From positions 1 to 63,330 of IMG/VR virus record IMGVR_UViG_3300037851_000912: DNA of 63,330 nt; one strand, written 5' to 3'. The DNA comes from a virus. The notes beneath the pieces are model-generated. The model was not told the origin of the DNA. It ran no database searches and worked only from the letters and a program-made list of their open reading frames with translations. The translations under genes were made by a program, and so were the position numbers. Shown here piece after piece: positions 1 through 63,330 of this stretch (position 1 is the first letter of the stretch; every line of letters starts with the position of its first letter).

Positions 1-127
1 CGCATGTGCTGGGCGCCCTCGCGTGGACGCAGCTGGCAAAGATGGACGGGTTCATCGACCGGCGACGCAGGATCGCGGCGATGTACCGCGAGCTGCTGCC
101 CGAGTTCTGGTGGCAGACGATGCCGCC
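1..127. repeat. Terminal overlap copy 1, identical to 63204..63330. The contig is circular or terminally redundant.
   Basis: Read directly: bases 1-127 (cgcatgtgctgggcgccc...gatgccgcc) recur exactly at 63204-63330. One ORF stays in frame across the junction. Confidence 0.95.
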
Positions 128-443
128 TGGAGGATCCGCATGGCTCGAGTTCGTCCGCTTCCCGGTCGAGCCGCCGACGGACCCGGTGGAGCTGGACGAG
201 CTGGGCATCAGCCCGAAGGTGAAGCGGATGGGCGACTGGCTGTTCGAGCGCCAGATCGAGGTGCGGCCCGGGTTCATCCCGCTGCGGCGCCACCCGGCGT
301 TCCGCGTGCCGCCGGATGGCGCCTGGACGGCCGCCGACGACGCCGTGTGGCGAGGGCTCTGCCTGCCTTCGCACCCCGGCCTCGACGACGCGGACGTGCT
401 GTCGGTGGTGAGGGCGGTCAGGGAGGCATGGGAGGTCGCATGA
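1..443 (+). CDS. DegT/DnrJ/EryC1-type PLP sugar aminotransferase, C-terminal part. Same gene as 62483..63330; the unique part is 128..443.
   Basis: Frame of track ORF 6..443. It is in phase with the 62483 start once the 63203 offset is removed. Stop TGA 441-443 overlaps the next ATG (ATGA). Confidence 0.85.
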   Translation, partial: HVLGALAWTQLAKMDGFIDRRRRIAAMYRELLPEFWWQTMPPGGSAWLEFVRFPVEPPTDPVELDELGISPKVKRMGDWLFERQIEVRPGFIPLRRHPAFRVPPDGAWTAADDAVWRGLCLPSHPGLDDADVLSVVRAVREAWEVA

Positions 444-1402
444 AGAAGCGGGCGTTGATCTTCGGCGCGAGCGGGCAGGACGGCCCGTATCTGGCGACCG
501 AGCTGATCGAGCGCGGCTACGAGGTGTGGGGCTGCGTGCCTGGGTGGGACCCGAAGGTGCTGGCGATGCAGTCCCGAGAGCCGCGGATGCAGGTCGTCTA
601 CGGCGACCTGATGGACCCGCACCTGCCGAGCCGTATGCTCGACCACGTGGAGCCCGACGTCGTGTACAGCCTTGCGGCGATCACGTTCGTCCCGGCGTCC
701 TGGGCCGAGGTCGACCCGACCGTCCTGACGAACGGCGTGTTCCCGGTGCGCCTGCTCGAAGCCGTGCGGACGATGGCGCCGCACGTGAAGGTGTACCAGG
801 CCAGCACGTCGGAGATGTTCGGCAAAAGCGCCCCGCCGCAGTCGATCGACACGCCGTTCCTGCCGGTGAGCCCGTACGCCGCGGCGAAACTGCTGGCGCA
901 CCACGCCGTGCACGTGTACCGAGAGAGCTACGGCCTGTTCGCGGTCTCTGGCGTACTGTTCAATCACGAGAGCCCGCACCGGGGCCGCGAGTTCGTGACC
1001 CGTCATGTCTCGATCAGCGTCGCCCGGGCCAGGGCCGGCCAGATCCGAGAGGCGCCGATCGGGAACCTCGCCGGGCTGAGGGATTGGGGCCACGCCGCAG
1101 ACTACGTCCGGGCGATGGTGCTGATGATGGAGAACGACGAGCCGAAGGACTACGTCGTCGGGACCGGCACGATGCACAGCGTCCAAGAGCTGGTCGACTA
1201 CGCGACGGCGATTGCGGCGGTCGACCCGGAGCTGTTCGTCGTGTCGCCGAAGCGAATGCGCCTGGCCGAGACCGCTCCGTTGCAGGCCGACAGCCGGCCG
1301 ATTCGGGACGAGCTGCATTGGCAGCCACGCTACGACTTCGAGGCGCTGATCCGAGAAATGGTGCTGGCCGACATCGAACGGGTCGAGAGGGGCGAGCTGT
1401 GA
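440..1402 (+). CDS. gmd: GDP-mannose 4,6-dehydratase-like SDR
   Basis: ATG 440 inside track ORF 23..1402. MKKRALIFGASGQDGPYL is a Rossmann motif, SPYAAAKLLAHH is YxxxK, and GVLFNHESPHRGREFVTR is the classic GMD block. Confidence 0.85.
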   Translation: MKKRALIFGASGQDGPYLATELIERGYEVWGCVPGWDPKVLAMQSREPRMQVVYGDLMDPHLPSRMLDHVEPDVVYSLAAITFVPASWAEVDPTVLTNGVFPVRLLEAVRTMAPHVKVYQASTSEMFGKSAPPQSIDTPFLPVSPYAAAKLLAHHAVHVYRESYGLFAVSGVLFNHESPHRGREFVTRHVSISVARARAGQIREAPIGNLAGLRDWGHAADYVRAMVLMMENDEPKDYVVGTGTMHSVQELVDYATAIAAVDPELFVVSPKRMRLAETAPLQADSRPIRDELHWQPRYDFEALIREMVLADIERVERGEL

Positions 1403-2802
1403 GGGTCCTGATCGACTTCGTGTGGGAGAACCCGGAGGTCCCGGAGGGCGACAGCTCGTGGCTGTGGAGCCGCGACATCGCGAAGGCGCTGACCGAGCGT
1501 GGGCACTTCGTCTACTGGGTGACGCCGACCCGCGACGGCGACGGCGTCCTCGAGCGGGTCGAACGGCTCGAGGCGACGTCGAGCGCCCGCGAGGCCGAGG
1601 CCATCGTGCCGCCGTCCGTCGCCGCCCGGTGGGCCTCGCCGCTGCAGCCGCTCGACGCCGTGCTGACGAACAACCCGGTCCGGGCGATGGTGCTCGCGCA
1701 ATGGCTGAACACGCTGCACAAGGGCCAGGTCGAGATACCGGTCGTCGTGATGAACGTGAGCGTCAAGTTCCCGGGCTTCGACGAGCTCGGCGCCTTCGGG
1801 CCACGCGACCTCGCGATGTGGGCGTTCGGCTACGCGATGAACCCGAACGTCATGCCGAGCAAGTTCGCCCTCGAGCGGAGCCGCGACGCCGTGTTCGCGT
1901 ACTGCGGGCCGGCGCTGGTCGCGAAGTACGACGAGACGGCCGTGGTCGAGTACCTGGGCCCGCCGACGTCGGTCATCGACGAGGTGCGGCAGCCGAAGTT
2001 CGAGCGGTTCAGCCTGTACTACGGCGGGCGGTTCACCGCGACCAAGGGCGGCGAAGACGTCGTCAACGCCTACGTCCGGTTCCTGATTGGGGGCCGCAAG
2101 GACGCCGACGCCTACGTCACGCACGTCGGGATGGCCCAGCGGCTGCAGGAGGCGCTGGCGAAGTACGACGCCCGCGGGCTGGTCAACGTGCAGGGGAACC
2201 TCGGCTGGCGGCAGGCGGCGGCGCTGATGAGCCGCTGCCACGCCTCCGTGTTCTGGCAGTCGATGAGGATGTTTCCGAGCACGCCGTTCGAGCAGATGTA
2301 CGCCGGGCTCGCCGTCATGATCCGCCGAGACGAGTGGACCGACGAGTTCGTGCCGAAGGAGTACCCGTTCCAGTTCGAGTCGGCCGACGAGCTCGACGCC
2401 CTGCTCCGGTGGGTGGCCGAGAACCGAGATGAAGCGATGGCGAAGATCGCCTGGGTGCCCGAATGGGTAAAGGCGACGTACGACCGGCAGGCCGGCATCG
2501 GCCGGGTGCTGAATCGCCTCGAGGCCAGGACGGACGAGCTGGCCGCGTCGACCGTGGACGGGTACCACCGGCTGAAGGACACGAGGAAGGTGATTGCTGA
2601 GGCGATTGAGACGGTCGGCACGCCCGCGCCGCTGGGCCAGGTGGCGACCGTCCTGACGAGGATGCGGCCCGGGATGCTCCGGACGCACACGACGGCGAAG
2701 GGCCTGTTTATGAACGAGCTGCGGCGCCTCTGGCCGCCCGAGTACGTCGACACGTGCGAGGATCCCGAGCCGATGTTCGTCCGGACGGAGGTGGCGTCGT
2801 GA
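1399..2802 (+). CDS. Putative GT-B fold glycosyltransferase (467 aa)
   Basis: GTG 1399 with GTGA overlap, in track ORF 526..2802. The C-terminal half reads YYGGRFTATKGGEDVV ... PFEQMYAGLAVMI, which is E-x7-E-like. Family call is by eye only. Confidence 0.6.
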   Translation: MRVLIDFVWENPEVPEGDSSWLWSRDIAKALTERGHFVYWVTPTRDGDGVLERVERLEATSSAREAEAIVPPSVAARWASPLQPLDAVLTNNPVRAMVLAQWLNTLHKGQVEIPVVVMNVSVKFPGFDELGAFGPRDLAMWAFGYAMNPNVMPSKFALERSRDAVFAYCGPALVAKYDETAVVEYLGPPTSVIDEVRQPKFERFSLYYGGRFTATKGGEDVVNAYVRFLIGGRKDADAYVTHVGMAQRLQEALAKYDARGLVNVQGNLGWRQAAALMSRCHASVFWQSMRMFPSTPFEQMYAGLAVMIRRDEWTDEFVPKEYPFQFESADELDALLRWVAENRDEAMAKIAWVPEWVKATYDRQAGIGRVLNRLEARTDELAASTVDGYHRLKDTRKVIAEAIETVGTPAPLGQVATVLTRMRPGMLRTHTTAKGLFMNELRRLWPPEYVDTCEDPEPMFVRTEVAS

Positions 2803-3521
2803 CCGAGGTCCGGCTGCCGGTGCTGGTCGACATCGCGCTGATCGACGTCGTGGAATGGAACCCGAACGAGGAGAGCGAGGCGGTATTCGCCCAGTTGGTG
2901 CAGAAGATCCGGGAGCAGGGGTTCAAGCACCCGGTCGACCTCGTGCCGGACGGCGAGCGGTACCGCGTCATCGCCGGCGAGCACCGGGTCAAGGCAGCCG
3001 CGGTCGTCGGGCTGTCGCAGGTGCCGGCGTACATCGACGACGTGTCGGAGGAGGACCGCCAACAGATCGAGAGCATCCGCGACAACGTCGTCCGGGGCAC
3101 GGTCGACCCGGCCCGCTTCACGCGCATCTACGGGAAGCTGGCCCACAAGTACGGGCCCGACGCGCTGCGCCGGATGATGGGGCTGACCGAGGAGGCCGCG
3201 TTCCGGCGTTTGTACCGCGACACGCAGCGGTCCCTGCCGCCCGAGATCCGCAAGCGGATGGCCGCCTCGAAGAAGGAGGTCGCGACGGTCGAGGACCTGG
3301 GCCGGGTGCTGCAGGAGATCTTCGCCACGTACGGCTCGTCGGTCGACCTGTCGTTCGTCGTGTTCAGCTTCGGGGGCCGGGAGCACCTGCTCGTCCGGTG
3401 CGAGAAGCGAGCCTGGGACAACCTGCAGCGCATCACCGACGAGTGCGTCGAGGCCGGGGTGGACGTGAACGACCGGCTGAACCAGCTGCTCGAGCAGTTC
3501 CTGCCCTTCGGCGAGGACTGA
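2799..3521 (+). CDS. ParB/Srx-like N-terminal domain protein, paralog 1
   Basis: GTG 2799 with GTGA overlap. Contains IALIDVVEWNPN ... YRVIAGEHRVKAAAVVGL. Collinear full-length similarity to 60584..61354. Confidence 0.7.
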   Translation: MTEVRLPVLVDIALIDVVEWNPNEESEAVFAQLVQKIREQGFKHPVDLVPDGERYRVIAGEHRVKAAAVVGLSQVPAYIDDVSEEDRQQIESIRDNVVRGTVDPARFTRIYGKLAHKYGPDALRRMMGLTEEAAFRRLYRDTQRSLPPEIRKRMAASKKEVATVEDLGRVLQEIFATYGSSVDLSFVVFSFGGREHLLVRCEKRAWDNLQRITDECVEAGVDVNDRLNQLLEQFLPFGED

Positions 3522-3524
3522 CCC

Positions 3525-4241
3525 GTGCCGCGCCCGCGGAAGAAGCCAGACCGGCGGCCGAAGGTGCCGCGGGTCATGCCGGCCGCCATCCGAGAGGCGT
3601 ACGACCCGTACGAGCCCGCGGTATGGGTCGCCTCCCGGGTGCCGCGCTGGCAGCCGCTCGTCAAGCACGAGAAGTTCCGGGTCATCCTCGGGATGCTGCT
3701 CTCGGGCCGGGGACCGTGGCGGACCGCCGACTGGATCCGTGCGAACGTCCCGGCGAACGACGCGCTGGGCGTCGACAAGCTGTCGCGCCTCGCGCTGGCC
3801 CGGCGCCTGCAGCGGTTCCAGAAGGCGCTGCCCGACCGGGTCGGCATCGCCGCGACGTTCCTCGACGAGAAGTTCGTCCGGGTCGACGTCGACCTCGACG
3901 AGATCGCCGAGATCGACGGGCTGATCCGCTACCAGAAGTTCCGGCTGGGCATCCTGGGCATGAAGGAGGCCGACTTCGGCGTGCCGGTCGAACAGCAGGG
4001 CCGCGAGGTCGACCGGCTGGCGAACCTGCTCGTCCGGCGGAAGCTGCTGCTGGACGGGGTGATGAACGTGACGCAGCAGACGGTCGGGCAGCAGGTGAAC
4101 GTGGTCGTCCAGCAGTCCGAGGCCGCGTCATCGGTCGCCGGGTACCTGCGCGACAACCCCGCCGCGATCCCGAAGCTGATGAGCCTGTTCGACGACCTCG
4201 AGCCAGCGGTCGTGGTGATCGAGGAGGAGACGACGACGTGA
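3525..4241 (+). CDS. Candidate small terminase subunit
   Basis: GTG 3525. Basic N-terminus MPRPRKKPDRRPK. Lies immediately upstream of the large terminase and overlaps it (GTGA). The call rests on position only. Confidence 0.45.
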   Translation: MPRPRKKPDRRPKVPRVMPAAIREAYDPYEPAVWVASRVPRWQPLVKHEKFRVILGMLLSGRGPWRTADWIRANVPANDALGVDKLSRLALARRLQRFQKALPDRVGIAATFLDEKFVRVDVDLDEIAEIDGLIRYQKFRLGILGMKEADFGVPVEQQGREVDRLANLLVRRKLLLDGVMNVTQQTVGQQVNVVVQQSEAASSVAGYLRDNPAAIPKLMSLFDDLEPAVVVIEEETTT

Positions 4242-6025
4242 CCGCCGCACCGCTGGCCGACATCGCGAGCCTCGAAGCGGAGGACGTGGCCGAGCTGCGC
4301 CTGCAGTACGACCCGTGGTACTGGGCGCGCTACCGGGCGAACGTCCAGCTGCCGAAGACCGGGCCGCTCGAGCTCGAGTCGCACCCGTTCCTGCGAGACG
4401 TGTTCAGAGACACGCACCCCGAGATCGTCGTGATCAAGGGCGCCCAGATGGGCTTCAGCACGACCGCGCTGATCCGGACGTTCTGGTTCGCGACGACGTT
4501 CCCGGTGACGGCGATGTACACGTTCCCGAGCGGGTCGGACGTGACGAAGTTCACGCAGAGCCGCATCAACCCTCTGATTAGCGGGACGCCGTACCTGCGG
4601 AAGCGCATCGTCGACGTGAACAGCGTCACGATCAAGCAGTTCCGGGTCATGCACGAGTCGGAGATGGAGCGATGGCTCGCGCTGCCAAGCCACAAGCGCC
4701 CGGCCTGGAGCGGGCAACGCTCGACGCTGTACTTCAGCGGCGCGAGCACCGAGAAGGACGCCGCAACGGTCGACGCCGACCTTGTGGTGCACGACGAGGA
4801 AGACCTGGCCGACCCGCAGATCATCGAGCAGTTCGAGAGCCGGCTGGACGCGTCGAAGTTCAAGTGGCGGTTCCGACTGTCGACCCCGCGCATCCCGGGC
4901 GCCGGCATCGACCGGGTGTGGAAGACGACCGACATGCGGAAATGGTTCGTCCGGTGCAGCCGCTGTAACAGCGAGTTCGAGATGGCGTTCCCCGGTGGGC
5001 CGTGGGACTACTCTTGCATCGAGCCGGTCAGCGTCGCGGAGTTCGAGCGGATGGGCAAGGCGCGCTACGTCTGCCCGCGTTGCAAGGGCACGCTGAGCGA
5101 CGCCGACCGGGCGGCCGGGCGCTGGATCGCCACCGCGCCGGGACCGGCGTCCCGGGCCCACGGGTACCAGGTCAGTCAGATGGCCGCGCCGTGGGTGACG
5201 GCCGAGCGCGTCCTGCAGCGGCGCAGCCGAGCCACGTGGGAGAGCGACTTCTGGAACCTCGTGATGGGCATCCCGTGGGAGGAGGGTACGAACGCGATGA
5301 CCCGCGACGCCCTGCTCGGACGGCAGGACACGACGCGGGCCATGCAGCAGACGGCGGTCGGCGGGTTCATGGGCGTCGACGTCGGGGCGAAGCTCGACGT
5401 GATCGTGGACGTCATGGAGGAGGGCCGGCCGAGGACGGTGCACATGGGGCGATACGACTCGTTCGACGAAATGGACGGGCTGATGGCCCGCTTCGACGTC
5501 CGGACGTGCGTCGTGGACGCCGCGCCTGACTCGCATTTGACGCGCCAGTTCGCCGACCGATACAACGACTACGAGAGCGGCAGGATCAGGGTGTGGCGGG
5601 TGACGTACGGCGGCGGGCCGAAGGGCCCGCAGGTCGTGTGGAACGAGAAAACGGGCGACGTCACCGCTCCGCGGACCGAGATCTTGAGCAAGTCGGCCGA
5701 CGAGCTGTTGGCCGAGCGGGTACTGCCGAGGTACGACGGCAGCGAGGCGTACGAGGCGTTCCTCGTGCACCATTGGAACAGCAAGAAGGTGCCGCAGTTC
5801 GTCGAGGGCTTGGAGAGCCAGGGTGTCCTCGCCGGGTACAAGTGGGTCGAGGTCGGGCCGGACCACCTGTTCCACGCCGCGACGTACGCGATGCTGGCGC
5901 GGATGGCGCCCCGGGACCAGGCCCCGCCGATGATCGGGCTGGTGAGCCTGCGCCGGCGTCCGCAGGGCTCGAACGTCGAGGCCCCGGTGTACCGGCCGGC
6001 GAGCGTTCGGCCGCCGAGCCGATGA
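4238..6025 (+). CDS. Large terminase subunit, GpA/lambda-like
   Basis: GTG 4238 within track ORF 2855..6025. VVIKGAQMGFSTT is Walker A-like and LVVHDEED is Walker B-like. Zn-ribbon CSRCNS...CPRCKG. Confidence 0.8.
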   Translation: MTAAPLADIASLEAEDVAELRLQYDPWYWARYRANVQLPKTGPLELESHPFLRDVFRDTHPEIVVIKGAQMGFSTTALIRTFWFATTFPVTAMYTFPSGSDVTKFTQSRINPLISGTPYLRKRIVDVNSVTIKQFRVMHESEMERWLALPSHKRPAWSGQRSTLYFSGASTEKDAATVDADLVVHDEEDLADPQIIEQFESRLDASKFKWRFRLSTPRIPGAGIDRVWKTTDMRKWFVRCSRCNSEFEMAFPGGPWDYSCIEPVSVAEFERMGKARYVCPRCKGTLSDADRAAGRWIATAPGPASRAHGYQVSQMAAPWVTAERVLQRRSRATWESDFWNLVMGIPWEEGTNAMTRDALLGRQDTTRAMQQTAVGGFMGVDVGAKLDVIVDVMEEGRPRTVHMGRYDSFDEMDGLMARFDVRTCVVDAAPDSHLTRQFADRYNDYESGRIRVWRVTYGGGPKGPQVVWNEKTGDVTAPRTEILSKSADELLAERVLPRYDGSEAYEAFLVHHWNSKKVPQFVEGLESQGVLAGYKWVEVGPDHLFHAATYAMLARMAPRDQAPPMIGLVSLRRRPQGSNVEAPVYRPASVRPPSR

Positions 6026-6252
6026 CCGGGCTCCGCTCGTTCAGCCGACAGCAGCTGCTTGCGATGCCGTGGGACGAGCTCGAGTCGCTGGGGCTCTGCG
6101 AGTGCGGCACGCCGCTGGCGTCGCACCCGAAGCTGCCGAAGGTTCGACCGCTGACGAGCTGGAAGGCGCAGCGGTCGATCGAGGAGGGGCTGTCGCAGAA
6201 CGCGACGAAGCACCAGAGCGCCCGGAAGCGGGCGTGGAACCGGGTCGTGTAG
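6022..6252 (+). CDS. Hypothetical protein (76 aa)
   Basis: ATG 6022 with ATGA overlap on the terminase stop. High third-position G+C. Followed directly by hairpin copy 1. Confidence 0.6.
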   Translation: MTGLRSFSRQQLLAMPWDELESLGLCECGTPLASHPKLPKVRPLTSWKAQRSIEEGLSQNATKHQSARKRAWNRVV

Positions 6253-6271
6253 TCATTCCGCACGGAATGAC
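6252..6271 (+). terminator. CATTCCGCACGGAATG hairpin element, copy 1
   Basis: gtCATTCC-GCAC-GGAATGac begins at the last base of the stop codon of 6022..6252. It is the first element of regulatory cassette A. Confidence 0.7.
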
Positions 6272-6313
6272 GCCCTGAGCCATCTGTCACGCGCCCCTGA
6301 GCCACACTTCCCC

Positions 6314-6342
6314 TTGACGCCCATGTGGCGCGATGTCAACAT
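6314..6342 (+). promoter_or_regulatory. Sigma-70-type promoter, family copy A
   Basis: TTGACG (6314-19), 17-nt spacer ending in TGT, then CAACAT (6337-42), followed by the conserved GAAGGTATGAAA. Confidence 0.65.
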
Positions 6343-6348
6343 GAAGGT

Positions 6349-6534
6349 ATGAAATCCAACGGCAAAGAGCAGGACTGCGTCCACGCGCAAGCGGTCGTCG
6401 TCTGCGGCGAACGGCGCTGCCCTCGTTGCTACGAGCTCGAGCTCGAGCGGTCCTACCGCGAACGCTCGATGCCGCGTGGCCGGGTCGTCGTCTTCCGCAA
6501 CGACCACGGGCACCAGAGCTTCCGGGTCGAGTAG
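6349..6534 (+). CDS. Small Cys-rich protein, possibly leaderless
   Basis: ATG 6349 lies 7 nt after the -10 hexamer. MKSNGKEQDCVH..CGERRCPRC. In frame with the track start at 6325. Confidence 0.5.
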   Translation: MKSNGKEQDCVHAQAVVVCGERRCPRCYELELERSYRERSMPRGRVVVFRNDHGHQSFRVE

Positions 6535-6547
6535 CCCGGCGAAAGGA

Positions 6548-6562
6548 TTGGAGGCAGAGGCG
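6548..6562 (+). promoter_or_regulatory. Start-associated motif TTGGAGGCAGAGGCG
   Basis: Abuts ATG 6563. The same 20-mer TTGGAGGCAGAGGCGATGAA occurs at 49099 and 49388. Confidence 0.8.
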
Positions 6563-6874
6563 ATGAAGGTCCGGGATCTGATTGAGGAGCTGGAGGCGTA
6601 CGACGGCGACGCCGAAGTGCGGCTGATGAGTCAGCCCTCGTGGCCGTTCGAGTACAGCATCGAGGGACTGTGGACCGTCGAGAAGGCGGAGCACAGCGGG
6701 ACCTCGTGCGAACGGTCGGAGGAGTACGACCCCGATGCCGATGACGAAGACGAGTGCTTGGCGTGCGAGGCGGACGGGTTCGAGCCCCACGAGGCCGACG
6801 GCGACGTGGTGTATCTGCTCGAGGGGTCGCAGCTCGGCTACGGGGCGAAGAAGGCGTGGGAAGGCGGCTGGTGA
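6563..6874 (+). CDS. Strongly acidic small protein (103 aa)
   Basis: ATG 6563 after the motif. Contains EEYDPDADDEDECLACEADGFEPHEADGD. High GC3. Confidence 0.7.
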   Translation: MKVRDLIEELEAYDGDAEVRLMSQPSWPFEYSIEGLWTVEKAEHSGTSCERSEEYDPDADDEDECLACEADGFEPHEADGDVVYLLEGSQLGYGAKKAWEGGW

Positions 6875-7098
6875 TGAGCGAGCTGACGAAGCTGACGACG
6901 GCCCGACGCGTCGATCGTCGACGCTGGGTCTGCGTCCTGGCGGACGACGGCGGAGTGTTCTGGGTGGGGATGCTGGTCGACGGCGAGTTCCACGCCCGCG
7001 ACCAGTACGGGACCGGGGCTGCCGGCGAGCACGCGGCTGTGGTAGCCGCCCGCATCTGGGCGGATGGCATCGTCCGCGACAAGGAGTGGACGCGATGA
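6874..7098 (+). CDS. Hypothetical protein
   Basis: ATG 6874 with ATGA overlap; GTG 6871 is also possible. Frame of track ORF 6754..7098. Confidence 0.6.
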   Translation: MSELTKLTTARRVDRRRWVCVLADDGGVFWVGMLVDGEFHARDQYGTGAAGEHAAVVAARIWADGIVRDKEWTR

Positions 7099-7322
7099 AG
7101 TGCGCGGTGAAGACGTGCATCAAGAGCGAGGCGGCGCACGCCCGCGAAGTGGAGTACATCGCGAGGACGGACGGCCCGCGGGCAGCCATCGAGTTCGAGC
7201 TGCGCCACGAGTTCGTCGAAGACGAGTGCCCGTATTGCGGCTCGACCGAGACGACCGAGCTGGTAGACGATGGGCCGCCCGAGCAGTCGATCACGATCTG
7301 CGCCGGCTGCGGCGCCGACTGA
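7095..7322 (+). CDS. Hypothetical Zn-ribbon protein
   Basis: ATG 7095 with ATGA overlap. CPYCGS ... CAGCG. Confidence 0.6.
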   Translation: MKCAVKTCIKSEAAHAREVEYIARTDGPRAAIEFELRHEFVEDECPYCGSTETTELVDDGPPEQSITICAGCGAD

Positions 7323-7334
7323 GAGGCAAAGACG

Positions 7335-7745
7335 ATGCGAGAGAGCAAGTTCTACGGCGAGTCGTGGTCGACCGAGGCGACGTGCCAGGGCTGCGAAGCG
7401 TGCGGCTTCGGGCGTGTTCGCCCGTGCCCGTCGCAATCGGACGCGTGGTGGCAGACGGCGCGAGCCGCGAGCCGCGAGGTCGACTTCGGCGTGTGGTGGC
7501 GCGAGCCGAAGGCGACCGGCGGGTACGACACGGGCTGGCGGCTGACGTGGGTGGAGGCGACCGGCGAGGTGTACCGGACGAAGGACGGCGAAGTGTTCGG
7601 CATGGGTCAGGTGGCCGACGAAGCGACGATCGAGAAGCTGCTCGAAGGCTGGGCCGACCGGATGACGACCGACGACCTCGACTGGGTGCGCGATCAGCTC
7701 GATGAGCTGTCGGCCGCGCTGTCGACGCCGCCCCGGCTGCGGTAG
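7335..7745 (+). CDS. Hypothetical protein
   Basis: ATG 7335 preceded by GAGAGGCAAAGACG, a degenerate form of the start motif. High GC3. Confidence 0.65.
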   Translation: MRESKFYGESWSTEATCQGCEACGFGRVRPCPSQSDAWWQTARAASREVDFGVWWREPKATGGYDTGWRLTWVEATGEVYRTKDGEVFGMGQVADEATIEKLLEGWADRMTTDDLDWVRDQLDELSAALSTPPRLR

Positions 7746-7766
7746 AAGGCGGGGCTGGCCGCTCCG

Positions 7767-7802
7767 CTGGGCGCCCGTGGGTCTCGGGGTCCGGGCGCCC
7801 AG
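7767..7802 (+). terminator. Stem-loop after 7335..7745
   Basis: CTGGGCGCCCG, a 14-nt loop, then CGGGCGCCCAG: an 11-bp perfect stem. No U-tract. Confidence 0.45.
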
Positions 7803-7829
7803 CAGAGCGGCGAGCGACCGCTCGAAGCA

Positions 7830-7841
7830 GGAGGTAGAGGC
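7830..7841 (+). promoter_or_regulatory. Start-associated motif variant GGAGGTAGAGGC
   Basis: Abuts ATG 7842. One substitution (C to T) relative to the core. Confidence 0.65.
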
Positions 7842-8126
7842 ATGGGCGCAAGCCCCGATTACGAGTGCGTGGAGTACGACGGGACCGTGACCGTCGGCGT
7901 CATGTACCAGCGCATCGCCGACGAGCGAGCGTACGAGTCCGGGCATTCGAAGGAGCCGAGCGACGTGACCCGCGAGGACGCGCAGCGGGCAGCCGCGCAC
8001 GGGCTCGACCTGCTCCAGCTGGAGCGGGCGGCGCAGGTCTACGACGACAAGTGGGGACCGGCCGTCGCGTTCGTCGGCGGGCCGCTCACGAATGGGATGC
8101 GGATTGCTCTCGTTGACGGCGCCTGA
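7842..8126 (+). CDS. Hypothetical protein
   Basis: ATG directly after the motif. High GC3. Confidence 0.7.
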   Translation: MGASPDYECVEYDGTVTVGVMYQRIADERAYESGHSKEPSDVTREDAQRAAAHGLDLLQLERAAQVYDDKWGPAVAFVGGPLTNGMRIALVDGA

Positions 8127-8141
8127 GTGCCGTGTCAACAT
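8113..8141 (+). promoter_or_regulatory. Sigma-70-type promoter, family copy
   Basis: TTGACG (8113-18), 17-nt spacer ending in TGT, CAACAT (8136-41), then GAAGGTAGG. Overlaps the 3' end of 7842..8126. Confidence 0.6.
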
Positions 8142-8160
8142 GAAGGTAGGACCAAGCACA

Positions 8161-8170
8161 GGAGGCAGAG
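8161..8170 (+). promoter_or_regulatory. Start-associated motif GGAGGCAGAG(GTG)
   Basis: The motif runs straight into GTG 8171. Confidence 0.7.
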
Positions 8171-8758
8171 GTGTACCAGATTGAGTCGTTCGACAGCTTC
8201 GAGGAGCTGCAGAACAAGATCGACGCCGGCGTGAGGTCGGCGAACGAGCGAGTGAAGCCCGTGCAGGCTGCCATCGGCTACGGCGACCATTGGTTCCGGG
8301 TGTGGGGCGACGTTCTGATCTGCGGCCGGGTGTCGCCGAAGGAGGAGACGGACGCCGACAGCGACCGGCTCTGCGAGGACCCGGAGGAAGCGGCCGAGGA
8401 GAAGCGGATGCTCGAGGCGTCGTACGCCCGAGGCTTCCGCTTCGGCCGGGCGTACAGCGTCATCGAGCCCCGCGGCGAGCTGGGCGACACGCACGTCGCC
8501 GACATGGTGCCGATGACGGCGGAGCAGTTCGAGGAGTGCCGGCTGCTCGGCTGGGAGCTCGACCGGGTGATGTTCCTGCCGTGGTACGGGCCGGCGCTGA
8601 TCGCCGTCTGGCCGGCGGCCGAGAAGGTGCTTCGCGAGAAGGGCTGGCAGTCGCCGCAGGAGATCGTCGCGTGGCTCACGGCGAACGAGTTCCGGCTGTC
8701 GGCAGGCGGCCGAGAGATGCTGGAACGGCACCGGCGCTACGTGAACGAGGGGCGCTGA
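8171..8758 (+). CDS. Hypothetical protein (195 aa)
   Basis: GTG 8171 after the motif. High GC3. Stop overlaps the next ATG. Confidence 0.7.
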   Translation: MYQIESFDSFEELQNKIDAGVRSANERVKPVQAAIGYGDHWFRVWGDVLICGRVSPKEETDADSDRLCEDPEEAAEEKRMLEASYARGFRFGRAYSVIEPRGELGDTHVADMVPMTAEQFEECRLLGWELDRVMFLPWYGPALIAVWPAAEKVLREKGWQSPQEIVAWLTANEFRLSAGGREMLERHRRYVNEGR

Positions 8759-9108
8759 TGCCTGACCAGCTGGAGTTGTTCGGCAAGCACCCTCCGGCGG
8801 GCGCCTACGAGGCCGGCATCGCCGCGAGCGAAACGGCCGGCGCGTACCGCTGGACGTTCCTCGAGCGGATGCAGGTCGACGCGGCGATCGAGGAGGCCGC
8901 CAGCCGACACGAGTTCCTGACGGCCGACGACGTGTGGGTCGTCTTGGGCCCGGAGTTCCCGGTGACGAAGGGCCTGGCCGGGCGGCTGAACGCCGCGATG
9001 CACCGGGGCGTAATCGAGGCGACCGGCCGCGTTGTGTTCAGCCAGCGGACCGGCGAGCATGGACATGGCCAGCGCCTCGGCGTCTGGCGCAGCAGGATCT
9101 GGAGGTAG
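8758..9108 (+). CDS. Hypothetical protein
   Basis: ATG 8758 (TGATG overlap) in track ORF 8290..9108. Confidence 0.6.
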   Translation: MPDQLELFGKHPPAGAYEAGIAASETAGAYRWTFLERMQVDAAIEEAASRHEFLTADDVWVVLGPEFPVTKGLAGRLNAAMHRGVIEATGRVVFSQRTGEHGHGQRLGVWRSRIWR

Positions 9109-9115
9109 GTCTGAA

Positions 9116-9367
9116 GTGGTGCAGTCGACGTCGGAGTACAAGATCGACGAGGGCCTGCAGGACGTGCTCGGGCTCGCGCTCGAGCACCGCCTTGCGGCGC
9201 GCATCGCCCGCTGGCAGAAGCAGGTGGCCGATGGGGTGATCGACGCCGAGGCGCGTCAGGTGTTCATCGCGTTCGGGTGGATCACGCCGCGGGACGTCCG
9301 GGTGAACCGCCTGTACCCGAAGGGGAAGGCGAAGGTGAACGACGTCCCGCCGGCGACGAATGGCTGA
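9116..9367 (+). CDS. Hypothetical protein
   Basis: GTG 9116, 10 nt after GGAGG (9101-05). Frame of track ORF 9032..9367. Confidence 0.55.
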   Translation: MVQSTSEYKIDEGLQDVLGLALEHRLAARIARWQKQVADGVIDAEARQVFIAFGWITPRDVRVNRLYPKGKAKVNDVPPATNG

Positions 9368-9557
9368 GCAGCGCGAACCACGCGCCGAGGCGAAGCTGCA
9401 GCTCCGCTCCGGGGCAATGGTCGCGATCGACCTGCCGGCGTCGATGTCCGCCGACGACTTCTGCGAGCTGACCGCCTGGCTGATGGGCCCGGCGAGGAAG
9501 CAGCTCGAGGCGAGGCAGGTCGTCGTGCCCGAGAAGAAGCTGTATCTGCCCGAGTGA
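9360..9557 (+). CDS. Hypothetical protein
   Basis: ATG 9360 overlaps the upstream gene by 8 nt. High GC3. Confidence 0.55.
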   Translation: MAEQREPRAEAKLQLRSGAMVAIDLPASMSADDFCELTAWLMGPARKQLEARQVVVPEKKLYLPE

Positions 9558-9570
9558 AAGTGAGGGCTGG

Positions 9571-9586
9571 CATTCCGCACGGAATG
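9571..9586 (+). terminator. CATTCCGCACGGAATG hairpin element, copy 2
   Basis: Exact 16-mer, 14 nt after the stop of 9360..9557. Confidence 0.7.
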
Positions 9587-9636
9587 GTGTAGGCTGCCAC
9601 CAGGCCAAGGCCGTCGGGGAAGGGCCGCTGTGCCCT

Positions 9637-9673
9637 AGAAGGGCCGTCCGAGTCGAGATCGGACGGCCCTTCT
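9637..9673 (+). terminator. 14-bp stem-loop upstream of the portal gene
   Basis: AGAAGGGCCGTCCG, a 9-nt loop, then CGGACGGCCCTTCT. Followed by GGAGGAG and GTG 9692. Confidence 0.5.
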
Positions 9674-9691
9674 GCATGTCGGAGGAGTCTG

Positions 9692-12691
9692 GTGGACGAG
9701 CACGAGGTAGCGACATCGGTCGACGGCCGCGTCCTGCCGCCGCCTCCGACTGAGATTGCCCGCACGGGACCGGCGTTCCACGGCGGCAAGACCGTGCGGC
9801 GGCAGCGGGCGACGGCCGGGCGCCAGATCGACCCGCTGGACAAGCTGGGCGTCGGCTGGACCGTCTACGACCGCACGGCGAAGCGGGCGTGGGGACGCGA
9901 GGACGCGACGCTCGACGTCCTGAAGGCGATCCGCGACCTCGACCCGCAGGTGTCGCAGGCGGTGTGGAACTACCTGCGACTGCTGAACCCGGGCCACCGG
10001 CTCGTCGCGGTCGTCGGCGAGGGCACGGACGAGCGCGAGGAGGAGGGCCCCGCGCAGACGTACCTCGACCAGCTAGCCGCCCGCGTCGGCGCGGAATACG
10101 GCGGCGGGCTCGACCAGCTGCACAACGTCCTCGCGCTCTCGCTGATGACGACCGGCGCGGTCGCCGCGGAGGTGGCGCCGACCGGCGGCCTGAACGACGT
10201 CGAGGACTGGTACGCGGTCGACCCGTCGCAGTTGACGTTCCGTCGCGACGTCGACACGTCGGCGCTCGTCCTCGGGCAGCTGCACGCGGATGGGACGTTC
10301 CGCGAGCTGCCGGCCGACCAAGTGTTCTACCAGCCGCTCGACCCGGACGTGAACGACCCGTACGGGCGGCCGCCGTTCCTGCCGGCGATCCAGGCCGTGA
10401 TGAGCCGGTCGGTGATGCTGAGCGACATCCGGGCGGTCGCGCACAACGCCGGGTACCCGCGCATCGACGTCAAGGTCATGTGGGAGGTCGTCAAGGCCGC
10501 GGCACCGCCGCAGCTGCGCGAGCCCGGCCGCGAGGCCGACTTCTCGGCGTGGGCTGAGAAGCAGCTGGGCATGATCGTGTCCGACTACGAGTCGCTGCAG
10601 GTCGACGACACGTTCGTGCACTACGACTGGGTGCAGCCGGCGCTGATGGCGGCTTCGGGCCTGAGCTTCGACTTCGTCGCCCTCGACAACGTGCTGCAGC
10701 GCCAGCTGAACAGCGCCCTGAAGACGCTGCCGATCCTGCTCGGGCTGAACGAGGGTGTCAGCGAGACGCACGGCTCCGTGCAATGGCAGATCCAGGTGGC
10801 CGGGCTCTCGGCGCTGCAGCGTGTGCTGAAACGGCTGATCGAGAAGATGGGGACGACGAGCCTGACGCTGGCCGGCTTCGCCGCCCGGGCCCGGATGCAC
10901 TACGACGACACGCGCACCGTCGACCGGCTGTACGAGGCCCAGGCCGAGCTGTTCGAGGCGCAGAACCTGAAGCTCGACGTCGAGATGGGCTGGCGCGACA
11001 ACGACGAGGCGTCCGTGCTGCGGACCGGCCACGACGCCGTCGCCGAGCCAGGCGAGCAGTCGGCCGCGCAGCTGGCCGCCGACAAGGCCGCCGAGCAGGC
11101 CGCGCAGGTCGGGCCGGCAGTCGGCACGGAAGGCCAGCAGCCGACGGCCGAGGAGAAGCAGCAGTCGGTCGATCCAGCGTGGCAGCTGCTCTGGCAGGAG
11201 CTCCGCAGCGTTAGCGCCCGGGCGGCCGTCCCGATCGGCGAGAAGCTGGACGGCGAGATGCTGGACCGGCTGTCGCAGGGCTACGCCGACGAGGCGCGGC
11301 GGCTGTTCCAGCAGCAGCTCCAGCGGCTGACGGCCACGCTGCTCGGGGAAGGCTGGGACCTGCGGTCGCCGGAAAACCGGGCCTCGCCGCGGGACATCGC
11401 GGACGACGCGTTCGGGCTCGCGTACCGGCGCGAGATGAAGAAGCTCCTGCGGCAGTCGATCAAGGACGGCTACGCGCTCGCCGGGATGCCCGACGCGAAG
11501 GTGCCCGAGAAGCTGGTGCGTCGGATCTGGCGCGACAACGAGCCGTTCCTCGACAAGATCCGCAACGACCTCGCCCGTCAGATCCGCTTCTGGAGCGACG
11601 AGTTCCGGGCCGGCAGGCCGGTGAGGATGGACGACGTCGCCGGGTGGTTCGCGCAGAACGAGTACCGCGAGGCGATGATGGGCCAGTTCCTGACGAAGCA
11701 GGGGCTGGCGACCGGCTACACGAACGCCCGGGTCGAGCAGACCGGCAAGACGGTGTTCCGGTGGGACCTGGGCCCGGTCAAGACCGAGCATTGTGACGAG
11801 TGCAGCGCACGGGCCGGCCGGACGTTCACGTCCGAGCAGCTGTCCCGCATGGGGATGCCGGGGAGCATCAACCTGCCGTGCGTCTCGAACTGCAAGTGCA
11901 GCCTGACCGCGATCCGCTGCACGAAGCGGCAGATGGGCGGGCCGGCCGAGGCACGGGGCGTCAACGGGCCGCCGGAGTGGGAGAACAAGTTCGACTGGTC
12001 TGGCATCGAGGCCCTGAAGGACCGGCCGATGTACGACTGGACGGACGCTGAAAAGGACACGTGGAAGCGGCTGAACAAGCTCGGCGAGTACGAGGAGGAC
12101 AGCGAGCCCTTCGAGGCGTGCACCGTCCTGGCGGTCGAGCAGAAGATCGAGGCGCCGCCGCCGGCCGTCAGGAAGTCGGGGCTTGTCAAGCAGCAGCGCG
12201 ACCTGACGCCAGACGAGCTCGACGCGCTGGTCTCGTACCAGTACGAGTACGGGATCAACGACAGGCTGCGGTCTGGGCGCGGTGATGTCCACCCGGCGGA
12301 CGAGCCACAGGTCCGGCTGCTCGACGGGGCTACGCGCTCGGGTCGCACGACCGAGGCGCACACGTTCACGCGCTATGTCGATGTCAACGCGTTCGAGCAG
12401 CTGGGCTTCGAGCCGCGGGATTGGGTCGGGCAGGAATACTGGGACGAGGCGTACCTGTCGACGTCGCATCACCGCATCACGTCGCCGTTCAGCAACCGCG
12501 GGGTCCGGATGGAGATCAGGGCCAAGAAGGGGACCTACGGCGTGATGGTCGACGAGCAGCCGAACCGGGCCCAGTTCGGCTCGGAGTCGGAGTTCCTGAT
12601 GCCGCGCAACACGGTGATGCGGATCACGAGCGTGACGTACGACGACGAGGTCCGGCAATGGGTGGTGAAGGCGACGGTGACGGGGCAATGA
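9692..12691 (+). CDS. Portal - MuF/SPP1 gp7-like - ADP-ribosyltransferase fusion protein (999 aa)
   Basis: One uninterrupted ORF. The N-terminal ~470 aa look portal-like. The middle part ends in the MuF-type CDECSARAG...VSNCKCSL. The C-terminus shows the ART triad YGINDRLRSG / FTRYV (R) / YLSTS / ESEFLMPRN (ExE). Confidence 0.75.
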   Translation: MDEHEVATSVDGRVLPPPPTEIARTGPAFHGGKTVRRQRATAGRQIDPLDKLGVGWTVYDRTAKRAWGREDATLDVLKAIRDLDPQVSQAVWNYLRLLNPGHRLVAVVGEGTDEREEEGPAQTYLDQLAARVGAEYGGGLDQLHNVLALSLMTTGAVAAEVAPTGGLNDVEDWYAVDPSQLTFRRDVDTSALVLGQLHADGTFRELPADQVFYQPLDPDVNDPYGRPPFLPAIQAVMSRSVMLSDIRAVAHNAGYPRIDVKVMWEVVKAAAPPQLREPGREADFSAWAEKQLGMIVSDYESLQVDDTFVHYDWVQPALMAASGLSFDFVALDNVLQRQLNSALKTLPILLGLNEGVSETHGSVQWQIQVAGLSALQRVLKRLIEKMGTTSLTLAGFAARARMHYDDTRTVDRLYEAQAELFEAQNLKLDVEMGWRDNDEASVLRTGHDAVAEPGEQSAAQLAADKAAEQAAQVGPAVGTEGQQPTAEEKQQSVDPAWQLLWQELRSVSARAAVPIGEKLDGEMLDRLSQGYADEARRLFQQQLQRLTATLLGEGWDLRSPENRASPRDIADDAFGLAYRREMKKLLRQSIKDGYALAGMPDAKVPEKLVRRIWRDNEPFLDKIRNDLARQIRFWSDEFRAGRPVRMDDVAGWFAQNEYREAMMGQFLTKQGLATGYTNARVEQTGKTVFRWDLGPVKTEHCDECSARAGRTFTSEQLSRMGMPGSINLPCVSNCKCSLTAIRCTKRQMGGPAEARGVNGPPEWENKFDWSGIEALKDRPMYDWTDAEKDTWKRLNKLGEYEEDSEPFEACTVLAVEQKIEAPPPAVRKSGLVKQQRDLTPDELDALVSYQYEYGINDRLRSGRGDVHPADEPQVRLLDGATRSGRTTEAHTFTRYVDVNAFEQLGFEPRDWVGQEYWDEAYLSTSHHRITSPFSNRGVRMEIRAKKGTYGVMVDEQPNRAQFGSESEFLMPRNTVMRITSVTYDDEVRQWVVKATVTGQ

Positions 12692-12909
12692 CCGACAAGC
12701 CGCTCTCGACCGGCGGGGAGCCGAAGTTCACGGCCGGCGATCGTGCCTGGGTCGCGCCGGCCAAGATCGAGCCGTTCCTCGACTGGCTGGACGACCAGGA
12801 GTACGCGCAGGACACGAACGACGCGATGGTGGAGTTCATGAAGCTCCAGCTCGCGAAGCTGATGCCCGAGACCCTGAAGGACGACCTGCGGCGGGAGGGG
12901 TACCTGTGA
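12688..12909 (+). CDS. Hypothetical protein
   Basis: ATG 12688 with ATGA overlap, in track ORF 12421..12909. Confidence 0.6.
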   Translation: MTDKPLSTGGEPKFTAGDRAWVAPAKIEPFLDWLDDQEYAQDTNDAMVEFMKLQLAKLMPETLKDDLRREGYL

Positions 12910-13097
12910 CGAGGCACCGGCACGACCGGATTGCGAAGTCGACGAAGCACCGGCTCGAGGAGGAGCTGGCTCCGGCTCCGCTGCTCGAGGACGACGAGGA
13001 TCCCCGGCCACCGAAGGCGCGGCTCGGTGTGCCAGGCAAGCACCGCCAGCCGCTCCACGGGCACGCGACGGATACGGGAGAGGTGATGAAGCGATGA
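12906..13097 (+). CDS. Hypothetical basic protein
   Basis: GTG 12906 with GTGA overlap. Stop overlaps the next ATG. High GC3. Confidence 0.5.
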   Translation: MTRHRHDRIAKSTKHRLEEELAPAPLLEDDEDPRPPKARLGVPGKHRQPLHGHATDTGEVMKR

Positions 13098-14731
13098 CGA
13101 ACGTGCTCTGGAGGGAGCCGACGTACACGACCGCGGTCGAGCTAGTCGAGCAGGCGACGTGGGTCAACGAGCCCGTCGAGGACAACCTGCTCGTCCGCGC
13201 CCACGCGCTGATGCTTGACCGGAAGCCGAAGGTCGACGACGAGCTGATTGAGAAGATCCGGGCACACGCCGGCGTCCCGGTCGAGGCGAAGGACGTCTAC
13301 CCGTTCCGGATGGTCGCCGCGAGCGACGGCGTCGACAGCTACTGGACGCAGCACGACCTCGACGCGAGCCTGAAGCCGATGGCCGAGGACCTGCAGCGCG
13401 GCCAGTCGCTGCTTGGGAACCACGTCTACGAGACGTTCGCCTACGGGTCGTCGGTCGACGGCCGCGTCGTCCGGGCAGACGAGGAGTCGCCCATCTACGA
13501 GGCGTCGTTCGCCCGGGAGGTGCCCGAGAACCTGCGGACGAAGCATTGGCTCGTGGGCGACTACTACGTCGTCCGCGGCCTGAAGCTGAACGGCGAGGAG
13601 ACCGACAGCATCATCCGGGCGATGGAGCTCGGAGCGGTCAGGAAGGCGTCGATCTCGTTCATGGTGGACGAGTACCGCTGCGGGATCGACGGCAAGGACA
13701 TGCTGCTGGCCCGGATGATGTCGGGCGCAGGCAAGCGGCACGAGGTCGAGGAGACCGAGTGCATGCACATCCCGGGCGTCGACTACGGCGACGACGGTCT
13801 GGCCTGGGCGATCATGCACGGCGCACAGCTGATCGAGACGAGCCTCGTGTACAAGAACAGCTCGCCCTCGTCGCTGTTGCTTCGGAAGGCGGAGGAGCTG
13901 GCGCGAGCCGGGCTTCTGTCGATAGCGCAGGTGGCGCAAGCAGAGAGCCGGTTCGGCGTGCGGCTGCCCTCGTTCGAGAGGAAGGTCTGGACGCCGGGGA
14001 AGGAGGACAACGTGCCGAAGCGGGACACGGACGAGACGGTGGAGGTAGGGATCGAGACCGCCCCGCCCGAGCCCGGTGAGGCGGCCCCGGCCGCCGAGGC
14101 CGAGCCGGTCGTGTCGGACGACGCCGAGCTGGAGCAGGAGGAGGAGGAGACGGCCGAGGAGCAGGAGCCGACCGCTGACGCGGTCATCGCCGAGTTCGTC
14201 GCCGCCGGGACCGCCATCCGGTCGGCGATCACGGCCGAGCTGCTGAGCAGCGACCAGCTGGCCGCGGCCGCTCGCGTGGAGCAGGAGCTCGACGCGGCGC
14301 TCGCAGGCGCCGGCGCCACCACGGCGTCCGCGCTCGCCAGCCGGGCGACCGACGCAGCCTGGCAGACAAGGACCCGCGAGGCCGACGAGGCGCTGGGTCG
14401 CCCCGTCACCGCCGAAGCGATCCGCAGCCTGAAGGCAGAGGCCGACCTCGGTCGGCAGCTGTTCGACGCGCTGGTGAACGACACCGTCGCAGCCCGCAAC
14501 GGGCTCGGGGCGGAGTACAGCGTCGAGTCGTACCGGGAGCTGCTTCGCAACAGCCGCTCGGTCGAGTTCGTGAAGGCCGAGAGGGCTTCGTACGAGGCCC
14601 TGAAGACCGAGCGGTTCAAGGCCGGGCGACAGGTCGTCCCGCCCGAGGTCCGACCGGAGAAGGCGAAGCGGACGGCTCCGGCCGCGCCAGCCGACGACGA
14701 CAACATCCTCGCGAGGAAGAAGGAGGTTTGA
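13094..14731 (+). CDS. Prohead protease fused to a scaffold-like Ala/Glu-rich C-terminus
   Basis: Lies between the portal and capsid genes. QLIETSLVYKNSSP is an HK97-protease-like block. The C-terminal half is Ala/Glu-rich and predicted helical. Confidence 0.6.
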   Translation: MTNVLWREPTYTTAVELVEQATWVNEPVEDNLLVRAHALMLDRKPKVDDELIEKIRAHAGVPVEAKDVYPFRMVAASDGVDSYWTQHDLDASLKPMAEDLQRGQSLLGNHVYETFAYGSSVDGRVVRADEESPIYEASFAREVPENLRTKHWLVGDYYVVRGLKLNGEETDSIIRAMELGAVRKASISFMVDEYRCGIDGKDMLLARMMSGAGKRHEVEETECMHIPGVDYGDDGLAWAIMHGAQLIETSLVYKNSSPSSLLLRKAEELARAGLLSIAQVAQAESRFGVRLPSFERKVWTPGKEDNVPKRDTDETVEVGIETAPPEPGEAAPAAEAEPVVSDDAELEQEEEETAEEQEPTADAVIAEFVAAGTAIRSAITAELLSSDQLAAAARVEQELDAALAGAGATTASALASRATDAAWQTRTREADEALGRPVTAEAIRSLKAEADLGRQLFDALVNDTVAARNGLGAEYSVESYRELLRNSRSVEFVKAERASYEALKTERFKAGRQVVPPEVRPEKAKRTAPAAPADDDNILARKKEV

Positions 14732-14737
14732 CAGACG

Positions 14738-15163
14738 ATGGCTCGCTACGGTGGTGAGACCCCGTTCAGCTCGGGTGGGCTGACGATCACGTGCGAGGCC
14801 CCGACGGGCACGACGAGCACCGCGCCGGTGCTCGAGGGGAACATCTACAAGCTGAGCGGCACGAACTCGGCCGACAGCTCGGGCTACAAGCTGGCCGCGC
14901 TCGGCGCGTCCGACGGCCCGGAGACCTGCGTCATGGTCCAGGCGCTGCACCGGATCGAGTACGTCGGTCCGGTCGGCGTCCGCGTGATCGGGCGCTACAG
15001 CCAGGTCCGCCGCATCAAGTACGAGGGCAGCCCGTCCCTCGGCCAGAGCATCAGCGCCGGGACCAGCGACCAGAACAAGGTCGAGGGCATCACCTGGGCC
15101 GACGGCAAGGGCTTCATCGTCAAGATCGACGCCACCGCGACCGAGGTCGAGGTCATCATCTAG
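14738..15163 (+). CDS. Putative head decoration protein
   Basis: 141 aa, directly upstream of the major capsid gene. RBS AGGAGG. The call rests on position. Confidence 0.4.
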   Translation: MARYGGETPFSSGGLTITCEAPTGTTSTAPVLEGNIYKLSGTNSADSSGYKLAALGASDGPETCVMVQALHRIEYVGPVGVRVIGRYSQVRRIKYEGSPSLGQSISAGTSDQNKVEGITWADGKGFIVKIDATATEVEVII

Positions 15164-15190
15164 CCGCGAGGCAGAGAGGAGACAGAGAAC

Positions 15191-16261
15191 ATGCTCACGG
15201 CTACGCGAGGGACCATCGCGGTCCCGCGTCGCGACCCGGAACTGGCCGCACGCCTCGGCGAGTCGGTCGACTTCCCGGTCGGTGACGACCTGATGCACGC
15301 GATCGCCGGGCGGCGCGAGCGCCAGTCCGAGTCGGCGGCCATCCGCTCGCTCGCGAAGGAGATGGGGACCACCGTCGGCGACGTGATCGACGCGTTCCTC
15401 GACGGCGAGGAGATCGGGACCCAGACCGTCCGCCGGTTCCTGACGAACACCGGCCTGAAGCCGCTGTTCAGCCCCATCGTCGAAGACGGGCTTCGCCTCG
15501 GCCTGAACCGGGTCGCCGGGCTCTGGCAGAGTCTGATCGCCCGGACCGTCCGCATCGACCAGATGTCGTACGAGTACTACGAGTTCGACAACGCGACGAC
15601 GGGCGCCCAGAACGAGTTCAAGCTGAACACGATCGGGCAGGGTGCCCCGATCCCGGTCGCCCGGGTGTCCGTCTCGGGCAAGAGCTACACGCTCTACAAG
15701 ACGGGCCGCGGCATCGAGTGGACCGACGAGGCGAAGGCCGCGCCGATCGACCTCGCCGCGATGTGGTTCCAGCAGGTCGGGCTCCAGCTGGGCCTCGACT
15801 ACCATGCCGACGTCGTCGACAAGCTGCTGAACGGGTACTTCGCGGACAACAGCGACGACCCGAACGTGCTCGCCACGGCCACGGCGAACGTGTTCACGGA
15901 CGCCGACCTGTACACGGCGGCCGGGACGCTCCAGAACACGTACGGCTACACGGCCGACGTCATGCTGATGAGCCTCGCGACGAGCGTCACGATCCAGACC
16001 CTCGAGAACGGCACCGGCCAGCGCCTGTTCCCGAACGGCGTCACCGCGGCGGGCCTGCCGAGGATCCAGGTGTCGGCGTCGATGCCGGCCGACAAGATCC
16101 TGTTCGTCGACAGCGGGTTCAGCCTGGTCCGGTTCGTGTACAAGGACTTCGGGACGGAGTTCGACCGCAGCCCGCAGACGCAGGTCGAGGGCAGCTACGG
16201 CACGCAGATCGACCTCGTCGTCCCGCTGTTCAAGGACGCCCGCCTGGTGCTGGACGCCTAG
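15191..16261 (+). CDS. Major capsid protein (HK97-fold type)
   Basis: 356 aa. Position follows protease/scaffold and decoration genes. The composition looks like a structural protein. Confidence 0.7.
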   Translation: MLTATRGTIAVPRRDPELAARLGESVDFPVGDDLMHAIAGRRERQSESAAIRSLAKEMGTTVGDVIDAFLDGEEIGTQTVRRFLTNTGLKPLFSPIVEDGLRLGLNRVAGLWQSLIARTVRIDQMSYEYYEFDNATTGAQNEFKLNTIGQGAPIPVARVSVSGKSYTLYKTGRGIEWTDEAKAAPIDLAAMWFQQVGLQLGLDYHADVVDKLLNGYFADNSDDPNVLATATANVFTDADLYTAAGTLQNTYGYTADVMLMSLATSVTIQTLENGTGQRLFPNGVTAAGLPRIQVSASMPADKILFVDSGFSLVRFVYKDFGTEFDRSPQTQVEGSYGTQIDLVVPLFKDARLVLDA

Positions 16262-16299
16262 GCGAGCTGAGACGGTAGTAGTCCGAGAGGGCCGCGCTC

Positions 16300-16328
16300 G
16301 GGCGGCATTCCGCAAGGAATAGCCGCCC
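16300..16328 (+). terminator. Hairpin element copy 3 (GCAA loop variant, extended stem)
   Basis: GGGCGGCATTCC-GCAA-GGAATaGCCGCCC: a 12-bp stem with one bulge, after the capsid gene stop. Confidence 0.7.
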
Positions 16329-16357
16329 GACCGTCGCCGTCGAGAGGAGAACAGGTC

Positions 16358-16945
16358 ATGGGATACCCGCGGCACATCAAGCCGAACTACGGGCTCGACG
16401 TCGCGAACTGCTTCGTCGCGTCGCTGGGCGCCCCGGCGCTGGCGAGCGCGAACCGGTACGTGACCTCGACGAACATGAAGGTCGGGGCGTATACGGTCGC
16501 CAACGCGGCCTCGGCCGACGGTCTGGCGCGCAACCTCGTGGCGACCATCACGGCCGTCACGGGCAACGACACGCCGGGCGTGCTCGTCATCACGGGCACC
16601 GGCGCCGACGACCGGGCGCTGACCGAGACGCTGACGCTCGTCGCCGGCGGCACGGCCACGGGGCTGAAGTGCTTCAAGACCGTGACCTCGATCGTCGGGT
16701 CGGGGTGGGTCATCAACACCGGCAACGACACGATCGTCGTCGGGACCGGGAACAAGATCCAGCTGCCGAAGGCGGTGCATCAGAGCCCGGCGGCCGTGAC
16801 GGCCGGCGTGTTCATGGTCGTCCTCGGGACCTCGGTCGTGGCGGTCTCGGCTCAGATCGACGACGACATCAGCAAGAGCTGGGTCGACGCAAGCGCCGGC
16901 ACGTACGACGGCTCCAAGAAGCTGTACGCGTTCGTGCTGCGGTAG
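16358..16945 (+). CDS. Structural-module protein, paralog A of 27322..27900
   Basis: Shares TS(T/A)NMKVGAYTVAN and FKTVT.(I/V)VG.GWVIN.GNDT.VVGT with the gene that follows the tail tube. Confidence 0.7.
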   Translation: MGYPRHIKPNYGLDVANCFVASLGAPALASANRYVTSTNMKVGAYTVANAASADGLARNLVATITAVTGNDTPGVLVITGTGADDRALTETLTLVAGGTATGLKCFKTVTSIVGSGWVINTGNDTIVVGTGNKIQLPKAVHQSPAAVTAGVFMVVLGTSVVAVSAQIDDDISKSWVDASAGTYDGSKKLYAFVLR

Positions 16946-16955
16946 AGGAGACACG

Positions 16956-17363
16956 ATGAAGATCGCGATGGCCCGTGAGGGGAAAGGGTTCTTCGGCGAC
17001 GGCATCGAGCTGTCGTGGCCGGTCGGAGGCGTCCGAGAGGTCGTCGAGGTCAGCGATGACCTGATGGACTGGCCCGGGCGCCTGCGCGACCGCTTCACGG
17101 CTGGGTCGATCGTCAAGGTCGACCTCGCCGTGAACACGACCCTCGTGCCCGTCACGAAGCCCGTGGTCATGCGGGGCGGTAGCCCGGAGGCGATGGCGAA
17201 GATGGCCGAGCCGCCGGGCTACGTGCCCGCTGCAGCCGAGGAGGAGGCCGAGGAGGCACCCGAGACGGCGAGCGGTGAGGGCGATGTCGAGTTCGCTGGG
17301 ACGGAGCCGGAGCCGGAGCCGCCGGCGCCCAAGCCCGCGCCTCGTCGACGGAGTGCTCGATGA
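16956..17363 (+). CDS. Hypothetical protein with an acidic/Pro-rich tail
   Basis: ATG 16956 after GAGGAG. High GC3. Confidence 0.6.
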   Translation: MKIAMAREGKGFFGDGIELSWPVGGVREVVEVSDDLMDWPGRLRDRFTAGSIVKVDLAVNTTLVPVTKPVVMRGGSPEAMAKMAEPPGYVPAAAEEEAEEAPETASGEGDVEFAGTEPEPEPPAPKPAPRRRSAR

Positions 17364-17476
17364 GTGGAGTCGACGGCCACCTGGGAGTCAAGGGCAGCCT
17401 GAAGCCCCGCGTGATCCGAGCCAACCCGTCCCGATGGGAACGGTTCCTGATGAAGCTGAGGAGTGTGTTCGGATGA
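17360..17476 (+). CDS. Micro-ORF (38 aa) coupled at both ends
   Basis: MSGVDGHLGVKGSLKPRVIRANPSRWERFLMKLRSVFG. ATGA overlaps at both 17360-63 and 17473-76. Below the length cutoff of the ORF track. Confidence 0.4.
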   Translation: MSGVDGHLGVKGSLKPRVIRANPSRWERFLMKLRSVFG

Positions 17477-18030
17477 CCAGGATCGGAGCGAGCTTCCGCA
17501 TCCCGTTCACGCGGGGTCGTTTGCTCTGGCTGCCGGAGGATCCCGGCGAGGCCCTGCGGCCAGGGCGGCTGCTGTTCAACGGCTGGCTGGGTGCCCGCCT
17601 GCTCGATCGCCACGGCTGTGAGATCGACCGATTCGAGCTCGGGTCGGGCGTCGTGACCGACGCCGGCGTGGCGTACATGGTCGACGACTTCGACAACGCG
17701 AGCGGCGGCGCCGACATCAGCCTGTTCAACTACCACGACAGCGGGACGGGCACCGTCGCTGCCGCCGTCGGCGACACCGATCTCGGAACTGCCGCTGGCC
17801 CGACGACCCGGGCGACCGGGACGCGGAGCCAGCCGGCGGCGAACCAGTACCGGACCGTGGGCACAATCACGTACACCGGGACTCTCGCCATCACGGAGTG
17901 GGGCCTGTTCACGGACGCAACCCGCGGCTCCGATACCATGTGGGACCGCCGGGTGTTCACCGCGATCAACGTCGTCAACAACGACAGCATCGAGTTCACG
18001 TACACGCTGACGGTCTCGAGCGGCGGCTAG
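17473..18030 (+). CDS. Hypothetical structural protein (185 aa)
   Basis: ATG 17473 in track ORF 17275..18030. Contains TLAITEWGLFTD, which resembles fibre-collar proteins. Confidence 0.55.
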   Translation: MTRIGASFRIPFTRGRLLWLPEDPGEALRPGRLLFNGWLGARLLDRHGCEIDRFELGSGVVTDAGVAYMVDDFDNASGGADISLFNYHDSGTGTVAAAVGDTDLGTAAGPTTRATGTRSQPAANQYRTVGTITYTGTLAITEWGLFTDATRGSDTMWDRRVFTAINVVNNDSIEFTYTLTVSSGG

Positions 18031-18045
18031 TAGCGGCGGCGGGGA

Positions 18046-18072
18046 GGCGGCATTCCGCACGGAATGACCGCC
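18046..18072 (+). terminator. Hairpin element copy 4 (extended stem)
   Basis: GGCGGCATTCC-GCAC-GGAATGaCCGCC, with further CGGCGGC/GCCGCCG pairing outside the core. Confidence 0.7.
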
Positions 18073-18091
18073 AGCCGCCGAGGAGGTCGCC

Positions 18092-18655
18092 ATGAGCAGG
18101 GTCGTCCTGCTGAACAGCGGCGGCATCGACTCTCGGGTCGCGGCCGCCATGCTCGTCGCGTCCGGGATGGAACCACACTCGCTGACGCTGGACTGGAACC
18201 CGGTCGCGAGAGACCGGGTGCTGGCCGCAGCTCAGACCACGGCCGACGCGTACTGCGCGAGCCACCTCGTGTTCGCGTACCCGGTCGACTGGATGCTCCA
18301 CAGCGACAAGCTCGGGCGCCCGCGGATGCCGTACACGGTGCACGTTGCCGTCGCCCTCGGGGCGCAGTACGCGCTCCACGTCGACACGCTCTACGTGGCG
18401 ACCGGAGGGCGCAAGGTGTCGGTCCGAAATCCGGCGACGTGGCACGAGAACATGCAGTCCGCGCTGAACCAGAGCCGGCTGTCTCCGGAGCTGATTGTCC
18501 TGACGCCCGTGTTCGAGCTCGGCGACTCTGCCGTGACCGCGAAGGCTGCCGAGCTCGGCGTCGACCTTACGACCACCTGGTCGTGCTCGCTGGATCCGGC
18601 GTGCGGGACCTGCGTGTCATGCCTGCGCCGTGAGCGCGAAGGAGTCCCATCGTGA
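18092..18655 (+). CDS. queC: QueC-like PP-loop ATPase (7-cyano-7-deazaguanine synthase family), short form of 187 aa
   Basis: VVLLNSGGIDSR is the PP-loop. The C-terminal Zn cluster is TWSCSLDPACGTCVSCLRR. By eye it is collinear with B. subtilis QueC. Confidence 0.7.
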   Translation: MSRVVLLNSGGIDSRVAAAMLVASGMEPHSLTLDWNPVARDRVLAAAQTTADAYCASHLVFAYPVDWMLHSDKLGRPRMPYTVHVAVALGAQYALHVDTLYVATGGRKVSVRNPATWHENMQSALNQSRLSPELIVLTPVFELGDSAVTAKAAELGVDLTTTWSCSLDPACGTCVSCLRREREGVPS

Positions 18656-19275
18656 AATCCGGTACTGCCCAGTTCGCCCTCGTCGCGATGTTCGTCGGAC
18701 TGCACCTGTTCGCGCCGATCACGTCGAACAAGATCCTGCTGGTCGCCGGCCTGACGTTCACGTCCGGGGCGCTCCTGATCGGGGCGAGCTACGCGGTGCT
18801 CGACATCCTGAACGACTGGCAGGGCCGGGAGGTGGCCCGCCAGACCGTGAAGGCGGCGCTGATCGTGCGGACGGTGTTCTTCGTCGTCGTCGTGCCGGTC
18901 ATCATCCTGCTGCCGGCGGCCCGAGAGGTCGAGGGCTTCGAGGACTTCATGACGTCGAGCGTGCGGCTGTTCGCCGCTGGTCTGGCGTCGCTGTTCGTCA
19001 GTTCGTACCTGATCAGCATCCCGGTGTTCACGTGGCTGCGCGAGCGGATGCAGGGACGGTGGTTCGCCCTGCGCTACCTGACGACGAACCTGCCGGTGAT
19101 CGTGTCGGCGACGGTCGTCTACGTCACGCTCGGCTTCGCGTTCGTCGAGGACGTCGACCTCGGGCGGCTGTACTTCGGGCAGACGGTCGCCCGCATCATC
19201 TTCGGCGCCGCCATCGTTCCGATCGTGTGGGGCGTGCGCCAGTACCTGCGCCGCTACGGCGAGCTGTACCGCTGA
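18652..19275 (+). CDS. yhhQ: YhhQ/DUF165-like queuosine-precursor transporter
   Basis: GTG 18652 with GTGA overlap. Polytopic membrane protein. ITSNKILLVAG...ASYAVLDILNDWQGRE matches the family N-terminal block. Confidence 0.65.
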   Translation: MKSGTAQFALVAMFVGLHLFAPITSNKILLVAGLTFTSGALLIGASYAVLDILNDWQGREVARQTVKAALIVRTVFFVVVVPVIILLPAAREVEGFEDFMTSSVRLFAAGLASLFVSSYLISIPVFTWLRERMQGRWFALRYLTTNLPVIVSATVVYVTLGFAFVEDVDLGRLYFGQTVARIIFGAAIVPIVWGVRQYLRRYGELYR

Positions 19276-19287
19276 TGAGGGAGACAC

Positions 19288-21288
19288 GTGGCGAACCGAC
19301 TCGGGGAGCTGCCGCTCAGGCGTAGCCGTTTCGCGAAGCACTTCGCGACGGATGAGGACGGCGTGTTCATCGCCGAGATTGGCGTTGCCCCGCGGCACTT
19401 CCAGAAGTCGGACGACTCGTGGGACGACCTGTCGAACCTCGTCCAGTCCGTCCCGGGCGGCTGGGCTGCTACGGCGAAGGACGTTCGCTTCGGGGTCGAG
19501 AACGGCTGGCTGACCGTCACGTACAAGGGCCGCTCGCTGCAGATGCGGCCGACGGCGGTCGGCATGGTCGACCGGACCGCGCCCGCGACCCGCTGGCGGA
19601 AGCTGGCCGACGCCAGCTATGCCAACGTCAGTCGGTCCGCGAACGAGATCACCGTGACCGACATCTTCCCGCAGACCGACCTGCGGCTGACGCTGAGCGA
19701 CGAGGCGCTGACGAAGGCGTTCACGATCCGCCAGCGCCCGAACCTGCCGGACCCGGTGTCGCTGGGCTGGGACCCCGACAAGACGTTCCTCGTCATCGTC
19801 TGGGACGTGCAGCTCCCGAGCGGGGCTGTCGTCCGCGACACCGACACGCTCGAGCAGGTCGACAACGGCTACGCGGGCCGCAACGACCTCGTCGTCGAGA
19901 CTTCGAGCGGCGACCCGGTCGTGTACTTCAAGGCGGGCACGGCGGAGTCGGCCATCGGGCGGACACACCCGGTCTGGTACGTGTCGGCCGGGGCGAACGT
20001 GCCGTTCGGCGAGGCGGTTCCCTACGCGAAGGCCGCCATCGCTCGCTACCCGCTCGTCATCGACCCGACGACCACGATCACTCGGCCGACGGCCCCAACC
20101 ACGGCGGCATTCGCGTACTTGTCGGTGGACGGCGGAGGCGGTTCGACCGGGAGCACCGTGGTGTGGTATGCCGGGCGTGCCGCTCGGCAGGTCGACCCGG
20201 ACAGCAAAGTGCAGGGCGACGAATACATGGTCGCCGATAAGAAGATCGGTGCCCTGAGGTTCGACCTCAGGGCGGTCTCGGTGAACGCGACCTCTGCCAA
20301 CCTGTTCTTTCGTCGGGTGGCTGGCTATGAGTACAGCTGCGACAACGCAACCGAGCAGACAATCACGCTGGAGAGCTACGACTCTGACTTCGGGGAAACA
20401 TGGAGCGTCGCCGAAGCCGAACAGACGACCGGCCTGACGTTTGAGGACAGCAAGTCCTACACGACGAACACCGAGGGCACCCAGTATTTCTCGATTGACC
20501 CGACACGTCTCGCGTCACATTTCGGCGACTACGCCTGCTTCCGCTTCAAGGGCAGCCTAGAGCCAAATCTGGCCGACACGAACGAGATCATTTCAGACCA
20601 CGCCAACACGTGGATCGAAGCGACGTACACGACGTTCACCGCCCCGTTCCTAGCTGACCTGCGCACGACGTACCCTGCTCCCAGCACGAGCTGCAACGTG
20701 AGCTTCCCGACGTCGACCCAAGCTGGCGACCTCGTCATCGTCACGGCGCAGACCGCCGCCGAGTCGTGCGACAACACGCCGAGCGGATGGGCGAGGTGGC
20801 TGTACCTCGTGCCGTACAGCAACGTCTCGCTGGCTGTGTTCGCCAAGTTCGTCACCGCCGGAGACATCGCCACGGGCTACGTGACGTTGTCGAAGACCGG
20901 GTCTTCGACAACGTGGTTCTGCACGGCCATGAGGGTCCTTGGGGCTGACGCCGACCCGCTCGACGCTAGCGACATCGACGGTGCCGCCAGCGGCGACACG
21001 GTGCAGCTCGACATCACGACCGTCACGAACTACGCGCTCGTGATCGGCATCATCGCCCAGAGCGGGACTAGCGTGGCGAGCACGATGTCGAACCTCGCCG
21101 ACTACTACGTCGGCCTGTCGCAGCGCCCGCAGGTTCGGCAGGCCATGCAGTCCACGGCCGGGTCGTTCAGCAGTATTGCGGACGCCGCCTCGACGATGAA
21201 CATCGTCGCCGCCTTGGTCGCCATCCGGCCGGCGGCGACCGGGCCGGTTGCGCTGACGATGCGCTACGTGCCCGGCGGACAGACCTGA
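19288..21288 (+). CDS. Large virion-associated protein (666 aa) with a DNRLRE-like middle domain
   Basis: GTG 19288. IGALRFDLRAVSVNATSANLFF. The C-terminal domain is paralogous to the N-terminal domain of the next gene. Confidence 0.7.
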   Translation: MANRLGELPLRRSRFAKHFATDEDGVFIAEIGVAPRHFQKSDDSWDDLSNLVQSVPGGWAATAKDVRFGVENGWLTVTYKGRSLQMRPTAVGMVDRTAPATRWRKLADASYANVSRSANEITVTDIFPQTDLRLTLSDEALTKAFTIRQRPNLPDPVSLGWDPDKTFLVIVWDVQLPSGAVVRDTDTLEQVDNGYAGRNDLVVETSSGDPVVYFKAGTAESAIGRTHPVWYVSAGANVPFGEAVPYAKAAIARYPLVIDPTTTITRPTAPTTAAFAYLSVDGGGGSTGSTVVWYAGRAARQVDPDSKVQGDEYMVADKKIGALRFDLRAVSVNATSANLFFRRVAGYEYSCDNATEQTITLESYDSDFGETWSVAEAEQTTGLTFEDSKSYTTNTEGTQYFSIDPTRLASHFGDYACFRFKGSLEPNLADTNEIISDHANTWIEATYTTFTAPFLADLRTTYPAPSTSCNVSFPTSTQAGDLVIVTAQTAAESCDNTPSGWARWLYLVPYSNVSLAVFAKFVTAGDIATGYVTLSKTGSSTTWFCTAMRVLGADADPLDASDIDGAASGDTVQLDITTVTNYALVIGIIAQSGTSVASTMSNLADYYVGLSQRPQVRQAMQSTAGSFSSIADAASTMNIVAALVAIRPAATGPVALTMRYVPGGQT

Positions 21289-24197
21289 TGGCTATCTCTG
21301 ACGGCACCGCAGGAGCGTGGGTCGCCACCACGACCCGGAACCCGACCGTTATTCTGCCGTCGCACTCGGCCGGGGACATGCTGCTCGTCAGGGTCGGCTG
21401 GAAGTCCTCGACCCCGACGACCGACGTCGCCGTCTGCAACACGTCCGGCTGGGCGAAGCTCGGCCAGTACTACGACGGCGGCGGTGTGTCCTCCAACGGC
21501 GGCGGCGGCGTCCTCGTCGCGGTCTTCTGGAAGGTCGCCACCAGCGCGTCCGAGACGAACCCGACCGTCGAGTTCGACGACGCGACCGCCCCGACGCCGG
21601 GCGCGTACTGCGCCGTCACCTACACGAAGGGCGCCTCCGAGACGTGGGTCGACCCGGTAGGCGCGAGCGGCGCCATCGCGGCGGCCACGTCCTACTCGGC
21701 GACGATGAGCACGCACGTCAGCGCGACCGCTGGCGACATGCTCGACGCCTTCGCCGTCACGAACGACAACACGACGCTCACCGTCCCGACCGTCTCGCAG
21801 ACCGGCGTCACCTTCGACACGGTGACGGAGTACCCGGCGACCGCGCTGTCGTCCGCGACCTCGAACGACATCAGCGCGGACGGCTGTAACCGACTCGCCA
21901 CGTCCGGTACGTCGAGCGCGGCGGCAGTCGTCTCGGGCACGAACAGCGTCGCGGACCCCGGCGCGGCATGGGTGACCCGGCTGCGGGTCAAGAATGGCAT
22001 CTCGCTGACGGCCGGCCTGACGCCCAGCGGCGCACGGCCGGTGATGAAGGGCAAGAAGGCGCTGACCGGAGCGTTGTCGAGCTTGGCCGGTGCCGTGACG
22101 AAGAAGTCGACGATGGCGCTCGCCGGGGCGCTGTCCGGGCTTGCCGGCGCGCTGTCTCGGACGAGCCAGCGGTCCGTGTCGCTGTCGGGGACCGTCTCGT
22201 TCAGCGGGGCCTCGGCGAGAGCCCTGCGGGCGCTGCGAGAGTTCACCGCCGACCTGACGCCGAGCGTCACGTTCCTGGCCGAGAAGATCGAGTCGCTGGC
22301 AGAAGTGTTCGACGCCAGCCTGAGCTTCGTCACGGACGCCTCGCGGAAGACCGCGAGGTCGCTGGTCGCGACGTTGACGCTGGCCGGGGCCATCGCGGCG
22401 CTGCGGAGGATCCCGCAGGCGCTGACGGCCTCGCTGAGCTTCACCGGCGAGTGGGCCAAGAAGCCGATGAAGACGCTCGCCGCCGCGCTGCCGTTCCTGA
22501 CCGGAGCGTTGACGAAGAAGGTGACCCGCGTGTTCACGGCCGGGCTGACCTCGGCCGGGAGCGTGACCAAGGCGATGCTCAGGTCTGCCGCCGGCGGCGC
22601 GTCCGTCGTGTTCCTGCCCACGGCGACGCGGCTGAAGCGCGTCGGGCAGGTGCTGACGGCCAGCCTGTCGTTCACGGGAACATGGGCGAAGACGCCGCGC
22701 AAGGTGCTTGCCGCGACGCTGTCGCCGGCGGCCGCGCTGCAGCGGTTCGTCCAGACGTCGGCCGACCGGATGACGGCGACGCTGACGCCGGCCGGGGCTC
22801 TGATCCGCAAGACGTTCCGGTCGCTGGCCGCCGACCTGACGAGCTCGGCGTCGATGACCGCCGAGCGGGTCGCCACGCAGCTGCAGGAGGCGTTCACAGC
22901 CACGCTGACGTTCGTCGGGACGTGGAGCCGGCTCTCGACCCTGCACCGGGCGTTCACGGCCACCCAGGGCTTCGTGGGGGCGGTCTGGAAGCGGGCTCCG
23001 CGGGACCTGTCGGGCTCCGTCGCGTTCAGCGGGGTCGTCGGCCGGACGACGAAGAAGTGGTTGACCGCGACGCAGGGCTTCGCCGGGTCCGTCGCGACGT
23101 TCGTCCGCAAGCGGTTCGCCGCTGCGCTGACCCTCGGTGGCGCGCTGGTCCGGAGCGGGGCAAAGTCCGAGGCGTTCGCCGCGACGGTGTCGTTCGTCGG
23201 GGCGGCGAAGGCCAGAGCCGGCAAGACGTTCAGCGCGGAGATGACGTTCTCGGGTCAGACGCTCCTGCGCTCGGCGTTCCGGCGGGCCTGGTCGGTCACG
23301 CTGACGCCGGCCGGAAGCATCGTCCGGTCGGTGCGCCGGGCGCTCGCCGCGACCCTTGCGCCCACCGGCTCGATCCGGCTGGCGACGCGCCGGGCGCTGG
23401 ACGCGATGGTCGAGTTCCAGACCACGCTGCGCTTCCGCAGGCCGCTGCATCTCGACGGGACGCTCTCGTTCGTGACGACGCTGACGCGCTGGTCGACGCT
23501 GCACCGAGCGTTCACCGCGATGCTGGCGCCGGCCGGGAGCATCGTCCGGAGGACGTTCCGGGCGCTGACGGCCGCCCTGTCGCCGAGCGGCGCCATCGCC
23601 AGCCTGAAGCACTCGGGCGGCGTGTGGCTGACCGCCTCGCTCACGTTCGCCGGGTCGGCGGTCCGGAAGACGCAGCACCGGATGACCGCGGCCTCGCTGT
23701 CGCCGAGCGCCGTGTTCAGCCGGATGAGGATCCGTCACGCGGTGATGACGGCGACGCTCACGTTCTCGGGCGCCATCCGGAAGCGCGGAATGAAGGTGCT
23801 CGCGGCGGCGGCCGCGTTCAGCGGTGCCGTCCAGCGGCGCACCCGCAAGCTGCTCGAGGGAACGCTGATCACGAACGCGACGTTCTGGACGCAGGGCTCA
23901 TTGAAGCAGGTGTTCACCGCGACGCTGGGCCTGGCCGGTTCGATCGCCAAGCGGTCGACGCGCACCGTCGCAGGATCCGTCGCCTTCGCCGGGACGATTA
24001 CGAGGAAGGGCTTCCGCAGCTTCGCCGCTGCGTTGGCACCGGCCGGCACGTTCGTCAAGCAGGCGACGCTGCAGTTCCTCGGCTCGCTGGCCGGGGTATA
24101 TGCTCGCGTCGTTGACGCGAAGCCGACGGCAATCGTTCGCGTGGCGCCGAAGGCGGTCGTGATGGACGACGGGACGAGTGCGAAGGTGGAGGAGTGA
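21288..24197 (+). CDS. Giant repeat protein (969 aa): globular N-domain plus about 36 degenerate basic repeats of 18-22 aa
   Basis: ATG 21288 (TGATG overlap). From about aa 236 the repeats follow (F/L)(T/A)AxLx(F/P)xGxxx(R/K)(R/K)xx(R/K)x, for example LTASLSFTGEWAKKPMKT and LTASLSFTGTWAKTPRKV. Confidence 0.8.
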   Translation: MAISDGTAGAWVATTTRNPTVILPSHSAGDMLLVRVGWKSSTPTTDVAVCNTSGWAKLGQYYDGGGVSSNGGGGVLVAVFWKVATSASETNPTVEFDDATAPTPGAYCAVTYTKGASETWVDPVGASGAIAAATSYSATMSTHVSATAGDMLDAFAVTNDNTTLTVPTVSQTGVTFDTVTEYPATALSSATSNDISADGCNRLATSGTSSAAAVVSGTNSVADPGAAWVTRLRVKNGISLTAGLTPSGARPVMKGKKALTGALSSLAGAVTKKSTMALAGALSGLAGALSRTSQRSVSLSGTVSFSGASARALRALREFTADLTPSVTFLAEKIESLAEVFDASLSFVTDASRKTARSLVATLTLAGAIAALRRIPQALTASLSFTGEWAKKPMKTLAAALPFLTGALTKKVTRVFTAGLTSAGSVTKAMLRSAAGGASVVFLPTATRLKRVGQVLTASLSFTGTWAKTPRKVLAATLSPAAALQRFVQTSADRMTATLTPAGALIRKTFRSLAADLTSSASMTAERVATQLQEAFTATLTFVGTWSRLSTLHRAFTATQGFVGAVWKRAPRDLSGSVAFSGVVGRTTKKWLTATQGFAGSVATFVRKRFAAALTLGGALVRSGAKSEAFAATVSFVGAAKARAGKTFSAEMTFSGQTLLRSAFRRAWSVTLTPAGSIVRSVRRALAATLAPTGSIRLATRRALDAMVEFQTTLRFRRPLHLDGTLSFVTTLTRWSTLHRAFTAMLAPAGSIVRRTFRALTAALSPSGAIASLKHSGGVWLTASLTFAGSAVRKTQHRMTAASLSPSAVFSRMRIRHAVMTATLTFSGAIRKRGMKVLAAAAAFSGAVQRRTRKLLEGTLITNATFWTQGSLKQVFTATLGLAGSIAKRSTRTVAGSVAFAGTITRKGFRSFAAALAPAGTFVKQATLQFLGSLAGVYARVVDAKPTAIVRVAPKAVVMDDGTSAKVEE

Positions 24198-24198
24198 C

Positions 24199-24540
24199 GT
24201 GACCCGTCTTGAGATGTTCCAGAACGACGCTCTGGACCTCGACGTCGCGGTGAAGCAGCGCAACGGGTCCGCCTACGACCTGACCGGCGCAACGCTGTAC
24301 TTCCAGATGCGAGAGAACCCGAAGTCCGCGACGGCGCTTGTCAGCGTGTCGACCGGCTCGGGCATCACGCACACGTCGCCGGCCGGCGGCCTAGCCGTCG
24401 TTGCCATCGCGGCCGCTGCGACGGCCGGCCTGACCGTCCCGCGAACGCTGGTCTGGGCGCTCGAGCTCGAGAAGTCGACGCGCCGGCGGGTGATCGCCGA
24501 GGGGAAGATGACCGTCCGGCCAGAGGTGACGAAGACATGA
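24199..24540 (+). CDS. Hypothetical protein, Ig-like/BppU-like flavour
   Basis: GTG 24199 after GGTGGAGGAG. Contains DLTGATLYFQMRE. Confidence 0.55.
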   Translation: MTRLEMFQNDALDLDVAVKQRNGSAYDLTGATLYFQMRENPKSATALVSVSTGSGITHTSPAGGLAVVAIAAAATAGLTVPRTLVWALELEKSTRRRVIAEGKMTVRPEVTKT

Positions 24541-25040
24541 GCTACCCCGAGATTCTGTTGACCGAGGACTACGACGGCGTTCGCAGCTTGCTCGGGCTGA
24601 CCGACCTTGACCTGACCGACGGGACGATCGACCAGCCGCCGTTTGGCCCGGCTGGGGAGGCATGGGTGACATCCCGCGTCACGGACTGGAGCACGATCCT
24701 GACGCCGGGCCAGGGCTACGACGCAGCGCGCCACCTGATGCTCCGGATCGCCTGTGCCTACGCGGCCGCCGCGTACATCGCCGAGACGTACGTGCAGGGC
24801 GGCACCGTCGGGCTCGTGTCGTTCGGCACGCAGAGCAGCCGGGACTGGCCGAAGCTGGCCTCGGGACTGTGGGGCCGGGCGTCCGAGACGGTCGCGAACC
24901 TCGTCGACGAAGTGAAGGTGCAGGTCGAGTACGACCTCGTCGGCCAGAAGATCAGCGGACCGAGCCGGGCGTACTACGAGCCGCTGTACGGCACCGAGTG
25001 GTGGAAGTACCCGCCGGTGTACCGGGCCGACTTGCCATGA
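24537..25040 (+). CDS. Head-tail connector/adaptor candidate
   Basis: ATGA overlaps on both sides. The call rests on position upstream of the tail genes. Confidence 0.5.
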   Translation: MSYPEILLTEDYDGVRSLLGLTDLDLTDGTIDQPPFGPAGEAWVTSRVTDWSTILTPGQGYDAARHLMLRIACAYAAAAYIAETYVQGGTVGLVSFGTQSSRDWPKLASGLWGRASETVANLVDEVKVQVEYDLVGQKISGPSRAYYEPLYGTEWWKYPPVYRADLP

Positions 25041-25543
25041 CGACCTTCGGCAAGTTCACGAGGATCAAGCTGCTCGGCGGAGAGCTCCTGCAGGGCGACC
25101 CGACGCAGCAGAACGTCGTCATCCGGAACGCGCTGGTCGAGTCGAAGCGCCGGGCCCACGACCTGCGGCCGGTGTACGAGCGGTGGCTCCCGACGTGGCT
25201 CGAGCAGAACCGACGGGTGTTTGCCGCGGAGGGCCTGCCTGGGCCCTGGGCGCCGCTGTCGCCGGCGTACGCCGCGTGGAAGGCGAAGCGGTACCCGGGC
25301 AAGTCGATCCTGCGGCGGACCGACCGGCTGTACGAGTCGCTGACACAGCGAAGCCCCGACACCGTGTGGGAGATCACCCCGCGGACGATCCGCTTCGGGA
25401 CGCGGGTGCCGTACTGGAAGTACCACCAGACGGGGACGCGCCGGATGCCGGCCCGACCGCCGCTGGTGCTGCTCGACGCGACGTGGCAGGACCTCGTGCG
25501 CCAAGTGAACGCCTACGTGAAGCCGGAGTTCGGCCGTGGCTGA
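25037..25543 (+). CDS. Virion morphogenesis / head-tail joining protein (Mu G-like)
   Basis: ATG 25037. Contains LSPAYAAWKAKRYPGKSILRRTDRLYESL. Confidence 0.45.
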   Translation: MTTFGKFTRIKLLGGELLQGDPTQQNVVIRNALVESKRRAHDLRPVYERWLPTWLEQNRRVFAAEGLPGPWAPLSPAYAAWKAKRYPGKSILRRTDRLYESLTQRSPDTVWEITPRTIRFGTRVPYWKYHQTGTRRMPARPPLVLLDATWQDLVRQVNAYVKPEFGRG

Positions 25544-26078
25544 GCCGAGCCGCGACACGATGGGCGACCGCATCGAGGAGCAGATGCGGGACCTGCTGCT
25601 GGCCTCGGTCGACCTGAGCGAGCTGCAGGTCGTCTACCGGGGAGACCCGTTCCTCGTGCCGGTCTCGCTGCACCCGTTCGGGTACGTGTTCCTGACCGAC
25701 GAGTCGCCGGCGTCGAGCGGGGACGGCTACGGGGCCCTGACCGGGCCGACGTCGTTCTGGAAGTACGAGGGCATCGTCCAGATCGAGGTCGTCCAGCGGG
25801 ACGCGCTGCAGCTGACGCCGGACGCCGGCCGTCGCGCCGACGTCCCGTCGTACTTGAAGTCCCGAGAGCTGATCGCCGCCGCCCGGATGGCGGTGTACGC
25901 CTGGGGCGGTCCCGGCCAGCTGCCGGAGACGAACCGCATCGAGTCGATCGACGGGAAGGAGTCAACGCTCGAGCTGAGGATAGGAGGGACGCAGAACGGG
26001 GTGCTGGCCCGCGGCGACAACGTGACGAACGTCGGGGTGTTCAGCTGGACGGTGTTCACCCGGAGAGAGGAGTTCTGA
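25536..26078 (+). CDS. Neck / tail terminator candidate
   Basis: GTG 25536. The call rests on position before the tube gene. Confidence 0.45.
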   Translation: MAEPSRDTMGDRIEEQMRDLLLASVDLSELQVVYRGDPFLVPVSLHPFGYVFLTDESPASSGDGYGALTGPTSFWKYEGIVQIEVVQRDALQLTPDAGRRADVPSYLKSRELIAAARMAVYAWGGPGQLPETNRIESIDGKESTLELRIGGTQNGVLARGDNVTNVGVFSWTVFTRREEF

Positions 26079-26287
26079 TGAGAGTCCGATGGACGGGGAA
26101 GCGCGTCGGCTGGGACGAGGCGCACATCCCGGGGTTCGGCGACGTGAGGGTCGGGGACGTGATCGAGGTCGACGACGCCGCTGGCGCCGAGATGATCGCC
26201 GTCACCGAGGGGAAGTCAGACTGGGAGCTCGTGAAGGACGCTCCCGCGAAGGCCAAGACGGCCGAGGAGGTGACGGATGGGCGCTGA
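26078..26287 (+). CDS. Hypothetical small protein
   Basis: ATG 26078 (TGATG overlap). Confidence 0.5.
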   Translation: MRVRWTGKRVGWDEAHIPGFGDVRVGDVIEVDDAAGAEMIAVTEGKSDWELVKDAPAKAKTAEEVTDGR

Positions 26288-27311
26288 GCATCTGATGTTC
26301 GCGAAGGAGACCGTGTTCGGGACCTGGGTGGCCGCGACCACGGCGCTCCCGGTCGAGTCGGTGTCGCTCGGCGGCGAGATGCCGCTGATCGAGAACCGCG
26401 ACACCGGCGGCGGCAAGGCGGCCCGGGCGCCGCGAGCCGGGGCCGTCGCGGTCACGGGCGAGATCGCGACGCACATCTACGGGAAGACGCTGCCGGCGCT
26501 CCTTAAGGGCGTCTACGGCACGAAAGCAAAGACGGCCGACGGGACCGGGTTTATCAACAAACTGCTCCCGAACGACGACACGGCGCACGAGTCGTTCTCG
26601 ATGCAGAAGCGGTACAGCGCCGCCGTCGCCGAGTCATTCAAGGGCGTGCGCATCGCCGGCTACAAGGTCGAAGCGTCGGCCGGCGAGCTGGCGAAACTCA
26701 CGGTCCGCACCGAGGGCCAGGACTTCGGCGTGCCGGGCGGCACGTGGACCGACGGCACGTCCGCGCCGGCCGTCCAGTCGCCCTCGTACGCCGCTGGCCA
26801 GACCGACCCGATGGTGTTCTACGAGGGCAGCATCCAGATCGGCGGCACGATCGCGCTCACCTCGGGCGAGATCGTGGTCACCGGCGGCACGCAGCGCCAT
26901 GCGATCGACAACATCAGCTTCGATATCGACTACGGGCTGATCACGGACGACTACGAGGTCTACAAGGACAGCCGCGTCCGGAACAGCATCGACGACGGTG
27001 CGCGGACGATCGAGATCGGCTTCGAGCCGAACTGGGCGACGGTCGGCACCGAGTTCCTGCTCGCGTGGAAGACGCAGGCGACCGCCGTCATCGAGCTGAT
27101 CTTCACGAGCGCGAACACGTACGACACGGCGAAGCCGTACGTCTACAAGTGGACGTTCCCGAGCGTGCGCTACTCGGCAGCCGCGGCCCCGGAGCTCAGC
27201 TCCGAGTACGCGTTGAAGCGCACCAGCGTCGCTGGGCAGGCGTTCTACAACTCGACGGCGACGAGCGACCACGGCCTCGTCATCAAGTGCGACGCCGACC
27301 TGACCCTGTAG
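26277..27311 (+). CDS. Major tail (tube) protein
   Basis: 344 aa. RBS GAGGAGG. Lies upstream of the frameshifting chaperone and the tape measure gene. No sheath gene is present. Confidence 0.6.
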   Translation: MGAEHLMFAKETVFGTWVAATTALPVESVSLGGEMPLIENRDTGGGKAARAPRAGAVAVTGEIATHIYGKTLPALLKGVYGTKAKTADGTGFINKLLPNDDTAHESFSMQKRYSAAVAESFKGVRIAGYKVEASAGELAKLTVRTEGQDFGVPGGTWTDGTSAPAVQSPSYAAGQTDPMVFYEGSIQIGGTIALTSGEIVVTGGTQRHAIDNISFDIDYGLITDDYEVYKDSRVRNSIDDGARTIEIGFEPNWATVGTEFLLAWKTQATAVIELIFTSANTYDTAKPYVYKWTFPSVRYSAAAAPELSSEYALKRTSVAGQAFYNSTATSDHGLVIKCDADLTL

Positions 27312-27321
27312 GCGGTGTGAT

Positions 27322-27900
27322 ATGGGCAAGTCAGAGAGCATCGCCGTCTCGGTGTCGGCCACGGTACCGACCCGTCTCGTGGCTCAGGTGGCGAACCGCC
27401 TCGTCACGAGCGCGAACATGAAGGTCGGCGCGTACACCGTCGCCAACGGCGGTGTAGCGGCCGATGGGAACCCGTTCGTCGTGAGCCTCACGCACACGAC
27501 GGCGACTGGCGCGGACACGCTCGGCACGGTCACGGTGACGGGGACGGACCTCGTCGGCGCGACCGTGCGCGAGACGCTGACGCCCGTCGCCGACGCGATG
27601 GTCGTCGGCAGCCAGGTGTTCAAGACCGTGACCGAGGTCGTTGGCGCCGGGTGGGTCATCAACGGCGGCAACGACACGCTCGTCGTCGGGACGATCCGTG
27701 CCCCGGCGCCGAAGCGGCGGATTCGCGTGCACAACGCCGGGGCGCAGGTCCTGTACCTCGGCGGACCGACCGTGAGCAGCGGCACCGGCGTGGCGGTGGC
27801 AGCCTCGGCCGTCATCGACATCGTGAACGTCGACCCGTTCGAGCTCTACGGGCTCTCGGCGTCGGGCGCTCTCGACGTCAGGATCCTTTCGGTTTGGTGA
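27322..27900 (+). CDS. Structural-module protein, paralog B of 16358..16945
   Basis: By eye, roughly half of the residues are identical over the central ~100 aa shared with 16358..16945. Confidence 0.7.
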   Translation: MGKSESIAVSVSATVPTRLVAQVANRLVTSANMKVGAYTVANGGVAADGNPFVVSLTHTTATGADTLGTVTVTGTDLVGATVRETLTPVADAMVVGSQVFKTVTEVVGAGWVINGGNDTLVVGTIRAPAPKRRIRVHNAGAQVLYLGGPTVSSGTGVAVAASAVIDIVNVDPFELYGLSASGALDVRILSVW

Positions 27901-27906
27901 GCGGGA

Positions 27907-27939
27907 GGCCCGGGCGACCGGGCCATTCCGCACGGAATA
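27907..27939 (+). terminator. Double hairpin: GNRA hairpin plus hairpin element copy 5
   Basis: GGCCCGG-GCGA-CCGGGCC, then CATTCC-GCAC-GGAATA. Followed by AAGGAG and ATG 27953. Confidence 0.65.
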
Positions 27940-27952
27940 GAAGGAGACGACC

Positions 27953-28333
27953 ATGAAGTTCCCGAGCCAGCGCGTCGAGCTCGACCCGCAGAAGTTCGGC
28001 ACGACGAACGCGGGCGAGACGCTGTGGATGGACCTGCCCGTCACCGTCAAGGAGCTGTTCGTCAAGCAGCTGCGGAGCGTCGGGGATGACCCCGGCAATG
28101 TGAAGGCGAACGGGCTGATCCTGTCGCTCGTCTCGGCGTGGAACCTCGACGACGAGGCCGGCACGGTGCTGCCGCTGTTCCGCGACATCGACAGGAAGAA
28201 GTGGGCCGAGGCGTTCGACGGTCTGCCGGTCGGGCTCGCCGGGTACATCGCCCGGACCGTGGTCGGCACGATGACCGAGGGCATCCTGGGAAACTCGAAG
28301 ACTTCGTCCGAGCCGTCGAGTCCGGCCGAGTAG
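27953..28333 (+). CDS. Tail assembly chaperone (G-like, zero-frame product)
   Basis: Directly upstream of the tape measure gene. Contains the slippery site. Confidence 0.75.
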   Translation: MKFPSQRVELDPQKFGTTNAGETLWMDLPVTVKELFVKQLRSVGDDPGNVKANGLILSLVSAWNLDDEAGTVLPLFRDIDRKKWAEAFDGLPVGLAGYIARTVVGTMTEGILGNSKTSSEPSSPAE

Positions 28334-28575
28334 CGAAGGTCAAGCCGCGGACCGCGTTCAGCTCGGAGGCCGCCTGGCTCGAGCATCTGGAGGCGTTTCA
28401 GATCCTGAGGCGGTCGAGTCTGGTGCTTGAGACGCATTGGACGTTCGCCGAGCTGGACGACCAGGCGGCATGGGACATCGAGGGGTTGGAGCACTTCCTG
28501 AGAATCCGAGCCGGCGTACGACGAGAAAGGCAGGCCGTCGAGGAGATGCGACGGAGGAGTAGGGGTCGACGGTGA
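27953..28575 (+). CDS. Tail assembly chaperone -1 frameshift fusion (G-T-like): 27953..28294 joined to 28294..28575
   Basis: After slippage the reading is GKLEDFVRAVESGRVAKVKPRTAF..., matching track ORF 28138..28575. Its stop overlaps the tape measure GTG. Confidence 0.7.
28288..28294 (+). promoter_or_regulatory. -1 programmed frameshift slippery heptamer G GGA AAC
   Basis: An X XXY YYZ motif in the correct zero frame (codons GGA 28289, AAC 28292). The -1 frame stays open to 28575. Confidence 0.75.
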
Positions 28576-31517
28576 GTCGAGAGCAGAGCCTGATCGAGAT
28601 CCTGAGCACGGCGCAGACCGCCGGGATCGACGCCGCCATCGCGGCGATCGACCGCGAGAACGCGTCGCTGTCCCGCTTCTCGGCCACGGCCGGCTCTGTC
28701 AACGTCGACCGCCTGAGCCAGAGCTCCGCGTCGGCCGTCCAGTCGCTGTCAGCGGTCGGCGAGGAAGCCGGTAAGACCGGCGCCGCGCTGGAGCAGCTGT
28801 CGAGCGACCCGACGCGCATCCTGATCGTCGGCGAGACCGAGCAGGCGCAGATGGCGATCGCCCAGGTCGAGGCCGACCTCGACCGGGTGGAGGACGTCAC
28901 GCGAGTCGTCGTCGACGCCGACAACAGCTCCGCGATGTCGGCGCTCGCCAGTACCGAGTCCAAGCTGCAGGAGATCCAGCAGCCGGTCGTCATCCCGGTC
29001 GATGCGAACGTGTCGTCGGCGCAGAGCGCCGTCGGCGGGCTGCAGTCGTCGCTGAACGGCCTCGGTTCCTCGGGCGGTGTGGCCGGCCGGGCGCTGGCCG
29101 GGCTTGGCGGCGCGGCTATGGCCTCGAGCAGCGGGGTGCAGGGCCTCGCCAGCTCCGCGGTCGGGATGACGTCGACGCTCGGTCCGGCTGGCATCGCCAT
29201 CGCTGGGGCGGCGGTCGCCATCGGCGCCGTCGGCGCGGCGTCGCTCGGGGCTGCCGGCGAGATGGAGCGGTACGAGACGCAGCTCGGCGTCCTGCTCGGC
29301 TCGACCGAGCGGGCGCAGGAGCGCATCGCCGAGCTGGTGGAGTTTGCGGCGAAGACGCCGTTCGAGATCCCGGAGGTCGTGCGGGCGTCGAAGGTGCTGC
29401 AGACGTTCGGCGGCGACCTGCTCGCGACCGGCGAGAGCCTGCGCTTCGTCGGCGACGTCGCTGCCGGGACCGGAACCCCGTTCGAGGAGATGGCGCTCCT
29501 GCTCGGCCGCATCAAGACGAGCCTCGAGTCGGGCTTGGTCCCGAGCGAACAGATCATGCGGCTGCAGGCGATGGGTGCCCTGACGGTCGATGGCCGCCAG
29601 AAGATCATGGACTTCGCCGAAGCGGTCCGGAACGGCACGGCCGACGGCGCCGAGGGCTTCGCGCTGCTGCAGGACCAGATGAGCATCTTCAGCGGCATGA
29701 TGGTCGCGCAGTCCGCGACGTTCGAGGGCAAGATGTCGAACCTCGCCGACGCCATCGGCGGGGTGTTCCGCTCGATCGGGAAACTGCTGCTCCCGGCCGC
29801 GAAGGCGTTCGTCGACATCCTGATCCCGATCGTGAACGGGGTGAGCAAGTTCATCGACGGGCTGAGCGGCACGACGAAGGCGACCGGCCCGCTGAACACG
29901 ATCATGAACAACGCGGTGCGCATCTGGAGCTCGCTGTTCGGCATCGTCGGCGACCTCGTGGGCTGGCTGGGGCCGCGCCTCGCACCGGCGTTCACCATCG
30001 TGGGCACCGCGGTGAACGCCGTCGTCACGGTCTGGGCCACGCTCAGCGACGCGTTCATGTGGTTCATCGACACGATCGCGCCAGCGGTCGGAACGGTGAT
30101 GGGCGCCATCGGTAGCGCGTTCGACACGTTCCAGCGGACGATCGGGGACCTTGCCGCCACCGTGATCGGGGTCGTCGCGACGGTCGCCGAGGCCGCTGCC
30201 GCCATCCCGGGCCCGTGGCAGGAGGGCGCCACGGCGGTCGCCACGACGCTGAACGCGATGAAGACCGAGGTCGACGCGTGGGGCGAGAGCACCGTGGCGC
30301 GCCTCGCCGCGACCGGGCAGGACGGCCCGGCGGTGCTCGGGGCCGAGCTGGCGTCCGGGGCCGATGTGGTGCAAGCCGGCGCCGAGTCGATGTCCGACCC
30401 GATCGCCGGTGCCGTGCAGGGCGCGCAGGACGACGCCAAGGCGATTGCCAGGGCGACGCCCGGCGAGATCGCGAAGTCGCTGGCCGAGGGCCGCGCGACG
30501 GTGACGCAGGCCGGGTCCGTCCTCGCTGACGCCATCACGAACGCCGTCGACCCGGCGAAGGAGCGGGCGCGCATCATCGGCGTCCTGACCGGGAACGCCA
30601 TCGGCGATGGGCTGACCAGCACGAACGCGGCGACGCGAGCTGCCGCGCAGAAGCAGTACGACGCGCTCGTGAAGGACCTCGACGACCCGAACCTGTCGCC
30701 GGCAGCTCGGTGGGCGAAGGAAGGTCTGAAGATGGGCGCCGACCTCGCGGTCGCCCTGAACAGCACGAACCCGGAGGTGTACGCCGCCGGCGACTACGTC
30801 AAGACGACGCTCGAGGAGCGCCTGTTCGCGCTCGAGAAGGGCGTCCCGCAGATCGCGGTCGACACAGGCACGGCGTACGCCGACGCGCTGGACAGCACGA
30901 AGGAGGACGTCAAGCGGGCTGCCGACCTCGTGAACCAGCGTGCCCGTCTCGGCTGGCCGGACGCGACGGTGAACAGCTGGGGTCGCAACGTCGGCGAGGA
31001 GTTCGCGGACGGCCTCGAGTCGGCGAAAGAGTCGATCAGGATCGCCGCCCTGCGGGCGCTGGCCTGGGGCGCCGCCGCCTTCCGGGGCGCGTCGCCGCCG
31101 AAGATCGGGCCGTTCCACCTGATTGACAAGTACGGCGAGAACATCATCGAGCAGTTCGCGATCGGCATGGAGCGCAGGTCTCCGTGGCTGCGCGACCGGG
31201 CGATCAAGATGCTCGAGGACGCCGGCGCCGCCTTCCGAATCGACGACTGGCTGATCGGGGACAACAACGTGCCCGTCCGGATCGGCGGGCCGAAGCCCGC
31301 AACGCCCACCGGCGGAGGGACGGCTGGCGGGTACGCCGGGACGGTGTCGAACGCGTACTTCAACGTCGCCGGGTCGTACATCACGATTGAGACGGTCGAA
31401 GTGAACCTGCCGTCGACGTGGCGAGGCACGCCGCAGGACACGCAGGACCTCGCCGAGTCGCTGGCGCGTGACATCCGGCTGCAGACCGTCGCGTACGCCA
31501 CGTCCGGGGTCGGCTGA
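28572..31517 (+). CDS. Tape measure protein (981 aa)
   Basis: Long Ala/Gly-rich helical protein directly after the chaperone pair. Confidence 0.85.
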   Translation: MSREQSLIEILSTAQTAGIDAAIAAIDRENASLSRFSATAGSVNVDRLSQSSASAVQSLSAVGEEAGKTGAALEQLSSDPTRILIVGETEQAQMAIAQVEADLDRVEDVTRVVVDADNSSAMSALASTESKLQEIQQPVVIPVDANVSSAQSAVGGLQSSLNGLGSSGGVAGRALAGLGGAAMASSSGVQGLASSAVGMTSTLGPAGIAIAGAAVAIGAVGAASLGAAGEMERYETQLGVLLGSTERAQERIAELVEFAAKTPFEIPEVVRASKVLQTFGGDLLATGESLRFVGDVAAGTGTPFEEMALLLGRIKTSLESGLVPSEQIMRLQAMGALTVDGRQKIMDFAEAVRNGTADGAEGFALLQDQMSIFSGMMVAQSATFEGKMSNLADAIGGVFRSIGKLLLPAAKAFVDILIPIVNGVSKFIDGLSGTTKATGPLNTIMNNAVRIWSSLFGIVGDLVGWLGPRLAPAFTIVGTAVNAVVTVWATLSDAFMWFIDTIAPAVGTVMGAIGSAFDTFQRTIGDLAATVIGVVATVAEAAAAIPGPWQEGATAVATTLNAMKTEVDAWGESTVARLAATGQDGPAVLGAELASGADVVQAGAESMSDPIAGAVQGAQDDAKAIARATPGEIAKSLAEGRATVTQAGSVLADAITNAVDPAKERARIIGVLTGNAIGDGLTSTNAATRAAAQKQYDALVKDLDDPNLSPAARWAKEGLKMGADLAVALNSTNPEVYAAGDYVKTTLEERLFALEKGVPQIAVDTGTAYADALDSTKEDVKRAADLVNQRARLGWPDATVNSWGRNVGEEFADGLESAKESIRIAALRALAWGAAAFRGASPPKIGPFHLIDKYGENIIEQFAIGMERRSPWLRDRAIKMLEDAGAAFRIDDWLIGDNNVPVRIGGPKPATPTGGGTAGGYAGTVSNAYFNVAGSYITIETVEVNLPSTWRGTPQDTQDLAESLARDIRLQTVAYATSGVG

Positions 31518-34500
31518 TGACCCGGACAATCAAGGTCGGCGGCGTCGACATCACGACGTACGTCCGGCGCCCGTCGTTCAGCGCCTCGCAGCGGGCGTAC
31601 AGCGGGGTCATGACCTGCCAGTTCGACGTCGAGTGGTTCCGCAACCCGAGCCTCCTGCTCCAGGAGGAGGCCGAGGTCGAGTGGATCGAGGAGGGGACCA
31701 CCGCGTTCAAGGGCAGCGTCCGGGTCCTGAACGAGTGGGAGCTCAAGGGCGACTTGCTGATGGCGAGCATCACGGCGCAGGACTACACGCGCCTGGCCGC
31801 CGACGACGTGGTGGACGCGAACGTCGTCCGCACGACGCAGGAGACCGACAAGCAGCGCATCACGTGGCTGTTCAGCACGTACGGCACGCACGGGATCACG
31901 GTCGGGGCCGACTGCCAGACGCTGATGGCCTCGTTCCCGCTCGACTCGGGCGGTCAGGCGACGCAGGACTTCAGCGGCAAGAGCCTCGCCGAGTGCCTGC
32001 AGGACATCGCGACGATGGCCGGCGCGCAATGGTACGTCGACGCGACCAAGAGCCTGCATTGGTTCGTCAAGGAGAATGCCGCAAGCCCGTGGCTGCTGTC
32101 CGACCAGCCGAACGACACGACGTCGTTCGGGTACGAGAACCTGCAGCTGCCGCGTGACACGGTCGGCGTCCGCAACCGGCTCTTGGTCATCGGGTCGGCG
32201 GCGTACAGCGGGTGGTTCGACGAGTTCGACAGCCAGGCCGCCTACGGCATCCGCGAGGCGAGTATCCGCGACGCGACAATCGAGGCGCCGGCGAAGGCCG
32301 GCCAGGTCGCGACCGCGTTCTTCGCAGCGAACGCGTGGCCGAAGCAGGACGGGTCCTGCCGCGTCTGGAAGCAGGGGCTCCGGCCCGGGATGCTCGTCGA
32401 TTTCGAGCATTCCGCACGGAACATCGCGACGCCGCTGCAGTTCAGGGACGCGCTGCTCCGGGCCGGCAGCCTCGGCGTGTACCTGCGGCTCGGCGAGGCG
32501 TCGGGCGGCCCGAAGGACAGCAGCGGGAACGGCAACAACGCGACGGCGTTCAACACGCCGACGTACGGCGCGGCCGGGGCGCTGGCGAAGGACCCGAACA
32601 AGGCGATGACGTTCGCCGGGGCGTCGCTTGAGTACCTGACGGTGCCCGACCACGCGACGATCGACTTCGGCGACACGGTCACGTTCGGGGCATGGGTGAA
32701 GCGGAGCTCGGCGGCGCTCCACGGGCTGATGTCGAAGGGCACCGGCAGCCTCGGCGTGCGCTGGGACGCCTCGAACAAGATCGTGGCCTACGCTGTCGGC
32801 GGCGCGACCCTGAAGACGTCGTCCACGTCGTGCCCGAGCGACGGCGCGTGGCATCTCGTCGTCGTGACGAAGTCGGGCTCCACCACGACGGTGTACATCG
32901 ACGGCGCCGACGCCGGCGGGACCGGCACGAACGCGACGCTGACGAACACGACGACCGACCTCTCGATCGGGCGCGACAGCGTGCCGAACTACCTGACCGG
33001 GTCGCTTGACGAGGTGTGGATTGCCACGACCGCGTACAGCGCGGCAACGGTCGCGAACCTGTACAAGTACGGCAAGGGCACCCGGGCCTCGTTCCAGCTG
33101 ACGCAGGTGACGACCCGGCTCGAGGCGGCGCGGCCGGTGTACGAGCTCCGCTTCGGGAACGCGCCGATCAGCCTGGGCACCCTGTTCGCGCAGGTGCAGA
33201 ACGGCGTCGTCGGGGCTGTCCAGATCGCGGACGACGCCGCCACCGGCGACGCGATCCCGCCGGCAGTCCCGACCGGGCTGTCGCTCAGCACGACGCTGAC
33301 GCAGGGCGACGACGGGTCGGAGCACGTCGCCCTCGACGCGACGTGGACGGCGAACACGGAGGACGACCTCGCGTACTACGAGTTGCAGGCAGAGGAGTCG
33401 CTGTCCGGGTCCGTCGCGTTCACCGTCACGGCCAGCGGCACGGGCGGGACACTCGGGGCCGGCGATTACTGGGTGGTCGTGACCGGCGTGCCGCTGGTCG
33501 ACGGCGTGGAGTCGGGGCAGACGGCCCGTGGAACGGCGAAGAAGGTCACGCTGACGGCCGGCCAGCGGCTGTACGTGAACATCACGGCGAAGACCGGGTG
33601 CCAGCGGTACCGCGTCTATGCCTCGCGGAGCGAGGACCCGGCGTACTGGTCGTACACGACGACGACCGGCTCCGACGTCGAGGTGACGGCGGAGGGCTCG
33701 GGCGGCACGGCGCCCACGGCCTCGACCGCCGTCGCGTTCATCAAGCCGATGACGCGGACGACCGGCACGACGGCGACCCGCTTCGCGCCGGTCCGCGGGA
33801 ACGACACGCACGGAGTTAGGATCCGCGCCCTCGACGTGTCGGGCAACGCGTCGGCGTTCTCGGGGATCCAGACGATCGTGACGGCGAAGGATGCGACCGC
33901 TCCGTCGATCCCGGGCGGCCTGACCGCAAACAGCGGGTATCGGCTGCTCGGGTGCCGGTGGAACGCCGTGAGCGATGCCGACCTCGACCGCTACGAGATC
34001 CGCTGCGCTCCCGAGAGCGCCACGCCCGGCACGCCGGATGCCGAGCTGTGGAAGAGGGCGCACGTCCACGGGACGATCGCCGTGCTGGACGGCCTCGAGC
34101 CAGACGTCCTGTACTACGTCCAGGTCCGGGCGGTCGACCGCTCGAACAACGTGCGGACGAGCAAGTACGTCTCCGATGCTGTCGACGCAGACACGTACCC
34201 GGACGCGGGCTGGTCGAACGACGGGACGGACGAGCCCTACGAGACCGGGACGCCGAGCGTCATCGGCGCCGCCGACGTCGCGTTCAACAGCGTCGTCACG
34301 CAGCTGCTCGACGCTGGCACCATCAGCGCCGACCAAGTCACGACCGGGACGCTGACCATCAGCGGGCAGCCCGGCGCCGACGCGCCACAGCTCCTGCTCG
34401 TGCTCGACACGGGCGGCGACGAGGTGCTTCGCCTCGACGAGTACGGCCTGGTCGTCCGCGACAGCGTGCTCCAGACGACTGCGATGCGGCTGAAGAACGG

Positions 34501-34774
34501 CGTGCTCGAGTTCACCGAGGGGTACAACGAAAGCGATCCGGACGCGTCGCCGTGGACGACCGCCGTCAGCGCGGACGGCATCGTGGCCGACCGCATCACG
34601 AGCGGCAAGCTGGGCGGCGGCCACAACAGCCTGCCGAACGCCGGCTTCGAGCTGACGGCGTTCTCGACGACGTTCACGACCGAGTGGACGTCGCAGTCGG
34701 ACTTCGCAGGGTGGCTGACGGGGACGAACCTGAACGTCACCGCCGACGCTGCGAACAGCCTGAAGGTGAGCTGA
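31517..34774 (+). CDS. Minor tail protein with LamG/concanavalin-like and FN3-like domains (1085 aa)
   Basis: The LamG-like segment runs LRLGEASGGPKDSSGNGNNA...GSLDEVWIATTAYSAATVANLY. Its position after the tape measure gene fits a distal tail protein. Confidence 0.7.
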   Translation: MTRTIKVGGVDITTYVRRPSFSASQRAYSGVMTCQFDVEWFRNPSLLLQEEAEVEWIEEGTTAFKGSVRVLNEWELKGDLLMASITAQDYTRLAADDVVDANVVRTTQETDKQRITWLFSTYGTHGITVGADCQTLMASFPLDSGGQATQDFSGKSLAECLQDIATMAGAQWYVDATKSLHWFVKENAASPWLLSDQPNDTTSFGYENLQLPRDTVGVRNRLLVIGSAAYSGWFDEFDSQAAYGIREASIRDATIEAPAKAGQVATAFFAANAWPKQDGSCRVWKQGLRPGMLVDFEHSARNIATPLQFRDALLRAGSLGVYLRLGEASGGPKDSSGNGNNATAFNTPTYGAAGALAKDPNKAMTFAGASLEYLTVPDHATIDFGDTVTFGAWVKRSSAALHGLMSKGTGSLGVRWDASNKIVAYAVGGATLKTSSTSCPSDGAWHLVVVTKSGSTTTVYIDGADAGGTGTNATLTNTTTDLSIGRDSVPNYLTGSLDEVWIATTAYSAATVANLYKYGKGTRASFQLTQVTTRLEAARPVYELRFGNAPISLGTLFAQVQNGVVGAVQIADDAATGDAIPPAVPTGLSLSTTLTQGDDGSEHVALDATWTANTEDDLAYYELQAEESLSGSVAFTVTASGTGGTLGAGDYWVVVTGVPLVDGVESGQTARGTAKKVTLTAGQRLYVNITAKTGCQRYRVYASRSEDPAYWSYTTTTGSDVEVTAEGSGGTAPTASTAVAFIKPMTRTTGTTATRFAPVRGNDTHGVRIRALDVSGNASAFSGIQTIVTAKDATAPSIPGGLTANSGYRLLGCRWNAVSDADLDRYEIRCAPESATPGTPDAELWKRAHVHGTIAVLDGLEPDVLYYVQVRAVDRSNNVRTSKYVSDAVDADTYPDAGWSNDGTDEPYETGTPSVIGAADVAFNSVVTQLLDAGTISADQVTTGTLTISGQPGADAPQLLLVLDTGGDEVLRLDEYGLVVRDSVLQTTAMRLKNGVLEFTEGYNESDPDASPWTTAVSADGIVADRITSGKLGGGHNSLPNAGFELTAFSTTFTTEWTSQSDFAGWLTGTNLNVTADAANSLKVS
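32408..32423 (+). repeat. Hairpin element copy 6 (15/16 match), internal to a CDS
   Basis: CATTCCGCACGGAACA encodes ..HSARN.. inside the tail gene. Confidence 0.5.
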
Positions 34775-34775
34775 C

Positions 34776-37700
34776 GTGGCGCTGTCCAAGAAGTGCTACG
34801 CGACGAAAGACTCGCTGTTCGCGTACCGAGAGTCCGGCGGGGTCAACCTTGGCGGCGGGCAGGACGACCATCTGCCGGTCGGGTACAACCCGGGCTACCG
34901 CTTCCGGTCGGGCATCGTGTTCGGCCTGGACTGGACCGGCGTCAAGCAGATCGTCTCGGCGTCGCTGAACCTGAAGGTCGCCAGCCAGGCGCACATGGAG
35001 TACGGGTCCGACCCCGACGTGTACGTGGAGCGGGCGACGGAGAGCTGGACGGAGAACAGCTACCGGAGCTCGTACGACTCGCCGGCTGGCGCCGGCTGGT
35101 ACAACGCGACGACCGCATGGCCGGGGCCCGCGGTCACGACGACCGGCCGGGCCACGTGGGACGTCAACCCGACCGAGGATGGCTGGGTCAGCGTCGACAT
35201 CAGCGACATCGTCGAAGCCTGGGCCCCGACGACGGTCAAGAAGCGGGACGGCACGGCTGGCGGCGCGGCCTCGAACTACGGGGTGGTGCTCCGCGGGGTC
35301 GCCGGTGACACGTCGACCGACGACACGATCGAGTTCTACTCTCGGCACACGGCGAACGACCCGTACGTGCTGATCGTGTACTCGTCGAACACGGCGCCGA
35401 CCGCGCCGACGCTGGTGAAGGTCGACGGCAAGACGACCGGGACCTCGGATATCACCGACACGACGCCGGTCGTGACCTTCACCGGGCACGACGCTGACGT
35501 CGGCGATACGCTCTCGAAGTACGACATCCAGATTGACACGACGACCGACAACGGGGTGGCGCCTGACTGGACCGCTCTCGCGTGGGAGGCGGTCGGCGGG
35601 ACCTCGGGCATCGTGGACCAGACCGTCACGCGGACGGTCGGCACGGCGCTCACGAGCGGGCAATGGTACGCGCTGCGTTGCCGGACGTACGACGCGGCGA
35701 ACGCGCAAGGCGCCTGGTCGGCGACGTTCTGGTTCCGAGTCAACGCGGTGCCGACCGTCGGCACGCTGGTGCCGACGCCCGGGTCTGTCGCCGAGACTTG
35801 GAACCGGGACGCGACGGCCCTGTGGACGCTCGGCGGGAGCCACGCGAAGCCCGTTCTCGGGTTCACGCCGGCCGATGCGGCCGGGGACAAGATCACCGAC
35901 TACGAGGTCAGGATCAAGACGAGCGCCGGCGGTGCCGCCGTGCACACCGCCGACAAGGACAACAGCACGCCATCGACGGCGCTGCCGTGGACGCAGGGCG
36001 TCGCCCGCACGGTGAAGGTGAACTACGCGATCCTGAACGAGACGACGTACTACTGGGACGTGCGCGTTCAGGACGAGAACGGCACGTGGTCGAACTATTC
36101 GGGCGAGCAGACGTTCATGGTCCGCTGGGGCCAGGCGAGGTACAGCTTCCAGCCGGGCGCTACGTCGTCGAACTGGACATGGTCGACCGGGCCGGTCAAC
36201 GCGACCGATCAGGGTGACGCCTCGTTCCTGTTCGGGTCAGCGTCGACCAGCACCGGAACGCCGGGCACGTGGTACGCGGACATCGCTGCGGCCGAGGCCG
36301 CGAAAGGCACGAACGGATGGATGCACGTCGCCGTTCGCCTGACCGCATGGGGCGTGTCCATCTGCACCGCAGAGCTGACGTCGATGCGCTTCACGTACCT
36401 CGGCGCGGCGTCGACGCCGAACCATTGGCAGGCGTCCGGCGCCGCCGGCACGTGGACTCTCGACTCGGCCGTGCGCCGGTATGGCTCGCGGTCGTTCCGG
36501 TGCCGGACCGACGGCGTGACCTCTGGCAACACGTACGTGATCCCGTACCGAATGACCACCGGCGACGACGTGCCGGTGCTGCCGAACACGTCGTACACGT
36601 TCTCGGGGTGGATCAAGACGCAGGCAGCGATGACGAACCCGGTCCGGCTCCGGCTGTACCAGGCCGGTGCGAACACGGTGCTCCGGGCATCGTCCGCCGC
36701 CCTGTATGACTCGGCAGCCGAGGAGGGCAGCCAAGACGGCTGGGTCAGGCTGAGCGTCACGTACACGACGCTCAGCAACGAGTACCTGATTCGCCCGATG
36801 GTGCACTACAACCAGGGCACGCTCGCGAGCGACACGTTTTGGGTCGACGCCCTGAAGCTCGAGGAGGGACCCATCGCAACGGCGTGGTCGCCGGGCTATG
36901 TCGGGCAGGCCGTCGTGCTCGATGCGCAGGGGGTCGTCGTTGACGGCACGGCTGGCGGCACGTTCCGGATGCGTGGCTCGGGCGGCACGACGCGGGACAC
37001 GGTCGAGCTCGGGGCAAACGGCCTGATCGTCGGCGGCGACACGGTGATCCAGAGCCCGGCGACAGACGAGCTTCGCGTCGGGCTGGTCGACACCGGCGGT
37101 CCCGCAAAGTTGCACGTCAGCGGTGACGTGACGACCGGCCAGCCCGGCGGAGAGCTCCGGCTGGACGGCGGCGGCGTGAACCGCGATTACTGGCTGCGGA
37201 ACGAGAATACGGTGCTGTACGTCGGCTCGACGTCGCTGAACGACAGCGTCGCGCTGGACGACAGCGGCGGCACGAGCCCGCCCGGTTCGCTGGTCGACAC
37301 GGGCGCCGCCCAGCTGGTCGTCGGCGGGTACGTCGACGCGGTGCGGGACGGAGCGGCCTCGCGGTCGATGTTCCGCGGGTTCATCGGCCCGACCGACACG
37401 CAGCCTGCGATCCAGCTGTCGGTCGATGCGAGCTCGCGCCCGCAGATCCAGCTCGGGGCCGGCGGCTCGACCGCCGAGGACATCACGCTGTACCGACTGG
37501 CTGCGAACGAGCTCGCGCTCGGGGCCGGCGACATGCTGACGGCGAACGTGCCCGGCGCCGCCTACGAAGCAGGTGCCGCGCAGACGATCGCCGCCGCCGG
37601 GACCAGCACGAACCTCGGCTGGGGAACGAAGCTGTACGACACCGGCGACTCGTACAACGCGACGAACCGGTATTGGCTTGTCCCGAGCGGCAAGGGCGGG

Positions 37701-37982
37701 CTGTACCTGATCGCCGGGTCCTGCAACGTCGTGAACCAGACCGCAGGGTCCGCCAACCACACGCGGTGGTTCCTGTTCAAGGGAGGCGTGGAGCAGCCGG
37801 GCATTCTCGCTCAGGTGCACGGCACGGCCGGCACGAACGCGTCACAGACGTTCGCGAGGCTTGTTGTCTTGGCTGCCGGCAACACCGTGTCTATCCGGGC
37901 CGGGGTCTTCGGAGCTCAGGCCGACGTGTCGTTGACGGCGATTCAGATCGTTCGGCTGCACGCCGACGGGTTCATGACGTAG
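34776..37982 (+). CDS. Minor tail / receptor-binding protein (1068 aa): DNRLRE-like, FN3-like, CBM-like and C1q/TNF-like tip
   Basis: N-terminus FGLDWTGVKQIVSASLNLKV...DISDIVEAW. CBM-like segment FSGWIKTQ...FWVDALKLEEG. C-terminus LVPSGKGGLYLIAGSCNV...TVSIRAGVF. Confidence 0.7.
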   Translation: MALSKKCYATKDSLFAYRESGGVNLGGGQDDHLPVGYNPGYRFRSGIVFGLDWTGVKQIVSASLNLKVASQAHMEYGSDPDVYVERATESWTENSYRSSYDSPAGAGWYNATTAWPGPAVTTTGRATWDVNPTEDGWVSVDISDIVEAWAPTTVKKRDGTAGGAASNYGVVLRGVAGDTSTDDTIEFYSRHTANDPYVLIVYSSNTAPTAPTLVKVDGKTTGTSDITDTTPVVTFTGHDADVGDTLSKYDIQIDTTTDNGVAPDWTALAWEAVGGTSGIVDQTVTRTVGTALTSGQWYALRCRTYDAANAQGAWSATFWFRVNAVPTVGTLVPTPGSVAETWNRDATALWTLGGSHAKPVLGFTPADAAGDKITDYEVRIKTSAGGAAVHTADKDNSTPSTALPWTQGVARTVKVNYAILNETTYYWDVRVQDENGTWSNYSGEQTFMVRWGQARYSFQPGATSSNWTWSTGPVNATDQGDASFLFGSASTSTGTPGTWYADIAAAEAAKGTNGWMHVAVRLTAWGVSICTAELTSMRFTYLGAASTPNHWQASGAAGTWTLDSAVRRYGSRSFRCRTDGVTSGNTYVIPYRMTTGDDVPVLPNTSYTFSGWIKTQAAMTNPVRLRLYQAGANTVLRASSAALYDSAAEEGSQDGWVRLSVTYTTLSNEYLIRPMVHYNQGTLASDTFWVDALKLEEGPIATAWSPGYVGQAVVLDAQGVVVDGTAGGTFRMRGSGGTTRDTVELGANGLIVGGDTVIQSPATDELRVGLVDTGGPAKLHVSGDVTTGQPGGELRLDGGGVNRDYWLRNENTVLYVGSTSLNDSVALDDSGGTSPPGSLVDTGAAQLVVGGYVDAVRDGAASRSMFRGFIGPTDTQPAIQLSVDASSRPQIQLGAGGSTAEDITLYRLAANELALGAGDMLTANVPGAAYEAGAAQTIAAAGTSTNLGWGTKLYDTGDSYNATNRYWLVPSGKGGLYLIAGSCNVVNQTAGSANHTRWFLFKGGVEQPGILAQVHGTAGTNASQTFARLVVLAAGNTVSIRAGVFGAQADVSLTAIQIVRLHADGFMT

Positions 37983-37990
37983 GAGTGGCG

Positions 37991-38206
37991 ATGGGCGGCA
38001 CGAATGGAAGCTGGACCGGTCGCGACCCGCAGCTGCGGCTCCTGCGCTCGTTGGCAGTCACGGTGGTGCTCGGTCTGCTCGGGTATGTGGTTGTGTCGGA
38101 CCCGGATCCCGCGACGGTCGGCACGTTGATTGGAGCCCTGTTGATCCTGCTCGGGTTCGAGGCCGGGATCCGCTGGCCCGGCCCGCCGAAGGGAGGAGAG
38201 TCATGA
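37991..38206 (+). CDS. Small membrane protein (2 TM), holin-class candidate
   Basis: ATG 37991 after AGGAG. Contains LAVTVVLGLLGYVVV and LIGALLILLGF. Confidence 0.5.
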   Translation: MGGTNGSWTGRDPQLRLLRSLAVTVVLGLLGYVVVSDPDPATVGTLIGALLILLGFEAGIRWPGPPKGGES

Positions 38207-38511
38207 GCGCGGCGTGGTTCGCCATTGCCGTGTCGGTGCTGTCGGTGGCCGCATGGCTGTGGTTGCTGATTCGGTCGTTCAAGGGCTACCAGCGCCACGT
38301 CGAGCGCCGGCCGATGTGGCTCGCCATGCCGATAGTCGGCGTGATCGCGTCATTTGGGACGCTCGCCTCGGCCCTCGGCTACTGGGCCGCGCTGGAGCCG
38401 AGTGTCGAGCTGCCAAGCGACGTTCTGACGCTCGTCGCGTCGATGGGCCGCGGGGCCTTGCTGATGGCTGCCATAGTGTCGTTGGCGTACTACCGGCGTC
38501 CGCACAAGTAA
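38203..38511 (+). CDS. Membrane protein (about 3 TM), lysis-cassette candidate
   Basis: ATGA overlap. Hydrophobic segments WFAIAVSVLSVAAWLWLLI, PIVGVIASFGTLASALGYW and LLMAAIVSLAYY. Confidence 0.5.
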   Translation: MSAAWFAIAVSVLSVAAWLWLLIRSFKGYQRHVERRPMWLAMPIVGVIASFGTLASALGYWAALEPSVELPSDVLTLVASMGRGALLMAAIVSLAYYRRPHK

Positions 38512-38520
38512 GGAGGAGTG

Positions 38521-39294
38521 ATGGCCGTTCCGTTCTACCGAGCAGGGTTCGAGAAGCAGCTGACAGGCTCGACGCTCGGGGGGAAGAACTGCGCCGCGGC
38601 CTCTGGCGCGATGCTCGCCGACCAGGCGACGATGGGCCTGAAGAACCCGACGCCAGACGCCTTCCGCAAGGCGAGCGGCGATTTCGTCGGCGGCCTGTAC
38701 ATCGGGCAGGTCGCGTCGACGTTGCAGCGCGCCTACGGCGTGCACACGACCGTCTACGACGCGAGTGACGGGTACACGTGGCCGGAGATGCTGGCCGACC
38801 TGAAGCGGGGCCGGTTCATGGTCGTCTCGGGCGACTACGACCAGGTGCCCTACGCCCTGAAGGGCGACAAGTCGTTCTCGGACTTCCACGCCGTGTTCTA
38901 TCACGCCGTCGAGGGCGCCTACGTCGTCGTTGGGGATCCGCTGAACGACGGCCGCCGCCCGGGCATCCCGAAGGGCTACGTCAAGTGGCCGCTGTCGCTG
39001 GCCGAGAGGTACGTCGAGCGGTTCGACGCCCAGGTGGCCGGCAGCTCGCTGCACGCGGCGGTCATGGACCTGAAGCGACTGAAGGCGCGGCCCGTCCAGC
39101 CGCCGACGAACATCCGCGCCCTGCCGAACCGGTCCGCCGCCGTGATCGGGAAGTTCGGCGGGTCGACGCTCGTGACGTGGGGCGGCACGGTCGTCGGCGA
39201 GTCGATCGGCGGGAACAACGTCTGGTACCGGGTCTGGTGGCCCGCGGCCGCCCGCATCGGGTACTGCCACAGCTCCGTTGCGACGAGAGTCTGA
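38521..39294 (+). CDS. Endolysin: papain-like Cys peptidase/amidase plus a C-terminal SH3b-like domain
   Basis: ATG 38521 after AAGGAGG; the track start GTG 38518 is too close to the RBS. GKNCAAASGAML, DFHAVFYH, and C-terminal NNVWYRVWW. Confidence 0.6.
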   Translation: MAVPFYRAGFEKQLTGSTLGGKNCAAASGAMLADQATMGLKNPTPDAFRKASGDFVGGLYIGQVASTLQRAYGVHTTVYDASDGYTWPEMLADLKRGRFMVVSGDYDQVPYALKGDKSFSDFHAVFYHAVEGAYVVVGDPLNDGRRPGIPKGYVKWPLSLAERYVERFDAQVAGSSLHAAVMDLKRLKARPVQPPTNIRALPNRSAAVIGKFGGSTLVTWGGTVVGESIGGNNVWYRVWWPAAARIGYCHSSVATRV

Positions 39295-39323
39295 GATGGG
39301 GCCCACGTTCTGAGGAGGAAGGG

Positions 39324-39629
39324 ATGGACGTCTCGACGAACACCGCGCTCGTCATCTTCGCGGCGATCAGCCCGTTGCTGATTGCGTTCGTGAAGCAGAG
39401 CGGGTTCCCCCGGCAGGTGAACGCGCTGATCGCGCTCGTCTGCTACGTCGTCGTCGGCATCGCCGGCGTGCTGCTGAGCGGGCAGGACCTCACGCTCGAG
39501 AACGCGGTGAACCTGATCGCCACGGCGACCGTCGTCGGCTCGACGGCGTACCAGCTCGTGTGGTCGAACATCGGCGGCGAGCTCAGCCTCGACGACCGCC
39601 TGACCACGGCGACCAGCTTCGTGAAGTAG
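39324..39629 (+). CDS. Holin-like membrane protein
   Basis: ATG 39324 after GAGGAGGAAGGG. 101 aa with 2-3 hydrophobic helices. Confidence 0.5.
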   Translation: MDVSTNTALVIFAAISPLLIAFVKQSGFPRQVNALIALVCYVVVGIAGVLLSGQDLTLENAVNLIATATVVGSTAYQLVWSNIGGELSLDDRLTTATSFVK

Positions 39630-39634
39630 CCGCA

Positions 39635-39662
39635 GCGGGCATTCCGCACGGAATGAGCCCGC
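39635..39662 (+). terminator. Hairpin element copy 7 (extended stem)
   Basis: GCGGGCATTCC-GCAC-GGAATgaGCCCGC, 6 nt after the stop of 39324..39629. Confidence 0.7.
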
Positions 39663-39720
39663 CGCCAGCAGGTCCGTCGCCCGGAGGTGAGCCCGGCGCG
39701 GAAACCGCTGGCGGCGGGCT
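39656..39720 (+). other. Long inverted repeat (14-bp perfect stem, 37-nt loop)
   Basis: AGCCCGCCGCCAGC ... GCTGGCGGCGGGCT. Lies between hairpin copy 7 and promoter copy C. Confidence 0.5.
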
Positions 39721-39761
39721 TCTGAGTCATTGGACCTGTGTCTCCTGAGTCTATCTTCCCC

Positions 39762-39791
39762 TTGACGCCTAAGAGCGACGGGTGGGAACAT
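39762..39791 (+). promoter_or_regulatory. Sigma-70-type promoter, family copy C
   Basis: TTGACG, 18-nt spacer, GAACAT, then GAAGATACGAAAACCACCGAC. This leader is shared with copy B. Confidence 0.6.
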
Positions 39792-39817
39792 GAAGATACG
39801 AAAACCACCGACCCGCA

Positions 39818-39830
39818 GGAGCAGAGGACG
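39818..39830 (+). promoter_or_regulatory. Start-associated motif variant GGAGCAGAGGACG
   Basis: Abuts ATG 39831. One G is deleted relative to the core. Confidence 0.55.
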
Positions 39831-40364
39831 ATGAACGCGATGTACAAGGCCGAGTACGACCCCGAGCTGGCGCTGGCGTTCCGGAACGAGATCGCCATCG
39901 CGCTCGAGGACCCGCGGTGGCGCGGCGAGCGCGACAGCGTCTCCCCGGACGACCCGATGCTCGGCGCCGGCGGGAGCCCGGCGGCCCGGCGGCACGACCC
40001 GACGGGCCACGAGGACTGCGCGGCTGAGTGGGAACCCTGCGGCTGCCACGGCGACCGGCTGTGCCTGCTGGGCACGACGCTGCGCTGGATGCGCCAAACG
40101 TCCGAGCACGCGGCGTGGATGCGCGGCGTGCTCGAGACGCCGATGGGCCCGGAGCTGCTGCGGATGGCCGGCTGCGACAAGTGGGAGCCGGCCATCCGGG
40201 TGCGGCAGAGCGAGCGGATGGCGCGGCATCTGGCGCTGGACGCCTGGCCGCTGCTGGTGGCGAACGCCCGCGCCCAGAAAGAGCGCGACGTCCGGCTGGC
40301 CGAGGTGATCGCGACGGGCCCGATGACCGAGTCGGAGCTGCGGTACGTGTACGGCGACCGTTGA
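39831..40364 (+). CDS. Hypothetical protein (177 aa)
   Basis: First gene after promoter C. High GC3. Confidence 0.65.
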   Translation: MNAMYKAEYDPELALAFRNEIAIALEDPRWRGERDSVSPDDPMLGAGGSPAARRHDPTGHEDCAAEWEPCGCHGDRLCLLGTTLRWMRQTSEHAAWMRGVLETPMGPELLRMAGCDKWEPAIRVRQSERMARHLALDAWPLLVANARAQKERDVRLAEVIATGPMTESELRYVYGDR

Positions 40365-40411
40365 CGCAGCCAAGGTGCCGATGACAAGATGAAAGAAGAA
40401 AGGAGGCACCG

Positions 40412-40624
40412 ATGGAGAAGAAGTTCAAGCCGTACGACGACCTCGACGAGCGGATGGCTCGCTACGAGGAGATGGTCGCCCTGCGGGCGACCGGGCTGTC
40501 GTACGCGAAGATCGGAGAGCGGTACGGGCTCAGTCGGGCCCGCGTGGCTCAGGTGCTCGCGAAGCCGCCGGCGCTGGCCGGCCAGGTCGGGCACAAGGCG
40601 AAGCTGGCCGCGAAGGCCGGGTAG
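40412..40624 (+). CDS. Small HTH DNA-binding protein (sigma region-4/LuxR-like)
   Basis: AAGGAGG RBS within an unusually A-rich leader. Contains LRATGLSYAKIGERYGLSRARVAQVL. Confidence 0.6.
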   Translation: MEKKFKPYDDLDERMARYEEMVALRATGLSYAKIGERYGLSRARVAQVLAKPPALAGQVGHKAKLAAKAG

Positions 40625-40625
40625 G

Positions 40626-40641
40626 TTGGAGGCAGAGGACG
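40626..40641 (+). promoter_or_regulatory. Start-associated motif TTGGAGGCAGAGGACG
   Basis: Abuts ATG 40642. The prefix GTAGGTTGGAGGCAGAGG is shared with 49384. Confidence 0.75.
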
Positions 40642-41454
40642 ATGGCGGCAGCCGGGTGGAAGGGCGTGGTCCGGTTCGGACCGATGATCCAGTTCGAGGT
40701 GACGGCGAAGGCGGTCGATCGCGAGACGAAGTTCGCGTTCAACCTGCACCACGCCGAGTGCGGCGGACGGTTGCGGGCGAATCCGGAAGGGTCGCTGTGC
40801 GAGGCGTGCGGCGGGATGGTCACGAAAGAGCAGACGGTCCGCGGGTACAAGGGCGTGCCCGGGCTGGACGACGAGTACCTGAAGTCGCTCGAGCAGTCGA
40901 AGTCGGACGTCCTCGAGGTCGACGGCGTGGTCGACGGGGACGTGATCGAGCCGCGGCTGTTCAAGCGGTCGTACGACCTCGTCCCGGGGACAGCGGCGGC
41001 GAAGCCGTACGCGCTGTTCGCGAAGGCGCTCGCGTACCGGCACGAGGTCGCGATTGGCAAGGTCGTGTTCGGCGGCAAGGAGCAGATCGTCGCCCTGCGC
41101 CCGCGCAAGGGCGTGTTGGAGATGGAGCTCCTGTGGTGGCCGGACGAAGTGAAGTCGTCGGCCGAGGCCGAGGGCGAGATCGCCGGCATCGAGATCAGCG
41201 AGAAGGAGGCGGGGCTGGCCGGGTCGATGCTCGAGATGATGCGAATCGAGTGGGACCCGTCGAAGTACGTGAACGAGTACGCCGCGACGGTCAACGAGTA
41301 CCTGACCGGGTTCCTGGCCGGCAAGGAGCCGGTGAGGATCCAGCCCGTCGCCCGGCCGGAGACGCCGGCGATGTCGCTCGAGGACGCGCTGGCGGCTACG
41401 CTGGCGGCTCTCGGCGAGAAGAAGCCGGAGAAGCTGAAGGGCAAGGTCGCATGA
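40642..41454 (+). CDS. ku: Ku-like DNA end-binding protein with an inserted Zn-ribbon
   Basis: WKGVVRFGPMIQFEV, CGGRL...CEACGGMV, VRGYKG, and KPYALFAKALAYRHEVAIGKVVFGGKEQIVALRP match the bacterial Ku pattern. Confidence 0.7.
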   Translation: MAAAGWKGVVRFGPMIQFEVTAKAVDRETKFAFNLHHAECGGRLRANPEGSLCEACGGMVTKEQTVRGYKGVPGLDDEYLKSLEQSKSDVLEVDGVVDGDVIEPRLFKRSYDLVPGTAAAKPYALFAKALAYRHEVAIGKVVFGGKEQIVALRPRKGVLEMELLWWPDEVKSSAEAEGEIAGIEISEKEAGLAGSMLEMMRIEWDPSKYVNEYAATVNEYLTGFLAGKEPVRIQPVARPETPAMSLEDALAATLAALGEKKPEKLKGKVA

Positions 41455-41642
41455 AAGCGTCGAAGGTGTGTGAGCTGTGCGGGCAGGTCGGGGCTGTCCG
41501 CACGATCGTGCGGTACGTCGACCCGTTCGGGAAGTGGACGTTCGAGGCGATCGACCGCTGCCCTGACCGGGGCGCCTGCCGACTCCGGGTCGAGGCGCGA
41601 GGCGAGCGGTACTGGCCGGTCGACGCGCTCGTTCAGCCATGA
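41451..41642 (+). CDS. Hypothetical Cys-rich protein
   Basis: ATGA overlaps on both sides. Confidence 0.55.
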   Translation: MKASKVCELCGQVGAVRTIVRYVDPFGKWTFEAIDRCPDRGACRLRVEARGERYWPVDALVQP

Positions 41643-42442
41643 CGCACGTCGTGAAACCGGGGACGGCGAAGGCCGCCGCCGCGATGCAGTTCGCCCGCGA
41701 GCTGCAGAAGGCCGTCGGCGCCCGGGACGTGACATGGAACGAGCTCGAGCGAGCGACGGGCATCAGGCACACGGCGCTTGACAGCTATCGGCGCGGCGAC
41801 TCGATGCCGCGGATGGGGCCGGCGACCGTGCTAGCGACGGTGCTGAGCTGGCCCAGGCTGGTTGAGCTGACCCGCGAGATCCGGTCGGGCAAGTGCGAGC
41901 GGTGCACCGCGCCGTTCTTCAACGACGGCGGGAACCGCAAGCGGTACTGCTCCGCGCAATGCCGGATGGTGAGCGAGCGGCTGCGCCGCGTCGCCCAGCG
42001 CAACCGGCAGGCCGGGCACCCGACCGAACGAATGACGGAGCGCCGCCGCCACGAACAGGCGATGCGGCTGTTCCGCTCCGGGCTCCGCATCGCCGAGGAG
42101 AAGTCGCTGGCGCAGCTCGACGCCATCGCGGCGATGTGCAACGACTGTGAACCCGAGGGTGTCTGCCGCGCCGGCGACTGCCCGCTGCGGCTGTTCAGCC
42201 CGCTGCCGCTCGCGCAGCACGACGTCGGGTTCGTCCGGGACCGGAAGACCGTAATCGCGGCCTCGTGGACGCCCGAGCGCCGGGCAGCGGCCAGCGAACG
42301 CTCGAAGAAGATGCACGAGACGGGCGTTATCACGCCGCTCGGGTTCAGCGACGAGTCTCGCGAAAAGGCGGTGAAGGCGATCAAGGCGAAGGCCGAAAAG
42401 CGCCGTGCAGGGTCGTTGACAGGGCTCCGACGACCTGCCTGA
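41639..42442 (+). CDS. HTH (XRE-like) DNA-binding protein with a Cys-rich central region
   Basis: VTWNELERATGIRHTALDSYRRG, then CERC...YCSAQC. Confidence 0.55.
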   Translation: MTHVVKPGTAKAAAAMQFARELQKAVGARDVTWNELERATGIRHTALDSYRRGDSMPRMGPATVLATVLSWPRLVELTREIRSGKCERCTAPFFNDGGNRKRYCSAQCRMVSERLRRVAQRNRQAGHPTERMTERRRHEQAMRLFRSGLRIAEEKSLAQLDAIAAMCNDCEPEGVCRAGDCPLRLFSPLPLAQHDVGFVRDRKTVIAASWTPERRAAASERSKKMHETGVITPLGFSDESREKAVKAIKAKAEKRRAGSLTGLRRPA

Positions 42443-42446
42443 ATCG

Positions 42447-42507
42447 TGTGGCGGCGGTCCGCGCCGACGTTCCCCCGGACGTGTGACAGCAGCGGACCGC
42501 CGCCACA
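42447..42507 (+). terminator. Large stem-loop (15-16 bp perfect stem, 29-nt loop)
   Basis: (T)GTGGCGGCGGTCCGC ... GCGGACCGCCGCCAC(A), starting 5 nt after the stop of 41639..42442. Confidence 0.5.
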
Positions 42508-42691
42508 TAGCCTGCGAGCGTTGCCCCCGGCTCCGATGGTGGGGTCCGTATCGGTGCGAGACTGATTCCCAGACCTAGAGAAACCCGACCTGTGGGCGAA
42601 AGCCCGGGCGCGGTGGCGAGCGGTAACGGCAGCCCTGGGCGCGTTTGAGCCACCGAAAGTCACGCCGACCCCGACGGCCTAGACGGCATGT

Positions 42692-42718
42692 GACGGCCCC
42701 CTGCGACAAGGGGCCGTC
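42692..42718 (+). other. Stem-loop in the long non-coding gap
   Basis: GACGGCCCC, a 9-nt loop, then GGGGCCGTC. Confidence 0.45.
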
Positions 42719-42758
42719 CGCCTCCCGCCGAGCGGAGCCTTCCGGCATGTCAGGGTCG

Positions 42759-42787
42759 TAGACGAGAGACAGCGAAGGTGTCACGAT
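42759..42787 (+). promoter_or_regulatory. Candidate promoter for the recombination operon
   Basis: TAGACG (5/6 match to TTGACG), 17-nt spacer ending in TGT, then CACGAT. Confidence 0.4.
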
Positions 42788-42821
42788 GCTAGAGGAACAT
42801 GGGCAAGCTGGAGGTGAACGG

Positions 42822-43739
42822 ATGGACCCGGTAGAGAGCACAGCGATGGTGGTGCACAGCAGCTCGGGGCTCGTCGTCGGAGGCTCGATGGCCGACCTGA
42901 CGGAGGGCGAGTTCGAGGCGAGACTGGTCGCGCTGCAGACGCAGCAGCAGCGCATCGCCAAGGTCAAGCAGGCCGTGATGGTCGAGAACCAGGACTACGG
43001 CACGATCCCGGGCACGAAGCGACCGACGCTCCTGAAAGGCGGCGCAGAGAAGCTGTGCAACCTGAACGGGCTGGTCGCGAACATCGTCACGAAGCTGGTC
43101 GCCGGCAACGGCTACGACGAGCCGACGATCCGCTACGACGCGACGTGCACGCTCCACGTCGGGAGCTTTGAGGGACCGACGGTCGCGGTCGGCCACGGGA
43201 CCGCCTCGAGCTGGGAGCGGAAGTACCGCTACGTCAGCCAGAAGGGTTCGCTCGTCTGCCCCGACTGCGACCGGCCGGGCGTGGTCCTGACCCGGCGCGG
43301 GGTGTACTGGCATCCGCTGGACGCGCAGCCCGACGGCGGCTGCGGTGGCAACTTCGCGAAAGACGACCCACAGCTGCTGATCCTGCCCGGACAGAAGATC
43401 GAGGACCCCGACCCGTGGGACAAGGCGAACACACTCCTGAAGATGGCCGAGAAGCGCGCCCACGTCGACGCGACGCTGCGGGCCACGGCCACGTCGGGAC
43501 TGTTCACGCAGGACGCCGAGGACATCGAGCCGCCGGCCCGCCTCGACGCGGCGGTCGACGACGGCGAGGTCGCGCCACCCGAGGGGTCGATGGGCTGGTA
43601 CAAGCAGCAGGTGAAGGGCATCGAGGTCCAGATCGCCGAGGCCGCGGTCGACCTCGGGTTCACAGGGCGGAAGCCGCTCGACTTGCAGCCGGCCGAGCGC
43701 GTCCTGCTGGTGAAGCAGGCCAGGATGAAGGCCGAATGA
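42822..43739 (+). CDS. Putative single-strand annealing / recombination protein (ERF/Rad52-like) with a Zn-ribbon insert
   Basis: ATG 42822, 7 nt after GGAGGTG. QDYGTIPGTKRPTLLKGGAEKL, LLKMAEKRAHVDATLRATATSGLFTQDAED, and CPDCDRPG...CGGN. Confidence 0.45.
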   Translation: MDPVESTAMVVHSSSGLVVGGSMADLTEGEFEARLVALQTQQQRIAKVKQAVMVENQDYGTIPGTKRPTLLKGGAEKLCNLNGLVANIVTKLVAGNGYDEPTIRYDATCTLHVGSFEGPTVAVGHGTASSWERKYRYVSQKGSLVCPDCDRPGVVLTRRGVYWHPLDAQPDGGCGGNFAKDDPQLLILPGQKIEDPDPWDKANTLLKMAEKRAHVDATLRATATSGLFTQDAEDIEPPARLDAAVDDGEVAPPEGSMGWYKQQVKGIEVQIAEAAVDLGFTGRKPLDLQPAERVLLVKQARMKAE

Positions 43740-44836
43740 AGCTGCTTCACGCCGCAGACCTGCACATCGGGTTTAGCGTCCCGGGGCTGCCGAGCGCGCA
43801 GTACCACGCGCTGCACGAACTGACGGAGGCCGCCATCGACCGGAAGGTCGACGCGGTGATTTGGGCCGGCGACACGTTCCACAGCCGACGGCCGTCGCCG
43901 GCCGACCTGCTCGTCGCGGTGCGAGCTGCGAACCGGCTCCGGCAGGCCGGTGTCGAGCTGTTCGTCGGGACCGGGAACCACGACGGGTACACCGCGATCG
44001 GGAACGCCGACTCGCACACGCTCGGCTGGTGGGCCGCCCTCGAGTCGGCGCTCGACGACGGCCGCGGCGAGATCCACGTGATGACCGAGGCCCGGGTGTA
44101 CCGCGGCGGGCTCGCCGTGGCGCATCTGCCGTACCCGCACCGCAGGCTGGTCGCCGGGACGGAGCTCACGCCGCAGGAGCAGGTGGCCGAGGCCGGCCGG
44201 ATCGCCACGCGGACGGTCGTCGACCTCGCCGAGCAGAGCGCCGACCTGCTGGTTGCGCACGTGTCGTTCGAGGGCGCCAGCCTTGGCTCCGAAGCGGCGA
44301 TGCGGATGGGCTGGGACGCGATGCTCGACCCGGTCGTTCTCGAGGCGTTTCCGTACGTCGCGCTTGGGCACGTCCACGTGCAGCAGGAGATCGCCGAGAA
44401 CGCCTGGTACGCCGGGTCGCTCGTCCCGATGGGCTGGGGCGACACGGCGACCGGGTTCCTCGTCGTCGAGGACGGGACCGTCGCGAAGGTGGTGCCGGCG
44501 TCGTCTCCGAGCTGGCTGACGGCCGAGCTGGACGACTGGCCCGGCACGTTCGACGGCGAGGTCGGGCCGCGGTCGCTCGTCCGCGTCATTCTGCGCCAGA
44601 GCCCCGACCCGCGGCTGGCCCGCAGGGTCGTTGACGAGCTGCGGGCCAGCGGCGCAGCATTCGTGAAGGTGCAGTTCGCACCGCCGGAAAAGGAGCGCCG
44701 GCAGGTGGTGGTCGACCGCCTCGACGTCGAGGACCTGATCGCCAGCTGGTGCCGCCGGAACAGCGTCGACGACGAGGCCGTGCCGGTCATGGCGCGGGAC
44801 GTCGTGCAGCATGTGAGGGAACGACGAAGTGGATGA
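43736..44836 (+). CDS. sbcD: SbcD/Mre11-family nuclease
   Basis: MKLLHAADLHIG, WAGDTFH, GTGNHD and ALGHVHV are the phosphoesterase motifs I-V. Confidence 0.85.
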   Translation: MKLLHAADLHIGFSVPGLPSAQYHALHELTEAAIDRKVDAVIWAGDTFHSRRPSPADLLVAVRAANRLRQAGVELFVGTGNHDGYTAIGNADSHTLGWWAALESALDDGRGEIHVMTEARVYRGGLAVAHLPYPHRRLVAGTELTPQEQVAEAGRIATRTVVDLAEQSADLLVAHVSFEGASLGSEAAMRMGWDAMLDPVVLEAFPYVALGHVHVQQEIAENAWYAGSLVPMGWGDTATGFLVVEDGTVAKVVPASSPSWLTAELDDWPGTFDGEVGPRSLVRVILRQSPDPRLARRVVDELRASGAAFVKVQFAPPEKERRQVVVDRLDVEDLIASWCRRNSVDDEAVPVMARDVVQHVRERRSG

Positions 44837-45200
44837 CCTGAAGGTCGGCAGCGCGAAGTTCGAGTCCGCCACCGAGAGCGCCAGCGGGGCGGCCGGGCGC
44901 AAGGGCTCCTGCAAGTTCGTCGTCTCGGTCGACGGCGCCGTCGCGATGATCGAGAGCGACTTCGCCGAGCAAGCGTACGACGTCGCGTTCGACAAGGTCG
45001 AGATCGGCAAGGGCCTGACCGTCCAGGCCGTCAGCGTCCGACGCGGAGCCGAGAACGAGATGGCGTCGGCCATCGTGTTCGCCGTCCCCGAGTCGGCTTG
45101 CGACATGCTCGCGAAGGCCATGCGCCAAGTCGGCTCGTACGGGCAGCTCGTCCTGACGCCGAACCAGCTGGCGTTCGACCTCGTGGCGAAGGCCGAGTGA
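44829..45200 (+). CDS. Hypothetical protein lying between sbcD and sbcC
   Basis: GTG 44829 overlaps the sbcD stop. High GC3. Confidence 0.55.
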   Translation: MDDLKVGSAKFESATESASGAAGRKGSCKFVVSVDGAVAMIESDFAEQAYDVAFDKVEIGKGLTVQAVSVRRGAENEMASAIVFAVPESACDMLAKAMRQVGSYGQLVLTPNQLAFDLVAKAE

Positions 45201-45207
45201 CCGAGCC

Positions 45208-47193
45208 GTGCGCCTGGTCCGCATCGAGGCGCGAGACTTCGCGCAGTACGACGCCCTCGACCTCGATCTGAGCCAAGTCCAGTCCGTCGCCGTCGTCGGG
45301 GAGAACGGGAGCGGCAAGAGCCGGCTGCTGGACGCCGTGCTGTGGTCGCTGTACGGCCGCTCGCCCGACGGCGGCACGGTCGACCGGCTCGTCCGACGCG
45401 GCGAGCGGACGATGCGGGTGCGAACGACGTGGGACAAGGACGGCACCGAGGTCGTCGTCCAGCGAGAGCGGTCGATCGCCACGAAGGCCGGCGAGTCCAC
45501 GCTCGACCTGCGGGTCGACGGGCTGCGCCGGACGAAGCACACGATCGCCGAGACGCAGGCCGTCATCGACGCCCTCGTCGGGCTCCCGTACGCGGTGATG
45601 CTGGCCGGGTCGGTCATGGTGCAGGGTCAGTCGGATGCGCTGATGGCCGCCGACCCGGCCGAGCGCAAGACCGTCCTCGGCCGGCTGTTCGGGCTCGATG
45701 AGTACGCCCTGTTCCACGACGAAGCGAAGGCCCGGGTCGCCGACGACCAGGGCCGTCTTGCGTTCCTCGGCGCCGAGATCGAACGCCTCGAGGAGCTGCT
45801 GGCGGCGGCCGCCCGCGACGAGATCGAGGAGCGCCACGCCGCAGCCGAGGCCGAGGCCCAGCGGGCAAGGATGGAGCTCGAGTCGGTCCGTCGCCGAGTC
45901 GACGCGCTGCGGACCGAAGCCGAAGTGCTGCATGAGAAGGGCAAGCGACTGAACGAGCTCGATGAGCGGCTGCAGGCCACGAACGCCCGGGCGACGATGG
46001 CTCACGACCGGCTCGAGCAGCTTGGGCGGCAGGAGACCGCCGCGAAGGCCGAGCTGGAAGGCCCGTACGTCGCCGACCCGCTGCTCCGGTCGGCGATCGT
46101 CGCCGTCCGGAGCGCGAAGGCCGAGCTCGACGAGGCGCAGCTGGAACGGGCCGGCGTCGCGGCGAAGGTGAACCAGCTGAAAGCGGCGCTCGTCACCGCC
46201 GAGCAGCACGGGCTCTGCGACCGTTGCCCGTTCCGCGTCGACGTCGGCGAGTTCCGGTCGCTCGAGGAACGGGCGAACCGGCTCGACGACCGGCTGGCCG
46301 AGCTGCGGATGGCGGCGGCCGCCCTGCCGGAGATGGAGGCTGCGCTGGCTCGGCAGGAAGCCCACGACGTCCGGCGACAGATGCTCGCCGGGCTGGAACA
46401 GATGACGAGCGCCCTGCGCGAACAGGAGCAGTCGGCGAACGATGAAGCGACCAGGATCAACGCGGAACGCCTGCGGCTGCAGCAGGAGGCCGACCGGATG
46501 ATTGTTGTCGCGTCGCTGCTGCAGGAGGCCGTTCAGGCGTTCCAGACGGCCGAGGAAGCCACGACACGGGCCGATGCGGAGCTCCGGCGTCTGGATGCCC
46601 GGGTCGAGGAGTTGCGGCTGTCCAGGGCGCTTCTGGAGCGTCGCGCAGCCGACGGCCAGACGTTGCGCGAGCGGGTCGAGCGGGGCAGACTCGTTGAGCG
46701 GATGTTCCACCGCGACGGGATACCGGCGATGGTGCTGGCGCAGGGGCTGGCGATGATCGAGACGAAGGCGAACGACGTGCTGGGACGGATGCCGGGTGGG
46801 CTTCGGATGGCGCTCTTGACCGAGCGGCAGACCAAGGCCGGGACGACCCGCGACACGCTCGACGTCGTGGTCGACCAGGACGGCCACGAGACGGCGTATG
46901 AGCTGCTGTCCGGGGCCGAGCGGTTCCGCGTCGACTTCGCGCTCCGCCTTGGGGTCGCGGAGGTGCTGGCGCACCGGACCGGGGCCGCGTTCGACACGCT
47001 GTGGCTGGACGAGCCGTTCAGCGCGCAGGACCGCAAGGCGCTCGAGACGCTGATGGAGTGCCTGAGCTCCGTCGCCGGCGACTTCGGGCTGATGGTCGTC
47101 GTCACGCATCAGCCGGAGGTCGCCGATCGCTTCCCGGCGCGGGTCGTCGTGACGAAGGAGGACGGCGTCGCGACGGCCGAGCTCGCCGCCTGA
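45208..47193 (+). CDS. sbcC: SbcC/Rad50-family ATPase
   Basis: VVGENGSGKSRLLDA is Walker A. A long coiled coil carries the CDRCPF zinc hook. SGAERFRV is the signature motif and LWLDEPF is Walker B. Confidence 0.85.
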   Translation: MRLVRIEARDFAQYDALDLDLSQVQSVAVVGENGSGKSRLLDAVLWSLYGRSPDGGTVDRLVRRGERTMRVRTTWDKDGTEVVVQRERSIATKAGESTLDLRVDGLRRTKHTIAETQAVIDALVGLPYAVMLAGSVMVQGQSDALMAADPAERKTVLGRLFGLDEYALFHDEAKARVADDQGRLAFLGAEIERLEELLAAAARDEIEERHAAAEAEAQRARMELESVRRRVDALRTEAEVLHEKGKRLNELDERLQATNARATMAHDRLEQLGRQETAAKAELEGPYVADPLLRSAIVAVRSAKAELDEAQLERAGVAAKVNQLKAALVTAEQHGLCDRCPFRVDVGEFRSLEERANRLDDRLAELRMAAAALPEMEAALARQEAHDVRRQMLAGLEQMTSALREQEQSANDEATRINAERLRLQQEADRMIVVASLLQEAVQAFQTAEEATTRADAELRRLDARVEELRLSRALLERRAADGQTLRERVERGRLVERMFHRDGIPAMVLAQGLAMIETKANDVLGRMPGGLRMALLTERQTKAGTTRDTLDVVVDQDGHETAYELLSGAERFRVDFALRLGVAEVLAHRTGAAFDTLWLDEPFSAQDRKALETLMECLSSVAGDFGLMVVVTHQPEVADRFPARVVVTKEDGVATAELAA

Positions 47194-47405
47194 TGGAGAA
47201 GGTCAAGGCGCTGCCGGACGGACGGGTGGTCGACCGATGGGGCGTGGTGTGGGAGGTCCCGCAGATGATGACGCCGGTCGGGTTCGATCGGTGCGAGTGT
47301 CAGGTCGACGTGCTCGTCGTCGACACGGTGATCGGCGGGACGGTGCGGCTGAACGACACGGGCCGGCTGCACCGCTGCCCGCTCCGTGCGAAACGAACGC
47401 GATGA
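47193..47405 (+). CDS. Hypothetical protein
   Basis: ATG 47193 (TGATG overlap). Confidence 0.55.
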   Translation: MEKVKALPDGRVVDRWGVVWEVPQMMTPVGFDRCECQVDVLVVDTVIGGTVRLNDTGRLHRCPLRAKRTR

Positions 47406-47635
47406 CAGGCATCGTCGCGGCTATGCTGGCCGAGGGTCGACTGCCGTTTGTGCGCTGCGCGATTGACGGCGAGACGCCCGCCGAAGTGGCCTCGGATGGC
47501 CGGGAATGGGTCGTGGCCTGCGGTGCTTGCGCCGGGCCGTACTCGATGGACGAGATCGTCTGGCTCCTGCCATCCGAGGCCGCGAAGCGCGGCTGGTGGG
47601 TGACGGTTGTGGAGAAGGACAGACCGGTGCATTGA
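47402..47635 (+). CDS. Hypothetical protein
   Basis: ATGA overlap. Confidence 0.55.
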   Translation: MTGIVAAMLAEGRLPFVRCAIDGETPAEVASDGREWVVACGACAGPYSMDEIVWLLPSEAAKRGWWVTVVEKDRPVH

Positions 47636-48087
47636 TGAGGACGGTGGTGCCGTACACGCGCCTCGACGAACGGGTGCTGACAGCCCTGCGAGACGCCGGG
47701 GTCGAGCCGGAGCTGCGAGACGTGTCAGCCTCCGTGTACGCGTACTGGTCGCTCGTCAGAGAGCTGTGGGCGGCCGGCGACGACTTCGCCATCGTTGAGC
47801 ACGACATCGTCGTGCGGCCCGGGCTGCTGGACGAGTACGCGGGTTGTCCGGAGGCGTGGTGCGTCGCCTCGTACCACGTGACGCCGACCGCCGTGATGAA
47901 CAGCTTCGGGTGCGTCCGCTTCCGGGGCGTGCTGACCCGGGAGCACCCGGTGTTCGAGTCGCCGCGCCTGGCCGAGCCCGTGCGCTGGTGGTCGCTCGAC
48001 AGCACGGTCGAGATGGAGCTGATGGCGCGCCTTGGGCACGCGAAGTGCCAGCACGGCTACGTCGAGCACCTGCACGTGGTCGAGTGA
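47635..48087 (+). CDS. Hypothetical protein (150 aa)
   Basis: ATG 47635 (TGATG overlap). DFAIVEHDIVV is possibly DxD-like. No family call. Confidence 0.6.
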   Translation: MRTVVPYTRLDERVLTALRDAGVEPELRDVSASVYAYWSLVRELWAAGDDFAIVEHDIVVRPGLLDEYAGCPEAWCVASYHVTPTAVMNSFGCVRFRGVLTREHPVFESPRLAEPVRWWSLDSTVEMELMARLGHAKCQHGYVEHLHVVE

Positions 48088-48296
48088 TGGACGACATGTC
48101 GTTCGATTGGGTGCAGGTCGGCGCGACATGGCACATCGTGTGCAAGCACCTGTCGCGGATCGGCGATGTCGACACGGCCTGCGGGAGACGAGAAAGGGGC
48201 TTCCGGCTGCGCCCGGAGCCGCCGTACGACGACCGCTGTGCGGCGTGCGAAAAGATCCGGATCCGGCTGATGGCGATGCACGATGACCAGAGTTAG
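48087..48296 (+). CDS. Hypothetical Cys-containing protein
   Basis: ATG 48087 (TGATG overlap). Confidence 0.5.
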   Translation: MDDMSFDWVQVGATWHIVCKHLSRIGDVDTACGRRERGFRLRPEPPYDDRCAACEKIRIRLMAMHDDQS

Positions 48297-48603
48297 CGTC
48301 GACCCGGCCACGCACCGGCGCGTCCTCGACCGAGACGGGCGGTGCTTCCTGCTCCGGCTCGACCTGGCCCACGAGTGTCGCGACCGATGGGGCACGCCGC
48401 ACAGCCCGTACGACAAGAGCCGACTGACGGTCGATCACGTGGTGATGCCGACCGAGCGGGTGCCGTACGGGTCCGGCGGCATGAAAGGCAAGCGCCCGCC
48501 GCACGACGAGCGCCACCTCGTCGCGATGTGCTGGGCCGGCAACGTCGGGGTCCCGTCAGCGGAGGTCCGCGATGCAGAGCGGGCGTACCTCGCGGACGTT
48601 TGA
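48283..48603 (+). CDS. HNH-like endonuclease candidate
   Basis: VLDRDGRCFL...LTVDHV...HLVAMCWAGN. Confidence 0.4.
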   Translation: MTRVSVDPATHRRVLDRDGRCFLLRLDLAHECRDRWGTPHSPYDKSRLTVDHVVMPTERVPYGSGGMKGKRPPHDERHLVAMCWAGNVGVPSAEVRDAERAYLADV

Positions 48604-48970
48604 GGTCAGGATCCCAGGGACCCCGCCGACACCGAACGCGAGGCAGGGCCACATGGCGAAGGCCAGGGCCGCGAAGGCGTGGCGCCTCGCCGCTGTCGCC
48701 TATGCGCTCGACGTCCTCGAGGCCCTGCCGTTCCCGTGGGAGCCGCTGAGCGAGGCCGAGGTCAGCGTCGTGTTCATCGTGCCGGACAACCGGCGGCGCG
48801 ATTGGGACAACGCGATCGCGGCGCGGAAGCCGCTGATGGACGGGCTCGTCGACGCCGGCGTCCTGACCGACGACTCGAACCGGGTCGTGAAGCGGCTGTC
48901 GTACGGGTTCGTCGTGCAGCCTGGCATGTCGGGAACCGTGATCCGGGTCGAGTCATTCCGCACGGAATAG
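48572..48970 (+). CDS. rusA: RusA-family Holliday junction resolvase
   Basis: FEVRIPGTPPTPNAR, RRRDWDNAIAARKPLMDGLVDAGVLTDDS. Confidence 0.75.
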   Translation: MQSGRTSRTFEVRIPGTPPTPNARQGHMAKARAAKAWRLAAVAYALDVLEALPFPWEPLSEAEVSVVFIVPDNRRRDWDNAIAARKPLMDGLVDAGVLTDDSNRVVKRLSYGFVVQPGMSGTVIRVESFRTE

Positions 48971-48974
48971 ACTC
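48950..48974 (+). terminator. Hairpin element copy 8 (extended stem), overlapping the rusA stop
   Basis: GAGTCATTCC-GCAC-GGAATaGACTC. First element of cassette B, which by eye is about 80% identical to cassette A over ~115 nt. Confidence 0.7.
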
Positions 48975-49012
48975 GGGCCATCTGTACTGGCGCCTCTGAG
49001 CCAACATTCCCC

Positions 49013-49041
49013 TTGACGCCATAGACGTGCGCTGTCAACAT
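49013..49041 (+). promoter_or_regulatory. Sigma-70-type promoter, family copy B
   Basis: TTGACG, 17-nt spacer ending in TGT, CAACAT, then GAAGGTATGAAAACCACCGAC. Confidence 0.65.
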
Positions 49042-49098
49042 GAAGGTATGAAAACCACCGACCAGACGAAGGCGAACGGCGCCGCGCAAGTCGAGTGG

Positions 49099-49113
49099 TT
49101 GGAGGCAGAGGCG
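49099..49113 (+). promoter_or_regulatory. Start-associated motif TTGGAGGCAGAGGCG
   Basis: Abuts ATG 49114. Confidence 0.8.
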
Positions 49114-49374
49114 ATGAAGGCGATCGAGGCGACGTTCGTGGTCGAGAGCGACAGCCAGCCCGGGAAGTTCTACGCGGTCAACGTCGTCCGCGCCCGGCAG
49201 GGCGACCACGCCGGCGAGCTGTACCTGAGCTGCAGCTGCCCGGCCGGCCGGTACAGCTGGAGCCCCGCGGGGTTCCGTCCGTGCAAGCACAGTCGGCGCG
49301 TCATCGTGGCGCAGGCGATCAGCCTCGAGAACGGGCACTTCGCACGGCTGGGGCAGGAGGTCGTGGCCGCCTGA
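49114..49374 (+). CDS. SWIM zinc-finger protein
   Basis: CSCPAGRYSWSPAGFRPCKH follows the CxC-x(n)-CxH pattern. An in-frame alternative leaderless start lies at ATG 49048. Confidence 0.7.
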   Translation: MKAIEATFVVESDSQPGKFYAVNVVRARQGDHAGELYLSCSCPAGRYSWSPAGFRPCKHSRRVIVAQAISLENGHFARLGQEVVAA

Positions 49375-49387
49375 CAGACGCAGTAGG

Positions 49388-49402
49388 TTGGAGGCAGAGG
49401 CG
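49388..49402 (+). promoter_or_regulatory. Start-associated motif TTGGAGGCAGAGGCG
   Basis: Abuts ATG 49403. Confidence 0.8.
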
Positions 49403-49771
49403 ATGAAACTCGACCGGGCGAACCTGCGCGAAACCGTGCAGACGCCCTTCGTGCTCGGTCAGGTCGACTGGCCGAGCGGCACGCAGGTGTACGTGCGGAC
49501 GGTGGGGACGGCCCTCGACGATGTGGGCGACGTCTCCGAGATGCAGCGGTTCGCCCGCGGGACGCCGGTCATCGAGACGGATGCCCGGGGAGCCCGCCGA
49601 GCGGTCGCGACCCTGCGCGACATGTTCGTCGCGGAAGTCCAGAAGCGAGGAGCCGAGGTGCGGTTCCACCGTCACGACGACGGGCGAGGCTGGACGGTGA
49701 GCTTCGGGGCCACGGTCGAGGACGAGTTCTACGTTGACGGCCAGTTCGACGTCTGGTCAGAGCAGATCTAG
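49403..49771 (+). CDS. Hypothetical protein
   Basis: The motif abuts the ATG. High GC3. Confidence 0.7.
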   Translation: MKLDRANLRETVQTPFVLGQVDWPSGTQVYVRTVGTALDDVGDVSEMQRFARGTPVIETDARGARRAVATLRDMFVAEVQKRGAEVRFHRHDDGRGWTVSFGATVEDEFYVDGQFDVWSEQI

Positions 49772-49783
49772 GAGGCAGAGGCG
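49771..49783 (+). promoter_or_regulatory. Start-associated motif GGAGGCAGAGGCG
   Basis: Abuts ATG 49784. Confidence 0.8.
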
Positions 49784-50032
49784 ATGGGATACGACATGTC
49801 GAAGGAGGTCGGCTTGTGTTCTGACGACCGCTGCGGGCTCTGTCGGAGCCCGCAGTCCGGGTGGCGGCCGGGCTGCACGAACGCCGACTGCGCCCGCTGG
49901 GAAGGCCCGGTGCGCGCCGAGGAGAAGCCGATCAGCCCGGCCGAGTGGTCGGAGCGCAGGAGCCTGTTCGCCGGCATGACCGACGACGAGTGGCTGGCGT
50001 GGCGGAACGCGAACATGGCAGGAGGCGAGTGA
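49784..50032 (+). CDS. Hypothetical Cys-rich protein
   Basis: CSDDRCGLC...CTNADC. Confidence 0.65.
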   Translation: MGYDMSKEVGLCSDDRCGLCRSPQSGWRPGCTNADCARWEGPVRAEEKPISPAEWSERRSLFAGMTDDEWLAWRNANMAGGE

Positions 50033-50358
50033 TGAGACTGCTGGACGAGTACCCGGAAGGACATGTCGGCGACCCGACGCGAGAGTCGGTCGACGAGGTG
50101 AGCCTCGAGTCGTGGTGGCTGGACGCGGATGGGACGCGCTACCGGCTGCTCGTCGGGCGCCTCGACGACGAGACGCTGCTGTGCGCTGGCGTCGGCTCGG
50201 CGAAAGGCGACTGGGCGGTGTTCGCCCGGGTCGTCCCCGCGCCGAAGGGGTCGGACGTCGCGTGGTCGTACCTCGCCGAGAAACTGAAGCTGCGCGACGG
50301 CGACCGCCCCGGGTTCAGCCGGTTGATCGCGGCGGCGACCGGCTGGGAGGTGTTCTGA
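50032..50358 (+). CDS. Hypothetical protein
   Basis: ATG 50032 (TGATG overlap). Confidence 0.6.
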   Translation: MRLLDEYPEGHVGDPTRESVDEVSLESWWLDADGTRYRLLVGRLDDETLLCAGVGSAKGDWAVFARVVPAPKGSDVAWSYLAEKLKLRDGDRPGFSRLIAAATGWEVF

Positions 50359-50648
50359 TGAAGCGTCCGAGTCAGCTGGGCGGCGTCGACCAGGCGCACC
50401 CGGTCCGGCCGGTGAACCGAGCGGCGCGTGACGCCTCCGTCCGATGGGCCGTTCGCCACGCACACGAGCTTGGCGACGTCCGGGCGATGGAGGTCGCGCA
50501 GAACGCGCTCGACGACGCGTTCAGACCGTTGTACAGCCCCACGATCGAAGACGGTCTGCGCCGAACTAGCGAGGCTGACGAGGGCATGAGGGCCATGCGC
50601 CACGTGCTCGGCCTCGATGATGACCGGGGTCGAGGAAGGGAGCTGTGA
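50358..50648 (+). CDS. Hypothetical protein
   Basis: ATG 50358 (TGATG overlap). Confidence 0.6.
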   Translation: MKRPSQLGGVDQAHPVRPVNRAARDASVRWAVRHAHELGDVRAMEVAQNALDDAFRPLYSPTIEDGLRRTSEADEGMRAMRHVLGLDDDRGRGREL

Positions 50649-50851
50649 CCGAGCACGCGTTCAGGATCTCAGCCTACGGCGGGCGGTGCGCGACGTGCGC
50701 CGCCCGGCCGGGCACTTCGCCGCTGTGCAGGGCGCCGGTTGCGCCATCGCCCGCGCCTCCCGGCGCCCTGCAGACCGGCCAAGGCGGCCCGGCAGCAAGA
50801 GGAGGCCCCGATGGGCGCAGAGAGAGTCCGGCACGCGAAGTCCGTTCGTGA
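50645..50851 (+). CDS. Possible small Pro/Ala-rich ORF
   Basis: GTG 50645 with GTGA overlap. It overlaps the next gene by 41 nt and has low-complexity composition. Confidence 0.3.
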   Translation: MTEHAFRISAYGGRCATCAARPGTSPLCRAPVAPSPAPPGALQTGQGGPAARGGPDGRRESPAREVRS

Positions 50852-51080
50852 GGCCGAGCAGCTGCGTGACGAGTTCGTCACGCTTGGGTACAAGGTCGAG
50901 TCGACCGGCGAAGCGACGACGGTCGTCAAGAAGTCGACGTGGGGCTCGGTCGCCGGGCACCTCGGCGTCGCGCTCCTGACCGTCTGGTGGACGTTCGGGC
51001 TCGGGAACCTCGCGTACGCGCTGATCGCGCACAAGAGCGACGAGGTCCTGATCCGCGTCGACACGGACGAGACGGCGTAG
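50811..51080 (+). CDS. Small membrane-associated protein
   Basis: ATG 50811 after GAGGAGG. TM-like segment GHLGVALLTVWWTFGLGNLAYALI. Confidence 0.65.
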   Translation: MGAERVRHAKSVREAEQLRDEFVTLGYKVESTGEATTVVKKSTWGSVAGHLGVALLTVWWTFGLGNLAYALIAHKSDEVLIRVDTDETA

Positions 51081-51083
51081 CTG

Positions 51084-51095
51084 GGAGGCAGAGGC
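51084..51095 (+). promoter_or_regulatory. Start-associated motif GGAGGCAGAGGC
   Basis: Abuts ATG 51096. Confidence 0.75.
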
Positions 51096-51308
51096 ATGAC
51101 ACGCGGCGTCTCGGTCGAGATGACCGAGGAGAAGGAGACGAAGAACACCGTCCGGTTCGCCGAGCTGTTCGACGGCGAGGCCGACACCGCGGTGATCGGG
51201 ACGCTGTACGTCCCGAAGCACACGCTGAACGAGCTCGCCAAGGGCGCGGCGCTGCCGAAGGGCCAGCCGCTGCACCTGCGCGTGACGATCGAGGTGGTGT
51301 ACCCGTGA
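51096..51308 (+). CDS. Hypothetical protein
   Basis: The motif abuts the ATG. Confidence 0.65.
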   Translation: MTRGVSVEMTEEKETKNTVRFAELFDGEADTAVIGTLYVPKHTLNELAKGAALPKGQPLHLRVTIEVVYP

Positions 51309-51652
51309 CCCTGAAGCCGGGCGACATCGTGTCGCTGAACGAGGTCGGCCAGTCGCTTGCGGCTGGCGCGGCCCTGACGTCCGAGGACCGCATCGTGACC
51401 GAGGACACCGCGTGGGAGCGGATGACCGCCGGCAAGATGCTGCTGTGGTTGCAGGAGTCGCTGGAAGCCGGCGAGATCACCGGCGAGACGCTGCTCTGCG
51501 CCGACAGCGACCCGGAGGGCAACGGGATGCACCCGCTCCGCCGGGCCGTGTACTTCGGCAAGATCGACGAGGCGCCGAACGCCATGCACCCGGAGTGGGT
51601 GGACGAGGCCAAGGTGCCGTCCGAGGCCGTCTGCTTCGGAGTGGGGTACTGA
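51305..51652 (+). CDS. Hypothetical protein
   Basis: GTG 51305 with GTGA overlap. Confidence 0.55.
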   Translation: MTLKPGDIVSLNEVGQSLAAGAALTSEDRIVTEDTAWERMTAGKMLLWLQESLEAGEITGETLLCADSDPEGNGMHPLRRAVYFGKIDEAPNAMHPEWVDEAKVPSEAVCFGVGY

Positions 51653-51653
51653 G

Positions 51654-51866
51654 ATGAAAGGACCGCAGACCGTGGCTGAGTGGCTGGACGAGTACGTCGA
51701 CAGCCATTCGGTGTACGACACGGGCAAGCTCGCGCAGCTGGAGCCGTTCGACGTCAAGAGCGCCGTCGGCGCCCGTGCGGCGAAATTGACGTACGGCGAA
51801 CGGTCGACGCTGCTGGCGCTGTCGCCGATCGGGACGCCTTCCGCGCCTATTTCGAGGAGGTCGTGA
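51654..51866 (+). CDS. Hypothetical protein
   Basis: ATG 51654. High GC3, although the 3' third is ambiguous against the overlapping frame. Confidence 0.45.
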   Translation: MKGPQTVAEWLDEYVDSHSVYDTGKLAQLEPFDVKSAVGARAAKLTYGERSTLLALSPIGTPSAPISRRS

Positions 51867-52249
51867 CCGACGTGAACCTGACGCGCATCAAGGGCGAGGA
51901 CTGGGTGCCGGTCGGGGCGACCCGCCGACCCGTTCGCTCGACGCCCGACCGCCCGGCCGGGGTCATCATCGGGTACGTGGAGGCCGGTCAGGTTGTCCGC
52001 TCCATCGGCGAGGCTGACACCGACGACGGCAACGTCTGGCGCCTGACCGAGTACGGGGGCGACCCCGGCTGGCTGCTCCGCTCCGACTTCGTGCCGTTGG
52101 TCCCCGGCGGCGACCCGGCCGTCGACGGCCCGCTCCACGACTACATCGCCCGCAAGACGCTCGACCCGTCCGGCGCCTACGCCGACGGCTGGAACGACGC
52201 GCTCGCGGCCGCGCAGGACGCGGTCGACGACATCCCCCGCGAGAAGTAG
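51863..52249 (+). CDS. Hypothetical protein with an SH3-like N-terminal segment
   Basis: GTG 51863 with GTGA overlap after GAGGAGG. Contains DDGNVWRLTEYGGDPGWLLRSDFVPL. Confidence 0.55.
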   Translation: MTDVNLTRIKGEDWVPVGATRRPVRSTPDRPAGVIIGYVEAGQVVRSIGEADTDDGNVWRLTEYGGDPGWLLRSDFVPLVPGGDPAVDGPLHDYIARKTLDPSGAYADGWNDALAAAQDAVDDIPREK

Positions 52250-52260
52250 GGAGGTTCGCC

Positions 52261-52659
52261 ATGCTCGACCTCTGGAACGGGCTCGTGGAACGCGTGAACG
52301 GCGAGCCGGTCATGGTCCTCGCGGTGGTCCAAGCGGTCCTCGCCCTCGCCACGTCCTTCGGCCTCGGGCTGTCGGGCGAGCAGGTGGGCGCGATCCTCGC
52401 CGTCAGCGCCGCCATCCTCGGGCTCATCGCCCGCCAGAAGGTCACGCCGGAGGAAGCCGGGCAGAAGGCCGGGAACCCGAAGGGCCTCGAGCCGCTGGCT
52501 CCCGGCGTCGACCGGGACGTGCTGGTGTTCGCCGGCTACGACCTCGCGGCGGCGCTGGCCAGGCTGATCGCCGAGCAGGAGCCGGGGCTGGCGTTCATGG
52601 GCCGTGGGTCCGCGTTCCGCGCCAACGTCGCCGCGATCCGCAACGCGCAGGCGTCGTGA
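52261..52659 (+). CDS. Membrane protein (2 TM)
   Basis: ATG 52261 after GGGAGG. Contains VMVLAVVQAVLALATSFGLGL and VGAILAVSAAILGLI. Confidence 0.6.
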   Translation: MLDLWNGLVERVNGEPVMVLAVVQAVLALATSFGLGLSGEQVGAILAVSAAILGLIARQKVTPEEAGQKAGNPKGLEPLAPGVDRDVLVFAGYDLAAALARLIAEQEPGLAFMGRGSAFRANVAAIRNAQAS

Positions 52660-52660
52660 G

Positions 52661-52676
52661 TATTCCGTGCGGAATG
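52661..52676 (+). terminator. Hairpin element copy 9 (loop inverted: TATTCCGTGCGGAATG)
   Basis: Reverse-complement orientation of the element, 2 nt after the stop. Followed by promoter copy D. Confidence 0.65.
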
Positions 52677-52690
52677 GAGGTGTGTTCCTG

Positions 52691-52720
52691 TTGACGCCCT
52701 GAGAGCCCGACGAGCAGAAT
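52691..52720 (+). promoter_or_regulatory. Sigma-70-type promoter, family copy D (divergent)
   Basis: TTGACGCC, 18-nt spacer, CAGAAT, then CAAGGTAGG. Lies upstream of parB. Confidence 0.5.
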
Positions 52721-52766
52721 CAAGGTAGGCCCGGACCGACCCGGGTGCCTGCAAGCGGAGGGTCAG

Positions 52767-54221
52767 ATGACCGCGGAGAACGTGCCGGCCAAAGCGCCGG
52801 AGGTCGTCAGCGCGTTGCCGCTGACGAGCATCGAGCACGGGCGGAACCCGCGCACGATGCATGAGCTCGACAGCCAGAAGGAGCTGACCGATTCGGTGAA
52901 GCAGCACGGGGTGTTGCAGCCGATCCGGGTCCGGGCGCTCGGCGAGGGCCGCTACGCGATCGTGGCCGGCCACCGGCGCTACGAGGCGGCGAAGGCCGCG
53001 AAGCTGACCGAGATCCCGGTCGTCGTCGCGCCGGAGGTCGCGGACGAGTCCTCGACGTACGTCGAGTCGCTGGTGGAGAACCTGCAGCGCGAGGACCTGA
53101 ACCCGATCGACGAGGCGAAGGCGTTCCAGCAGCTGCTCGACGAGACGGGCTGGTCGCAGGACGAGCTCGGCAAGAAGGTCGGCCGCAAGCAGTCGACGAT
53201 CAGCAACGCGCTGCGGCTTCTGGGGCTTGAACCCGAGGTCGTCCAGGCGATCGAGACCGGGACGCTTACGGCCGCCCACGGCAAGGCGATCGCGACGCTG
53301 CCGAGCGATCGCCAGAAGGGCCTCGCGGCGAAGGCGGTCGAGCAGAAGATGAGCAGCAAGGCGGTCGAGGAGGCTGTCGCCTACGAGAAGGCGGTTGCTC
53401 AGCGACAGGCCGACAAGGTGAAGGAGCGCAAGGCCGCGATCGAGGCGATGCTGAAGCTGCTGGGGCAGGCGACGCCCGAGCAGAAGGAGAAGATCACGTT
53501 CTGGTTCCGCACGGAGGACATGGAGTCGGCTGCGAAGAAGGACGGCTTCAAGACCGGGCGCACGGAGTGGTCTCGCCCGAGCCCGCCGTACAAGTGCGCC
53601 TGCCTCGGGACGAACGCGTACTTCGACGAGTGGCAGCGTTCCGCGTCGATGGCGTGCATCGACAAGGAGCACGCGGCGGCCGCCGATGAGGAGGCCGCCG
53701 CCCTTCGCCTTCGCGGTCAGCTGGCGGCGCAGAAGGCGACCGACAAGGCCCGGACGGCGGTGGCGAAGCATCTGGTGAACGCCGTCGGGAAGCTGTCCGA
53801 CGACGGGCTGCGGGTTGTCCTGTACCTCGTCGTGACGACGAACCGAGGCTCGTACGCTTCGGGGGCGGCGACGATCGACGAGTCGGCGTTCGTGAAGCGA
53901 CACGGCGGGACGCCGCGTCATCGGTACAGCTCCGACAACGGCGACGTGTGGGACGTCTGCCAGGGGATGTCGATCTCCGACGTCCTCGACGAACTGGCGA
54001 AGTTCGTCGGCCAGCTGGTGCAGCCGAACGTGTTCCTGCCCGGGAAGTCGACGTACGGCTTCGAGCGGGACTGGCGGCTGCGGGCGTACCTGCACGAGCA
54101 GAAGGTGCTCGTCAAGGACGCGGTGTTCGGCCCCGACGGCGTCCCGGAGCGGGTGCTCGAGCCGTACAAGCCCGCGAAGCCGGAGAAGCCGAAGGCCGAT
54201 CCGAAGCAGCCGGTGAACTAG
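52767..54221 (+). CDS. parB: Canonical ParB/Spo0J-type protein with a long C-terminal extension (484 aa)
   Basis: LTSIEHGRNPR, GVLQPIRVR, YAIVAGHRRYEAAKAAKL, ENLQREDLNPIDEA, and the HTH segment WSQDELGKKVGRKQSTISNALRLL. Confidence 0.85.
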   Translation: MTAENVPAKAPEVVSALPLTSIEHGRNPRTMHELDSQKELTDSVKQHGVLQPIRVRALGEGRYAIVAGHRRYEAAKAAKLTEIPVVVAPEVADESSTYVESLVENLQREDLNPIDEAKAFQQLLDETGWSQDELGKKVGRKQSTISNALRLLGLEPEVVQAIETGTLTAAHGKAIATLPSDRQKGLAAKAVEQKMSSKAVEEAVAYEKAVAQRQADKVKERKAAIEAMLKLLGQATPEQKEKITFWFRTEDMESAAKKDGFKTGRTEWSRPSPPYKCACLGTNAYFDEWQRSASMACIDKEHAAAADEEAAALRLRGQLAAQKATDKARTAVAKHLVNAVGKLSDDGLRVVLYLVVTTNRGSYASGAATIDESAFVKRHGGTPRHRYSSDNGDVWDVCQGMSISDVLDELAKFVGQLVQPNVFLPGKSTYGFERDWRLRAYLHEQKVLVKDAVFGPDGVPERVLEPYKPAKPEKPKADPKQPVN

Positions 54222-54235
54222 CCCACCGCTGGGGC

Positions 54236-54266
54236 GGGGCGGAGACGCCCCAGGCGTCTCCGCCCC
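54236..54266 (+). terminator. Strong stem-loop after parB
   Basis: GGGGCGGAGACGCC-cca-GGCGTCTCCGCCCC: a 14-bp perfect stem. No U-tract. Confidence 0.6.
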
Positions 54267-54271
54267 GAAAA

Positions 54272-54283
54272 GGAGGCAGAGGC
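54272..54283 (+). promoter_or_regulatory. Start-associated motif GGAGGCAGAGGC
   Basis: Abuts GTG 54284. Confidence 0.75.
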
Positions 54284-54532
54284 GTGACGTACGTGAACGT
54301 GCCGGAGGCGAAGCCCGCCTGGCCGGTGAAGTGTGAGTCCTGCGGGGAGCCGGCCGACCCGAAAACGGGCAGGATCCGTCACCGGGCGACCGAGCCGATG
54401 CCGTCGATGGAGCAGATCGAGGAGTGGGTCTACGACTCGGTGTGCGATGCGACGGACGGATGCGAGGTCGAACCGGACGGGACCTGCCCGCATGGGCACC
54501 GAAGCTGGCTGCTCCGGCTGGGCCTGATCTGA
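54284..54532 (+). CDS. Hypothetical Cys-rich protein
   Basis: CESCG...CDATDGC...CPHGH. Confidence 0.6.
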   Translation: MTYVNVPEAKPAWPVKCESCGEPADPKTGRIRHRATEPMPSMEQIEEWVYDSVCDATDGCEVEPDGTCPHGHRSWLLRLGLI

Positions 54533-55470
54533 TGCAGATGCCGATGAAGCCCATGCTGGCGAAGCTCACGCCGGCAGAGGGAGTCCTGAACCGTCGGGAC
54601 ATCGTGTGGGAGCCGAAGTGGGACGGGTACCGGCTGATTGCGGAAGCGCGGGGCGCGCTGCCCTGCCGTTTGTGGACGCGAGCCGGGAACCTCGTGACGT
54701 CGCAGTACCCTGTCATCGCCGAGGCGATCGACGAGTCCGGCGTCGAGTGCGTTCTCGACGGAGAGGTCGTCGTTATGGTGGACGGGCGTCCGTCGTTCAA
54801 CGCGTTGCAGCTGAGCGGGCGGATGAGCCGACGAGAGCTGGAGGACCGGATGCGCTACGTCGTGTTCGATGTTCTCGAGCTCGACGGACAGGACCTGCGG
54901 TCGCGGCCGCTGCTCGACCGCAAGCAGGAGTTGAGTTTGCTGCACGGACAGATTGCGAGCCCCGTCGTGCAGCTGACGCCGATATCCGGCGACGGCCCGC
55001 GGATGTGGGAGGCGATGGAGCTGGCCGACCTCGAGGGCCTGATCGGGAAGCCGGCGAACAGTCCGTACCGGAACGGCGAACGCGGGACGTGGCTGAAGCT
55101 GAAGCGGAAGCGCCTCGGCGAGTTCGCCGTCGTTGGGTGGACGTGGGGCAAGGAAGGCGTGACCGGCTCGCGCATCGGCGAGATCGGGGCGCTCGTGCTG
55201 GCGACCCGCCTGCCGGACGGGCGACTGCTCTATGCCGGAAAGGTCGGGACCGGGTTCACGGGCCAGGTGTTGGCCGAGACGAAGGCCGCGCTTGAGGCCG
55301 TGAAGCGCGACGGCTCGCCGTTCGTCGGCGCGGAGATGGCGAAGGCGAGGAAGCAGATCGGCGCCGAGCCGGTCGAGTGGGTTGAGCCCGAGTACACGGC
55401 GACCGTCGAGTACGCGGAGATGGGGCCGGGCGGCGTGCCACGGTTCCCGAGCTTCAAGGGGATGCGATGA
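54532..55470 (+). CDS. ATP-dependent DNA ligase (LigD ligase-domain-like)
   Basis: ATG 54532 (TGATG overlap). VWEPKWDGYR is motif I (KxDG). Also VLDGEVV, YVVFDVL, LEGLIGK and TWLKLKRK. Confidence 0.85.
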   Translation: MQMPMKPMLAKLTPAEGVLNRRDIVWEPKWDGYRLIAEARGALPCRLWTRAGNLVTSQYPVIAEAIDESGVECVLDGEVVVMVDGRPSFNALQLSGRMSRRELEDRMRYVVFDVLELDGQDLRSRPLLDRKQELSLLHGQIASPVVQLTPISGDGPRMWEAMELADLEGLIGKPANSPYRNGERGTWLKLKRKRLGEFAVVGWTWGKEGVTGSRIGEIGALVLATRLPDGRLLYAGKVGTGFTGQVLAETKAALEAVKRDGSPFVGAEMAKARKQIGAEPVEWVEPEYTATVEYAEMGPGGVPRFPSFKGMR

Positions 55471-55697
55471 CCGTCGCGGTAGGCACCTGCGAAGGGTGCC
55501 TCGATGAGCTGACGCTGTTCGACCGGGCCGCCGGCTACCGGGTGTGCTTCGCCTGTACGAAGGCCCGCCACGCGGCGGTCGTCCGGCGGCGCTGCCCATG
55601 CGGGCCGAAGCGGCGGCCGGTCGAGCGGGACAACCATCTCGGGCGCCGCTGGATTGCGTGCGAGCGGTGCCTCGGGTTCGTGAGGCAGCTGACATGA
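55467..55697 (+). CDS. Hypothetical Zn-ribbon protein
   Basis: ATGA overlap. CEGC...CFAC...CPCG...CERC. Confidence 0.55.
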   Translation: MTVAVGTCEGCLDELTLFDRAAGYRVCFACTKARHAAVVRRRCPCGPKRRPVERDNHLGRRWIACERCLGFVRQLT

Positions 55698-55912
55698 AGA
55701 CGTTCGAGGAAGCGCACCACGCGACTGCGTCCGTCGTCATCGGCGGTGTGCCGCAGCAGTTCCGCTGCATGACGTGTCGGGAGCCGTGGCCGTGCCTGGC
55801 CGCCGAGGCGGTCAAGGAGGACGGGGGTCGCACCCGCGCCGTGTTCTGGCTGGGCTGGTGCGTCGGCGTCCTCACGGCGATGGCGGTCGTAGCCGTCGCG
55901 AGGTCGCTGTGA
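55694..55912 (+). CDS. Small protein with a C-terminal TM helix
   Basis: ATGA overlap. Contains AVFWLGWCVGVLTAMAVVAV. Confidence 0.55.
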   Translation: MKTFEEAHHATASVVIGGVPQQFRCMTCREPWPCLAAEAVKEDGGRTRAVFWLGWCVGVLTAMAVVAVARSL

Positions 55913-55951
55913 GATGACCGAGCACACACGCTATCGAGTGCCGTTGCGGCG

Positions 55952-56170
55952 ATGTGCTCCCGACCGTCGAGGCGATGCACGAACACTCCCGAGGCCGACC
56001 ACGTTGACGACGACACCAAGGCCGAGGCTCGCGCAGCCGCGCTGGCCGAGGCAGCGGAAAAGGTGAGGGCGCTGCTCGACTCGCCCGCCGCATACCCCGC
56101 CCCGATGGGACCGACCATCAGGGCGGAGAACGACGTGGTGCGTGCCGTCCTCGCCATCTTGGAGGAGTGA
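55952..56170 (+). CDS. Hypothetical protein, tandem paralog 1
   Basis: Shares AALAEAAEKVR and VLAILEE with the next gene. Confidence 0.5.
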   Translation: MCSRPSRRCTNTPEADHVDDDTKAEARAAALAEAAEKVRALLDSPAAYPAPMGPTIRAENDVVRAVLAILEE

Positions 56171-56544
56171 TGACCGAAGCAGGCGAGCGGCTGCTGGCCT
56201 TTCTGGAAACCCAGCGCAGGAATAGCGCGGGCGGCGGCGAGTCATGGCGCAACGGGCTGACCTATGCGACCGGCTGCGTGCGAGACAGCCTGCCCGCCAT
56301 CATCGCCGAGGCCCGCCACGCTGGCTACGTCGAGGGCTTCGATGCCGCGCTGGCCGAGGCAGCGGAGAGGGTGCGGGGGCTGCCCATGACCTTCGGCCTG
56401 CACACTTGCTGGGACGACCATGAGGGCGGCGTTGACCTCGACGGCAACCCGACCCTTCATGCAGACGGGACGGCGTGCGGCGACCGCCTCATCAACGAGT
56501 CCGTCAGCCGCGCCGCCGTCCTCGCCATCTTGGAGCAGCGATGA
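56170..56544 (+). CDS. Hypothetical protein, tandem paralog 2
   Basis: ATG 56170 (TGATG overlap; the track start GTG 56167 is also possible). Contains AALAEAAERVR and VLAILEQR. Confidence 0.55.
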   Translation: MTEAGERLLAFLETQRRNSAGGGESWRNGLTYATGCVRDSLPAIIAEARHAGYVEGFDAALAEAAERVRGLPMTFGLHTCWDDHEGGVDLDGNPTLHADGTACGDRLINESVSRAAVLAILEQR

Positions 56545-56582
56545 CCACGGCCTGGGAGTCGGTACCGTCGGGCCGGGTGGCC

Positions 56583-56612
56583 TTGTAGTTGCGGTCAACG
56601 CGGGTGTAGTCT
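56583..56612 (+). promoter_or_regulatory. Candidate promoter giving a leaderless GTG transcript
   Basis: TTGTAG, 18-nt spacer, TAGTCT. GTG 56619 begins 7 nt after the -10. Confidence 0.3.
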
Positions 56613-56618
56613 CCGGAC

Positions 56619-56903
56619 GTGGACGACTACCGAGCCATCGAGGGGGTCCTGTACTCGCTCCGGCGCTCGCCGGACGCCAAGCCGTCCTCGCCGGGGGTCG
56701 GTTGGCGTCGCCACAGCTTCGGGCCACGCGACCCGGTCGATCGGCTGGCGCCGAGGCTCGACATCGCGCTGGCGACCCAGCGCCTCGAGGCCGCCGACCG
56801 AAGCGTGCTGGTCGAGCACTACGTCCGAGGGAATGCCCAGCCTGGCCGGCTGCGTCGACAGGCGATACGACGGTTGCGCCTGGTGCTCGCCGAGGGGGGT
56901 TGA
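56619..56903 (+). CDS. Small regulator candidate (sigma-70 region-4-like)
   Basis: High GC3. Contains LDIALATQRLEAADRSVLVEHYVRG...RRQAIRRLRLVL. Confidence 0.45.
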   Translation: MDDYRAIEGVLYSLRRSPDAKPSSPGVGWRRHSFGPRDPVDRLAPRLDIALATQRLEAADRSVLVEHYVRGNAQPGRLRRQAIRRLRLVLAEGG

Positions 56904-57000
56904 CGACCACCGGCGAGCGGGTACCATGCGGTTGTTGGATCCGCGCCGAAGTCCTCTGCCTCCAACGGATGTCGACGACGTGGGCTCCAGCTTGCAGGCC

Positions 57001-57028
57001 GAAACCCGGACCGAGAGGTCCGGGTTTC
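57001..57028 (+). terminator. Intrinsic-terminator-like hairpin
   Basis: GAAACCCGGACC-GAGA-GGTCCGGGTTTC, a 12-bp stem, then GTCTGTCC. Confidence 0.6.
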
Positions 57029-57050
57029 GTCTGTCCTACGGGAGTGAGAC

Positions 57051-57464
57051 ATGACTGACGGGGCTCCGAAGGAGCTCGTTCGAGACCTTGGGCCGGACGC
57101 CGCGACGAGGGCCGTGCTCGACGACTTGGAGAAGGTCGCGCTGTGCGGCGGGCGGTTCGCGATTGACTGGACGGCCGGTCCGTGGAAGGGCCAGCGCCTG
57201 ACGGTGTACTGCCAGCAGCCCGGGTGCATCACGACCGGCAGCTGCACCGGGCCGAAGTTCGTGCCCGGGTACCCGCAGTTCGACGCGAGAACGGAGGCGC
57301 CCAGGATCCCAGCGCCAGCGGAGATGGTCGCCGGCGCCCGCGAAGCGGCGAAGAAGGCGACTGGCAAGGACGACCCGCGCACCGACAAGGAGATCGCCCG
57401 GCACATCGGGGCGGTGCTGCAGCGGGCCATCGAGGCCGTGCGATCGGGCGGCTGGTCGCCTTGA
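57051..57464 (+). CDS. Hypothetical protein
   Basis: ATG 57051 after GGAGTGAG. High GC3. Confidence 0.65.
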   Translation: MTDGAPKELVRDLGPDAATRAVLDDLEKVALCGGRFAIDWTAGPWKGQRLTVYCQQPGCITTGSCTGPKFVPGYPQFDARTEAPRIPAPAEMVAGAREAAKKATGKDDPRTDKEIARHIGAVLQRAIEAVRSGGWSP

Positions 57465-57489
57465 TGCCCGCGTGACCGAGTGTCATCAT
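57461..57489 (+). promoter_or_regulatory. Sigma-70-type promoter, family copy
   Basis: TTGATG, 17-nt spacer ending in TGT, CATCAT, then GAAGGAATGAA. Overlaps the stop of 57051..57464. Confidence 0.55.
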
Positions 57490-57526
57490 GAAGGAATGAA
57501 CCCCATCTGCAAGCTGGAGGGACGAG

Positions 57527-58459
57527 GTGAGACGACCGTCTCAGCACGCGGCCGCCCGGAGCGCGCTGCACAAGCACATCCGCCGAGGCGAGGTCGAGCA
57601 GGCCGCCGGCGTAGCGCGCTACCTGCATGAGCTGAACGACGACGACGGGCTGGCGCGACGCCTGACGGCCATCGTGACCGAGGACGTCGAGCCGTACTGG
57701 CTCCCGGTCGTGGCGAAGGAGGCGGTGCGGGCCATGACGCCCGACCCGGCCGAGGAGCCGGCCGACCTCGTCCGCGTCGCGGCGACGCTGGCCGCGGCCC
57801 CGAAGCGGAAGGAGAGCTACTGGCTCGCCGAGACGGTGTGGGAGAACCGGACCCCGCCGAGAGAGCCGGCCGGCTTCGCCTCGCTCGAGGCGGCGGTCGA
57901 GCATGGCGACCACGCGCAGGTGCTGGCGCAGCTGCTCTGGTTCCACGAGCAGCGGAAGATCCGCGAGGCCGAGGACCTGCTGCGACGGCGGCACGTCCGG
58001 TCGGCGCTGGCCGAGGACATGCTGCGGTGGGCCGTCTGGCGCCTGCAGCTCGGCGGCTTCGGCGGCGGCGAGGCGTTGGCTGCGGCTGCGGTCGCGCTGG
58101 TCGACGCGCCCGAACAGGCCCGGCCGTTCGAGCAGTTCGACATCGACGTCGAGCCGTTGGGCCCGCCGTACGAGTGGTACTGCTACGACGCCCACACGCA
58201 GGTGGGCAAGATCGCGGTCGGGTCGTTCGCCAAGCGCCGGGGCTGGAACCGCGACCAGCTGGGGATGCTGTCGTTCTACTACGAGAGCGCCGTGCTCGGG
58301 CCGTCGGTCGTGCCCGGTCGATGGGACGGAGAGGCCGCCGAGCTGCTGGCGCGGACGTACGGCTGGCTGACGCCGGAGCACGGGGCCGACCTGTGGGCGG
58401 CGATCCGGGTCGACTTCATGGGGCTGGTGCGTTGGCTGCTCGCACGCGGCGTCGGGTGA
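57527..58459 (+). CDS. MgsA/RarA C-terminal-domain-like protein lacking an AAA+ module
   Basis: GTG 57527 after GGAGGGACGAG. SALHKHIRRGEVEQAAGVARYL...LARRLTAIVTEDVEP...LAAAPKRKESYW...YCYDAHTQ resembles the MgsA_C pattern. Confidence 0.45.
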   Translation: MRRPSQHAAARSALHKHIRRGEVEQAAGVARYLHELNDDDGLARRLTAIVTEDVEPYWLPVVAKEAVRAMTPDPAEEPADLVRVAATLAAAPKRKESYWLAETVWENRTPPREPAGFASLEAAVEHGDHAQVLAQLLWFHEQRKIREAEDLLRRRHVRSALAEDMLRWAVWRLQLGGFGGGEALAAAAVALVDAPEQARPFEQFDIDVEPLGPPYEWYCYDAHTQVGKIAVGSFAKRRGWNRDQLGMLSFYYESAVLGPSVVPGRWDGEAAELLARTYGWLTPEHGADLWAAIRVDFMGLVRWLLARGVG

Positions 58460-58477
58460 TGCGATACTCGGAAGGGA

Positions 58478-59212
58478 ATGCTGGTCGCGTCGATCCCGAG
58501 CCGATACAGGTGTGAGCCGCTGATTGCGGAGGTCCGCGGTCTGCTCTACGAGGATGCGGTCGACCGAGTCCTCGTCTACGACAACGGGTACGGCCCAGAC
58601 GACGCCGCCAGAATCAGAGCGGCGCTGTCCGGGCCTCGCTGTACCGTCGTCGACGCCGCCGGGTGGCCGCTCCACCGCATGTGGAACGCCGGCTGGGAAT
58701 GGGCCCAGGAGCAGGGCGGCGAGGTCTCGCTGGCGATCCTGAACGACGACGTGTCGTTGCCGCTCGGCGCGCTGACGGAGCTCGAGAAGCGGCTCCGGTC
58801 GCGGCCCGACGTCGGCGTCGTGTACCCGGAGGGCGGGCGCTTCCGGAAGTTCGAGGACGGGATCGGCCCGGGGCCGCTGGTCAACACGGGTGGCCGGCTG
58901 CAGGAGCAGCGGGGCATGACCGGGCACGCGTTCATGTTTCGCGCCGAGGTCCGCGACATCGAGAAGTTCGACGAGCGGTTCGGCTGGTGGTACGGCGACG
59001 ACGACTTCGTGCTGAAATGGGCGCTCGCCGGCTGGAAGGTCTGCCGAGCCGTCGGTGTCCCGGTGAAGCACGTCGGGATGGCCTCGTCGAAGGGCCGCCC
59101 GGAGCTCGTGCCGATCCGAGCGGCCGACGGTGTGCTGTTCCGCCAGCTGTACCCGGAGTGGGTCGACTCGAAGGCTCGCTACGAGCGATGGCCGGATGAA
59201 GTGATCGAGTAG
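58478..59212 (+). CDS. GT-A fold (family 2-like) glycosyltransferase
   Basis: RVLVYDNG, LAILNDDV (DxD) and WWYGDDDF. Confidence 0.65.
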   Translation: MLVASIPSRYRCEPLIAEVRGLLYEDAVDRVLVYDNGYGPDDAARIRAALSGPRCTVVDAAGWPLHRMWNAGWEWAQEQGGEVSLAILNDDVSLPLGALTELEKRLRSRPDVGVVYPEGGRFRKFEDGIGPGPLVNTGGRLQEQRGMTGHAFMFRAEVRDIEKFDERFGWWYGDDDFVLKWALAGWKVCRAVGVPVKHVGMASSKGRPELVPIRAADGVLFRQLYPEWVDSKARYERWPDEVIE

Positions 59213-59229
59213 CCGTCAGGGGCAAGCCC

Positions 59230-60600
59230 ATGCGTGTTCTGGCCGTCCCGATGCTGTACACGGACGCGTCGGTCTCGGGTGTCAGCGTGATCGCGAACCT
59301 CGCGGCGTCCGTGACGGCCGCGGCGGAGCTCGAGCTACCGGAGTACTGGGAGATCGTCGTCGCGTCGCGCCCGTCGGGATATGGATCCCAGCAGGTCGAC
59401 TGGTTGAAGCGACCCCGTGTCAGCGTCCAGCCGCTCGGCGACGTGACCGACGTGAACGAGGACCCGCCCGTCAGCTGGGACATGCTGCGCCCGCTCCTGC
59501 CCAGGAAGGGCCGCGTCGTGTTCGACGTCGTGCTGAACAACCGCTACCTGCACAGCGCGACCATCGCGAACACGCTGCAGGTGCCGCCCGGGAAGTGGTA
59601 CCAGACGATCGAGATCCCGGTCGTGACGTGGCTGACCGAGACCGGCCTCGACAAGCGCGAGTGGCAGCTGAACAGCAAGCCCGGGGTGGCGCTCCTGACC
59701 GCGTGCGCCATGACCGGGCCGTTCGTCGTCATGAACCAGGCCGACGCCGACTGGCTGACCGGCGTCCTTGACCGGGAGGCCCTAGTGTACGTTGTGCCGC
59801 CCTGCGCTGACCTGTCGCGCCTGACGCCCGAGAAGCGCCGGCGCGACCGGAGGGTCGTGTTCCACGGCGGCAGCATCGAGGGCCGCCGCCGGCTGAAGGC
59901 GTTGCACGACGCGCTGCCGGCCGAGGCCGATCTGCTCCTGACGAGCCAGCAGACGTTCAGTCCCGGCGCGTTCCCGAGGGCGCGGACGATCAGCAACGTC
60001 GACCACGAGGAGTACCTGCGGCTGCTCCCGCAGGGCGACATCGTGTACGTCGGCTCCGAGTACGAGGGCACCGGGCTCGGCTGGATGGAAGCCATCGCGA
60101 GCGGAATGCTGCCGGTGCTCCTCGACGCCGGCTGGATGGCGGCGCGGCTGCCGGCCGGCTACCCGCTGCAGGCGCGCACGCCCGGCGAGCTGCGAGCGGT
60201 GCTGGCGCGAGCCGTGGCCGAGTACGACGAGCTGTGGGACGAGTGGATGCCGAAAGTGCTCGACGGGCTGGCCGGATTCCAGCCGGCCGCGGTCGCCCAG
60301 CGGATGCACGACACGCTGGCCGAGATCGCCGAGCCGGCAAGGAAGCGGAACTTGGCGGCAGCGCAGAAGTGGTCGCCCGGGTTCGACCTGCTGGCCCGGG
60401 CGGTCGAAGCGGAGGGATGGTCGGTCGTCACGGATGCCAGACCGTTGTGGAAGGCGATGAGCCGGCAGAGCCGCACCGGCCTCGAGCCGTCGTGGTACAG
60501 CCCGGCCGCGCTCCGGTGGATGCTGATGGCGCTCGGCTACGAGGACCGACACGAGCAGAGCGGGCTCGACCTGAGGAGGGAAGATGCCGCCCGAGCATGA
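59230..60600 (+). CDS. GT-B fold (GT4-like) glycosyltransferase
   Basis: YVGSEYEGTGLGWMEAIASGMLPVL is an E-x7-E-type motif. 456 aa. Confidence 0.65.
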   Translation: MRVLAVPMLYTDASVSGVSVIANLAASVTAAAELELPEYWEIVVASRPSGYGSQQVDWLKRPRVSVQPLGDVTDVNEDPPVSWDMLRPLLPRKGRVVFDVVLNNRYLHSATIANTLQVPPGKWYQTIEIPVVTWLTETGLDKREWQLNSKPGVALLTACAMTGPFVVMNQADADWLTGVLDREALVYVVPPCADLSRLTPEKRRRDRRVVFHGGSIEGRRRLKALHDALPAEADLLLTSQQTFSPGAFPRARTISNVDHEEYLRLLPQGDIVYVGSEYEGTGLGWMEAIASGMLPVLLDAGWMAARLPAGYPLQARTPGELRAVLARAVAEYDELWDEWMPKVLDGLAGFQPAAVAQRMHDTLAEIAEPARKRNLAAAQKWSPGFDLLARAVEAEGWSVVTDARPLWKAMSRQSRTGLEPSWYSPAALRWMLMALGYEDRHEQSGLDLRREDAARA

Positions 60601-61354
60601 GCTCCGGATGGTGCACGTCGATGCGATCGTGCCGGACCCGGAGAACCCGCAGACGCAGGACAGCACGACGTTCAGCGACCTCGTCGACTCGATTGCCCAG
60701 GACGGCATGACCGAGGCCGTGACGGTGGTCGACATCGGCGGGGGCAAGTGGATGCTCGTCGCCGGCGAGCACCGCTGGCGAGCCGCGAAGATGGCCGGGC
60801 TCGAGGCCGTGCCGGCCATCGTCATCGCGAAGGGCACGTGGGACGACGACGAGCGAGCGATCCGCATGGTCCGGAGCAACGTCCTGCGGGGCCGGCTCGA
60901 CCCGGCGAAGTTCACGGCGCTGTACGGGCAGCTGGCGAAGCGGTACAGCCCCGACGACCTGCGGCGGATGCTCGGGTTCACGTCCAAGAAGCACGAGATG
61001 GAGCGCCTGGTCGGCAGCATCACCGCGGCGATGCCCGAGCCGATGAAGAAAGAGATGCGCCAGAGGGGCCAGCAGGCGGAGAGCGTGGACGACCTCGGCA
61101 GCGTCGTCCAGAGCCTGTTCGCGAGGCACGGCGCGACCGTGGCCGCCCACTTCGTGCTGTTCGCCTACGGGGGCCGCACGCACCTGATGGTCGAGTGCGA
61201 GCCGGAGACGTTCGCGCAGATCGAGGCATGGGCCGAGCGGGTCGAGCGCACCGGCGGCACGGTCGATGCAGAGCTGGCGAGGATGGTCAGCGAAGTGACC
61301 GCGAACGAGCGCGGCGAGGCGGTGCATTCCGCACGGAATAGGAGCGACCGATGA
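60584..61354 (+). CDS. ParB/Srx-like N-terminal domain protein, paralog 2
   Basis: VHVDAIVPDPENP...WMLVAGEHRWRAAKMAGL. Collinear with 2799..3521 along its whole length. Confidence 0.7.
   Translation: MPPEHELRMVHVDAIVPDPENPQTQDSTTFSDLVDSIAQDGMTEAVTVVDIGGGKWMLVAGEHRWRAAKMAGLEAVPAIVIAKGTWDDDERAIRMVRSNVLRGRLDPAKFTALYGQLAKRYSPDDLRRMLGFTSKKHEMERLVGSITAAMPEPMKKEMRQRGQQAESVDDLGSVVQSLFARHGATVAAHFVLFAYGGRTHLMVECEPETFAQIEAWAERVERTGGTVDAELARMVSEVTANERGEAVHSARNRSDR
61325..61340 (+). repeat. Hairpin element copy 10, inside the 3' end of the ParB-like gene
   Basis: CATTCCGCACGGAATA, 11 nt before ATG 61351. Encodes ..HSARN.. Confidence 0.6.
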
Positions 61355-61764
61355 CCGAGTGGAAGCGCCTCGAGTTCCTGCGGCCGACGATGAACCTCGA
61401 CACGGTGAAGGACGGCCGCGGAGGCATCCTGACGTACGTGCCGCCGGAGCCCGTGGTCGAGTGGAACCTGATCGTCACGAAGGCCGGCAAGGTGCGCGGG
61501 ATGCATTGGCACCCGCACTTCGTCGAGTACCTGCTGTTCGTCGACGGGCACGGCGTCGTCGTCAGCCAGGACCGCGACGACGAGGCCGGCGAGAGCCGCG
61601 AGGTCACGAACGTCAGCAAGGGAGTCTGCACCCGAGCGCCGGTCGGCGTGGCGCACACCGTCCTCGCGATCACCGACCTGACGTTCGTCGCGATCCTGAC
61701 GCGGAAGTGGGACGACAGCGACCCGCCGATCGTGCAGCTCCCGGCCGAGAGGTTCGGGCTGTGA
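61351..61764 (+). CDS. Cupin: sugar 3,4-ketoisomerase / epimerase-like (FdtA/WxcM-C/RmlC class)
   Basis: ATGA overlap. Contains KDGRGGILTYVP...GKVRGMHWHPHFVEYLLFVDGHG. Confidence 0.6.
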   Translation: MTEWKRLEFLRPTMNLDTVKDGRGGILTYVPPEPVVEWNLIVTKAGKVRGMHWHPHFVEYLLFVDGHGVVVSQDRDDEAGESREVTNVSKGVCTRAPVGVAHTVLAITDLTFVAILTRKWDDSDPPIVQLPAERFGL

Positions 61765-62486
61765 AGGTCGCGGTGTTCGGCGCCTCTGGGTGGGTCGGGT
61801 CCCGGGTCGTGCAAGAGCTGGAAGGGTTCAACGACACGCAGGTGGTCGGGGTCACGCGGGACGGCCCGCACATCGAGGGCACCGTCTTCGACGTGGTCGT
61901 GAACGCCGCCTGCCCGAGCCAGCGATGGTCGGCCGAGCAGGACCCGTGGTGGGACTTCCAAGAGAGTGTTCGGAAGACCGAGATGATCCTGACGCGGACC
62001 CGTTGGTCGAGGTTCGTCCAGATCAGCAGCTTGAGCGCCCGGGCCGAGCTCGACACGGTGTACGGGCGGCACCGGCTGGCCGGCGAGGCGCTGGTGCCGC
62101 CCGGCCGCGGGGTCGTCGTCCGGCTGGGCCCGATGTACGGGCCGCGTGGCAAGGGAGCCCTGTTCGACATGATGGCCGACCGGCCCGTGTACGCGACGAG
62201 GGACACGCGCTACGGGTACGTCGACGTCAGCTACGCCGCGGCCCAGGTGATGCGGCAGGTGTTCCTCGACACCGCCGGTGTCGTTGAGATCGGGCCGAAC
62301 GGCTGGGTGGAGCTGGGCGAGATCGCCGACGCGCTGGGGTCGACCTCGCGCTTCGTCGGCCGCCGGGCCGACCAGTACGTGCCGTCCGAGGTCGTGGGCG
62401 AAGATGTCCAGGCAGCGGTGATGTGGAAGGAGTGGTGGCGGCCGAGTGCTCGCGACGTCATCGCATGGGCGAAGGAGAACCGATGA
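61761..62486 (+). CDS. Short SDR-type NAD(P)-dependent sugar reductase/epimerase
   Basis: GTG 61761 with GTGA overlap. VKVAVFGASGWVGSRV is a Rossmann motif. YGRHRLAGE may be YxxxK-like with K replaced by R. Confidence 0.6.
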   Translation: MKVAVFGASGWVGSRVVQELEGFNDTQVVGVTRDGPHIEGTVFDVVVNAACPSQRWSAEQDPWWDFQESVRKTEMILTRTRWSRFVQISSLSARAELDTVYGRHRLAGEALVPPGRGVVVRLGPMYGPRGKGALFDMMADRPVYATRDTRYGYVDVSYAAAQVMRQVFLDTAGVVEIGPNGWVELGEIADALGSTSRFVGRRADQYVPSEVVGEDVQAAVMWKEWWRPSARDVIAWAKENR

Positions 62487-63330
62487 TGCTCAGGCTGAAC
62501 GAACCGAGCCTCGACGCGACGGATGCGCTGGCGGTCTCAGACGTCGTCCGCTCCGGCTGGATCGGGCTGGACGGCACGCAGACGAAGCGGTTCGAGCGAG
62601 ACTTCGCCCGGCGCCACGAGATGCGGCACGGCGTCGCGGTCCAGAGCGGGACGGCAGCCACGCACACGGCCCTGTGGGCGCTGTTCGAGTCGCGGCGGCG
62701 CTCGGGGACGTTCCGTGGCGGGCACGTCGCCGTGGCCGACTTCACGTGCTCCGCGCCCGGGGCGGCGGTCGTCCATGCCGGCGGGACGCCGCACTTCGTC
62801 GATGTCGAGGAATCGACGCTCGGCATGAGCGTCATGGCGCTGGCCGAGCTCGACGGCGACGGCCTCGACGTCGTGCTCGTCGTCCACGTGTACGGGGCGC
62901 CGGCTCGGGACATGGAGCAGATCGTCGCCTGGTGCCGCGAGCACGGCGTGTCCGTCCTCGAGGACTGCTGCGAAGCGCACGGGGCCAAGTACCCGGACGG
63001 GTCCTCGATCGGGACGAGGGGCGACGTCGCCGTGTTCAGCGTCCGGTCGGAGAAGGTGATCGGGGTCGGCGAGGGCGGGGTCGTGGTGACGAACGATCCC
63101 GAGCTCGCCCAGCTGGCCGAGTTCTGGGCGAACCGCGGTAAGCCGAGAGATGGCTGGGTGTGGCGGTTCTACACGAGCGAGCCGGGCTGCAACTACAAGA
63201 TGCCGCATGTGCTGGGCGCCCTCGCGTGGACGCAGCTGGCAAAGATGGACGGGTTCATCGACCGGCGACGCAGGATCGCGGCGATGTACCGCGAGCTGCT
63301 GCCCGAGTTCTGGTGGCAGACGATGCCGCC
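62483..63330 (+). CDS. DegT/DnrJ/EryC1-type PLP sugar aminotransferase, N-terminal part (continues at 128..443)
   Basis: ATGATG at 62483 with ATGA overlap. AVQSGTAATHTAL and VFSVRSEKVIGVGEGGVVVT, which carries the PLP lysine context. The frame is open to the window end. Confidence 0.85.
   Translation, partial: MMLRLNEPSLDATDALAVSDVVRSGWIGLDGTQTKRFERDFARRHEMRHGVAVQSGTAATHTALWALFESRRRSGTFRGGHVAVADFTCSAPGAAVVHAGGTPHFVDVEESTLGMSVMALAELDGDGLDVVLVVHVYGAPARDMEQIVAWCREHGVSVLEDCCEAHGAKYPDGSSIGTRGDVAVFSVRSEKVIGVGEGGVVVTNDPELAQLAEFWANRGKPRDGWVWRFYTSEPGCNYKMPHVLGALAWTQLAKMDGFIDRRRRIAAMYRELLPEFWWQTMP
63204..63330. repeat. Terminal overlap copy 2, identical to 1..127
   Basis: Exact 127-nt identity with the window start. 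Unique genome length is therefore 63,203 bp. Confidence 0.95.

Follow-up and report, generated by a model that had tools for sequence, protein, structure and literature searches.

A two-fold symmetric 16-bp site dispersed over a tailed-phage genome as the candidate cognate site of an orphan ParB

What reads the short palindrome that recurs along this viral genome? The window, by which we mean the whole stretch of 63,330 nt that was analysed, carries ten copies of a 16-mer for which an initial annotation had offered three roles: terminators or attenuators, hairpins for RNA processing or stability, and operators for a dimeric phage regulator. Our analysis finds the last of these best supported, since the element is a symmetric double-stranded DNA site that travels with the ParB protein encoded at 52767-54221. 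Judging from sequence comparison, we propose with a probability of about 0.6 that the 16-mer is the cognate parS/NBS/OB-type site of the phage's own orphan ParB.

All ten copies reported earlier are present at their positions. With up to two mismatches on both strands, 14 matches were found against 0.02 expected from shuffles, in agreement with the earlier statement that such a 16-mer is not expected by chance. The ATTCC pentamer occurs 13 times on the + strand and only three times outside the sites. Placement was judged on our own gene calls, which put all genes on the + strand; the promoters named below are predicted.

6254-6269, no strand: site 1, exact (16/16), 2 nt past the 6022-6252 stop codon; the -35 of the 6314 early promoter follows 44 nt downstream
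6252-6271, no strand: perfect 8-bp inverted repeat at site 1
9571-9586, no strand: site 2, exact (16/16), bare, 14 nt past the stop at 9557
16306-16321, no strand: site 3, 14/16 (centre GCAA, last base A), 45 nt past the capsid stop, at the tip of a long inverted repeat rich in G+C (about 16297-16330)
18051-18066, no strand: site 4, exact (16/16), 21 nt past the stop at 18030, embedded in an extended stem (about 18034-18080)
27924-27939, no strand: site 5, 15/16 (ends GGAATA, last base A), bare, abutted by a separate hairpin GGCCCGGgcgaCCGGGCC (27907-27924) and by the ribosome-binding site of 27953
32408-32423, no strand: site 6, degenerate, 14/16 (ends GGAACA), deep inside tail gene 31517-34774
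39640-39655, no strand: site 7, exact (16/16), moderately extended stem, 11 nt past the stop at 39629; the -35 of the 39762 promoter follows 107 nt downstream
48954-48969, no strand: site 8, 15/16 (ends GGAATA), extended stem, overlapping the last codons and TAG of 48653-48970; the -35 of the 49013 early promoter follows 44 nt downstream
52661-52676, no strand: site 9, 15/16, centre in the opposite orientation (TG), bare, 2 nt past the 52659 stop; the parB promoter -35, TTGACG, follows 14-15 nt downstream
61325-61340, no strand: site 10, 15/16 (ends GGAATA), bare, within the final 30 nt of 60584-61354, which encodes a protein with ParB_N only, and abutting the ribosome-binding site of 61351

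Nine of the ten copies lie at gene ends. Seven are fully intergenic, each 2-45 nt past a stop codon, and because intergenic DNA makes up only ~7.5% of the genome, this enrichment between genes is strong. The annotation had counted eight copies after a stop, but the one at 48954 overlaps its stop codon. The copies at 32408 and 61325 do lie within coding sequence, as described; the former, given as 15/16, matches at 14 positions. The ten sites are also distributed more evenly than chance allows. In this one complete genome their spacing has a CV of 0.42 and a maximum gap of 9873 nt. Compared with uniform placement, P is 0.005 (CV) and 0.003 (maximum gap); compared with randomly chosen intergenic gaps it falls below 5e-5. 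Site 6 is the sole copy in the 11.7 kb from site 5 to site 7, a stretch with almost no intergenic DNA.

The unit shared by the copies is a two-fold symmetric 16-bp DNA site, YATTCCRY-RYGGAATR. Over 70 half-sites, drawn from 35 copies in 15 loci, the consensus is Y A T T C C R Y, with a pyrimidine at position 0 in 68/70 and A at position 1 in 69/70; the positions of the supposed loop are R in 66/70 and Y in 68/70. Symmetry continues through that loop and one base outside the supposed stem. Position 0/15 combinations (C..G 15, C..A 8, T..A 5, T..G 5) approximate independent assortment. Thus, these bases do not pair, and the half-sites vary independently, without covariation.

Such symmetry weighs on the alternative that the elements are mainly RNA hairpins, serving as factor-independent or factor-assisted terminators, attenuators or 3'-end stabilisers, with a conserved apical stem as the target of an RNA-binding protein or nuclease from phage or host. 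We consider this unlikely, although the preference for gene ends speaks for it. Conservation reaches the loop and the non-pairing position 0/15 in two-fold symmetric fashion. In 11 aligned copies the five core pairs never vary, whereas compensatory changes occur at all six outer pairs, so covariation holds for the flanks and not for the core. The loop itself takes 12 variants among relatives, the single copy of one relative (L070) lies inside the parB coding sequence, and no Rfam family matches the element. The centre follows transcription in 8/9 informative copies of the window (CA:TG 8:1), as an RNA element might, but both orientations occur outside the window, and with all 35 copies counted (22:6) no bias is robust. 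GCAC occupies the centre of 8/10 window copies, oriented with transcription, a pattern that would suit an RNA loop or recent copying from site to site.

For the stem extensions, we compared fold energies with those of shuffled 3' flanks (200 shuffles at site 4). Among the five extended stems named previously, those at 16306 (p 0.01), 18051 (p<0.005, 0/200 shuffles reaching its energy) and 48954 (p 0.02) are significant, that at 39640 is marginal (p 0.07), and that at 6254 falls short (p 0.14) despite its perfect 8-bp stem. The remaining five window copies have no extension (site 2, p 0.41). Overall, 11/33 copies have significantly extended stems, each with a different sequence. The copy 3' of the capsid gene is extended in most relatives, and in L044 two U·G pairs are possible only on the + transcribed strand, all of which favors a role in RNA. 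By comparison, two thirds of the copies are bare 5-6-bp stems, and, as already noted, no U-tract follows any of the ten (longest T run 2). Strong hairpins that lack the motif occur at other gene ends, in addition to the one abutting site 5:

54235-54267, + strand: perfect 15-bp stem directly 3' of the parB stop, given for context only
9637-9673: 15-bp stem, ~50 nt past site 2
49831-49855 and 57000-57029: similar motif-free hairpins

Thus, gene-end hairpins in this genome do not need the motif, and since two thirds of its copies are bare, a hairpin or terminator is not the common function. The earlier terminator proposal holds in part: the significant, covarying G+C-rich extensions concentrate in the late region, for example 3' of the capsid gene, and this extended third of the copies probably acts as terminators or 3' stabilisers at the RNA level. 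Extensions on about one third of copies are clearly selected, and a pure double-stranded DNA site would not need them.

The site lies within ~130 nt of the parB start in 8/8 independent loci of one rare ParB family, usually 2-25 nt upstream of the parB -35. It adjoins parB in the window, in L067, L068, L069, L070 and L206 and, with one mismatch, in L204; L206 and L204 were fetched after the prediction that the site lies next to parB, as its test. The parB-proximal copy (site 9 in the window) is conserved in every ParB relative examined; L070 (16 kb) and L204 (9 kb) carry no other. No copies were found in 12 loci of other ParB types (about 230 kb); the HTH was read in eight of these, three of which clearly have A, K or N as the specificity residue. 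The core is invariant although the relatives' capsids are 56-82% and their ParBs 33-45% identical, which implies long-term selection on the sequence. Copy positions are likewise syntenic, 3' of the capsid gene and 5' of parB. Against the link to ParB, the motif was not found in 21 kb of L064 and L066, which are relatives by capsid, and parB opens a transcription unit, a position that would suit any sort of boundary element.

52767-54221, + strand: orphan HTH-ParB, 484 aa, proposed binder of the sites
52691-52720, + strand: predicted sigma70-type parB promoter, TTGACG-N18-CAGAAT, a consensus match only

This protein was missing from the DNA-binding candidates listed initially (40412, 41639 and 56619), of which only 40412 matched an HTH family, and weakly. 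It contains ParB_N (6e-21) and HTH_ParB (1e-29) domains followed by a unique Cys/His-containing C-terminal domain of ~250 aa, and by sequence it is nearest to chromosomal ParB, Noc and KorB (best solved relatives Spo0J/ParB 2e-40, Noc 2e-33, KorB 1e-9). In a predicted structure, its DNA-binding domain superposes on the Noc DBD-NBS complex at an rmsd of 1.9-2.0 Å and on ParB DBD-parS at 1.3 Å. The GERRxR box reads GHRR here and is variable across the family, no canonical ParB C-terminal dimerisation domain was found in the protein, and no ParA was found in the phage. Clamp and CTP behavior are therefore uncertain.

The recognition residues and the site can be compared base by base. In Caulobacter ParB, guanine 1 of parS is bonded by Arg173, a residue that is invariant among ParB orthologues; Noc has Q at this position and reads adenine 1 of NBS; and position 201 reads base 6 (PMC7383237). 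In the phage family the 173-equivalent residue is Q in 14/16 members, and position 201 is the small residue Ala, with base 6 the variable one of the motif (G/A/T). The motif matches parS and NBS in register and length. Family Gln and motif adenine 1 thus form a residue-to-base match within the same 16-bp register.

The best reading, then, is that the sites are parS/OB-like loading and operator sites, at which ParB would bind, regulate its own gene and spread. A ParB dimer would recognise the two half-sites through its helix-turn-helix and then, by analogy with ParB, Noc and KorB, might close as a nucleotide-dependent clamp and slide onto flanking DNA. The predicted -35 elements lie 15, 44, 44 and 107 nt downstream of their sites. 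Through site 9, immediately 5' of its promoter, parB would be autoregulated, and KorB-like repression could act from the copies that precede three other early promoters by 44-107 nt. Ten sites with gaps of at most 9.9 kb could load ParB over the whole 63.2-kb genome. The sites occupy the few short intergenic gaps, and about one third of them form the tip of longer inverted repeats rich in G+C.

Could the adjacency to parB be incidental, with the sites serving another dimeric phage protein, such as the 70-aa HTH protein at 40412-40624, or a host regulator? Symmetric half-sites require a dimeric DNA binder without naming which; 40412-40624, downstream of site 7, weakly matches HTH families (Sigma70_r4, HTH_23; phrog 'HTH DNA binding protein'); and many genes of the phage have no assignable function. 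We nevertheless find this improbable, given the parB-proximal copy in all eight loci, the likeness to the Noc site and the Q that reads adenine 1. In addition, the first 120 stretches listed in a genome-wide 16-mer scan comprised single matches and unrelated elements that occur in several copies each. Another alternative is a DNA repeat, selfish or structural, with no regulator acting in trans: a mobile miniature palindrome, a signal for recombination or replication, or a target of restriction or modification. This would suit a short, near-identical multi-copy palindrome in intergenic DNA, a GCAC centre more uniform within than between genomes, as copying between sites would give, and a phage with a large putative sugar and modification module, but it is very improbable in view of the invariant core, the syntenic rather than scattered positions, the regular spacing, and our finding no flanking target duplications or longer shared element around the copies.

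The ParB reading can be set beside known systems. The closest known parallel, by analogy, is KorB with its OB operators on the IncP-1 plasmid RK2, a replicon of ~60 kb with many OB copies. As proposed for the phage, this system pairs a ParB-fold HTH protein with a multi-copy 16-bp palindrome over the replicon, and KorB is a detectable sequence and fold relative of the phage ParB. KorB is a CTP-dependent sliding clamp and global repressor, and its OB operators precede promoters by 4-10 bp or by 45 bp to more than 1 kb (PMC11790492); the phage sites show similar distances, 2-25 nt from parB -35s and 44-107 nt at other early promoters. However, the site sequences differ, the phage ParB is nearer chromosomal ParB and Noc and has another C-terminal domain, no KorA-like partner or ParA (IncC) was identified in the phage, the replicon is a tailed phage, and six of its ten sites belong to late, structural or modification operons and have no predicted promoter close by. 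Bacillus Noc shares with the phage ParB the Gln at position 173 (PMC7383237), many sites dispersed over the genome, and no ParA partner, and NBS (xATTTCCC) agrees with the phage half-site (xATTCCRY) at 5/7 positions. Noc differs in its permissive Lys at 179 and 184 and Arg at 201 (Ala, Gly and Ala in the phage), in its N-terminal amphipathic membrane helix, which is not evident in the phage protein, and in its chromosomal role in nucleoid occlusion of cell division.

Chromosomal ParB-parS, P1 ParB and N15 SopB belong to the same protein family, and ParB-parS resembles the phage system in having a palindromic site beside the parB gene. The N15 SopB sites are dispersed along that phage's genome. 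They are four separate palindromes, IR1-IR4 (PMC7205306). In contrast, our phage lacks ParA or SopA, has Gln for Arg173 (PMC7383237), and has no canonical parS in the window even at three mismatches. No integrase or plasmid-replication evidence was found in the phage, so partition is not obviously needed.

Cluster A stoperators and the phiC31 conserved inverted repeats, the latter palindromic, also place many copies of a short operator in small intergenic gaps across a phage genome, all read by one phage repressor. Those binders, however, are immunity repressors of temperate phages rather than ParB-fold proteins. Stoperators are asymmetric and oriented with transcription (PMC4351075), so the comparison with them drawn earlier is weak for a symmetric site. 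The Cluster O mycobacteriophage Corndog carries more than 30 dispersed copies of an invariant 17-bp palindrome with a variable centre, mostly intergenic and with no orientation bias, for which binding by a dimeric protein was predicted; Cluster O phages encode Ku, glycosyltransferases and a ParB-like protein, have 8-9 SigA-like promoters and no integrase, and the authors drew no connection between the repeats and Corndog gp90 (PMC4351075). The dispersed, mostly intergenic arrangement and variable centre recall our phage, whereas the repeat TGTTCGGNNNCCGAACA, its 7-3-7 geometry and its copy number do not. Corndog and this phage have no nucleotide or capsid similarity, and Pfam detected no HTH_ParB in gp90. 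Even so, an alignment of gp90 with the window ParB, covering ParB_N and the HTH, shows 35% identity.

The best-supported reading of the repeated 16-mer, to which we give a probability of about 0.6 from comparison of sequences, is that it would be a parS/NBS/OB-type site for the phage's own orphan ParB. The protein in question is encoded as follows:

52767–54221, + strand, ParB of 484 aa with ParB_N and HTH_ParB domains

The 16-mer CATTCCGCACGGAATG and its near-copies occupy ten positions in the window, at 6254, 9571, 16306, 18051, 27924, 32408, 39640, 48954, 52661 and 61325 (sites 1–10). The initial annotation had placed them there and judged them far beyond chance; indeed, allowing up to two mismatches, both strands yield 14 matches against 0.02 expected. 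Four copies are exact and three end in A. The 52661 copy has the opposite centre, the 16306 copy has the centre GCAA, and the 32408 copy, previously scored as 15/16, matches at 14/16. The tendency to follow stop codons, put at eight copies with two more in coding sequence, holds for seven, which are wholly intergenic and lie 2–45 nt past a stop; two others overlap a gene's last codons and one lies deep in a tail gene. Intergenic DNA amounts to only ~7.5% of the genome, G+C content is 69%, and every called gene is on the + strand. The window is a complete metagenome contig of 63,330 bp whose ends, 1–127 and 63204–63330, are an identical 127-bp direct repeat; the genome must thus be either circular and closed or terminally redundant, with a unit of 63,203 bp, and the gene running from 62423 to 443 crosses the junction.

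The 70 half-sites from 35 pooled copies have the consensus Y-A-T-T-C-C-R-Y, in which position 0 is a pyrimidine in 68 of 70. The two-fold symmetry reaches into the "loop", where position 6 is R and position 7 is Y. Positions 0 and 15 do not covary (C..G 15, C..A 8, T..A 5, T..G 5), and this independent assortment argues for a dimer reading each half-site on duplex DNA, not for base pairing. The site is 16 bp long and two-fold symmetric with independently conserved half-sites (n = 70), as would be expected of a parS/NBS/OB-type site. The centre is oriented CA:TG in a ratio of 8:1 in the window and 22:6 across all 35 copies, with mixed orientations in relatives, so there is no robust strand polarity. 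The stoperators of Cluster A mycobacteriophages are multi-copy operators, and a likeness to them had been suggested; an asymmetric, transcription-oriented site would then be expected, which this symmetric one is not. Multi-copy operators were already known in other phage genomes, for example IR1-4 of N15 (PMC7205306).

Capsid relatives at 56–82% identity were found in metagenome contigs, and nine of these carry ATTCC-N4-GGAAT just past the capsid stop; two are duplicates (L044 and L045), leaving eight distinct. Two further capsid relatives, L064 and L066, show no motif in 21 kb. Across genomes the ATTCC/GGAAT arms are constant and the central four bases vary (GCAC, GTGC, GCGC, ACAC, ACAT, GCGT, ACGT, AGAT and others), and the flanks of this capsid-downstream copy form long G+C-rich stems of quite different sequence. 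The compensatory changes that had been suggested for the stem were sought across relatives in an 11-sequence alignment; they appear as double changes in all six outer pairs and in none of the five core pairs, which are invariant. Such a pattern suggests that base identity is under selection in the core, and pairing in the flanks. Close relatives were found neither among GenBank phages nor in IMG/VR. At DNA level the GenBank phages gave no relative, near-identical or distant, and their best matches for capsid and portal are Firmicutes phages at 34–40% identity. Scans of IMG/VR with a 15-mer gave 36 single hits, which is chance level only, and with the capsid gave no relatives. In bacterial and archaeal genomes, the matches listed for the 16-mer (at least 120 stretches) were single hits and unrelated multi-copy elements from one MAG and Oceanobacillus, and neither a host-genome family nor a host emerged from them. 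In the MAG Deltaproteobacteria OFTM47, four contigs (L095, L110, L112 and L152) contain the exact 16-mer, within a longer multi-copy element and adjoining a DnaA-box-like TTATCCACA. These copies seem to belong to a repeat or insertion sequence that has nothing to do with the phage sites.

It is useful to ask how much of this could be explained by RNA. Stems extend significantly beyond those obtained with shuffled 3′ flanks in 11 of 33 copies (p ≤ 0.01 in seven), and these are concentrated downstream of capsid genes and in the late regions; copies in the early region are bare. As to the terminator or hairpin function first proposed, the stable G+C-rich gene-end hairpin of an intrinsic (rho-independent) terminator is seen in 11/33 copies overall and in 3–4/10 in the window, the extended ones there including 16306, 18051 and 48954; the others are 5- to 6-bp stems. 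The absence of U-tracts had been noted and is borne out for every copy, the longest T run in the following 30 nt being 2. Strong motif-free hairpins stand at other gene ends (9637–9673, 49831–49855, 54235–54267 and 57000–57029), the first of them 50 nt past site 2, and site 5 is abutted by an ordinary motif-free hairpin. Rfam gave no match anywhere in the window at the gathering threshold. Hairpin formation is not the common denominator of the copies, and a primarily RNA role for them is unlikely. At about a third of the sites, gene-end hairpins carrying the site at their apex probably do act on RNA; where intergenic DNA is as scarce as it is in this genome, a palindrome at a hairpin tip is free of cost. 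Three narrower candidates were dropped: GGAAT as an ECF-type −35 (no conserved −10 at a fixed distance, and two copies 10–13 nt before a start codon), a boxB/N-type antitermination hairpin (variable loop, dispersed copies) and a CRISPR-repeat mimic (on the same two grounds). A separate, unexplained perfect inverted repeat with a 14-bp stem, ACGTTGTCGAAGAC-CGG-GTCTTCGACAACGT, lies at 20884–20914 inside the gene 19288–21288.

The protein proposed to bind the sites has the features of its family. Its N-terminal ParB_N/Srx domain has the CTPase fold (PF02195, 5.9e-21), the fold matches ParB, Noc and KorB structures, and its nearest solved proteins are ParB/Spo0J (2e-40) and Noc (2e-33), with KorB more distant. 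The HTH_ParB domain (PF17762, 1.1e-29) retains conserved contact residues (G170, N178 and others), in alignments with solved ParBs its GRKQSTISN falls on GK(S/A)R(S/P)xxAN, and a model of the DNA-binding domain, superposed on the Noc-NBS and ParB-parS complexes, fits at 1.3–2.0 Å. The nucleotide box ENLQRE is present. The GERRxRA box reads GHRRYEA here and G(H/R/A/F/S)RR in the family, with two invariant Arg; because GERR reads GHRR, the clamp step is uncertain. The canonical C-terminal dimerisation domain PF23552 gave no match in this protein. Its C-terminal ~250 aa have conserved Cys and His, match no PDB fold, and belong to a rare family of 17 clusters in 1.84e9 representatives. No ParA-type partner was detected in the non-structural genes scanned, which lie outside 8758–39629, and canonical parS is absent from the window. 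Orphan ParB-fold proteins are frequent in phages and largely uncharacterised (PMC12704722).

Specificity can be compared residue by base. In Caulobacter ParB it is Arg173 that bonds to guanine 1 of parS (TGTTTCAC-GTGAAACA); the equivalent residue of Noc is Gln, and Noc reads adenine 1 of NBS (TATTTCCC-GGGAAATA); and base 6 is read by residue 201 (Jalal et al., PMC7383237). In the phage ParB family, 14 of 16 members have Gln at the 173-aligned position (GRkQSTISN), and at motif position 1, in the same 16-bp register, 69 of 70 half-sites have adenine. Residue 201 is Ala in the family, and motif base 6 varies between genomes (G/A/T). Five of seven half-site bases are shared with NBS. The correspondence of Gln at 173 to adenine 1 indirectly supports specific binding of the motif by ParB.

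The site and the gene also occur together. The predicted parB promoter has TTGACG as its −35, and 14–15 nt upstream of this hexamer lies the 52661 copy, in opposite orientation. Three contigs whose ParB homologues are 36–45% identical each carry a copy ahead of parB, at distances of 2, 15 and 25 nt from the −35. The contig of a 34% homologue has its sole copy in 16 kb, with centre TCAG, 13 nt inside the parB frame, where the encoded residues are not conserved across the family. Two more family loci were fetched after the prediction was made: in L206, TATTCCACAAGGAATA precedes the −35 by 8 nt, and L204 has a one-mismatch copy, its only one in 9 kb, ~95 nt upstream of parB. In all, 8/8 family loci, including the two predicted in advance, have a copy near parB, as would be expected of a parS/NBS/OB-type site; loci with other ParB types have a copy in 0/12 (~230 kb). 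The HTH was read in eight of those 12, and three clearly have Ala, Lys or Asn at the key specificity position. Gordonia phage Eyes, the nearest cultured ParB-like match, has no repeated palindrome and is uninformative. Two other viral contigs, with more distant ParB homologues, carry palindromes of their own, GCGAACGNCGTTCGC four times over 20 kb (L077; 1330, 6354, 9374 and 19295) and TTTGCAASTTGCAAA three times in a cluster 1.1 kb upstream of parB (L072; 8828, 8874 and 8923), which may be analogous ParB-site pairs. Another DNA-binding protein could own the sites, its dimer reading the same symmetric halves; the proximity to parB and the Gln-adenine match make this doubtful. A selfish or structural repeat is highly improbable.

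On the circle, the ten sites are spaced more evenly than under uniform placement, with a CV of 0.42 (P 0.005) and a widest gap of 9,873 nt (P 0.003). Against draws from intergenic gaps, themselves concentrated in the early region, P is <5e-5. Without the degenerate copy at 32408, which is inside a gene, the long tail genes would be left with a gap of 11.7 kb. A site lies 15–107 nt upstream of the −35 in four of the eight predicted sigma70-like promoters, namely the parB promoter and those at 6314, 39762 and 49013. The early promoter regions share sequence well beyond the hexamers:

6291–6391, early promoter region
8108–8151, early promoter region
39762–39800, early promoter region
48990–49090, early promoter region
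57456–57499, early promoter region

Each has an upstream CTGAGCC box and then TTCCCCTTGACGCC-N-TGTCAACATGAAGGTATGAAAACCACCG. The family also has weaker members, at 40361, 52691 and 56900. KorB on plasmid RK2, a CTP-dependent sliding clamp, uses OB sites that are proximal (4–10 bp) or distal (45 bp to over 1 kb) (PMC11790492), and the site-promoter distances here resemble both classes. ParB at the 52661 site would autoregulate the parB promoter, the other early promoters would probably be under KorB-like control, and the ten sites would load ParB along the whole genome; we infer binding, nucleotide dependence, spreading, repression and termination alike. As judged from sequence, the element is a putative ParB-site system with Noc-like specificity and KorB-like layout on a tailed phage.

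If so, one family of orphan phage ParBs gains a DNA site that is both defined and testable, along with a specificity residue, and a KorB-like multi-site layout appears on a virus. The protein, the 16-mer and a Q-to-R swap would provide a concrete system for ParB/Noc specificity diversification outside chromosomes. For annotation, short repeated gene-end "hairpins" should not be taken as terminators by default. The pairing also offers a hypothesis for the dispersed palindromes with no assigned function that further high-G+C phages carry, those of Cluster O among them.

More broadly, a sugar-nucleotide/glycosyltransferase module runs from 57527–63203 into 1–6025, directly upstream of the large terminase (4238–6025). 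Its members include:

59230–60600, glycosyltransferase
60584–61354, ParB_N-only protein (phrog_26387)
61351–61764, cupin
61761–62486, epimerase-like protein
62423 to 443, across the junction, DegT-type aminotransferase
440–1402, GDP-mannose-dehydratase-like protein
1399–2802, glycosyltransferase
2799–3521, ParB_N-only protein (phrog_26387), paralogous to 60584–61354

ParB_N-only proteins have recently been shown to activate phage thymine dioxygenases on dsDNA, and this module resembles the gene neighbourhoods of those hypermodification pathways (PMC13229309). No dioxygenase was identified in it. The gene 3525–4241 was considered as a thymine dioxygenase that might partner the neighbouring ParB_N protein and then dropped: it matches nothing in Pfam or PHROG, and its poor, all-helical single-sequence model (pLDDT 44) is more like a small terminase subunit. 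Given the ParB_N-only paralogs and those activators, site-loaded ParB could be a genome-wide platform. In this decidedly speculative extension, an orphan ParB-fold clamp of an apparently non-temperate tailed phage would load at about ten even sites and coat the genome, acting not only as a repressor but as a self-marking platform that recruits or licenses DNA-modification or packaging machinery, and the same logic might cover the Cluster O repeats.

Cluster O mycobacteriophages have more than 30 dispersed 17-bp palindromes (TGTTCGGNNNCCGAACA) with no assigned function, and they encode Ku, glycosyltransferases and a ParB-like protein and lack an integrase (PMC4351075). In gene set and dispersed palindromes they are strikingly parallel to this phage, whose scanned genes include no recognised integrase. 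Encoded at 40642–41454, 43736–47193 and 54532–55470 are Ku, an SbcCD/Mre11-Rad50-like pair and an ATP-dependent DNA ligase, which make up an NHEJ-like set comparable to that of the mycobacteriophages Corndog and Omega. Corndog gp90 (502 aa) is 35% identical to the window ParB over 122 aa, spanning ParB_N and an HTH-like segment, and the Cluster O repeats might be gp90 sites. The 10 kb of Corndog at 50000–60000 (L207) hold seven copies of the Cluster O palindrome. Finally, the window contains a repeat of another kind: 16673–16746 and 27619–27692 (74 nt, 86% identical) lie in the paralogous structural genes 16358–16945 and 27322–27900, with a site close by in each case, upstream of one and downstream of the other.

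Follow-up and report, generated by a model that had tools for sequence, protein, structure and literature searches.

A cassette of three genes spanning about 3.2 kb, which encode a QueC-like enzyme (g27), a YhhQ-type permease (g28) and a fibre-like protein (g29), lies in the genome of the uncultivated phage analyzed here (the window, a stretch of 63,330 nt) and recurs in otherwise unrelated phages. Our tentative explanation is that the trio is a mobile late-gene cassette, in which a neofunctionalized ATP-dependent ligase and a permease would act with or on the fibre-like protein and would not serve DNA modification. The features concerned are listed below.

17521..18030, + strand: g26, a 169-aa protein upstream of the trio, with homologs beside the QueC-like gene in loci L009 and L014
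18050..18066, no strand assigned: an exact copy of the 17-nt palindrome GCATTCCGCACGGAATG, marking a boundary just upstream of the trio
18092..18655, + strand: g27, a 187-aa PP-loop ATP pyrophosphatase of the QueC fold with a Cys4 zinc site (Pfam QueC)
18652..19275, + strand: g28, a 207-aa six-helix membrane permease of the Vut_1/COG1738 (YhhQ) type (Pfam Vut_1)
19288..21288, + strand: g29, a 666-aa fibre-like protein and third cassette member, assigned from an AF2 model and weak Foldseek matches
aa 1-265 of g29 (nt 19288-20082), + strand: the conserved, all-beta N-terminal domain (g29N)
about aa 290-425 of g29, + strand: a middle region resembling a CBM96/TGF-beta-propeptide-like jelly-roll
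g29 after the jelly-roll region, + strand: a variable C-terminus

An earlier note on this DNA had described a QueC-family PP-loop gene with SGGIDS and a C-terminal cysteine cluster, overlapping by GTGA a DUF165/YhhQ-type gene, and profile searches bear out both assignments. g27 matches Pfam QueC above the gathering score (50 bits, E 3e-13), and g28 matches Vut_1 with 57 bits (cutoff 27). The pyrophosphate loop SGGIDS occupies residues 9-14 of g27, and the zinc ligands are Cys165, Cys171, Cys174 and Cys177 (C-x5-C-x2-C-x2-C). The AF2 model of g27 (pLDDT 95.5) has as its top Foldseek match Cap9 of type IV CBASS (9nto_B, TM 0.78/0.81, E 9e-11), with QueC 3bl5 at TM 0.77/0.74. A profile of the g27 family searched against PDB sequences gave 62 bits for Cap9 and 48 bits for QueC 2pg3. 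The PADLOC 'QueC' model matched g27 from end to end (6-182 of 190). Matches to QatC were negligible (PADLOC, E 0.046; PDB QatC, 14.5 bits with the family profile).

The family used for the alignment and motif counts comprises 28 members, each representing a cluster. All 28 keep the PP-loop SGGxDS, and the four zinc cysteines are kept in 28, 26, 28 and 28 of them. The first two cysteines are five residues apart in 22 members and six apart in 6, compared with eight in the canonical motif C(x)8CxxCxxC. Judged by these motifs the family looks catalytically competent, but it is not canonical QueC. With the QueC equivalog model TIGR00364, g27 scores only 35.3 bits, whereas the cutoff is 150.3. In E. 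coli, Y35, R99, Y131 and Y189 are essential for QueC function (PMC13329287). R99, Y131, Y189, Q37 and H39 (QueC numbering) are each found in 0 of the 28 members, and the Y35 position is W in 25. The QueCs of Rosebush and of locus L016, which stand beside DpdA, retain Y35, R99, Y131 and Y189. g27 belongs to the superfamily of canonical QueC (TIGR00364, PF06508 cluster 1) and has its PP-loop and, with the shorter first cysteine spacing, its C-terminal zinc ribbon, but it is 30-40 residues shorter, has lost YxQxHxxE, VPxRN, YPDC and Y189, and lacks the queD and queE neighbors to which canonical queC is linked. The family has invariants of its own (N8, R15, T50, Y54 and H58, with D66 and W67 nearly invariant), which point to a new, selected pocket. 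By alignment, g27 is a member of a new, phage-only QueC-fold subfamily with an apparently remodeled substrate pocket. Because that pocket is rebuilt, the substrate, the nucleophile or both probably differ from those of canonical QueC.

The closest known relative in both profile and fold, Cap9 (PDB 9NTO chain B), is similarly compact (both about 185-190 aa; g27 has 187 residues and Cap9 191) and shares the Rossmann-like QueC fold, the PP-loop and the Cys4 zinc site. However, the g27 family does not conserve the Cap9 motifs Y/FxQ(x)5E, RN and H(x)4YxDC, which include R86, Y115 and D117, the residues that contact the base. In the columns aligned with canonical QueC, none of the 28 members has the Gln, the Arg of RN or the Tyr of YxDC, and all 28 have a gap in place of the Cys of YxDC; the Cap9 row of this alignment is misaligned at RN. 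In an HMM alignment, R86 of Cap9 falls opposite an Arg that is kept only in the closest relatives of the window. Cap9 lies in a defense island beside a CD-NTase, the TGT-like Cap10 and Cap11, whereas g27 lies in a phage, is paired with a permease and has none of these partners (domain scans of the window proteins found no CD-NTase or Cap10 domain, and a Cap11 neighbor is absent). QatC of QatABCD is also a QueC-family protein in which the deazaguanine-recognition Tyr/Asp pair is replaced, but it is about 400-465 aa long, with N- and C-terminal extensions and QatA, QatB and QatD partners that the 187-aa g27 does not have; in the window the PADLOC QueC model was the only match and Qat partners are absent. 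Protein deazaguanylation by Cap9 and QatC needs a partner with an exposed N-terminal glycine on a disordered tail (PMC13279940). No trio protein offers such a target: glycine does not follow the start methionine in any QueC-like protein of the family alignment, in the Vut_1 proteins of 12 loci or in the g29-like proteins of 11 loci.

g28 resembles the preQ0/preQ1 transporter YhhQ (COG1738) in its Vut_1 domain, its length and its six hydrophobic helices, all six of which are predicted as TM-like segments. It is divergent, and its score of 50.7 bits against TIGR00697 ('queuosine precursor transporter') is just below the cutoff of 50.95. No cellular g28 homologs shared enough words to be detected. 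Queuine is reportedly a Vut_1 substrate as well, according to a 2019 report. No preQ1 riboswitch was found upstream of the pair, either in the window or in 10 loci. The characterized substrates of the family are preQ0 and preQ1 (PMC5372724).

The third protein has no family match in Pfam or PHROG, and a g29N profile found nothing among PDB sequences. In the AF2 model, residues 1-260 of g29 are all beta (block-mean pLDDT about 68-89), and residues 4-7 are modeled as a strand (pLDDT about 83), so the N-terminus is predicted to be structured. Weak Foldseek matches of g29 include phage tail-complex chains, sandwich domains of glycan-active enzymes, and tail fibre, spike and LamG proteins, and the homolog in L013 has a weak CBM96 match. 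From its position and these weak fold matches, g29 is a putative virion protein. g29-like proteins begin with MAN, MPT or MVT (MPE and MRE in two loci), and Lys17 in their AKHF motif is invariant. A Tat signal suspected by eye at the N-terminus of g29 was discarded (R-x-R stands in place of RR, without a hydrophobic region after it), as was a domain common to the C-terminus of g29 and the N-terminus of g30 (E 0.25, not significant).

The overlap between the stop of g27 and the start of g28 (GTGA, 18652-18655), with AGGAG 8 nt upstream of the GTG start, indicates that the two genes are translationally coupled. Junctions of the same kind are found elsewhere: at 10 of 11 loci the QueC-like and Vut_1 genes share 4 to 40 nt, and between the Vut_1 and g29N genes there is either an overlap of 7 to 20 nt or a gap of 3 or 12 nt, in phages with GC contents of 48-74%. 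The pair directly follows the fourth hairpin copy, as had been noted earlier: the palindrome at 18050-18066 is the fourth + strand copy, and g27 starts 25 nt after it. This palindrome, GCATTCCGCACGGAATG, is the central part of a longer, imperfect hairpin (GGCGGCATTCCG-CAC-CGGAATGaCCGCC) and has 17 matches in the window, compared with 0.19 expected by chance. Neither a T-tract terminator nor a sigma-70-like promoter was found near the copy at 18050..18066. Homologs of g26 lie directly upstream of the QueC-like gene in L009 (73% identity) and L014 (56%); the other loci have none there. g26 matches no Pfam family and may go with the cassette in some of the phages.

Homologs of g29 adjoin the QueC-like and Vut_1 genes in 17 independent phage contigs (GC 48-74%), usually with stop-over-start junctions. 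All 4 look-ups that started from g29 led back to the pair. The tight g29 family (32 representatives at E<=1e-30 among 1.84 billion) is similar in size to the QueC-like family (28 clusters). Outside the trio, the flanks in other phages have almost nothing in common with the window. Among the fetched loci that could be judged, only L006 has no Vut_1 gene after the QueC-like gene; it carries two QueC-like genes with neither a Vut_1 nor a g29N partner. A lipoate/biotin-protein ligase guessed by eye upstream of the QueC-like genes of L006 was unsupported by Pfam. Locus L002 carries the pair without a detectable g29N. The three genes are co-inherited, and the cassette is apparently mobile among otherwise unrelated tailed phages. 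The earlier description of queC and yhhQ as a two-gene unit is right about the coupling of the pair but too narrow, as the downstream g29 also belongs to the unit. Among 185,579 species genomes, the only cellular hit was one 8.8-kb contig, binned in a Chloroflexi MAG, which carries the whole trio. Among 50,697 deposited phage genomes, the window has no nucleotide relatives, g28 and g29N have no matches, and g27 matches only the Gat-QueC of 9g-like phages, at 26% identity.

The assembly of the window is circular and complete (a 63.2-kb genome whose ends overlap by 127 bp), which gives meaning to statements on absence from the whole genome. TGT/DpdA, FolE, QueD, QueE and QueF had been reported missing, and the searches agree. 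Pfam found no FolE, QueD, QueE or QueF and no match to PF01702 (TGT) or PF20314 (DUF6610, that is, DpdA4) among the 86 predicted proteins (GC-frame gene calls). Two phage DpdAs and QueD, QueE and FolE searched by BLASTP against the six reading frames of the window gave a best E of 0.2; as a positive control, the same queries recovered the complete DpdA-QueC-QueD-QueE-FolE cluster in L016. A three-sequence DpdA HMM (--max), built without DpdA3-type sequences, reached E 0.5 at best, and the DpdA hhalign search reached a top probability of 21%, covering 29 residues of a 65-aa ORF. Many ORFs of the window have no Pfam or PHROG family; structure models were made for g27 and g29 only. No tRNA genes and no Rfam families, including preQ1 riboswitches, were found in the window. 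None of the trio flanks read (+/-10 kb) contains a detectable DpdA, QueD, QueE or FolE. The dependence of phage 7-deazaguanine DNA modification on DpdA, on which the note had relied, agrees with a 2023 survey in which every phage with a known 7-deazaguanine in its DNA encodes DpdA (PMC10516641). Because the trio recurs in unrelated phages without a detectable DpdA alongside, it probably has a role other than DNA modification.

Classical phage clusters (DpdA with FolE, QueD, QueE and QueC, sometimes with YhhQ, as in CAjan, Rosebush and L016) also place a QueC-family gene beside a Vut_1/YhhQ gene. The combination, which the note passes over, is already known from the dpdA cluster of CAjan (PMC7544227), and in L016 the two genes overlap by 4 nt. 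The trio differs from these clusters in the absence of DpdA, FolE, QueD and QueE, in its remodeled QueC, in its position in the structural module and in its coupling to a fibre-like gene.

For the transported molecule, the ligase reaction and the role of g29 as target or partner, we infer the following scheme. The COG1738 permease g28 would carry a small heterocyclic base across the host membrane; by analogy with YhhQ, this base is probably 7-deazapurine-like. At its intact PP-loop, g27 would use ATP to adenylate a carboxyl group and then form an amide with an amine, as in the general chemistry of QueC and Cap9. The product would act on or with the co-translated, presumably carbohydrate-binding g29, either as a covalent modification or as a bound ligand of a virion component. 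As the deazaguanine-binding residues of QueC and Cap9 are missing from g27, the only link to deazapurines is the permease family, in which g28 is a borderline YhhQ equivalog. The cassette reading is favored by analogy, in that g27 is nearest to Cap9 in profile, fold and length, and Cap9 and QatC are cases where this fold has turned to protein modification. It is also consistent with an enzyme that looks competent without being a QueC, with the tight coupling and co-inheritance of the three genes, with the similar sizes of the g29 and QueC-like families and with the missing DNA route. Against it, g29-like proteins have neither the N-terminal glycine nor, as modeled, the disordered tail of Cap9/QatC targets, the genes could be neighbors because a cargo pair hitch-hikes on a mobile fibre module, and L002 and L006 break up the trio. 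The protein-modification option in the earlier note gains circumstantial support from the Cap9-like fold and size and from the co-inheritance of a fibre-like gene. However, the hallmarks of the known Cap9/QatC reaction are missing, with no Tyr/Asp pair, no N-terminal glycine and a g29 N-terminus that is modeled as structured. The specific version in which g27 links g29 covalently, for instance at the invariant Lys17 of AKHF, to an imported nucleobase-like compound or to some other small carboxylate is unlikely. If true, this would be the first case of a virus building or tuning its particle by conjugating a nucleobase to a protein, a phage counterpart of the immunity chemistry of Cap9 and QatC.

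QueC-family proteins were long seen only as makers of queuosine and preQ0 precursors, and from 2025 on, protein modification by such enzymes has been demonstrated or proposed for two systems of bacterial immunity. The cassette would represent a third, independent repurposing, this time in phages, in which a rebuilt pocket is combined with a dedicated permease and a partner that is a structural protein. For annotation, a phage 'QueC + YhhQ' pair that lacks both the canonical pocket residues and DpdA should not be called DNA hypermodification.

A possible, though doubtful, alternative is that the genes are an auxiliary metabolic pair, in which g28 imports preQ0 or preQ1 and g27 turns host CDG into preQ0, for a host Tgt (tRNA queuosine) or a host DpdA, with g29 as a mere neighbor. 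In Hutinet et al. 2019, 48 phages have preQ0-pathway genes but no DpdA, and some phages encode YhhQ. The pairing of queC and yhhQ in classical clusters, with the 4-nt overlap in L016, fits this alternative, and all family-level annotations of the pair are QueC and YhhQ. However, the essential R99, Y131 and Y189 are those lost throughout the family and kept by Rosebush and L016, g27 reaches only 35 bits where the equivalog cutoff is 150, and no FolE, QueD or QueE is present as a source of CDG, nor any phage tRNA or riboswitch. The strict, coupled linkage to g29 across GC contents of 48-74% would also be left unexplained. The salvage route proposed in the note, from CDG to preQ0 for an inserter, is weakened by the same residues and scores and by the all-beta model of g29.

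It is unlikely that the pair is arms-race cargo on a mobile fibre module, hindering Cap9/QatC immunity (as a decoy, or by diverting or exporting the precursor) or excluding other phages, with g29 linked through block recombination. Fibre regions often carry accessory genes, and the cassette is mobile among unrelated phages. Cap9 is the best profile and fold match at nearly the same length (187 vs 191 aa), and the PADLOC 'QueC' match is end to end. However, the genes sit in a late structural operon and not among early genes, no CD-NTase, Cap10 or Qat partners accompany them, and cargo unrelated to g29 would be expected to show looser coupling than the stop-over-start junctions seen. Draining of CDG is itself improbable, since the CDG-binding residues are absent from the g27 family.

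Rather improbable is a substrate that is not a deazapurine, with g27 amidating a sugar acid or envelope precursor (as WbpG-type PF06508 proteins do), g28 moving the compound, and a glycan related to the fibre target being modified. The loss of the deazaguanine-recognition residues agrees with this, as do the presence of sugar amidotransferases and other non-deazapurine enzymes in PF06508, the CBM96-like and glycan-enzyme-like sandwich features of g29 and the TIGR00697 score of g28 just under the cutoff. However, the best profile and fold matches of g27 are QueC and Cap9, not WbpG, LarE or GMPS, and preQ0 and preQ1, with queuine as reported, are the only substrates characterized for Vut_1. The cassette has no glycan-pathway partner. 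The link to the sugar island suggested in the note is unsupported, as other phages with the pair do not conserve any sugar genes along with it.

Cryptic modification of DNA, in which a non-homologous or very divergent base-exchange enzyme (g29N or an unassigned ORF) puts the product into phage DNA, is very unlikely: DpdA3 and DpdA4 were overlooked for years and detected only by HHpred (PMC10516641), many ORFs here are family-less and the DpdA profile contained no DpdA3, but TGT and DUF6610 were negative in all 86 proteins, as were the DpdA HMM and hhalign searches, no fetched trio flank (+/-10 kb) has a DpdA, and the residues that turning CDG into preQ0 or ADG would require are missing from the g27 family. 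g29 itself was rejected as a hidden TGT/DpdA or non-homologous inserter, its model being all-beta and not a TIM barrel. Another candidate for DpdA, g81 (57527..58459, 310 aa), was rejected as well, with blank Pfam, PHROG and PADLOC results and a negative DpdA profile search. By eye, the N-terminus of g81 resembles the C-terminal helical motif of RarA/MgsA.

The QueC-like gene g27 belongs to a cassette of three genes in the window:

18092..18655, plus strand: g27, QueC-like, 187 aa
18652..19275, plus strand: g28, Vut_1 permease, 207 aa with six hydrophobic helices
19288..21288, plus strand: g29, fibre-like, 666 aa

The first two had been proposed in the earlier note as a translationally coupled pair. 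Both ORFs are real at these coordinates and the overlap holds, as the GTG start of g28 falls inside the GTGA that ends g27, with AGGAG 8 nt upstream.

The g27 protein begins with MSRVVLLNSGGIDSR and ends in Cys165-x5-Cys171-x2-Cys174-x2-Cys177. It scores 50 bits against Pfam QueC and 35 bits against the NCBIfam QueC equivalog (cutoff 150). In a search of 5.8 billion proteins, its relatives comprised only 28 clusters, all metagenomic (28/28) and 181-216 aa long. These 28 family members align well and share 20 invariant positions. Two window proteins, g27 and g29, were structure-modelled. The best structural match of the g27 AlphaFold2 model (pLDDT 95.5) is Cap9, the QueC-like enzyme of type IV CBASS (9nto_B, TM 0.78/0.81), with canonical QueC close behind. 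Similarly, the g27-family profile scores Cap9 (62 bits) above QueC 2pg3 (48) and QueC 3bl5 (29), with QatC, the QueC-family enzyme of QatABCD, at noise level.

We compared residues by aligning the 28 members with QueC 2pg3, Cap9 and two phage QueCs that adjoin a DpdA (the TGT-like transglycosylase of phage 7-deazaguanine DNA modification), from Rosebush and from the control locus L016.

QueC residues in the 28 members of the g27 family
PP-loop SGGxDS: kept in 28/28
Zinc cysteines: kept in 28/26/28/28 of 28
Y35: replaced by Trp in 25/28
Q37 and H39: each in 0/28
R99: in 0/28
Y131: in 0/28
C134: gap in 28/28
Y189: in 0/28

All of these residues are kept by both DpdA-associated phage QueCs. Mutagenesis of E. 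coli QueC found Y35, R99, Y131 and Y189 to be essential, in a 2026 study that also defined family signatures (PMC13329287). According to the Cap9 and QatC structure papers, deazaguanine is recognised by the Tyr/Asp pair of the YxDC motif. Cap9 is a minimal QueC-like enzyme and the nearest to g27 by model fold and profile score, but its base-recognition residues are missing in the g27 family. The ATP-pyrophosphatase and zinc sites of g27 are intact and its pocket is remodelled. The family falls outside canonical QueC, Cap9 and QatC by their membership criteria; g27 belongs to a new QueC-fold subfamily and is not a QueC. The family has invariants of its own (N8, R15, S30, T50, Y54, H58 and R180; D66 and W67 are almost so), so it is an ATP-dependent enzyme under selection, probably catalytic, whose pocket has been rebuilt.

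The permease g28 scores 57 bits against Pfam Vut_1 and 50.7 bits against the 'queuosine precursor transporter' equivalog, just under the cutoff of 50.95. We know of no other permease family that moves 7-deazaguanine bases.

The third gene, g29, matches no Pfam or PHROG family. Residues 1-260 of its model are reasonably confident and all beta, and the remainder is poorly predicted. Its weak fold matches are to chains of phage tail complexes, to sandwich domains of the galactose-mutarotase type in glycan-active enzymes, to jelly rolls resembling the TGF-beta propeptide, and to LamG proteins and viral baseplate, tail spike and tail fibre proteins; one homolog has a weak CBM96 match. An exhaustive search put 32 representatives at E<=1e-30 in a tight family, followed by a long tail of matches, most to the middle CBM96-like module alone and some to the N-terminal part alone. 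We infer that the conserved N-terminal domain and variable C-terminus follow the usual pattern of fibre-type virion proteins. A conserved E..R.R.AKHF motif, whose lysine is invariant, lies at the N-terminus; residue 2 is not a glycine, and the model shows this end as a strand, not a free tail. As a candidate cryptic TGT, g29 was rejected because its predicted fold is not a TIM barrel.

A Vut_1 gene lies directly 3' of the QueC-like gene in each family neighbourhood viewed (one uncalled copy was confirmed by Pfam), and a g29 homolog was unexpectedly present there too. Look-ups seeded from g29 found the QueC-like and Vut_1 genes adjoining in 4/4 cases, including the weakest member of the tight g29 family. 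When all fetched loci, those from a metagenome scan among them, were surveyed with HMMs, the full trio turned up in 17 independent contigs (the window, L001, L004, L007-L010, L013-L015, L017, L019-L023 and one ENA contig). This third-gene count leaves out L003, L018, L024, L025 and L026, which are too short or cut off, and L005, a duplicate of L004. The order is QueC-like, Vut_1, g29-like in 15/17; in L004 and the ENA contig, the g29-like gene precedes the other two. L002 has the QueC-like and Vut_1 pair with no detectable g29 domain. L006 has two tandem QueC-like paralogs of the g27 subfamily (10001-11168) with neither a Vut_1 nor a g29-like gene and, downstream, a TIG/LVIVD-repeat protein.

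Junctions within the trio are mostly stop-over-start. The QueC-like and Vut_1 genes overlap by 4 to 40 nt in 10/11 loci, and the Vut_1 and g29 genes overlap by 7 to 20 nt or are separated by 3 or 12 nt. The GC content of the contigs ranges from 43 to 74% (48 to 74% for full-trio carriers). In the ~20 kb around the trio, other contigs encode almost no other window-like proteins, apart from a g26-like and a g30-like gene (two contigs) and a single tail protein (one further contig). Where the trio lies with respect to capsid, tail and portal genes also varies. With coupled junctions, largely unrelated flanks and a shifting position among structural genes, g27, g28 and g29 behave like a cassette that is mobile and co-translated. 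Among 50,697 deposited phage genomes, the trio proteins have no relatives except distant Gat-QueC matches, and among 185,579 species genomes only one contig (8.8 kb, binned into a Chloroflexi MAG) carries the cassette.

Immediately before the trio lies a gene whose homologs occupy the same place in L009 (7775-8833, 73% identical) and L014 (9301-9969, 56% identical):

17521-18030, plus strand: g26, no family match

We rate g26 as more conserved than the QueC-like gene in these two contigs, in which the latter is 39% and 60% identical, respectively. In the trio-bearing L007, a GT2 glycosyltransferase and a SPASM-domain protein lie between the trio and the portal gene (7523-9563), which hints that such virion modules hold further protein-modifying enzymes.

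An enzyme and a permease are translationally coupled to, and co-inherited with, a fibre-like protein, and the QueC fold has already been repurposed for protein modification in Cap9 and QatC. We tentatively favour a joint reading in which g28 would supply a small heterocyclic compound, g27 would adenylate a carboxylate and form an amide, and the product would serve g29 as a covalent mark or ligand. A plain preQ0/queuosine salvage pair seems rather unlikely: Hutinet et al. described such pairs in 48 phages without DpdA, but the essential QueC residues are gone from the g27 family. It is unlikely that the two genes are cargo with an anti-defence or exclusion role, carried on a mobile fibre module, as they sit in a late operon. 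A substrate other than a deazapurine is quite improbable, given that the best matches of g27 are QueC and Cap9.

The earlier note had also reported finding no DpdA/TGT, FolE, QueD, QueE or QueF, and Pfam, BLASTP, HMM and hhalign searches (with a DpdA profile built without DpdA3) agree. Pfam found no TGT (PF01702), DUF6610 (the family of DpdA4), FolE, QueD, QueE or QueF among all 86 window proteins, small ones being joined into pseudo-proteins. BLASTP with DpdA, QueD, QueE and FolE from a 9g-like Klebsiella phage and mycobacteriophage Rosebush gave nothing better than E 0.2 in the six reading frames of the window; the same queries detected the complete DpdA-QueC-QueD-QueE-FolE cluster in the unrelated viral contig L016. 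A DpdA HMM (three sequences, without the DpdA3 type, filters off) reached E 0.5 at best in the window, and hhalign of the DpdA profile (without DpdA3) against each window protein never exceeded 21% probability, a match that spans 29 residues of a 65-aa ORF. No tRNA gene and no Rfam family, riboswitches included, was found in the window. With every DpdA test negative (profile without DpdA3), cryptic DNA modification is very improbable.

Phage queC adjoining yhhQ is already known inside classical dpdA clusters, for instance in CAjan, where deletion of yhhQ left DNA modification unchanged (PMC7544227). The L016 cluster (7379-11411, 37% GC) is of this classical kind, with DpdA, canonical QueC, Vut_1, QueD, QueE and FolE; its Vut_1 ORF shares 4 nt with the end of the QueC gene and seems to be frameshifted or cut short after 132 aa. 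Three features are new: a phage-only QueC-fold subfamily in which the base-recognition residues of both canonical QueC and Cap9 are missing, the constant presence of a divergent permease beside it where DpdA is absent, and the association of this pair with a fibre-like structural gene in a mobile trio. Our literature search found no paper describing the g27/g28/g29 cassette, and the 2026 PF06508 survey covered no cluster of the g27 kind. The cassette is small and open to direct testing.

Because its ends share an exact 127-bp direct overlap (1-127 = 63204-63330), the window is a circularly closed, complete phage-like genome of 63,203 unique bases plus the overlap. Its GC content is 69%, and GC-frame analysis called 86 genes, all on the plus strand (86/86). 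A 17-nt palindrome, GCATTCCGCACGGAATG, has 17 matches in the window against 0.19 expected by chance. It recurs at about ten sites, mostly intergenic:

6253, 9570, 16305, 18050, 27923, 39639, 48953 and 52660, plus strand: sequence matches at gene-block boundaries
32407 and 61324, plus strand: sequence matches within ORFs

The g27/g28 pair starts 25 nt after an exact copy. The palindrome has no T-tract; it might bind a regulator, or form an RNA hairpin that punctuates the single-strand operon layout.

Pfam matches in the window include a GpA-type terminase, Phage_tail_S, tail tube, tape measure, LamG/fn3 and CBM tail proteins, and ParB; no DNA polymerase was recognised by Pfam among the window proteins. 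Further genes are:

40642-41454, plus strand: Ku (Pfam)
43736-44836, plus strand: Mre11/SbcD-like phosphoesterase (Pfam)
45208-47193, plus strand: SbcC/Rad50-like ATPase (Pfam)
54532-55470, plus strand: ATP-dependent DNA ligase (Pfam)
9692-12691, plus strand: 999-aa protein upstream of the head genes, C-terminal ADP-ribosyltransferase exoenzyme domain (aa 835-997, Pfam E 2.6e-15)
58478-63330 and 1-3521, plus strand: sugar island across the circular junction (Pfam)
60584-61354 and 2799-3521, plus strand: g84 and g04, ParB_N paralogs accompanying the sugar island, 35% identical
16358-16945, plus strand: g24, after the presumed capsid gene
27322-27900, plus strand: g37, after the tail tube gene

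The ADP-ribosyltransferase part of the 999-aa protein is perhaps a toxin-like domain that is injected or carried by the virion. The sugar island encodes two glycosyltransferase-like proteins, a cupin, an epimerase-like protein, a DegT aminotransferase, a GDP-mannose 4,6-dehydratase and a GT1/GT4 protein; the DegT-like gene starts at 62483 and runs across the circular junction into 1-443. Both g84 and g04 show weak PADLOC matches to type II methyltransferase models, via their ParB-like part. The paralogs g24 and g37 are 56% identical over 101 aa, and both start with Met-Gly.

Follow-up and report, generated by a model that had tools for sequence, protein, structure and literature searches.

The 63,330-nt window analysed here (the whole stretch of DNA, positions 1 to 63,330 of IMG/VR virus record IMGVR_UViG_3300037851_000912) encodes a 969-residue protein, about 700 residues of which an earlier note had described, from the letters alone, as an array of short, degenerate and basic repeats. 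This raises the question as to whether the array is real and, if so, what such a polycation might do for a phage. The translation of the gene (Table 1) holds no internal stops, and GC3 is high throughout (0.94 overall and 0.89–0.97 in each 300-nt block), which supports this as the true coding frame; in two rival long ORFs, 21968..24115(+) and 21264..23738(-), the high-GC position falls at codon position 1, marking both as high-GC artefacts. Some 38 homologs open with an identical N-terminus (MAISxGTAGxW) and thereby support the start at 21288, where the ATG overlaps the stop codon of the upstream gene (ATGA); at the other end, the final 20 nt overlap the following gene. Together with homologs on contigs from other samples and sources, the GC3 profile rules out an assembly or frame artefact, in agreement with the note. 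Inspected by eye rather than with a predictor, the N-terminal sequence has no obvious signal peptide, which argues against a secreted host-cell protein.

Table 1 Features of the 969-residue protein, its gene and the upstream genes (positions in the window)
Feature	Position	Strand	Basis or remark
Capsid gene	15191-16261		Upstream of target gene
QueC-like PP-loop ATPase	18092-18655	+	Pfam
Vut_1/YhhQ-like transporter	18652-19275	+	Pfam
666-aa partner gene	19288..21288	+	Translationally coupled to target; N-terminal half conserved, C-terminus variable
Target gene	21288..24197	+	Complete; 969 aa, 100 kDa, pI 11.5
N-terminal all-beta domain, aa 1-235	21288..21992	+	Acidic, pI 4.45; phmmer boundaries, AF2
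Basic repeat array, aa 240-935	22005..24092	+	About 36 units, modal length 18, range 16-24
C-terminal non-repeat tail, aa 936-969 (GVYARVV...KVEE)	24093..24194	+	C-terminal tail comparison

The array repeat is real, basic, ancient and unnamed. Autocorrelation of residues 236–935 with BLOSUM62 has its maximum at lag 18 (z = 10.3 against 300 shuffles) and additional peaks at lags 38, 56 and 74. An iterated HMM places 30 units across residues 240–925, with a spacing of mostly 18–21 residues, and six double-length intervals (36–44 residues) hold one extra degenerate unit apiece, so that the total comes to about 36, as first parsed by hand. To avoid circularity, a unit HMM was also trained solely on other proteins (75 units from P0038, P0041, P0043, P0048 and P0049); with this independent model, 17 array units score 3 bits or more, compared with a mean of 0.035 and a maximum of 1 in 200 shuffles and with none in the N-terminal domain, and the window's units match the family consensus pattern. 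Lysine and arginine account for 93 of 700 array residues (13.3%) versus 19 (2.7%) for aspartate and glutamate, giving a pI of 12.0 and a net charge of +74. The claim of a strongly cationic array thus stands, but "almost no acidic residues" has exceptions: a few stretches, such as residues 297–340, hold several acidic residues and a short predicted helix, and the array is therefore not perfectly uniform. Tandem Repeats Finder detects no DNA-level repeat in the array beyond a single trivial 31-nt match, ruling out a recent expansion, as the note had also maintained. The tail that follows the array is not conserved across the repeat family and has no globular distal domain.

How widespread is the repeat? 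The 75 units give the family consensus L-[TA]-[AG]-x-L-S-F-[TAV]-G-[SA]-phi-x-[RK]-R-T-x-[RK]-A, in which hydrophobic residues alternate at positions 1, 3, 5 and 7, Gly 9 is present in 100% of the units and positions 13, 14 and 17 are basic. Defined by a repeat profile and the unit HMM, the family comprises no fewer than 2,589 protein clusters at 50% identity, from very different tailed-phage genome types, in which the repeat is joined to at least 51 unrelated pre-array regions. The basic character is conserved in the family: across 152 representatives, the median content within units is 10.6% for K+R and 0% for D+E. The window protein has the family's unit spacing of ~18 residues, its basic units and an array running nearly to the C-terminus, stopping 34 residues short of it (family median 77), and blastp aligns it to proteins of L001, L004, L005 and L006 at 28–32% identity over 400–700 residues. 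Laminin_G_3 is the sole recurrent Pfam partner of the basic array among the 20 representatives scanned directly. Pfam returns nothing for the 969-residue protein at E ≤ 1 except a spurious DUF3150, and PHROGs (also at E ≤ 1), NCBIfam and PDB sequences, queried with the single sequence and with a profile, contain no significant match to the repeat; a protein search with the repeat profile yielded only short fragments, and the only relevant PHROG match is that of the P0043 array to phrog_28946, which carries no functional annotation. A match to a well-characterised fibre or repeat family, which would have spoken against the note, was thus not obtained in Pfam, NCBIfam, PDB or annotated PHROGs. 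Megablast and tblastn searches of 50,697 GenBank phages, run with the BLAST low-complexity filter on, revealed no sequenced phage with the basic repeat, and P0038 matches GenBank phages solely via its Laminin_G_3 region. Literature searches covering fibres of the phage head and neck, beta-spirals, repeats of 18 residues and tandem repeats in receptor-binding proteins likewise yielded no account of the repeat. Judged from sequence, the basic 18-mer array is an undescribed repeat family that is found in uncultivated phages only, and all family contexts examined are phage DNA.

The unit pattern and AF2 output together indicate beta structure with an 18-residue period. The AF2 monomer model of the array is of low confidence (pLDDT 49.5, pTM 0.36); in its best part (pLDDT 60–74), short strands recur at 18-residue intervals, and all Foldseek matches to the PDB are beta-solenoids, none of them significant (E > 4, TM ≤ 0.23). 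The long solenoid or fibre put forward in the note is therefore borne out in its beta periodicity but not in a confident model or a significant structural match. Beta-solenoid adhesins (curli CsgA, TpsA/FHA-type EtpA, the VacA passenger, tailspike beta-helices), the only folds that AF2 and Foldseek associate with the array, likewise stack strand-turn-strand units of 18–23 residues and have the adhesive extracellular role that we propose below; a pI of 12 and a one-sided hydrophobic stripe are atypical of them, and Pfam finds no Beta_helix, Curlin_rpt or Fil_haemagg in the protein. Individual solenoid classes fared no better: a parallel beta-helix tailspike (PF13229, PF05048, PbH1) has no Pfam match and reaches only E ~8–10 with CBA120 TSP1 in Foldseek; a left-handed beta-helix is opposed by a lag-6 z of 3.1 versus 10.3 at lag 18, no Hexapep match and non-significant Foldseek matches to GlmU; and for curli or functional amyloid (S-x5-Q-x-G-x-G-N-x-A-x3-Q) there is no Pfam match and a Foldseek E of 5.1 with CsgA (TM 0.07–0.10). 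Triple beta-spiral shafts are built of tandem repeats of ~15–20 residues with alternating hydrophobics, a Gly/Pro turn, a second strand and an exposed variable loop. Those of the adenovirus fibre, reovirus sigma1 and PRD1 P5 resemble the window array in their short tandem repeats with an alternating hydrophobic first strand and a conserved turn, and they form long thin attachment fibres with an N-terminal anchor, the layout that we propose for the window protein. Their unit, however, has 15–16 residues, as opposed to 18 with Gly at position 9 after four alternating hydrophobics; the second half of the window repeat is dominated by Lys, Arg and Thr where triple beta-spirals have hydrophobic core positions, and the window protein lacks their C-terminal knob. 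With its period of 18, its different register and no PDB sequence match to the adenovirus, reovirus or PRD1 fibres, the array departs from the canonical triple beta-spiral repeat.

More can be said about the N-terminal domain, which ends at a conserved ...AWVTRLRV motif. Phmmer matches residues 1–235 over their full length in ~38 homologs (E 1e-42 to 1e-131; P0002–P0037, P0040, P0042 and P0044) with 41–87% identity, and their alignment contains 31 invariant residues, including W11, H26, R35, K39, E89, D150, D160, R231 and R233. The AF2 model (pLDDT 91, pTM 0.90) has no significant match in the PDB, and in BFVD it has 62 fold matches at E ≤ 1e-3, many annotated as "minor tail protein" (best E 1.4e-10 with TM 0.71; highest TM 0.75). 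By the model, and with TM > 0.5 as the yardstick, the domain is of the phage "minor tail protein" fold class, a statement about fold likeness only. The fold is shared with "minor tail proteins" of the actinobacteriophages Byougenkin, Gaia, Tweety and Hawkeye (Mycobacterium phages) and with a protein of Synechococcus phage S-CBWM1 (Foldseek E 1e-10 to 1e-5, TM 0.55–0.75, identity 11–20%); unlike the window protein, none of these was found to carry the basic repeat (tblastn, 50,697 phage genomes). The ~38 relatives join the same N-domain to swappable distal parts: a Laminin_G_3 lectin, a beta-helix, CarboxypepD_reg or unrelated short-repeat arrays, with periods mostly of 14–28 residues. Those other arrays are neutral or acidic, and the general role of the N-domain family therefore needs no charge. 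The window protein is not itself a Laminin_G_3 adhesin, since PF13385, present in many N-domain and array relatives, is absent from it. Its modular architecture is of the kind usual in phage proteins that contact the host, with residues 1–235 as a putative virion-anchoring or adaptor domain, and this swapping of N-domain and array provides clear domain boundaries for engineering or structural studies.

Our preferred reading, held tentatively, is that the 969-residue protein is a modular accessory fibre or adhesin, exposed on the virion of a tailed phage that is uncultivated and of high GC, and that its polycationic rod binds anionic envelope polymers. The acidic, beta-sandwich-like N-domain would be a lineage-specific adaptor docking the protein onto the particle, and the ~36 strand-Gly-turn-strand 18-mers of the C-terminal 700 residues would stack into an elongated beta-rich rod, which would measure ~17 nm as a beta-solenoid or up to ~45 nm as an oligomeric fibre. 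Lys/Arg ladders from unit positions 13, 14 and 17, displayed on the rod, could provide weak, multivalent and low-specificity electrostatic adhesion to anionic envelope polymers (LPS, capsule, teichoic acids or eDNA), which would help the phage to make a reversible first contact, while canonical lectin/CBM proteins encoded downstream of the tape measure would supply specific recognition. The fold of the rod, its oligomeric state, its presence in virions, its attachment site and its polyanionic ligand are all parts that we infer, and a teichoic acid ligand presumes a Gram-positive host. Stacked like charges would be energetically awkward in a solenoid, and there is no distal knob of the kind seen in classical fibres; both points count against this reading. 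We are more doubtful about the broader proposal that the array is an "electrostatic velcro", a hitherto unrecognised class of polycationic beta-solenoid or fibre whose fold has no PDB counterpart. Thousands of uncultivated phage lineages would carry it on head or neck, and it would mediate a generic first contact, independent of any receptor, with anionic envelopes, capsules, biofilm eDNA or mucus.

Alternatively, the array may be purely a structural shaft or spacer, a rigid rod that sets the length or reach of a fibre. The functional part would then be the N-domain, or else a partner (the 666-residue protein, for instance), and the Lys/Arg would serve fold or solubility, for example against amyloid-like edge aggregation, rather than ligand binding. 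That the same N-domain bears arrays differing in sequence, period and charge suggests that the rod matters and not its chemistry, the arrays of P0038 and P0043 flank Laminin_G_3 domains in linker-like fashion, and no distal binding domain follows the window array. We nevertheless consider this unlikely, because a D+E median of 0% and fixed basic positions in at least 152 diverse proteins exceed what solubility alone would lead one to expect, and because it is the array that stays conserved while the head regions it is joined to vary (at least 51 unrelated ones), as if it had its own function.

Where on the particle would an accessory fibre sit? The placement given in the note holds: the capsid gene precedes the target gene, genes for neck/tail completion, tail tube and tape measure follow it, and it is not grouped with the adhesins encoded after the tape measure. 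It is part of a late operon with overlapping or abutting neighbours, and no promoter or terminator signal around it rises above background. The same placement is seen in six array contexts (the window, L001, L004, L006, L128 and the P0063 contig), spanning siphovirus-like and podovirus-like genomes, and for an N-domain homolog in L003; relatives in L005, L002/L127, L130 and L074 are positioned elsewhere, so that it is usual, as far as gene order tells, and not universal. Head and neck accessory fibres (phi29 gp8.5, T4 Hoc, fibritin/whiskers, 7-7-1 and phiCbK filaments) are comparable in their genes, which adjoin capsid and neck genes rather than the tail-tip genes, and in the accessory role in reversible first contact that is proposed here. 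The window repeat is absent from gp8.5, a helix-turn-helix supercoil, from Hoc, which is made up of Ig domains, and from the coiled-coil fibritin; neither an Ig signal (Pfam) nor a coiled-coil signal (AF2) is present in the 969-residue protein. A Hoc-type Ig-like capsid decoration was rejected, as there was no Ig, fn3 or Big match in Pfam. The head-fibre genes of 7-7-1 are still unidentified (PMC12796354), which precludes a sequence comparison with the window repeat.

Gene order thus suggests the head or neck, and fold relatives suggest the tail. The protein could be a conventional baseplate or side fibre at the tail tip whose gene precedes the neck genes by mere happenstance, a view that gains from the BFVD matches of the N-domain, mostly to "minor tail proteins" and to the N-terminus of a tail-enzyme-like GDPD protein, and from P0008 (an N-domain homolog in L130) and the L074 array gene, each of which closes a gene block at a distance from the capsid genes, an arrangement often seen for tail-fibre genes. 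This seems quite unlikely: two large adhesin-type proteins are already encoded after the tape measure in the window, one with Laminin_G_3 and fn3 (the Laminin_G_3 lies in a 1085-residue protein) and one with Ig and CBM_4_9, the capsid-neck placement recurs in siphovirus-like and podovirus-like genomes alike, and "minor tail protein" labels are largely positional annotations.

The genes directly upstream complicate the "virion-module" label of the earlier note, which is in keeping with the capsid, neck and tail flanks but less so with the QueC-like and Vut_1/YhhQ-like neighbours, which are non-structural and count here as context, not as working parts of the fibre. The window has the same gene order as L004 (QueC, Vut_1, 666-residue protein, array protein), and these four, the third by its N-terminal part, are the main blastp matches between the two, with 84% identity for Vut_1 and 55% over the N-terminal 280 residues between the 666-residue protein and its 753-residue L004 counterpart; the capsid (MCP), neck and tube genes of L004 have no BLAST match to those of the window, and the block could therefore be an accessory cassette. 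The 666-residue protein has 13 homologs and no match in Pfam or PHROG; one relative, P0068, is fused to its own, different short-repeat array. A homology of its C-terminal domain to the N-domain of the target, suspected by eye, was not upheld (hhalign E = 0.31, not significant). These observations would also fit a non-virion moron protein of the cassette, made late and acting in the infected cell or at its envelope, for instance as a DNA/RNA-binding polycation connected with the modification of DNA by 7-deazaguanine, or as a factor that modifies the envelope or brings about exclusion; a polypeptide with a pI of 12 would bind nucleic acid, and a QueC-Vut_1-666-like cassette recurs in L129. In L129, however, there is no separate array gene, and most array genes elsewhere (those of L001, L006, L128 and the P0063 contig) have no QueC or Vut_1 nearby, showing that the linkage is lineage-specific. 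We give a moron only a slim chance, since Laminin_G_3 lectin domains of extracellular type accompany the family, virion tail proteins share the fold of the N-domain and Pfam finds no DNA-binding domain in the protein. Least probable is an internal capsid or ejected protein, its array binding and neutralising packaged DNA or travelling with it into the cell and its N-domain anchored to the inner capsid or portal: the net charge, the nearby head genes, a portal-MuF-ADP-ribosyltransferase fusion typical of ejected cargo and, in the podovirus-like L005 and L006, an adjoining adaptor gene (a possible site of ejection-protein genes) are outweighed by lectin, beta-helix and CarboxypepD_reg domains in relatives that fit the particle exterior only, by an alternating hydrophobic/Gly pattern that predicts a folded beta rod rather than a histone-like or disordered DNA condenser, and by the tail-protein fold class of the N-domain.

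Modular phage fibres and adhesins are well known; the basic 18-mer repeat is new to Pfam, NCBIfam, annotated PHROGs and PDB sequences, and a profile of it could annotate thousands of large "hypothetical" phage proteins. If the array is indeed a polycationic rod, it would represent a new structural solution for viral attachment fibres, and charge-based, low-specificity adhesion could affect host range, retention in biofilm or mucus, and particle aggregation. With regard to the host, the window contains no lysis genes or other host-type clues. GTDB genomes were scanned with a degenerate and unspecific DNA pattern (four LxFxG motifs at 54-nt spacing), and three of the matches listed (at least 120) are genuine: L018, L074 and L093, all of them phage-like DNA on short MAG contigs. 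The few binned relatives fall in proteobacterial MAGs.

Homology searching divides the 969-aa protein in two, a sharply bounded N-terminal domain (residues 1–235; N-domain) and a basic repeat array. An earlier note had described the latter as about 36 degenerate basic units, strongly cationic and degenerate at the DNA level; that description is accurate in all material respects, since periodicity, unit count, charge and the DNA-level result all agree. In a BLOSUM62 autocorrelation, residues 236–935 give a lag-18 peak (z=10.3) and more peaks at 38, 56 and 74. An iterated HMM confirms the periodicity, anchoring 30 units between residues 240 and 925, with one extra degenerate unit inside each of six double-length intervals, for a total of ~36 (modal length 18, range 16–24). 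A unit HMM trained on other proteins only finds 17 units in the array vs. 0.035 (maximum 1) in 200 shuffles, and 0 in the N-domain. The array has 93 K+R against 19 D+E (pI 12.0, net charge +74), in contrast to the acidic N-domain (pI 4.45), and a search of its DNA found no tandem repeat. With a window GC of 69%, long spurious ORFs overlap the gene on both strands. Codon-position GC settles the frame (GC3 0.94 overall, 0.89–0.97 per 300-nt block), and the rival ORFs 21968..24115(+) and 21264..23738(-) are ruled out as coding because their high-GC position falls on codon position 1. The start is fixed at the ATG that overlaps the upstream gene's stop (an ATGA stop/start overlap), as homologs from unrelated samples are conserved from residue 1.

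A profile search, exhaustive over 1.84 billion cluster representatives, recovered the basic 18-mer in 2,589 proteins at E<=1e-3 (1,548 at <=1e-10 and 438 at <=1e-30), including proteins with other N-terminal regions, in which the arrays are far more regular than that of the window. These arrays give L-[TA]-[AG]-x-L-S-F-[TAV]-G-[SA]-phi-x-[RK]-R-T-x-[RK]-A as consensus, where conservation is 100% for Gly9, 92% for Leu5 and 85% for Phe7. The 152 representatives analysed have a median length of 904 aa; their arrays run from around residue 290 to a point ~77 residues short of the C-terminus, and the basic character of the units is conserved (K+R median 10.6%, D+E median 0%). The pre-array regions of these representatives form 51 unrelated clusters, none of them the window's N-domain, and Laminin_G_3 is the sole recurrent Pfam partner among the representatives scanned. 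The C-terminal tails are short and unconserved, so the family has no distal knob. The earlier note did not recognise the repeat as a named family, and the searches agree: Pfam and PDB were negative, and target searches over 50,697 GenBank phage genomes gave no match to the repeat. A 118-position profile with no assigned function, phrog_28946, matches the basic repeat of the related protein P0043 (aa 805–874, E=3e-10), so that at least one PHROG family contains the module without annotating it. Judged by these searches, the repeat defines a family not described before, with many members in metagenomes and none in cultured phages; it is genuine, widespread and unannotated, and its function is putative.

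The N-domain is N-terminal in ~38 metagenomic proteins and internal in one more, with 41–87% identity and 31 invariant residues, and these relatives diverge wholly past residue ~235. Their distal parts carry Laminin_G_3, beta-helix or CarboxypepD_reg domains, and 38 of the 39 have a strongly periodic short-repeat array of their own (best period 14–28 residues in 36 of the 38, z 5–22). The sequences of these arrays are unrelated, and their composition is neutral or acidic; within the N-domain family, the basic 18-mer occurs in the window protein only. The window array is a degenerate member of the basic 18-mer family, newly joined to an N-domain that otherwise bears other arrays. Examples of those other arrays, past residue 240, are 'TGIxSxEAFGTATxLRG' (P0002), 'LGLLDxxxALYAPTLxP' (P0003/P0008) and 'DAGxGADTA' (P0004), and across the N-domain homologs among P0002–P0044 one anchor domain bears an entire range of short-repeat modules not described before.

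Structure prediction gave a confident all-beta N-domain (pLDDT 91, pTM 0.90). Nothing in the PDB matches it significantly (jelly-roll coat proteins come closest, E 6e-3, TM 0.2–0.3), but 62 predicted viral structures do (best E 1.4e-10, highest TM 0.75), many of them mycobacteriophage proteins annotated 'minor tail protein' and others from Synechococcus, Rhizobium and Clavibacter phages. The array, on the other hand, was modelled poorly (pLDDT 49.5, pTM 0.36), so that the solenoid or fibre proposed earlier is backed by periodic strands and unit pattern but not by a confidently predicted fold. In the best stretch (pLDDT 60–74), a 4-residue strand recurs at unit positions 5–8 every 18 residues, with single bridging residues between, which in the model is a solenoid-like signature. 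The 11 Foldseek matches to the array, none significant (E>4), are all beta-solenoids (CsgA, VacA, EtpA, GlmU, CBA120 TSP1 and an antifreeze protein). The unit pattern, hydrophobic at positions 1/3/5/7 with an invariant Gly turn and a Thr/Lys/Arg-rich second half, implies a strand-turn-strand unit; 36 of these might stack into a monomeric solenoid of ~17 nm or an oligomeric fibre of up to ~45 nm.

Judged by the longest contig recorded for P0001, the 63,330-nt window spans the contig in full. It is a tailed-phage genome with almost all genes on the + strand, and its structural-module genes abut or overlap, with no promoter or terminator signals above background. The earlier note had placed the array gene between the capsid and connector genes; it lies between the capsid block and the neck, tail-tube and tape-measure genes, and this position recurs in five other contexts (contigs L001, L004, L006 and L128, and that of P0063); every context examined is phage DNA. 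In L001 the gene precedes those for DUF6093, HK97-gp10-like, tail tube and tape measure proteins, while podovirus-like L006 runs from an SU10 portal to the array protein, a 107-aa protein and an SU10 adaptor. The N-domain homolog of L003 comes after a capsid gene and a Laminin_G_3+beta-helix protein. Exceptions are L005 (relative after the adaptor), L002/L127 (no recognisable capsid neighbours), L130, L018 (adjoining the prohead protease) and L074 (just upstream of terminase). Downstream of the L074 terminase ORF and basic-repeat protein, a 1518-aa ORF (3149–7705) matches portal domains (P23-45 barrel, Mu-type), a histidine phosphatase, MuF and a LAGLIDADG/Hom_end homing-endonuclease region, the last a possible intein. 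In the window, the + ORF 17275..18030 probably starts internally, possibly at an ATG near 17475 (GC3 below the 0.85 cut-off), and an antisense ORF at 17730–18005 is probably an artefact.

Structural module of the window phage, in gene order.
Feature	Coordinates	Strand	Description
Portal-MuF-ADP-ribosyltransferase fusion	9692-12691		999 aa; portal phrog_3753, MuF-like region, C-terminal exotoxin domain PF03496
545-aa and 141-aa genes			between portal fusion and major capsid protein
Major capsid protein	15191-16261
195-aa and 135-aa genes			past capsid gene
Less clearly assigned stretch	17363-18092		between 135-aa gene and QueC
QueC-like gene	18092-18655		PP-loop ATPase
Vut_1/YhhQ-like gene	18652-19275		preQ0/queuosine-precursor transporter family
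666-aa orphan	19288-21288
Array protein	21288..24197	+	directly past 666-aa gene
phrog_1084 protein and 167-aa gene			past array gene
Neck1/Phage_tail_S-type completion protein	ends 25543
Tail tube	26277-27311
Tape measure	28572-31517
Two large adhesin-type proteins			past tape measure; Laminin_G_3+fn3 and Ig+CBM_4_9

The QueC-Vut_1-666-type trio (18092–21288), inside the late structural operon, is also found in L004 (6623–10001) and L129 (1609–6089); in L129 the 666-like protein bears a different repeat array as a fusion, and no separate array gene comes after it. Between window and L004, blastp matches are strong for QueC (57%), Vut_1 (84%), the array (~32%) and the N-terminal 280 aa of the 666-aa/753-aa protein (55%), weak for the tape measure and a 1085-aa protein, and absent for capsid, neck and tube proteins. 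Conservation of the trio in three phage contigs, with Vut_1 at 84% and capsid, neck and tube unmatched, points to a mobile cassette that entered the gap between capsid and neck genes. Towards its C-terminus (aa ~468–660), the 666-aa protein has motifs like those of the N-domain (…AGDLVIV…PSGW…AVFAKFVT…; hhalign E=0.31, not significant), and in P0068, 73% identical to the 666-aa protein, aa 440–1098 hold that region and, directly after it, a different short-repeat array (GSxTADAxVxR…).

What might this protein do? The simplest reading makes it an accessory fibre or adhesin exposed on the virion. Such proteins usually retain the virion-proximal part across a lineage and exchange the distal part, and by this logic the N-domain would act as a lineage-specific adaptor at the putative attachment site, the protein being, we infer, incorporated into virions. 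The array would form an elongated beta-rich rod whose Lys/Arg ladders would adhere electrostatically, at many points, to anionic surface polymers as the candidate ligand, and the post-tape-measure lectin/CBM proteins would supply specific recognition. Alternatively, the array might be a purely structural spacer, or the protein a tail fibre of the ordinary kind whose gene lies in an unusual position. A further option is an internal protein that binds DNA or is ejected, but the Laminin_G_3, beta-helix and CarboxypepD_reg domains that occur alongside the family speak against it and for an extracellular role. A non-virion cassette product is weakened by the lineage-specificity of the QueC/Vut_1 linkage. 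In function, the proposed accessory fibre or adhesin resembles viral fibres with repeat shafts (triple beta-spiral, beta-helix tailspikes) and accessory head/neck fibres (phi29 gp8.5, T4 Hoc and fibritin, as well as 7-7-1 head fibres, for which the genes are still to be identified (PMC12796354)), but the array matched none of these classes, with period, register, Pfam and PDB all negative.

The window phage itself is only distantly related to any sequenced phage: neither megablast nor tblastn with the array protein found a match in 50,697 GenBank phages, and the capsid protein is <=34% identical to any GenBank phage protein. The genome encodes a complete NHEJ pair, Ku (PF02735; 40642–41454) and an ATP-dependent DNA ligase (54424–55470), an SbcC/Rad50-like ATPase (45208–47193) and three separate ParB_N-domain proteins (2754–3521, 52767–54221 and 60584–61354). 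Two sugar-modification genes lie near its ends, a DegT/DnrJ/EryC1-type aminotransferase fragment cut by the contig start (6–443) and a Polysacc_synt_C/cupin-like ORF (61351–61764). Together with the glycosyltransferases adjoining homologs in L003 (a 987-aa GT/methyltransferase/TPR protein) and L129 (GT4), these hint at virion or DNA glycosylation in the group.
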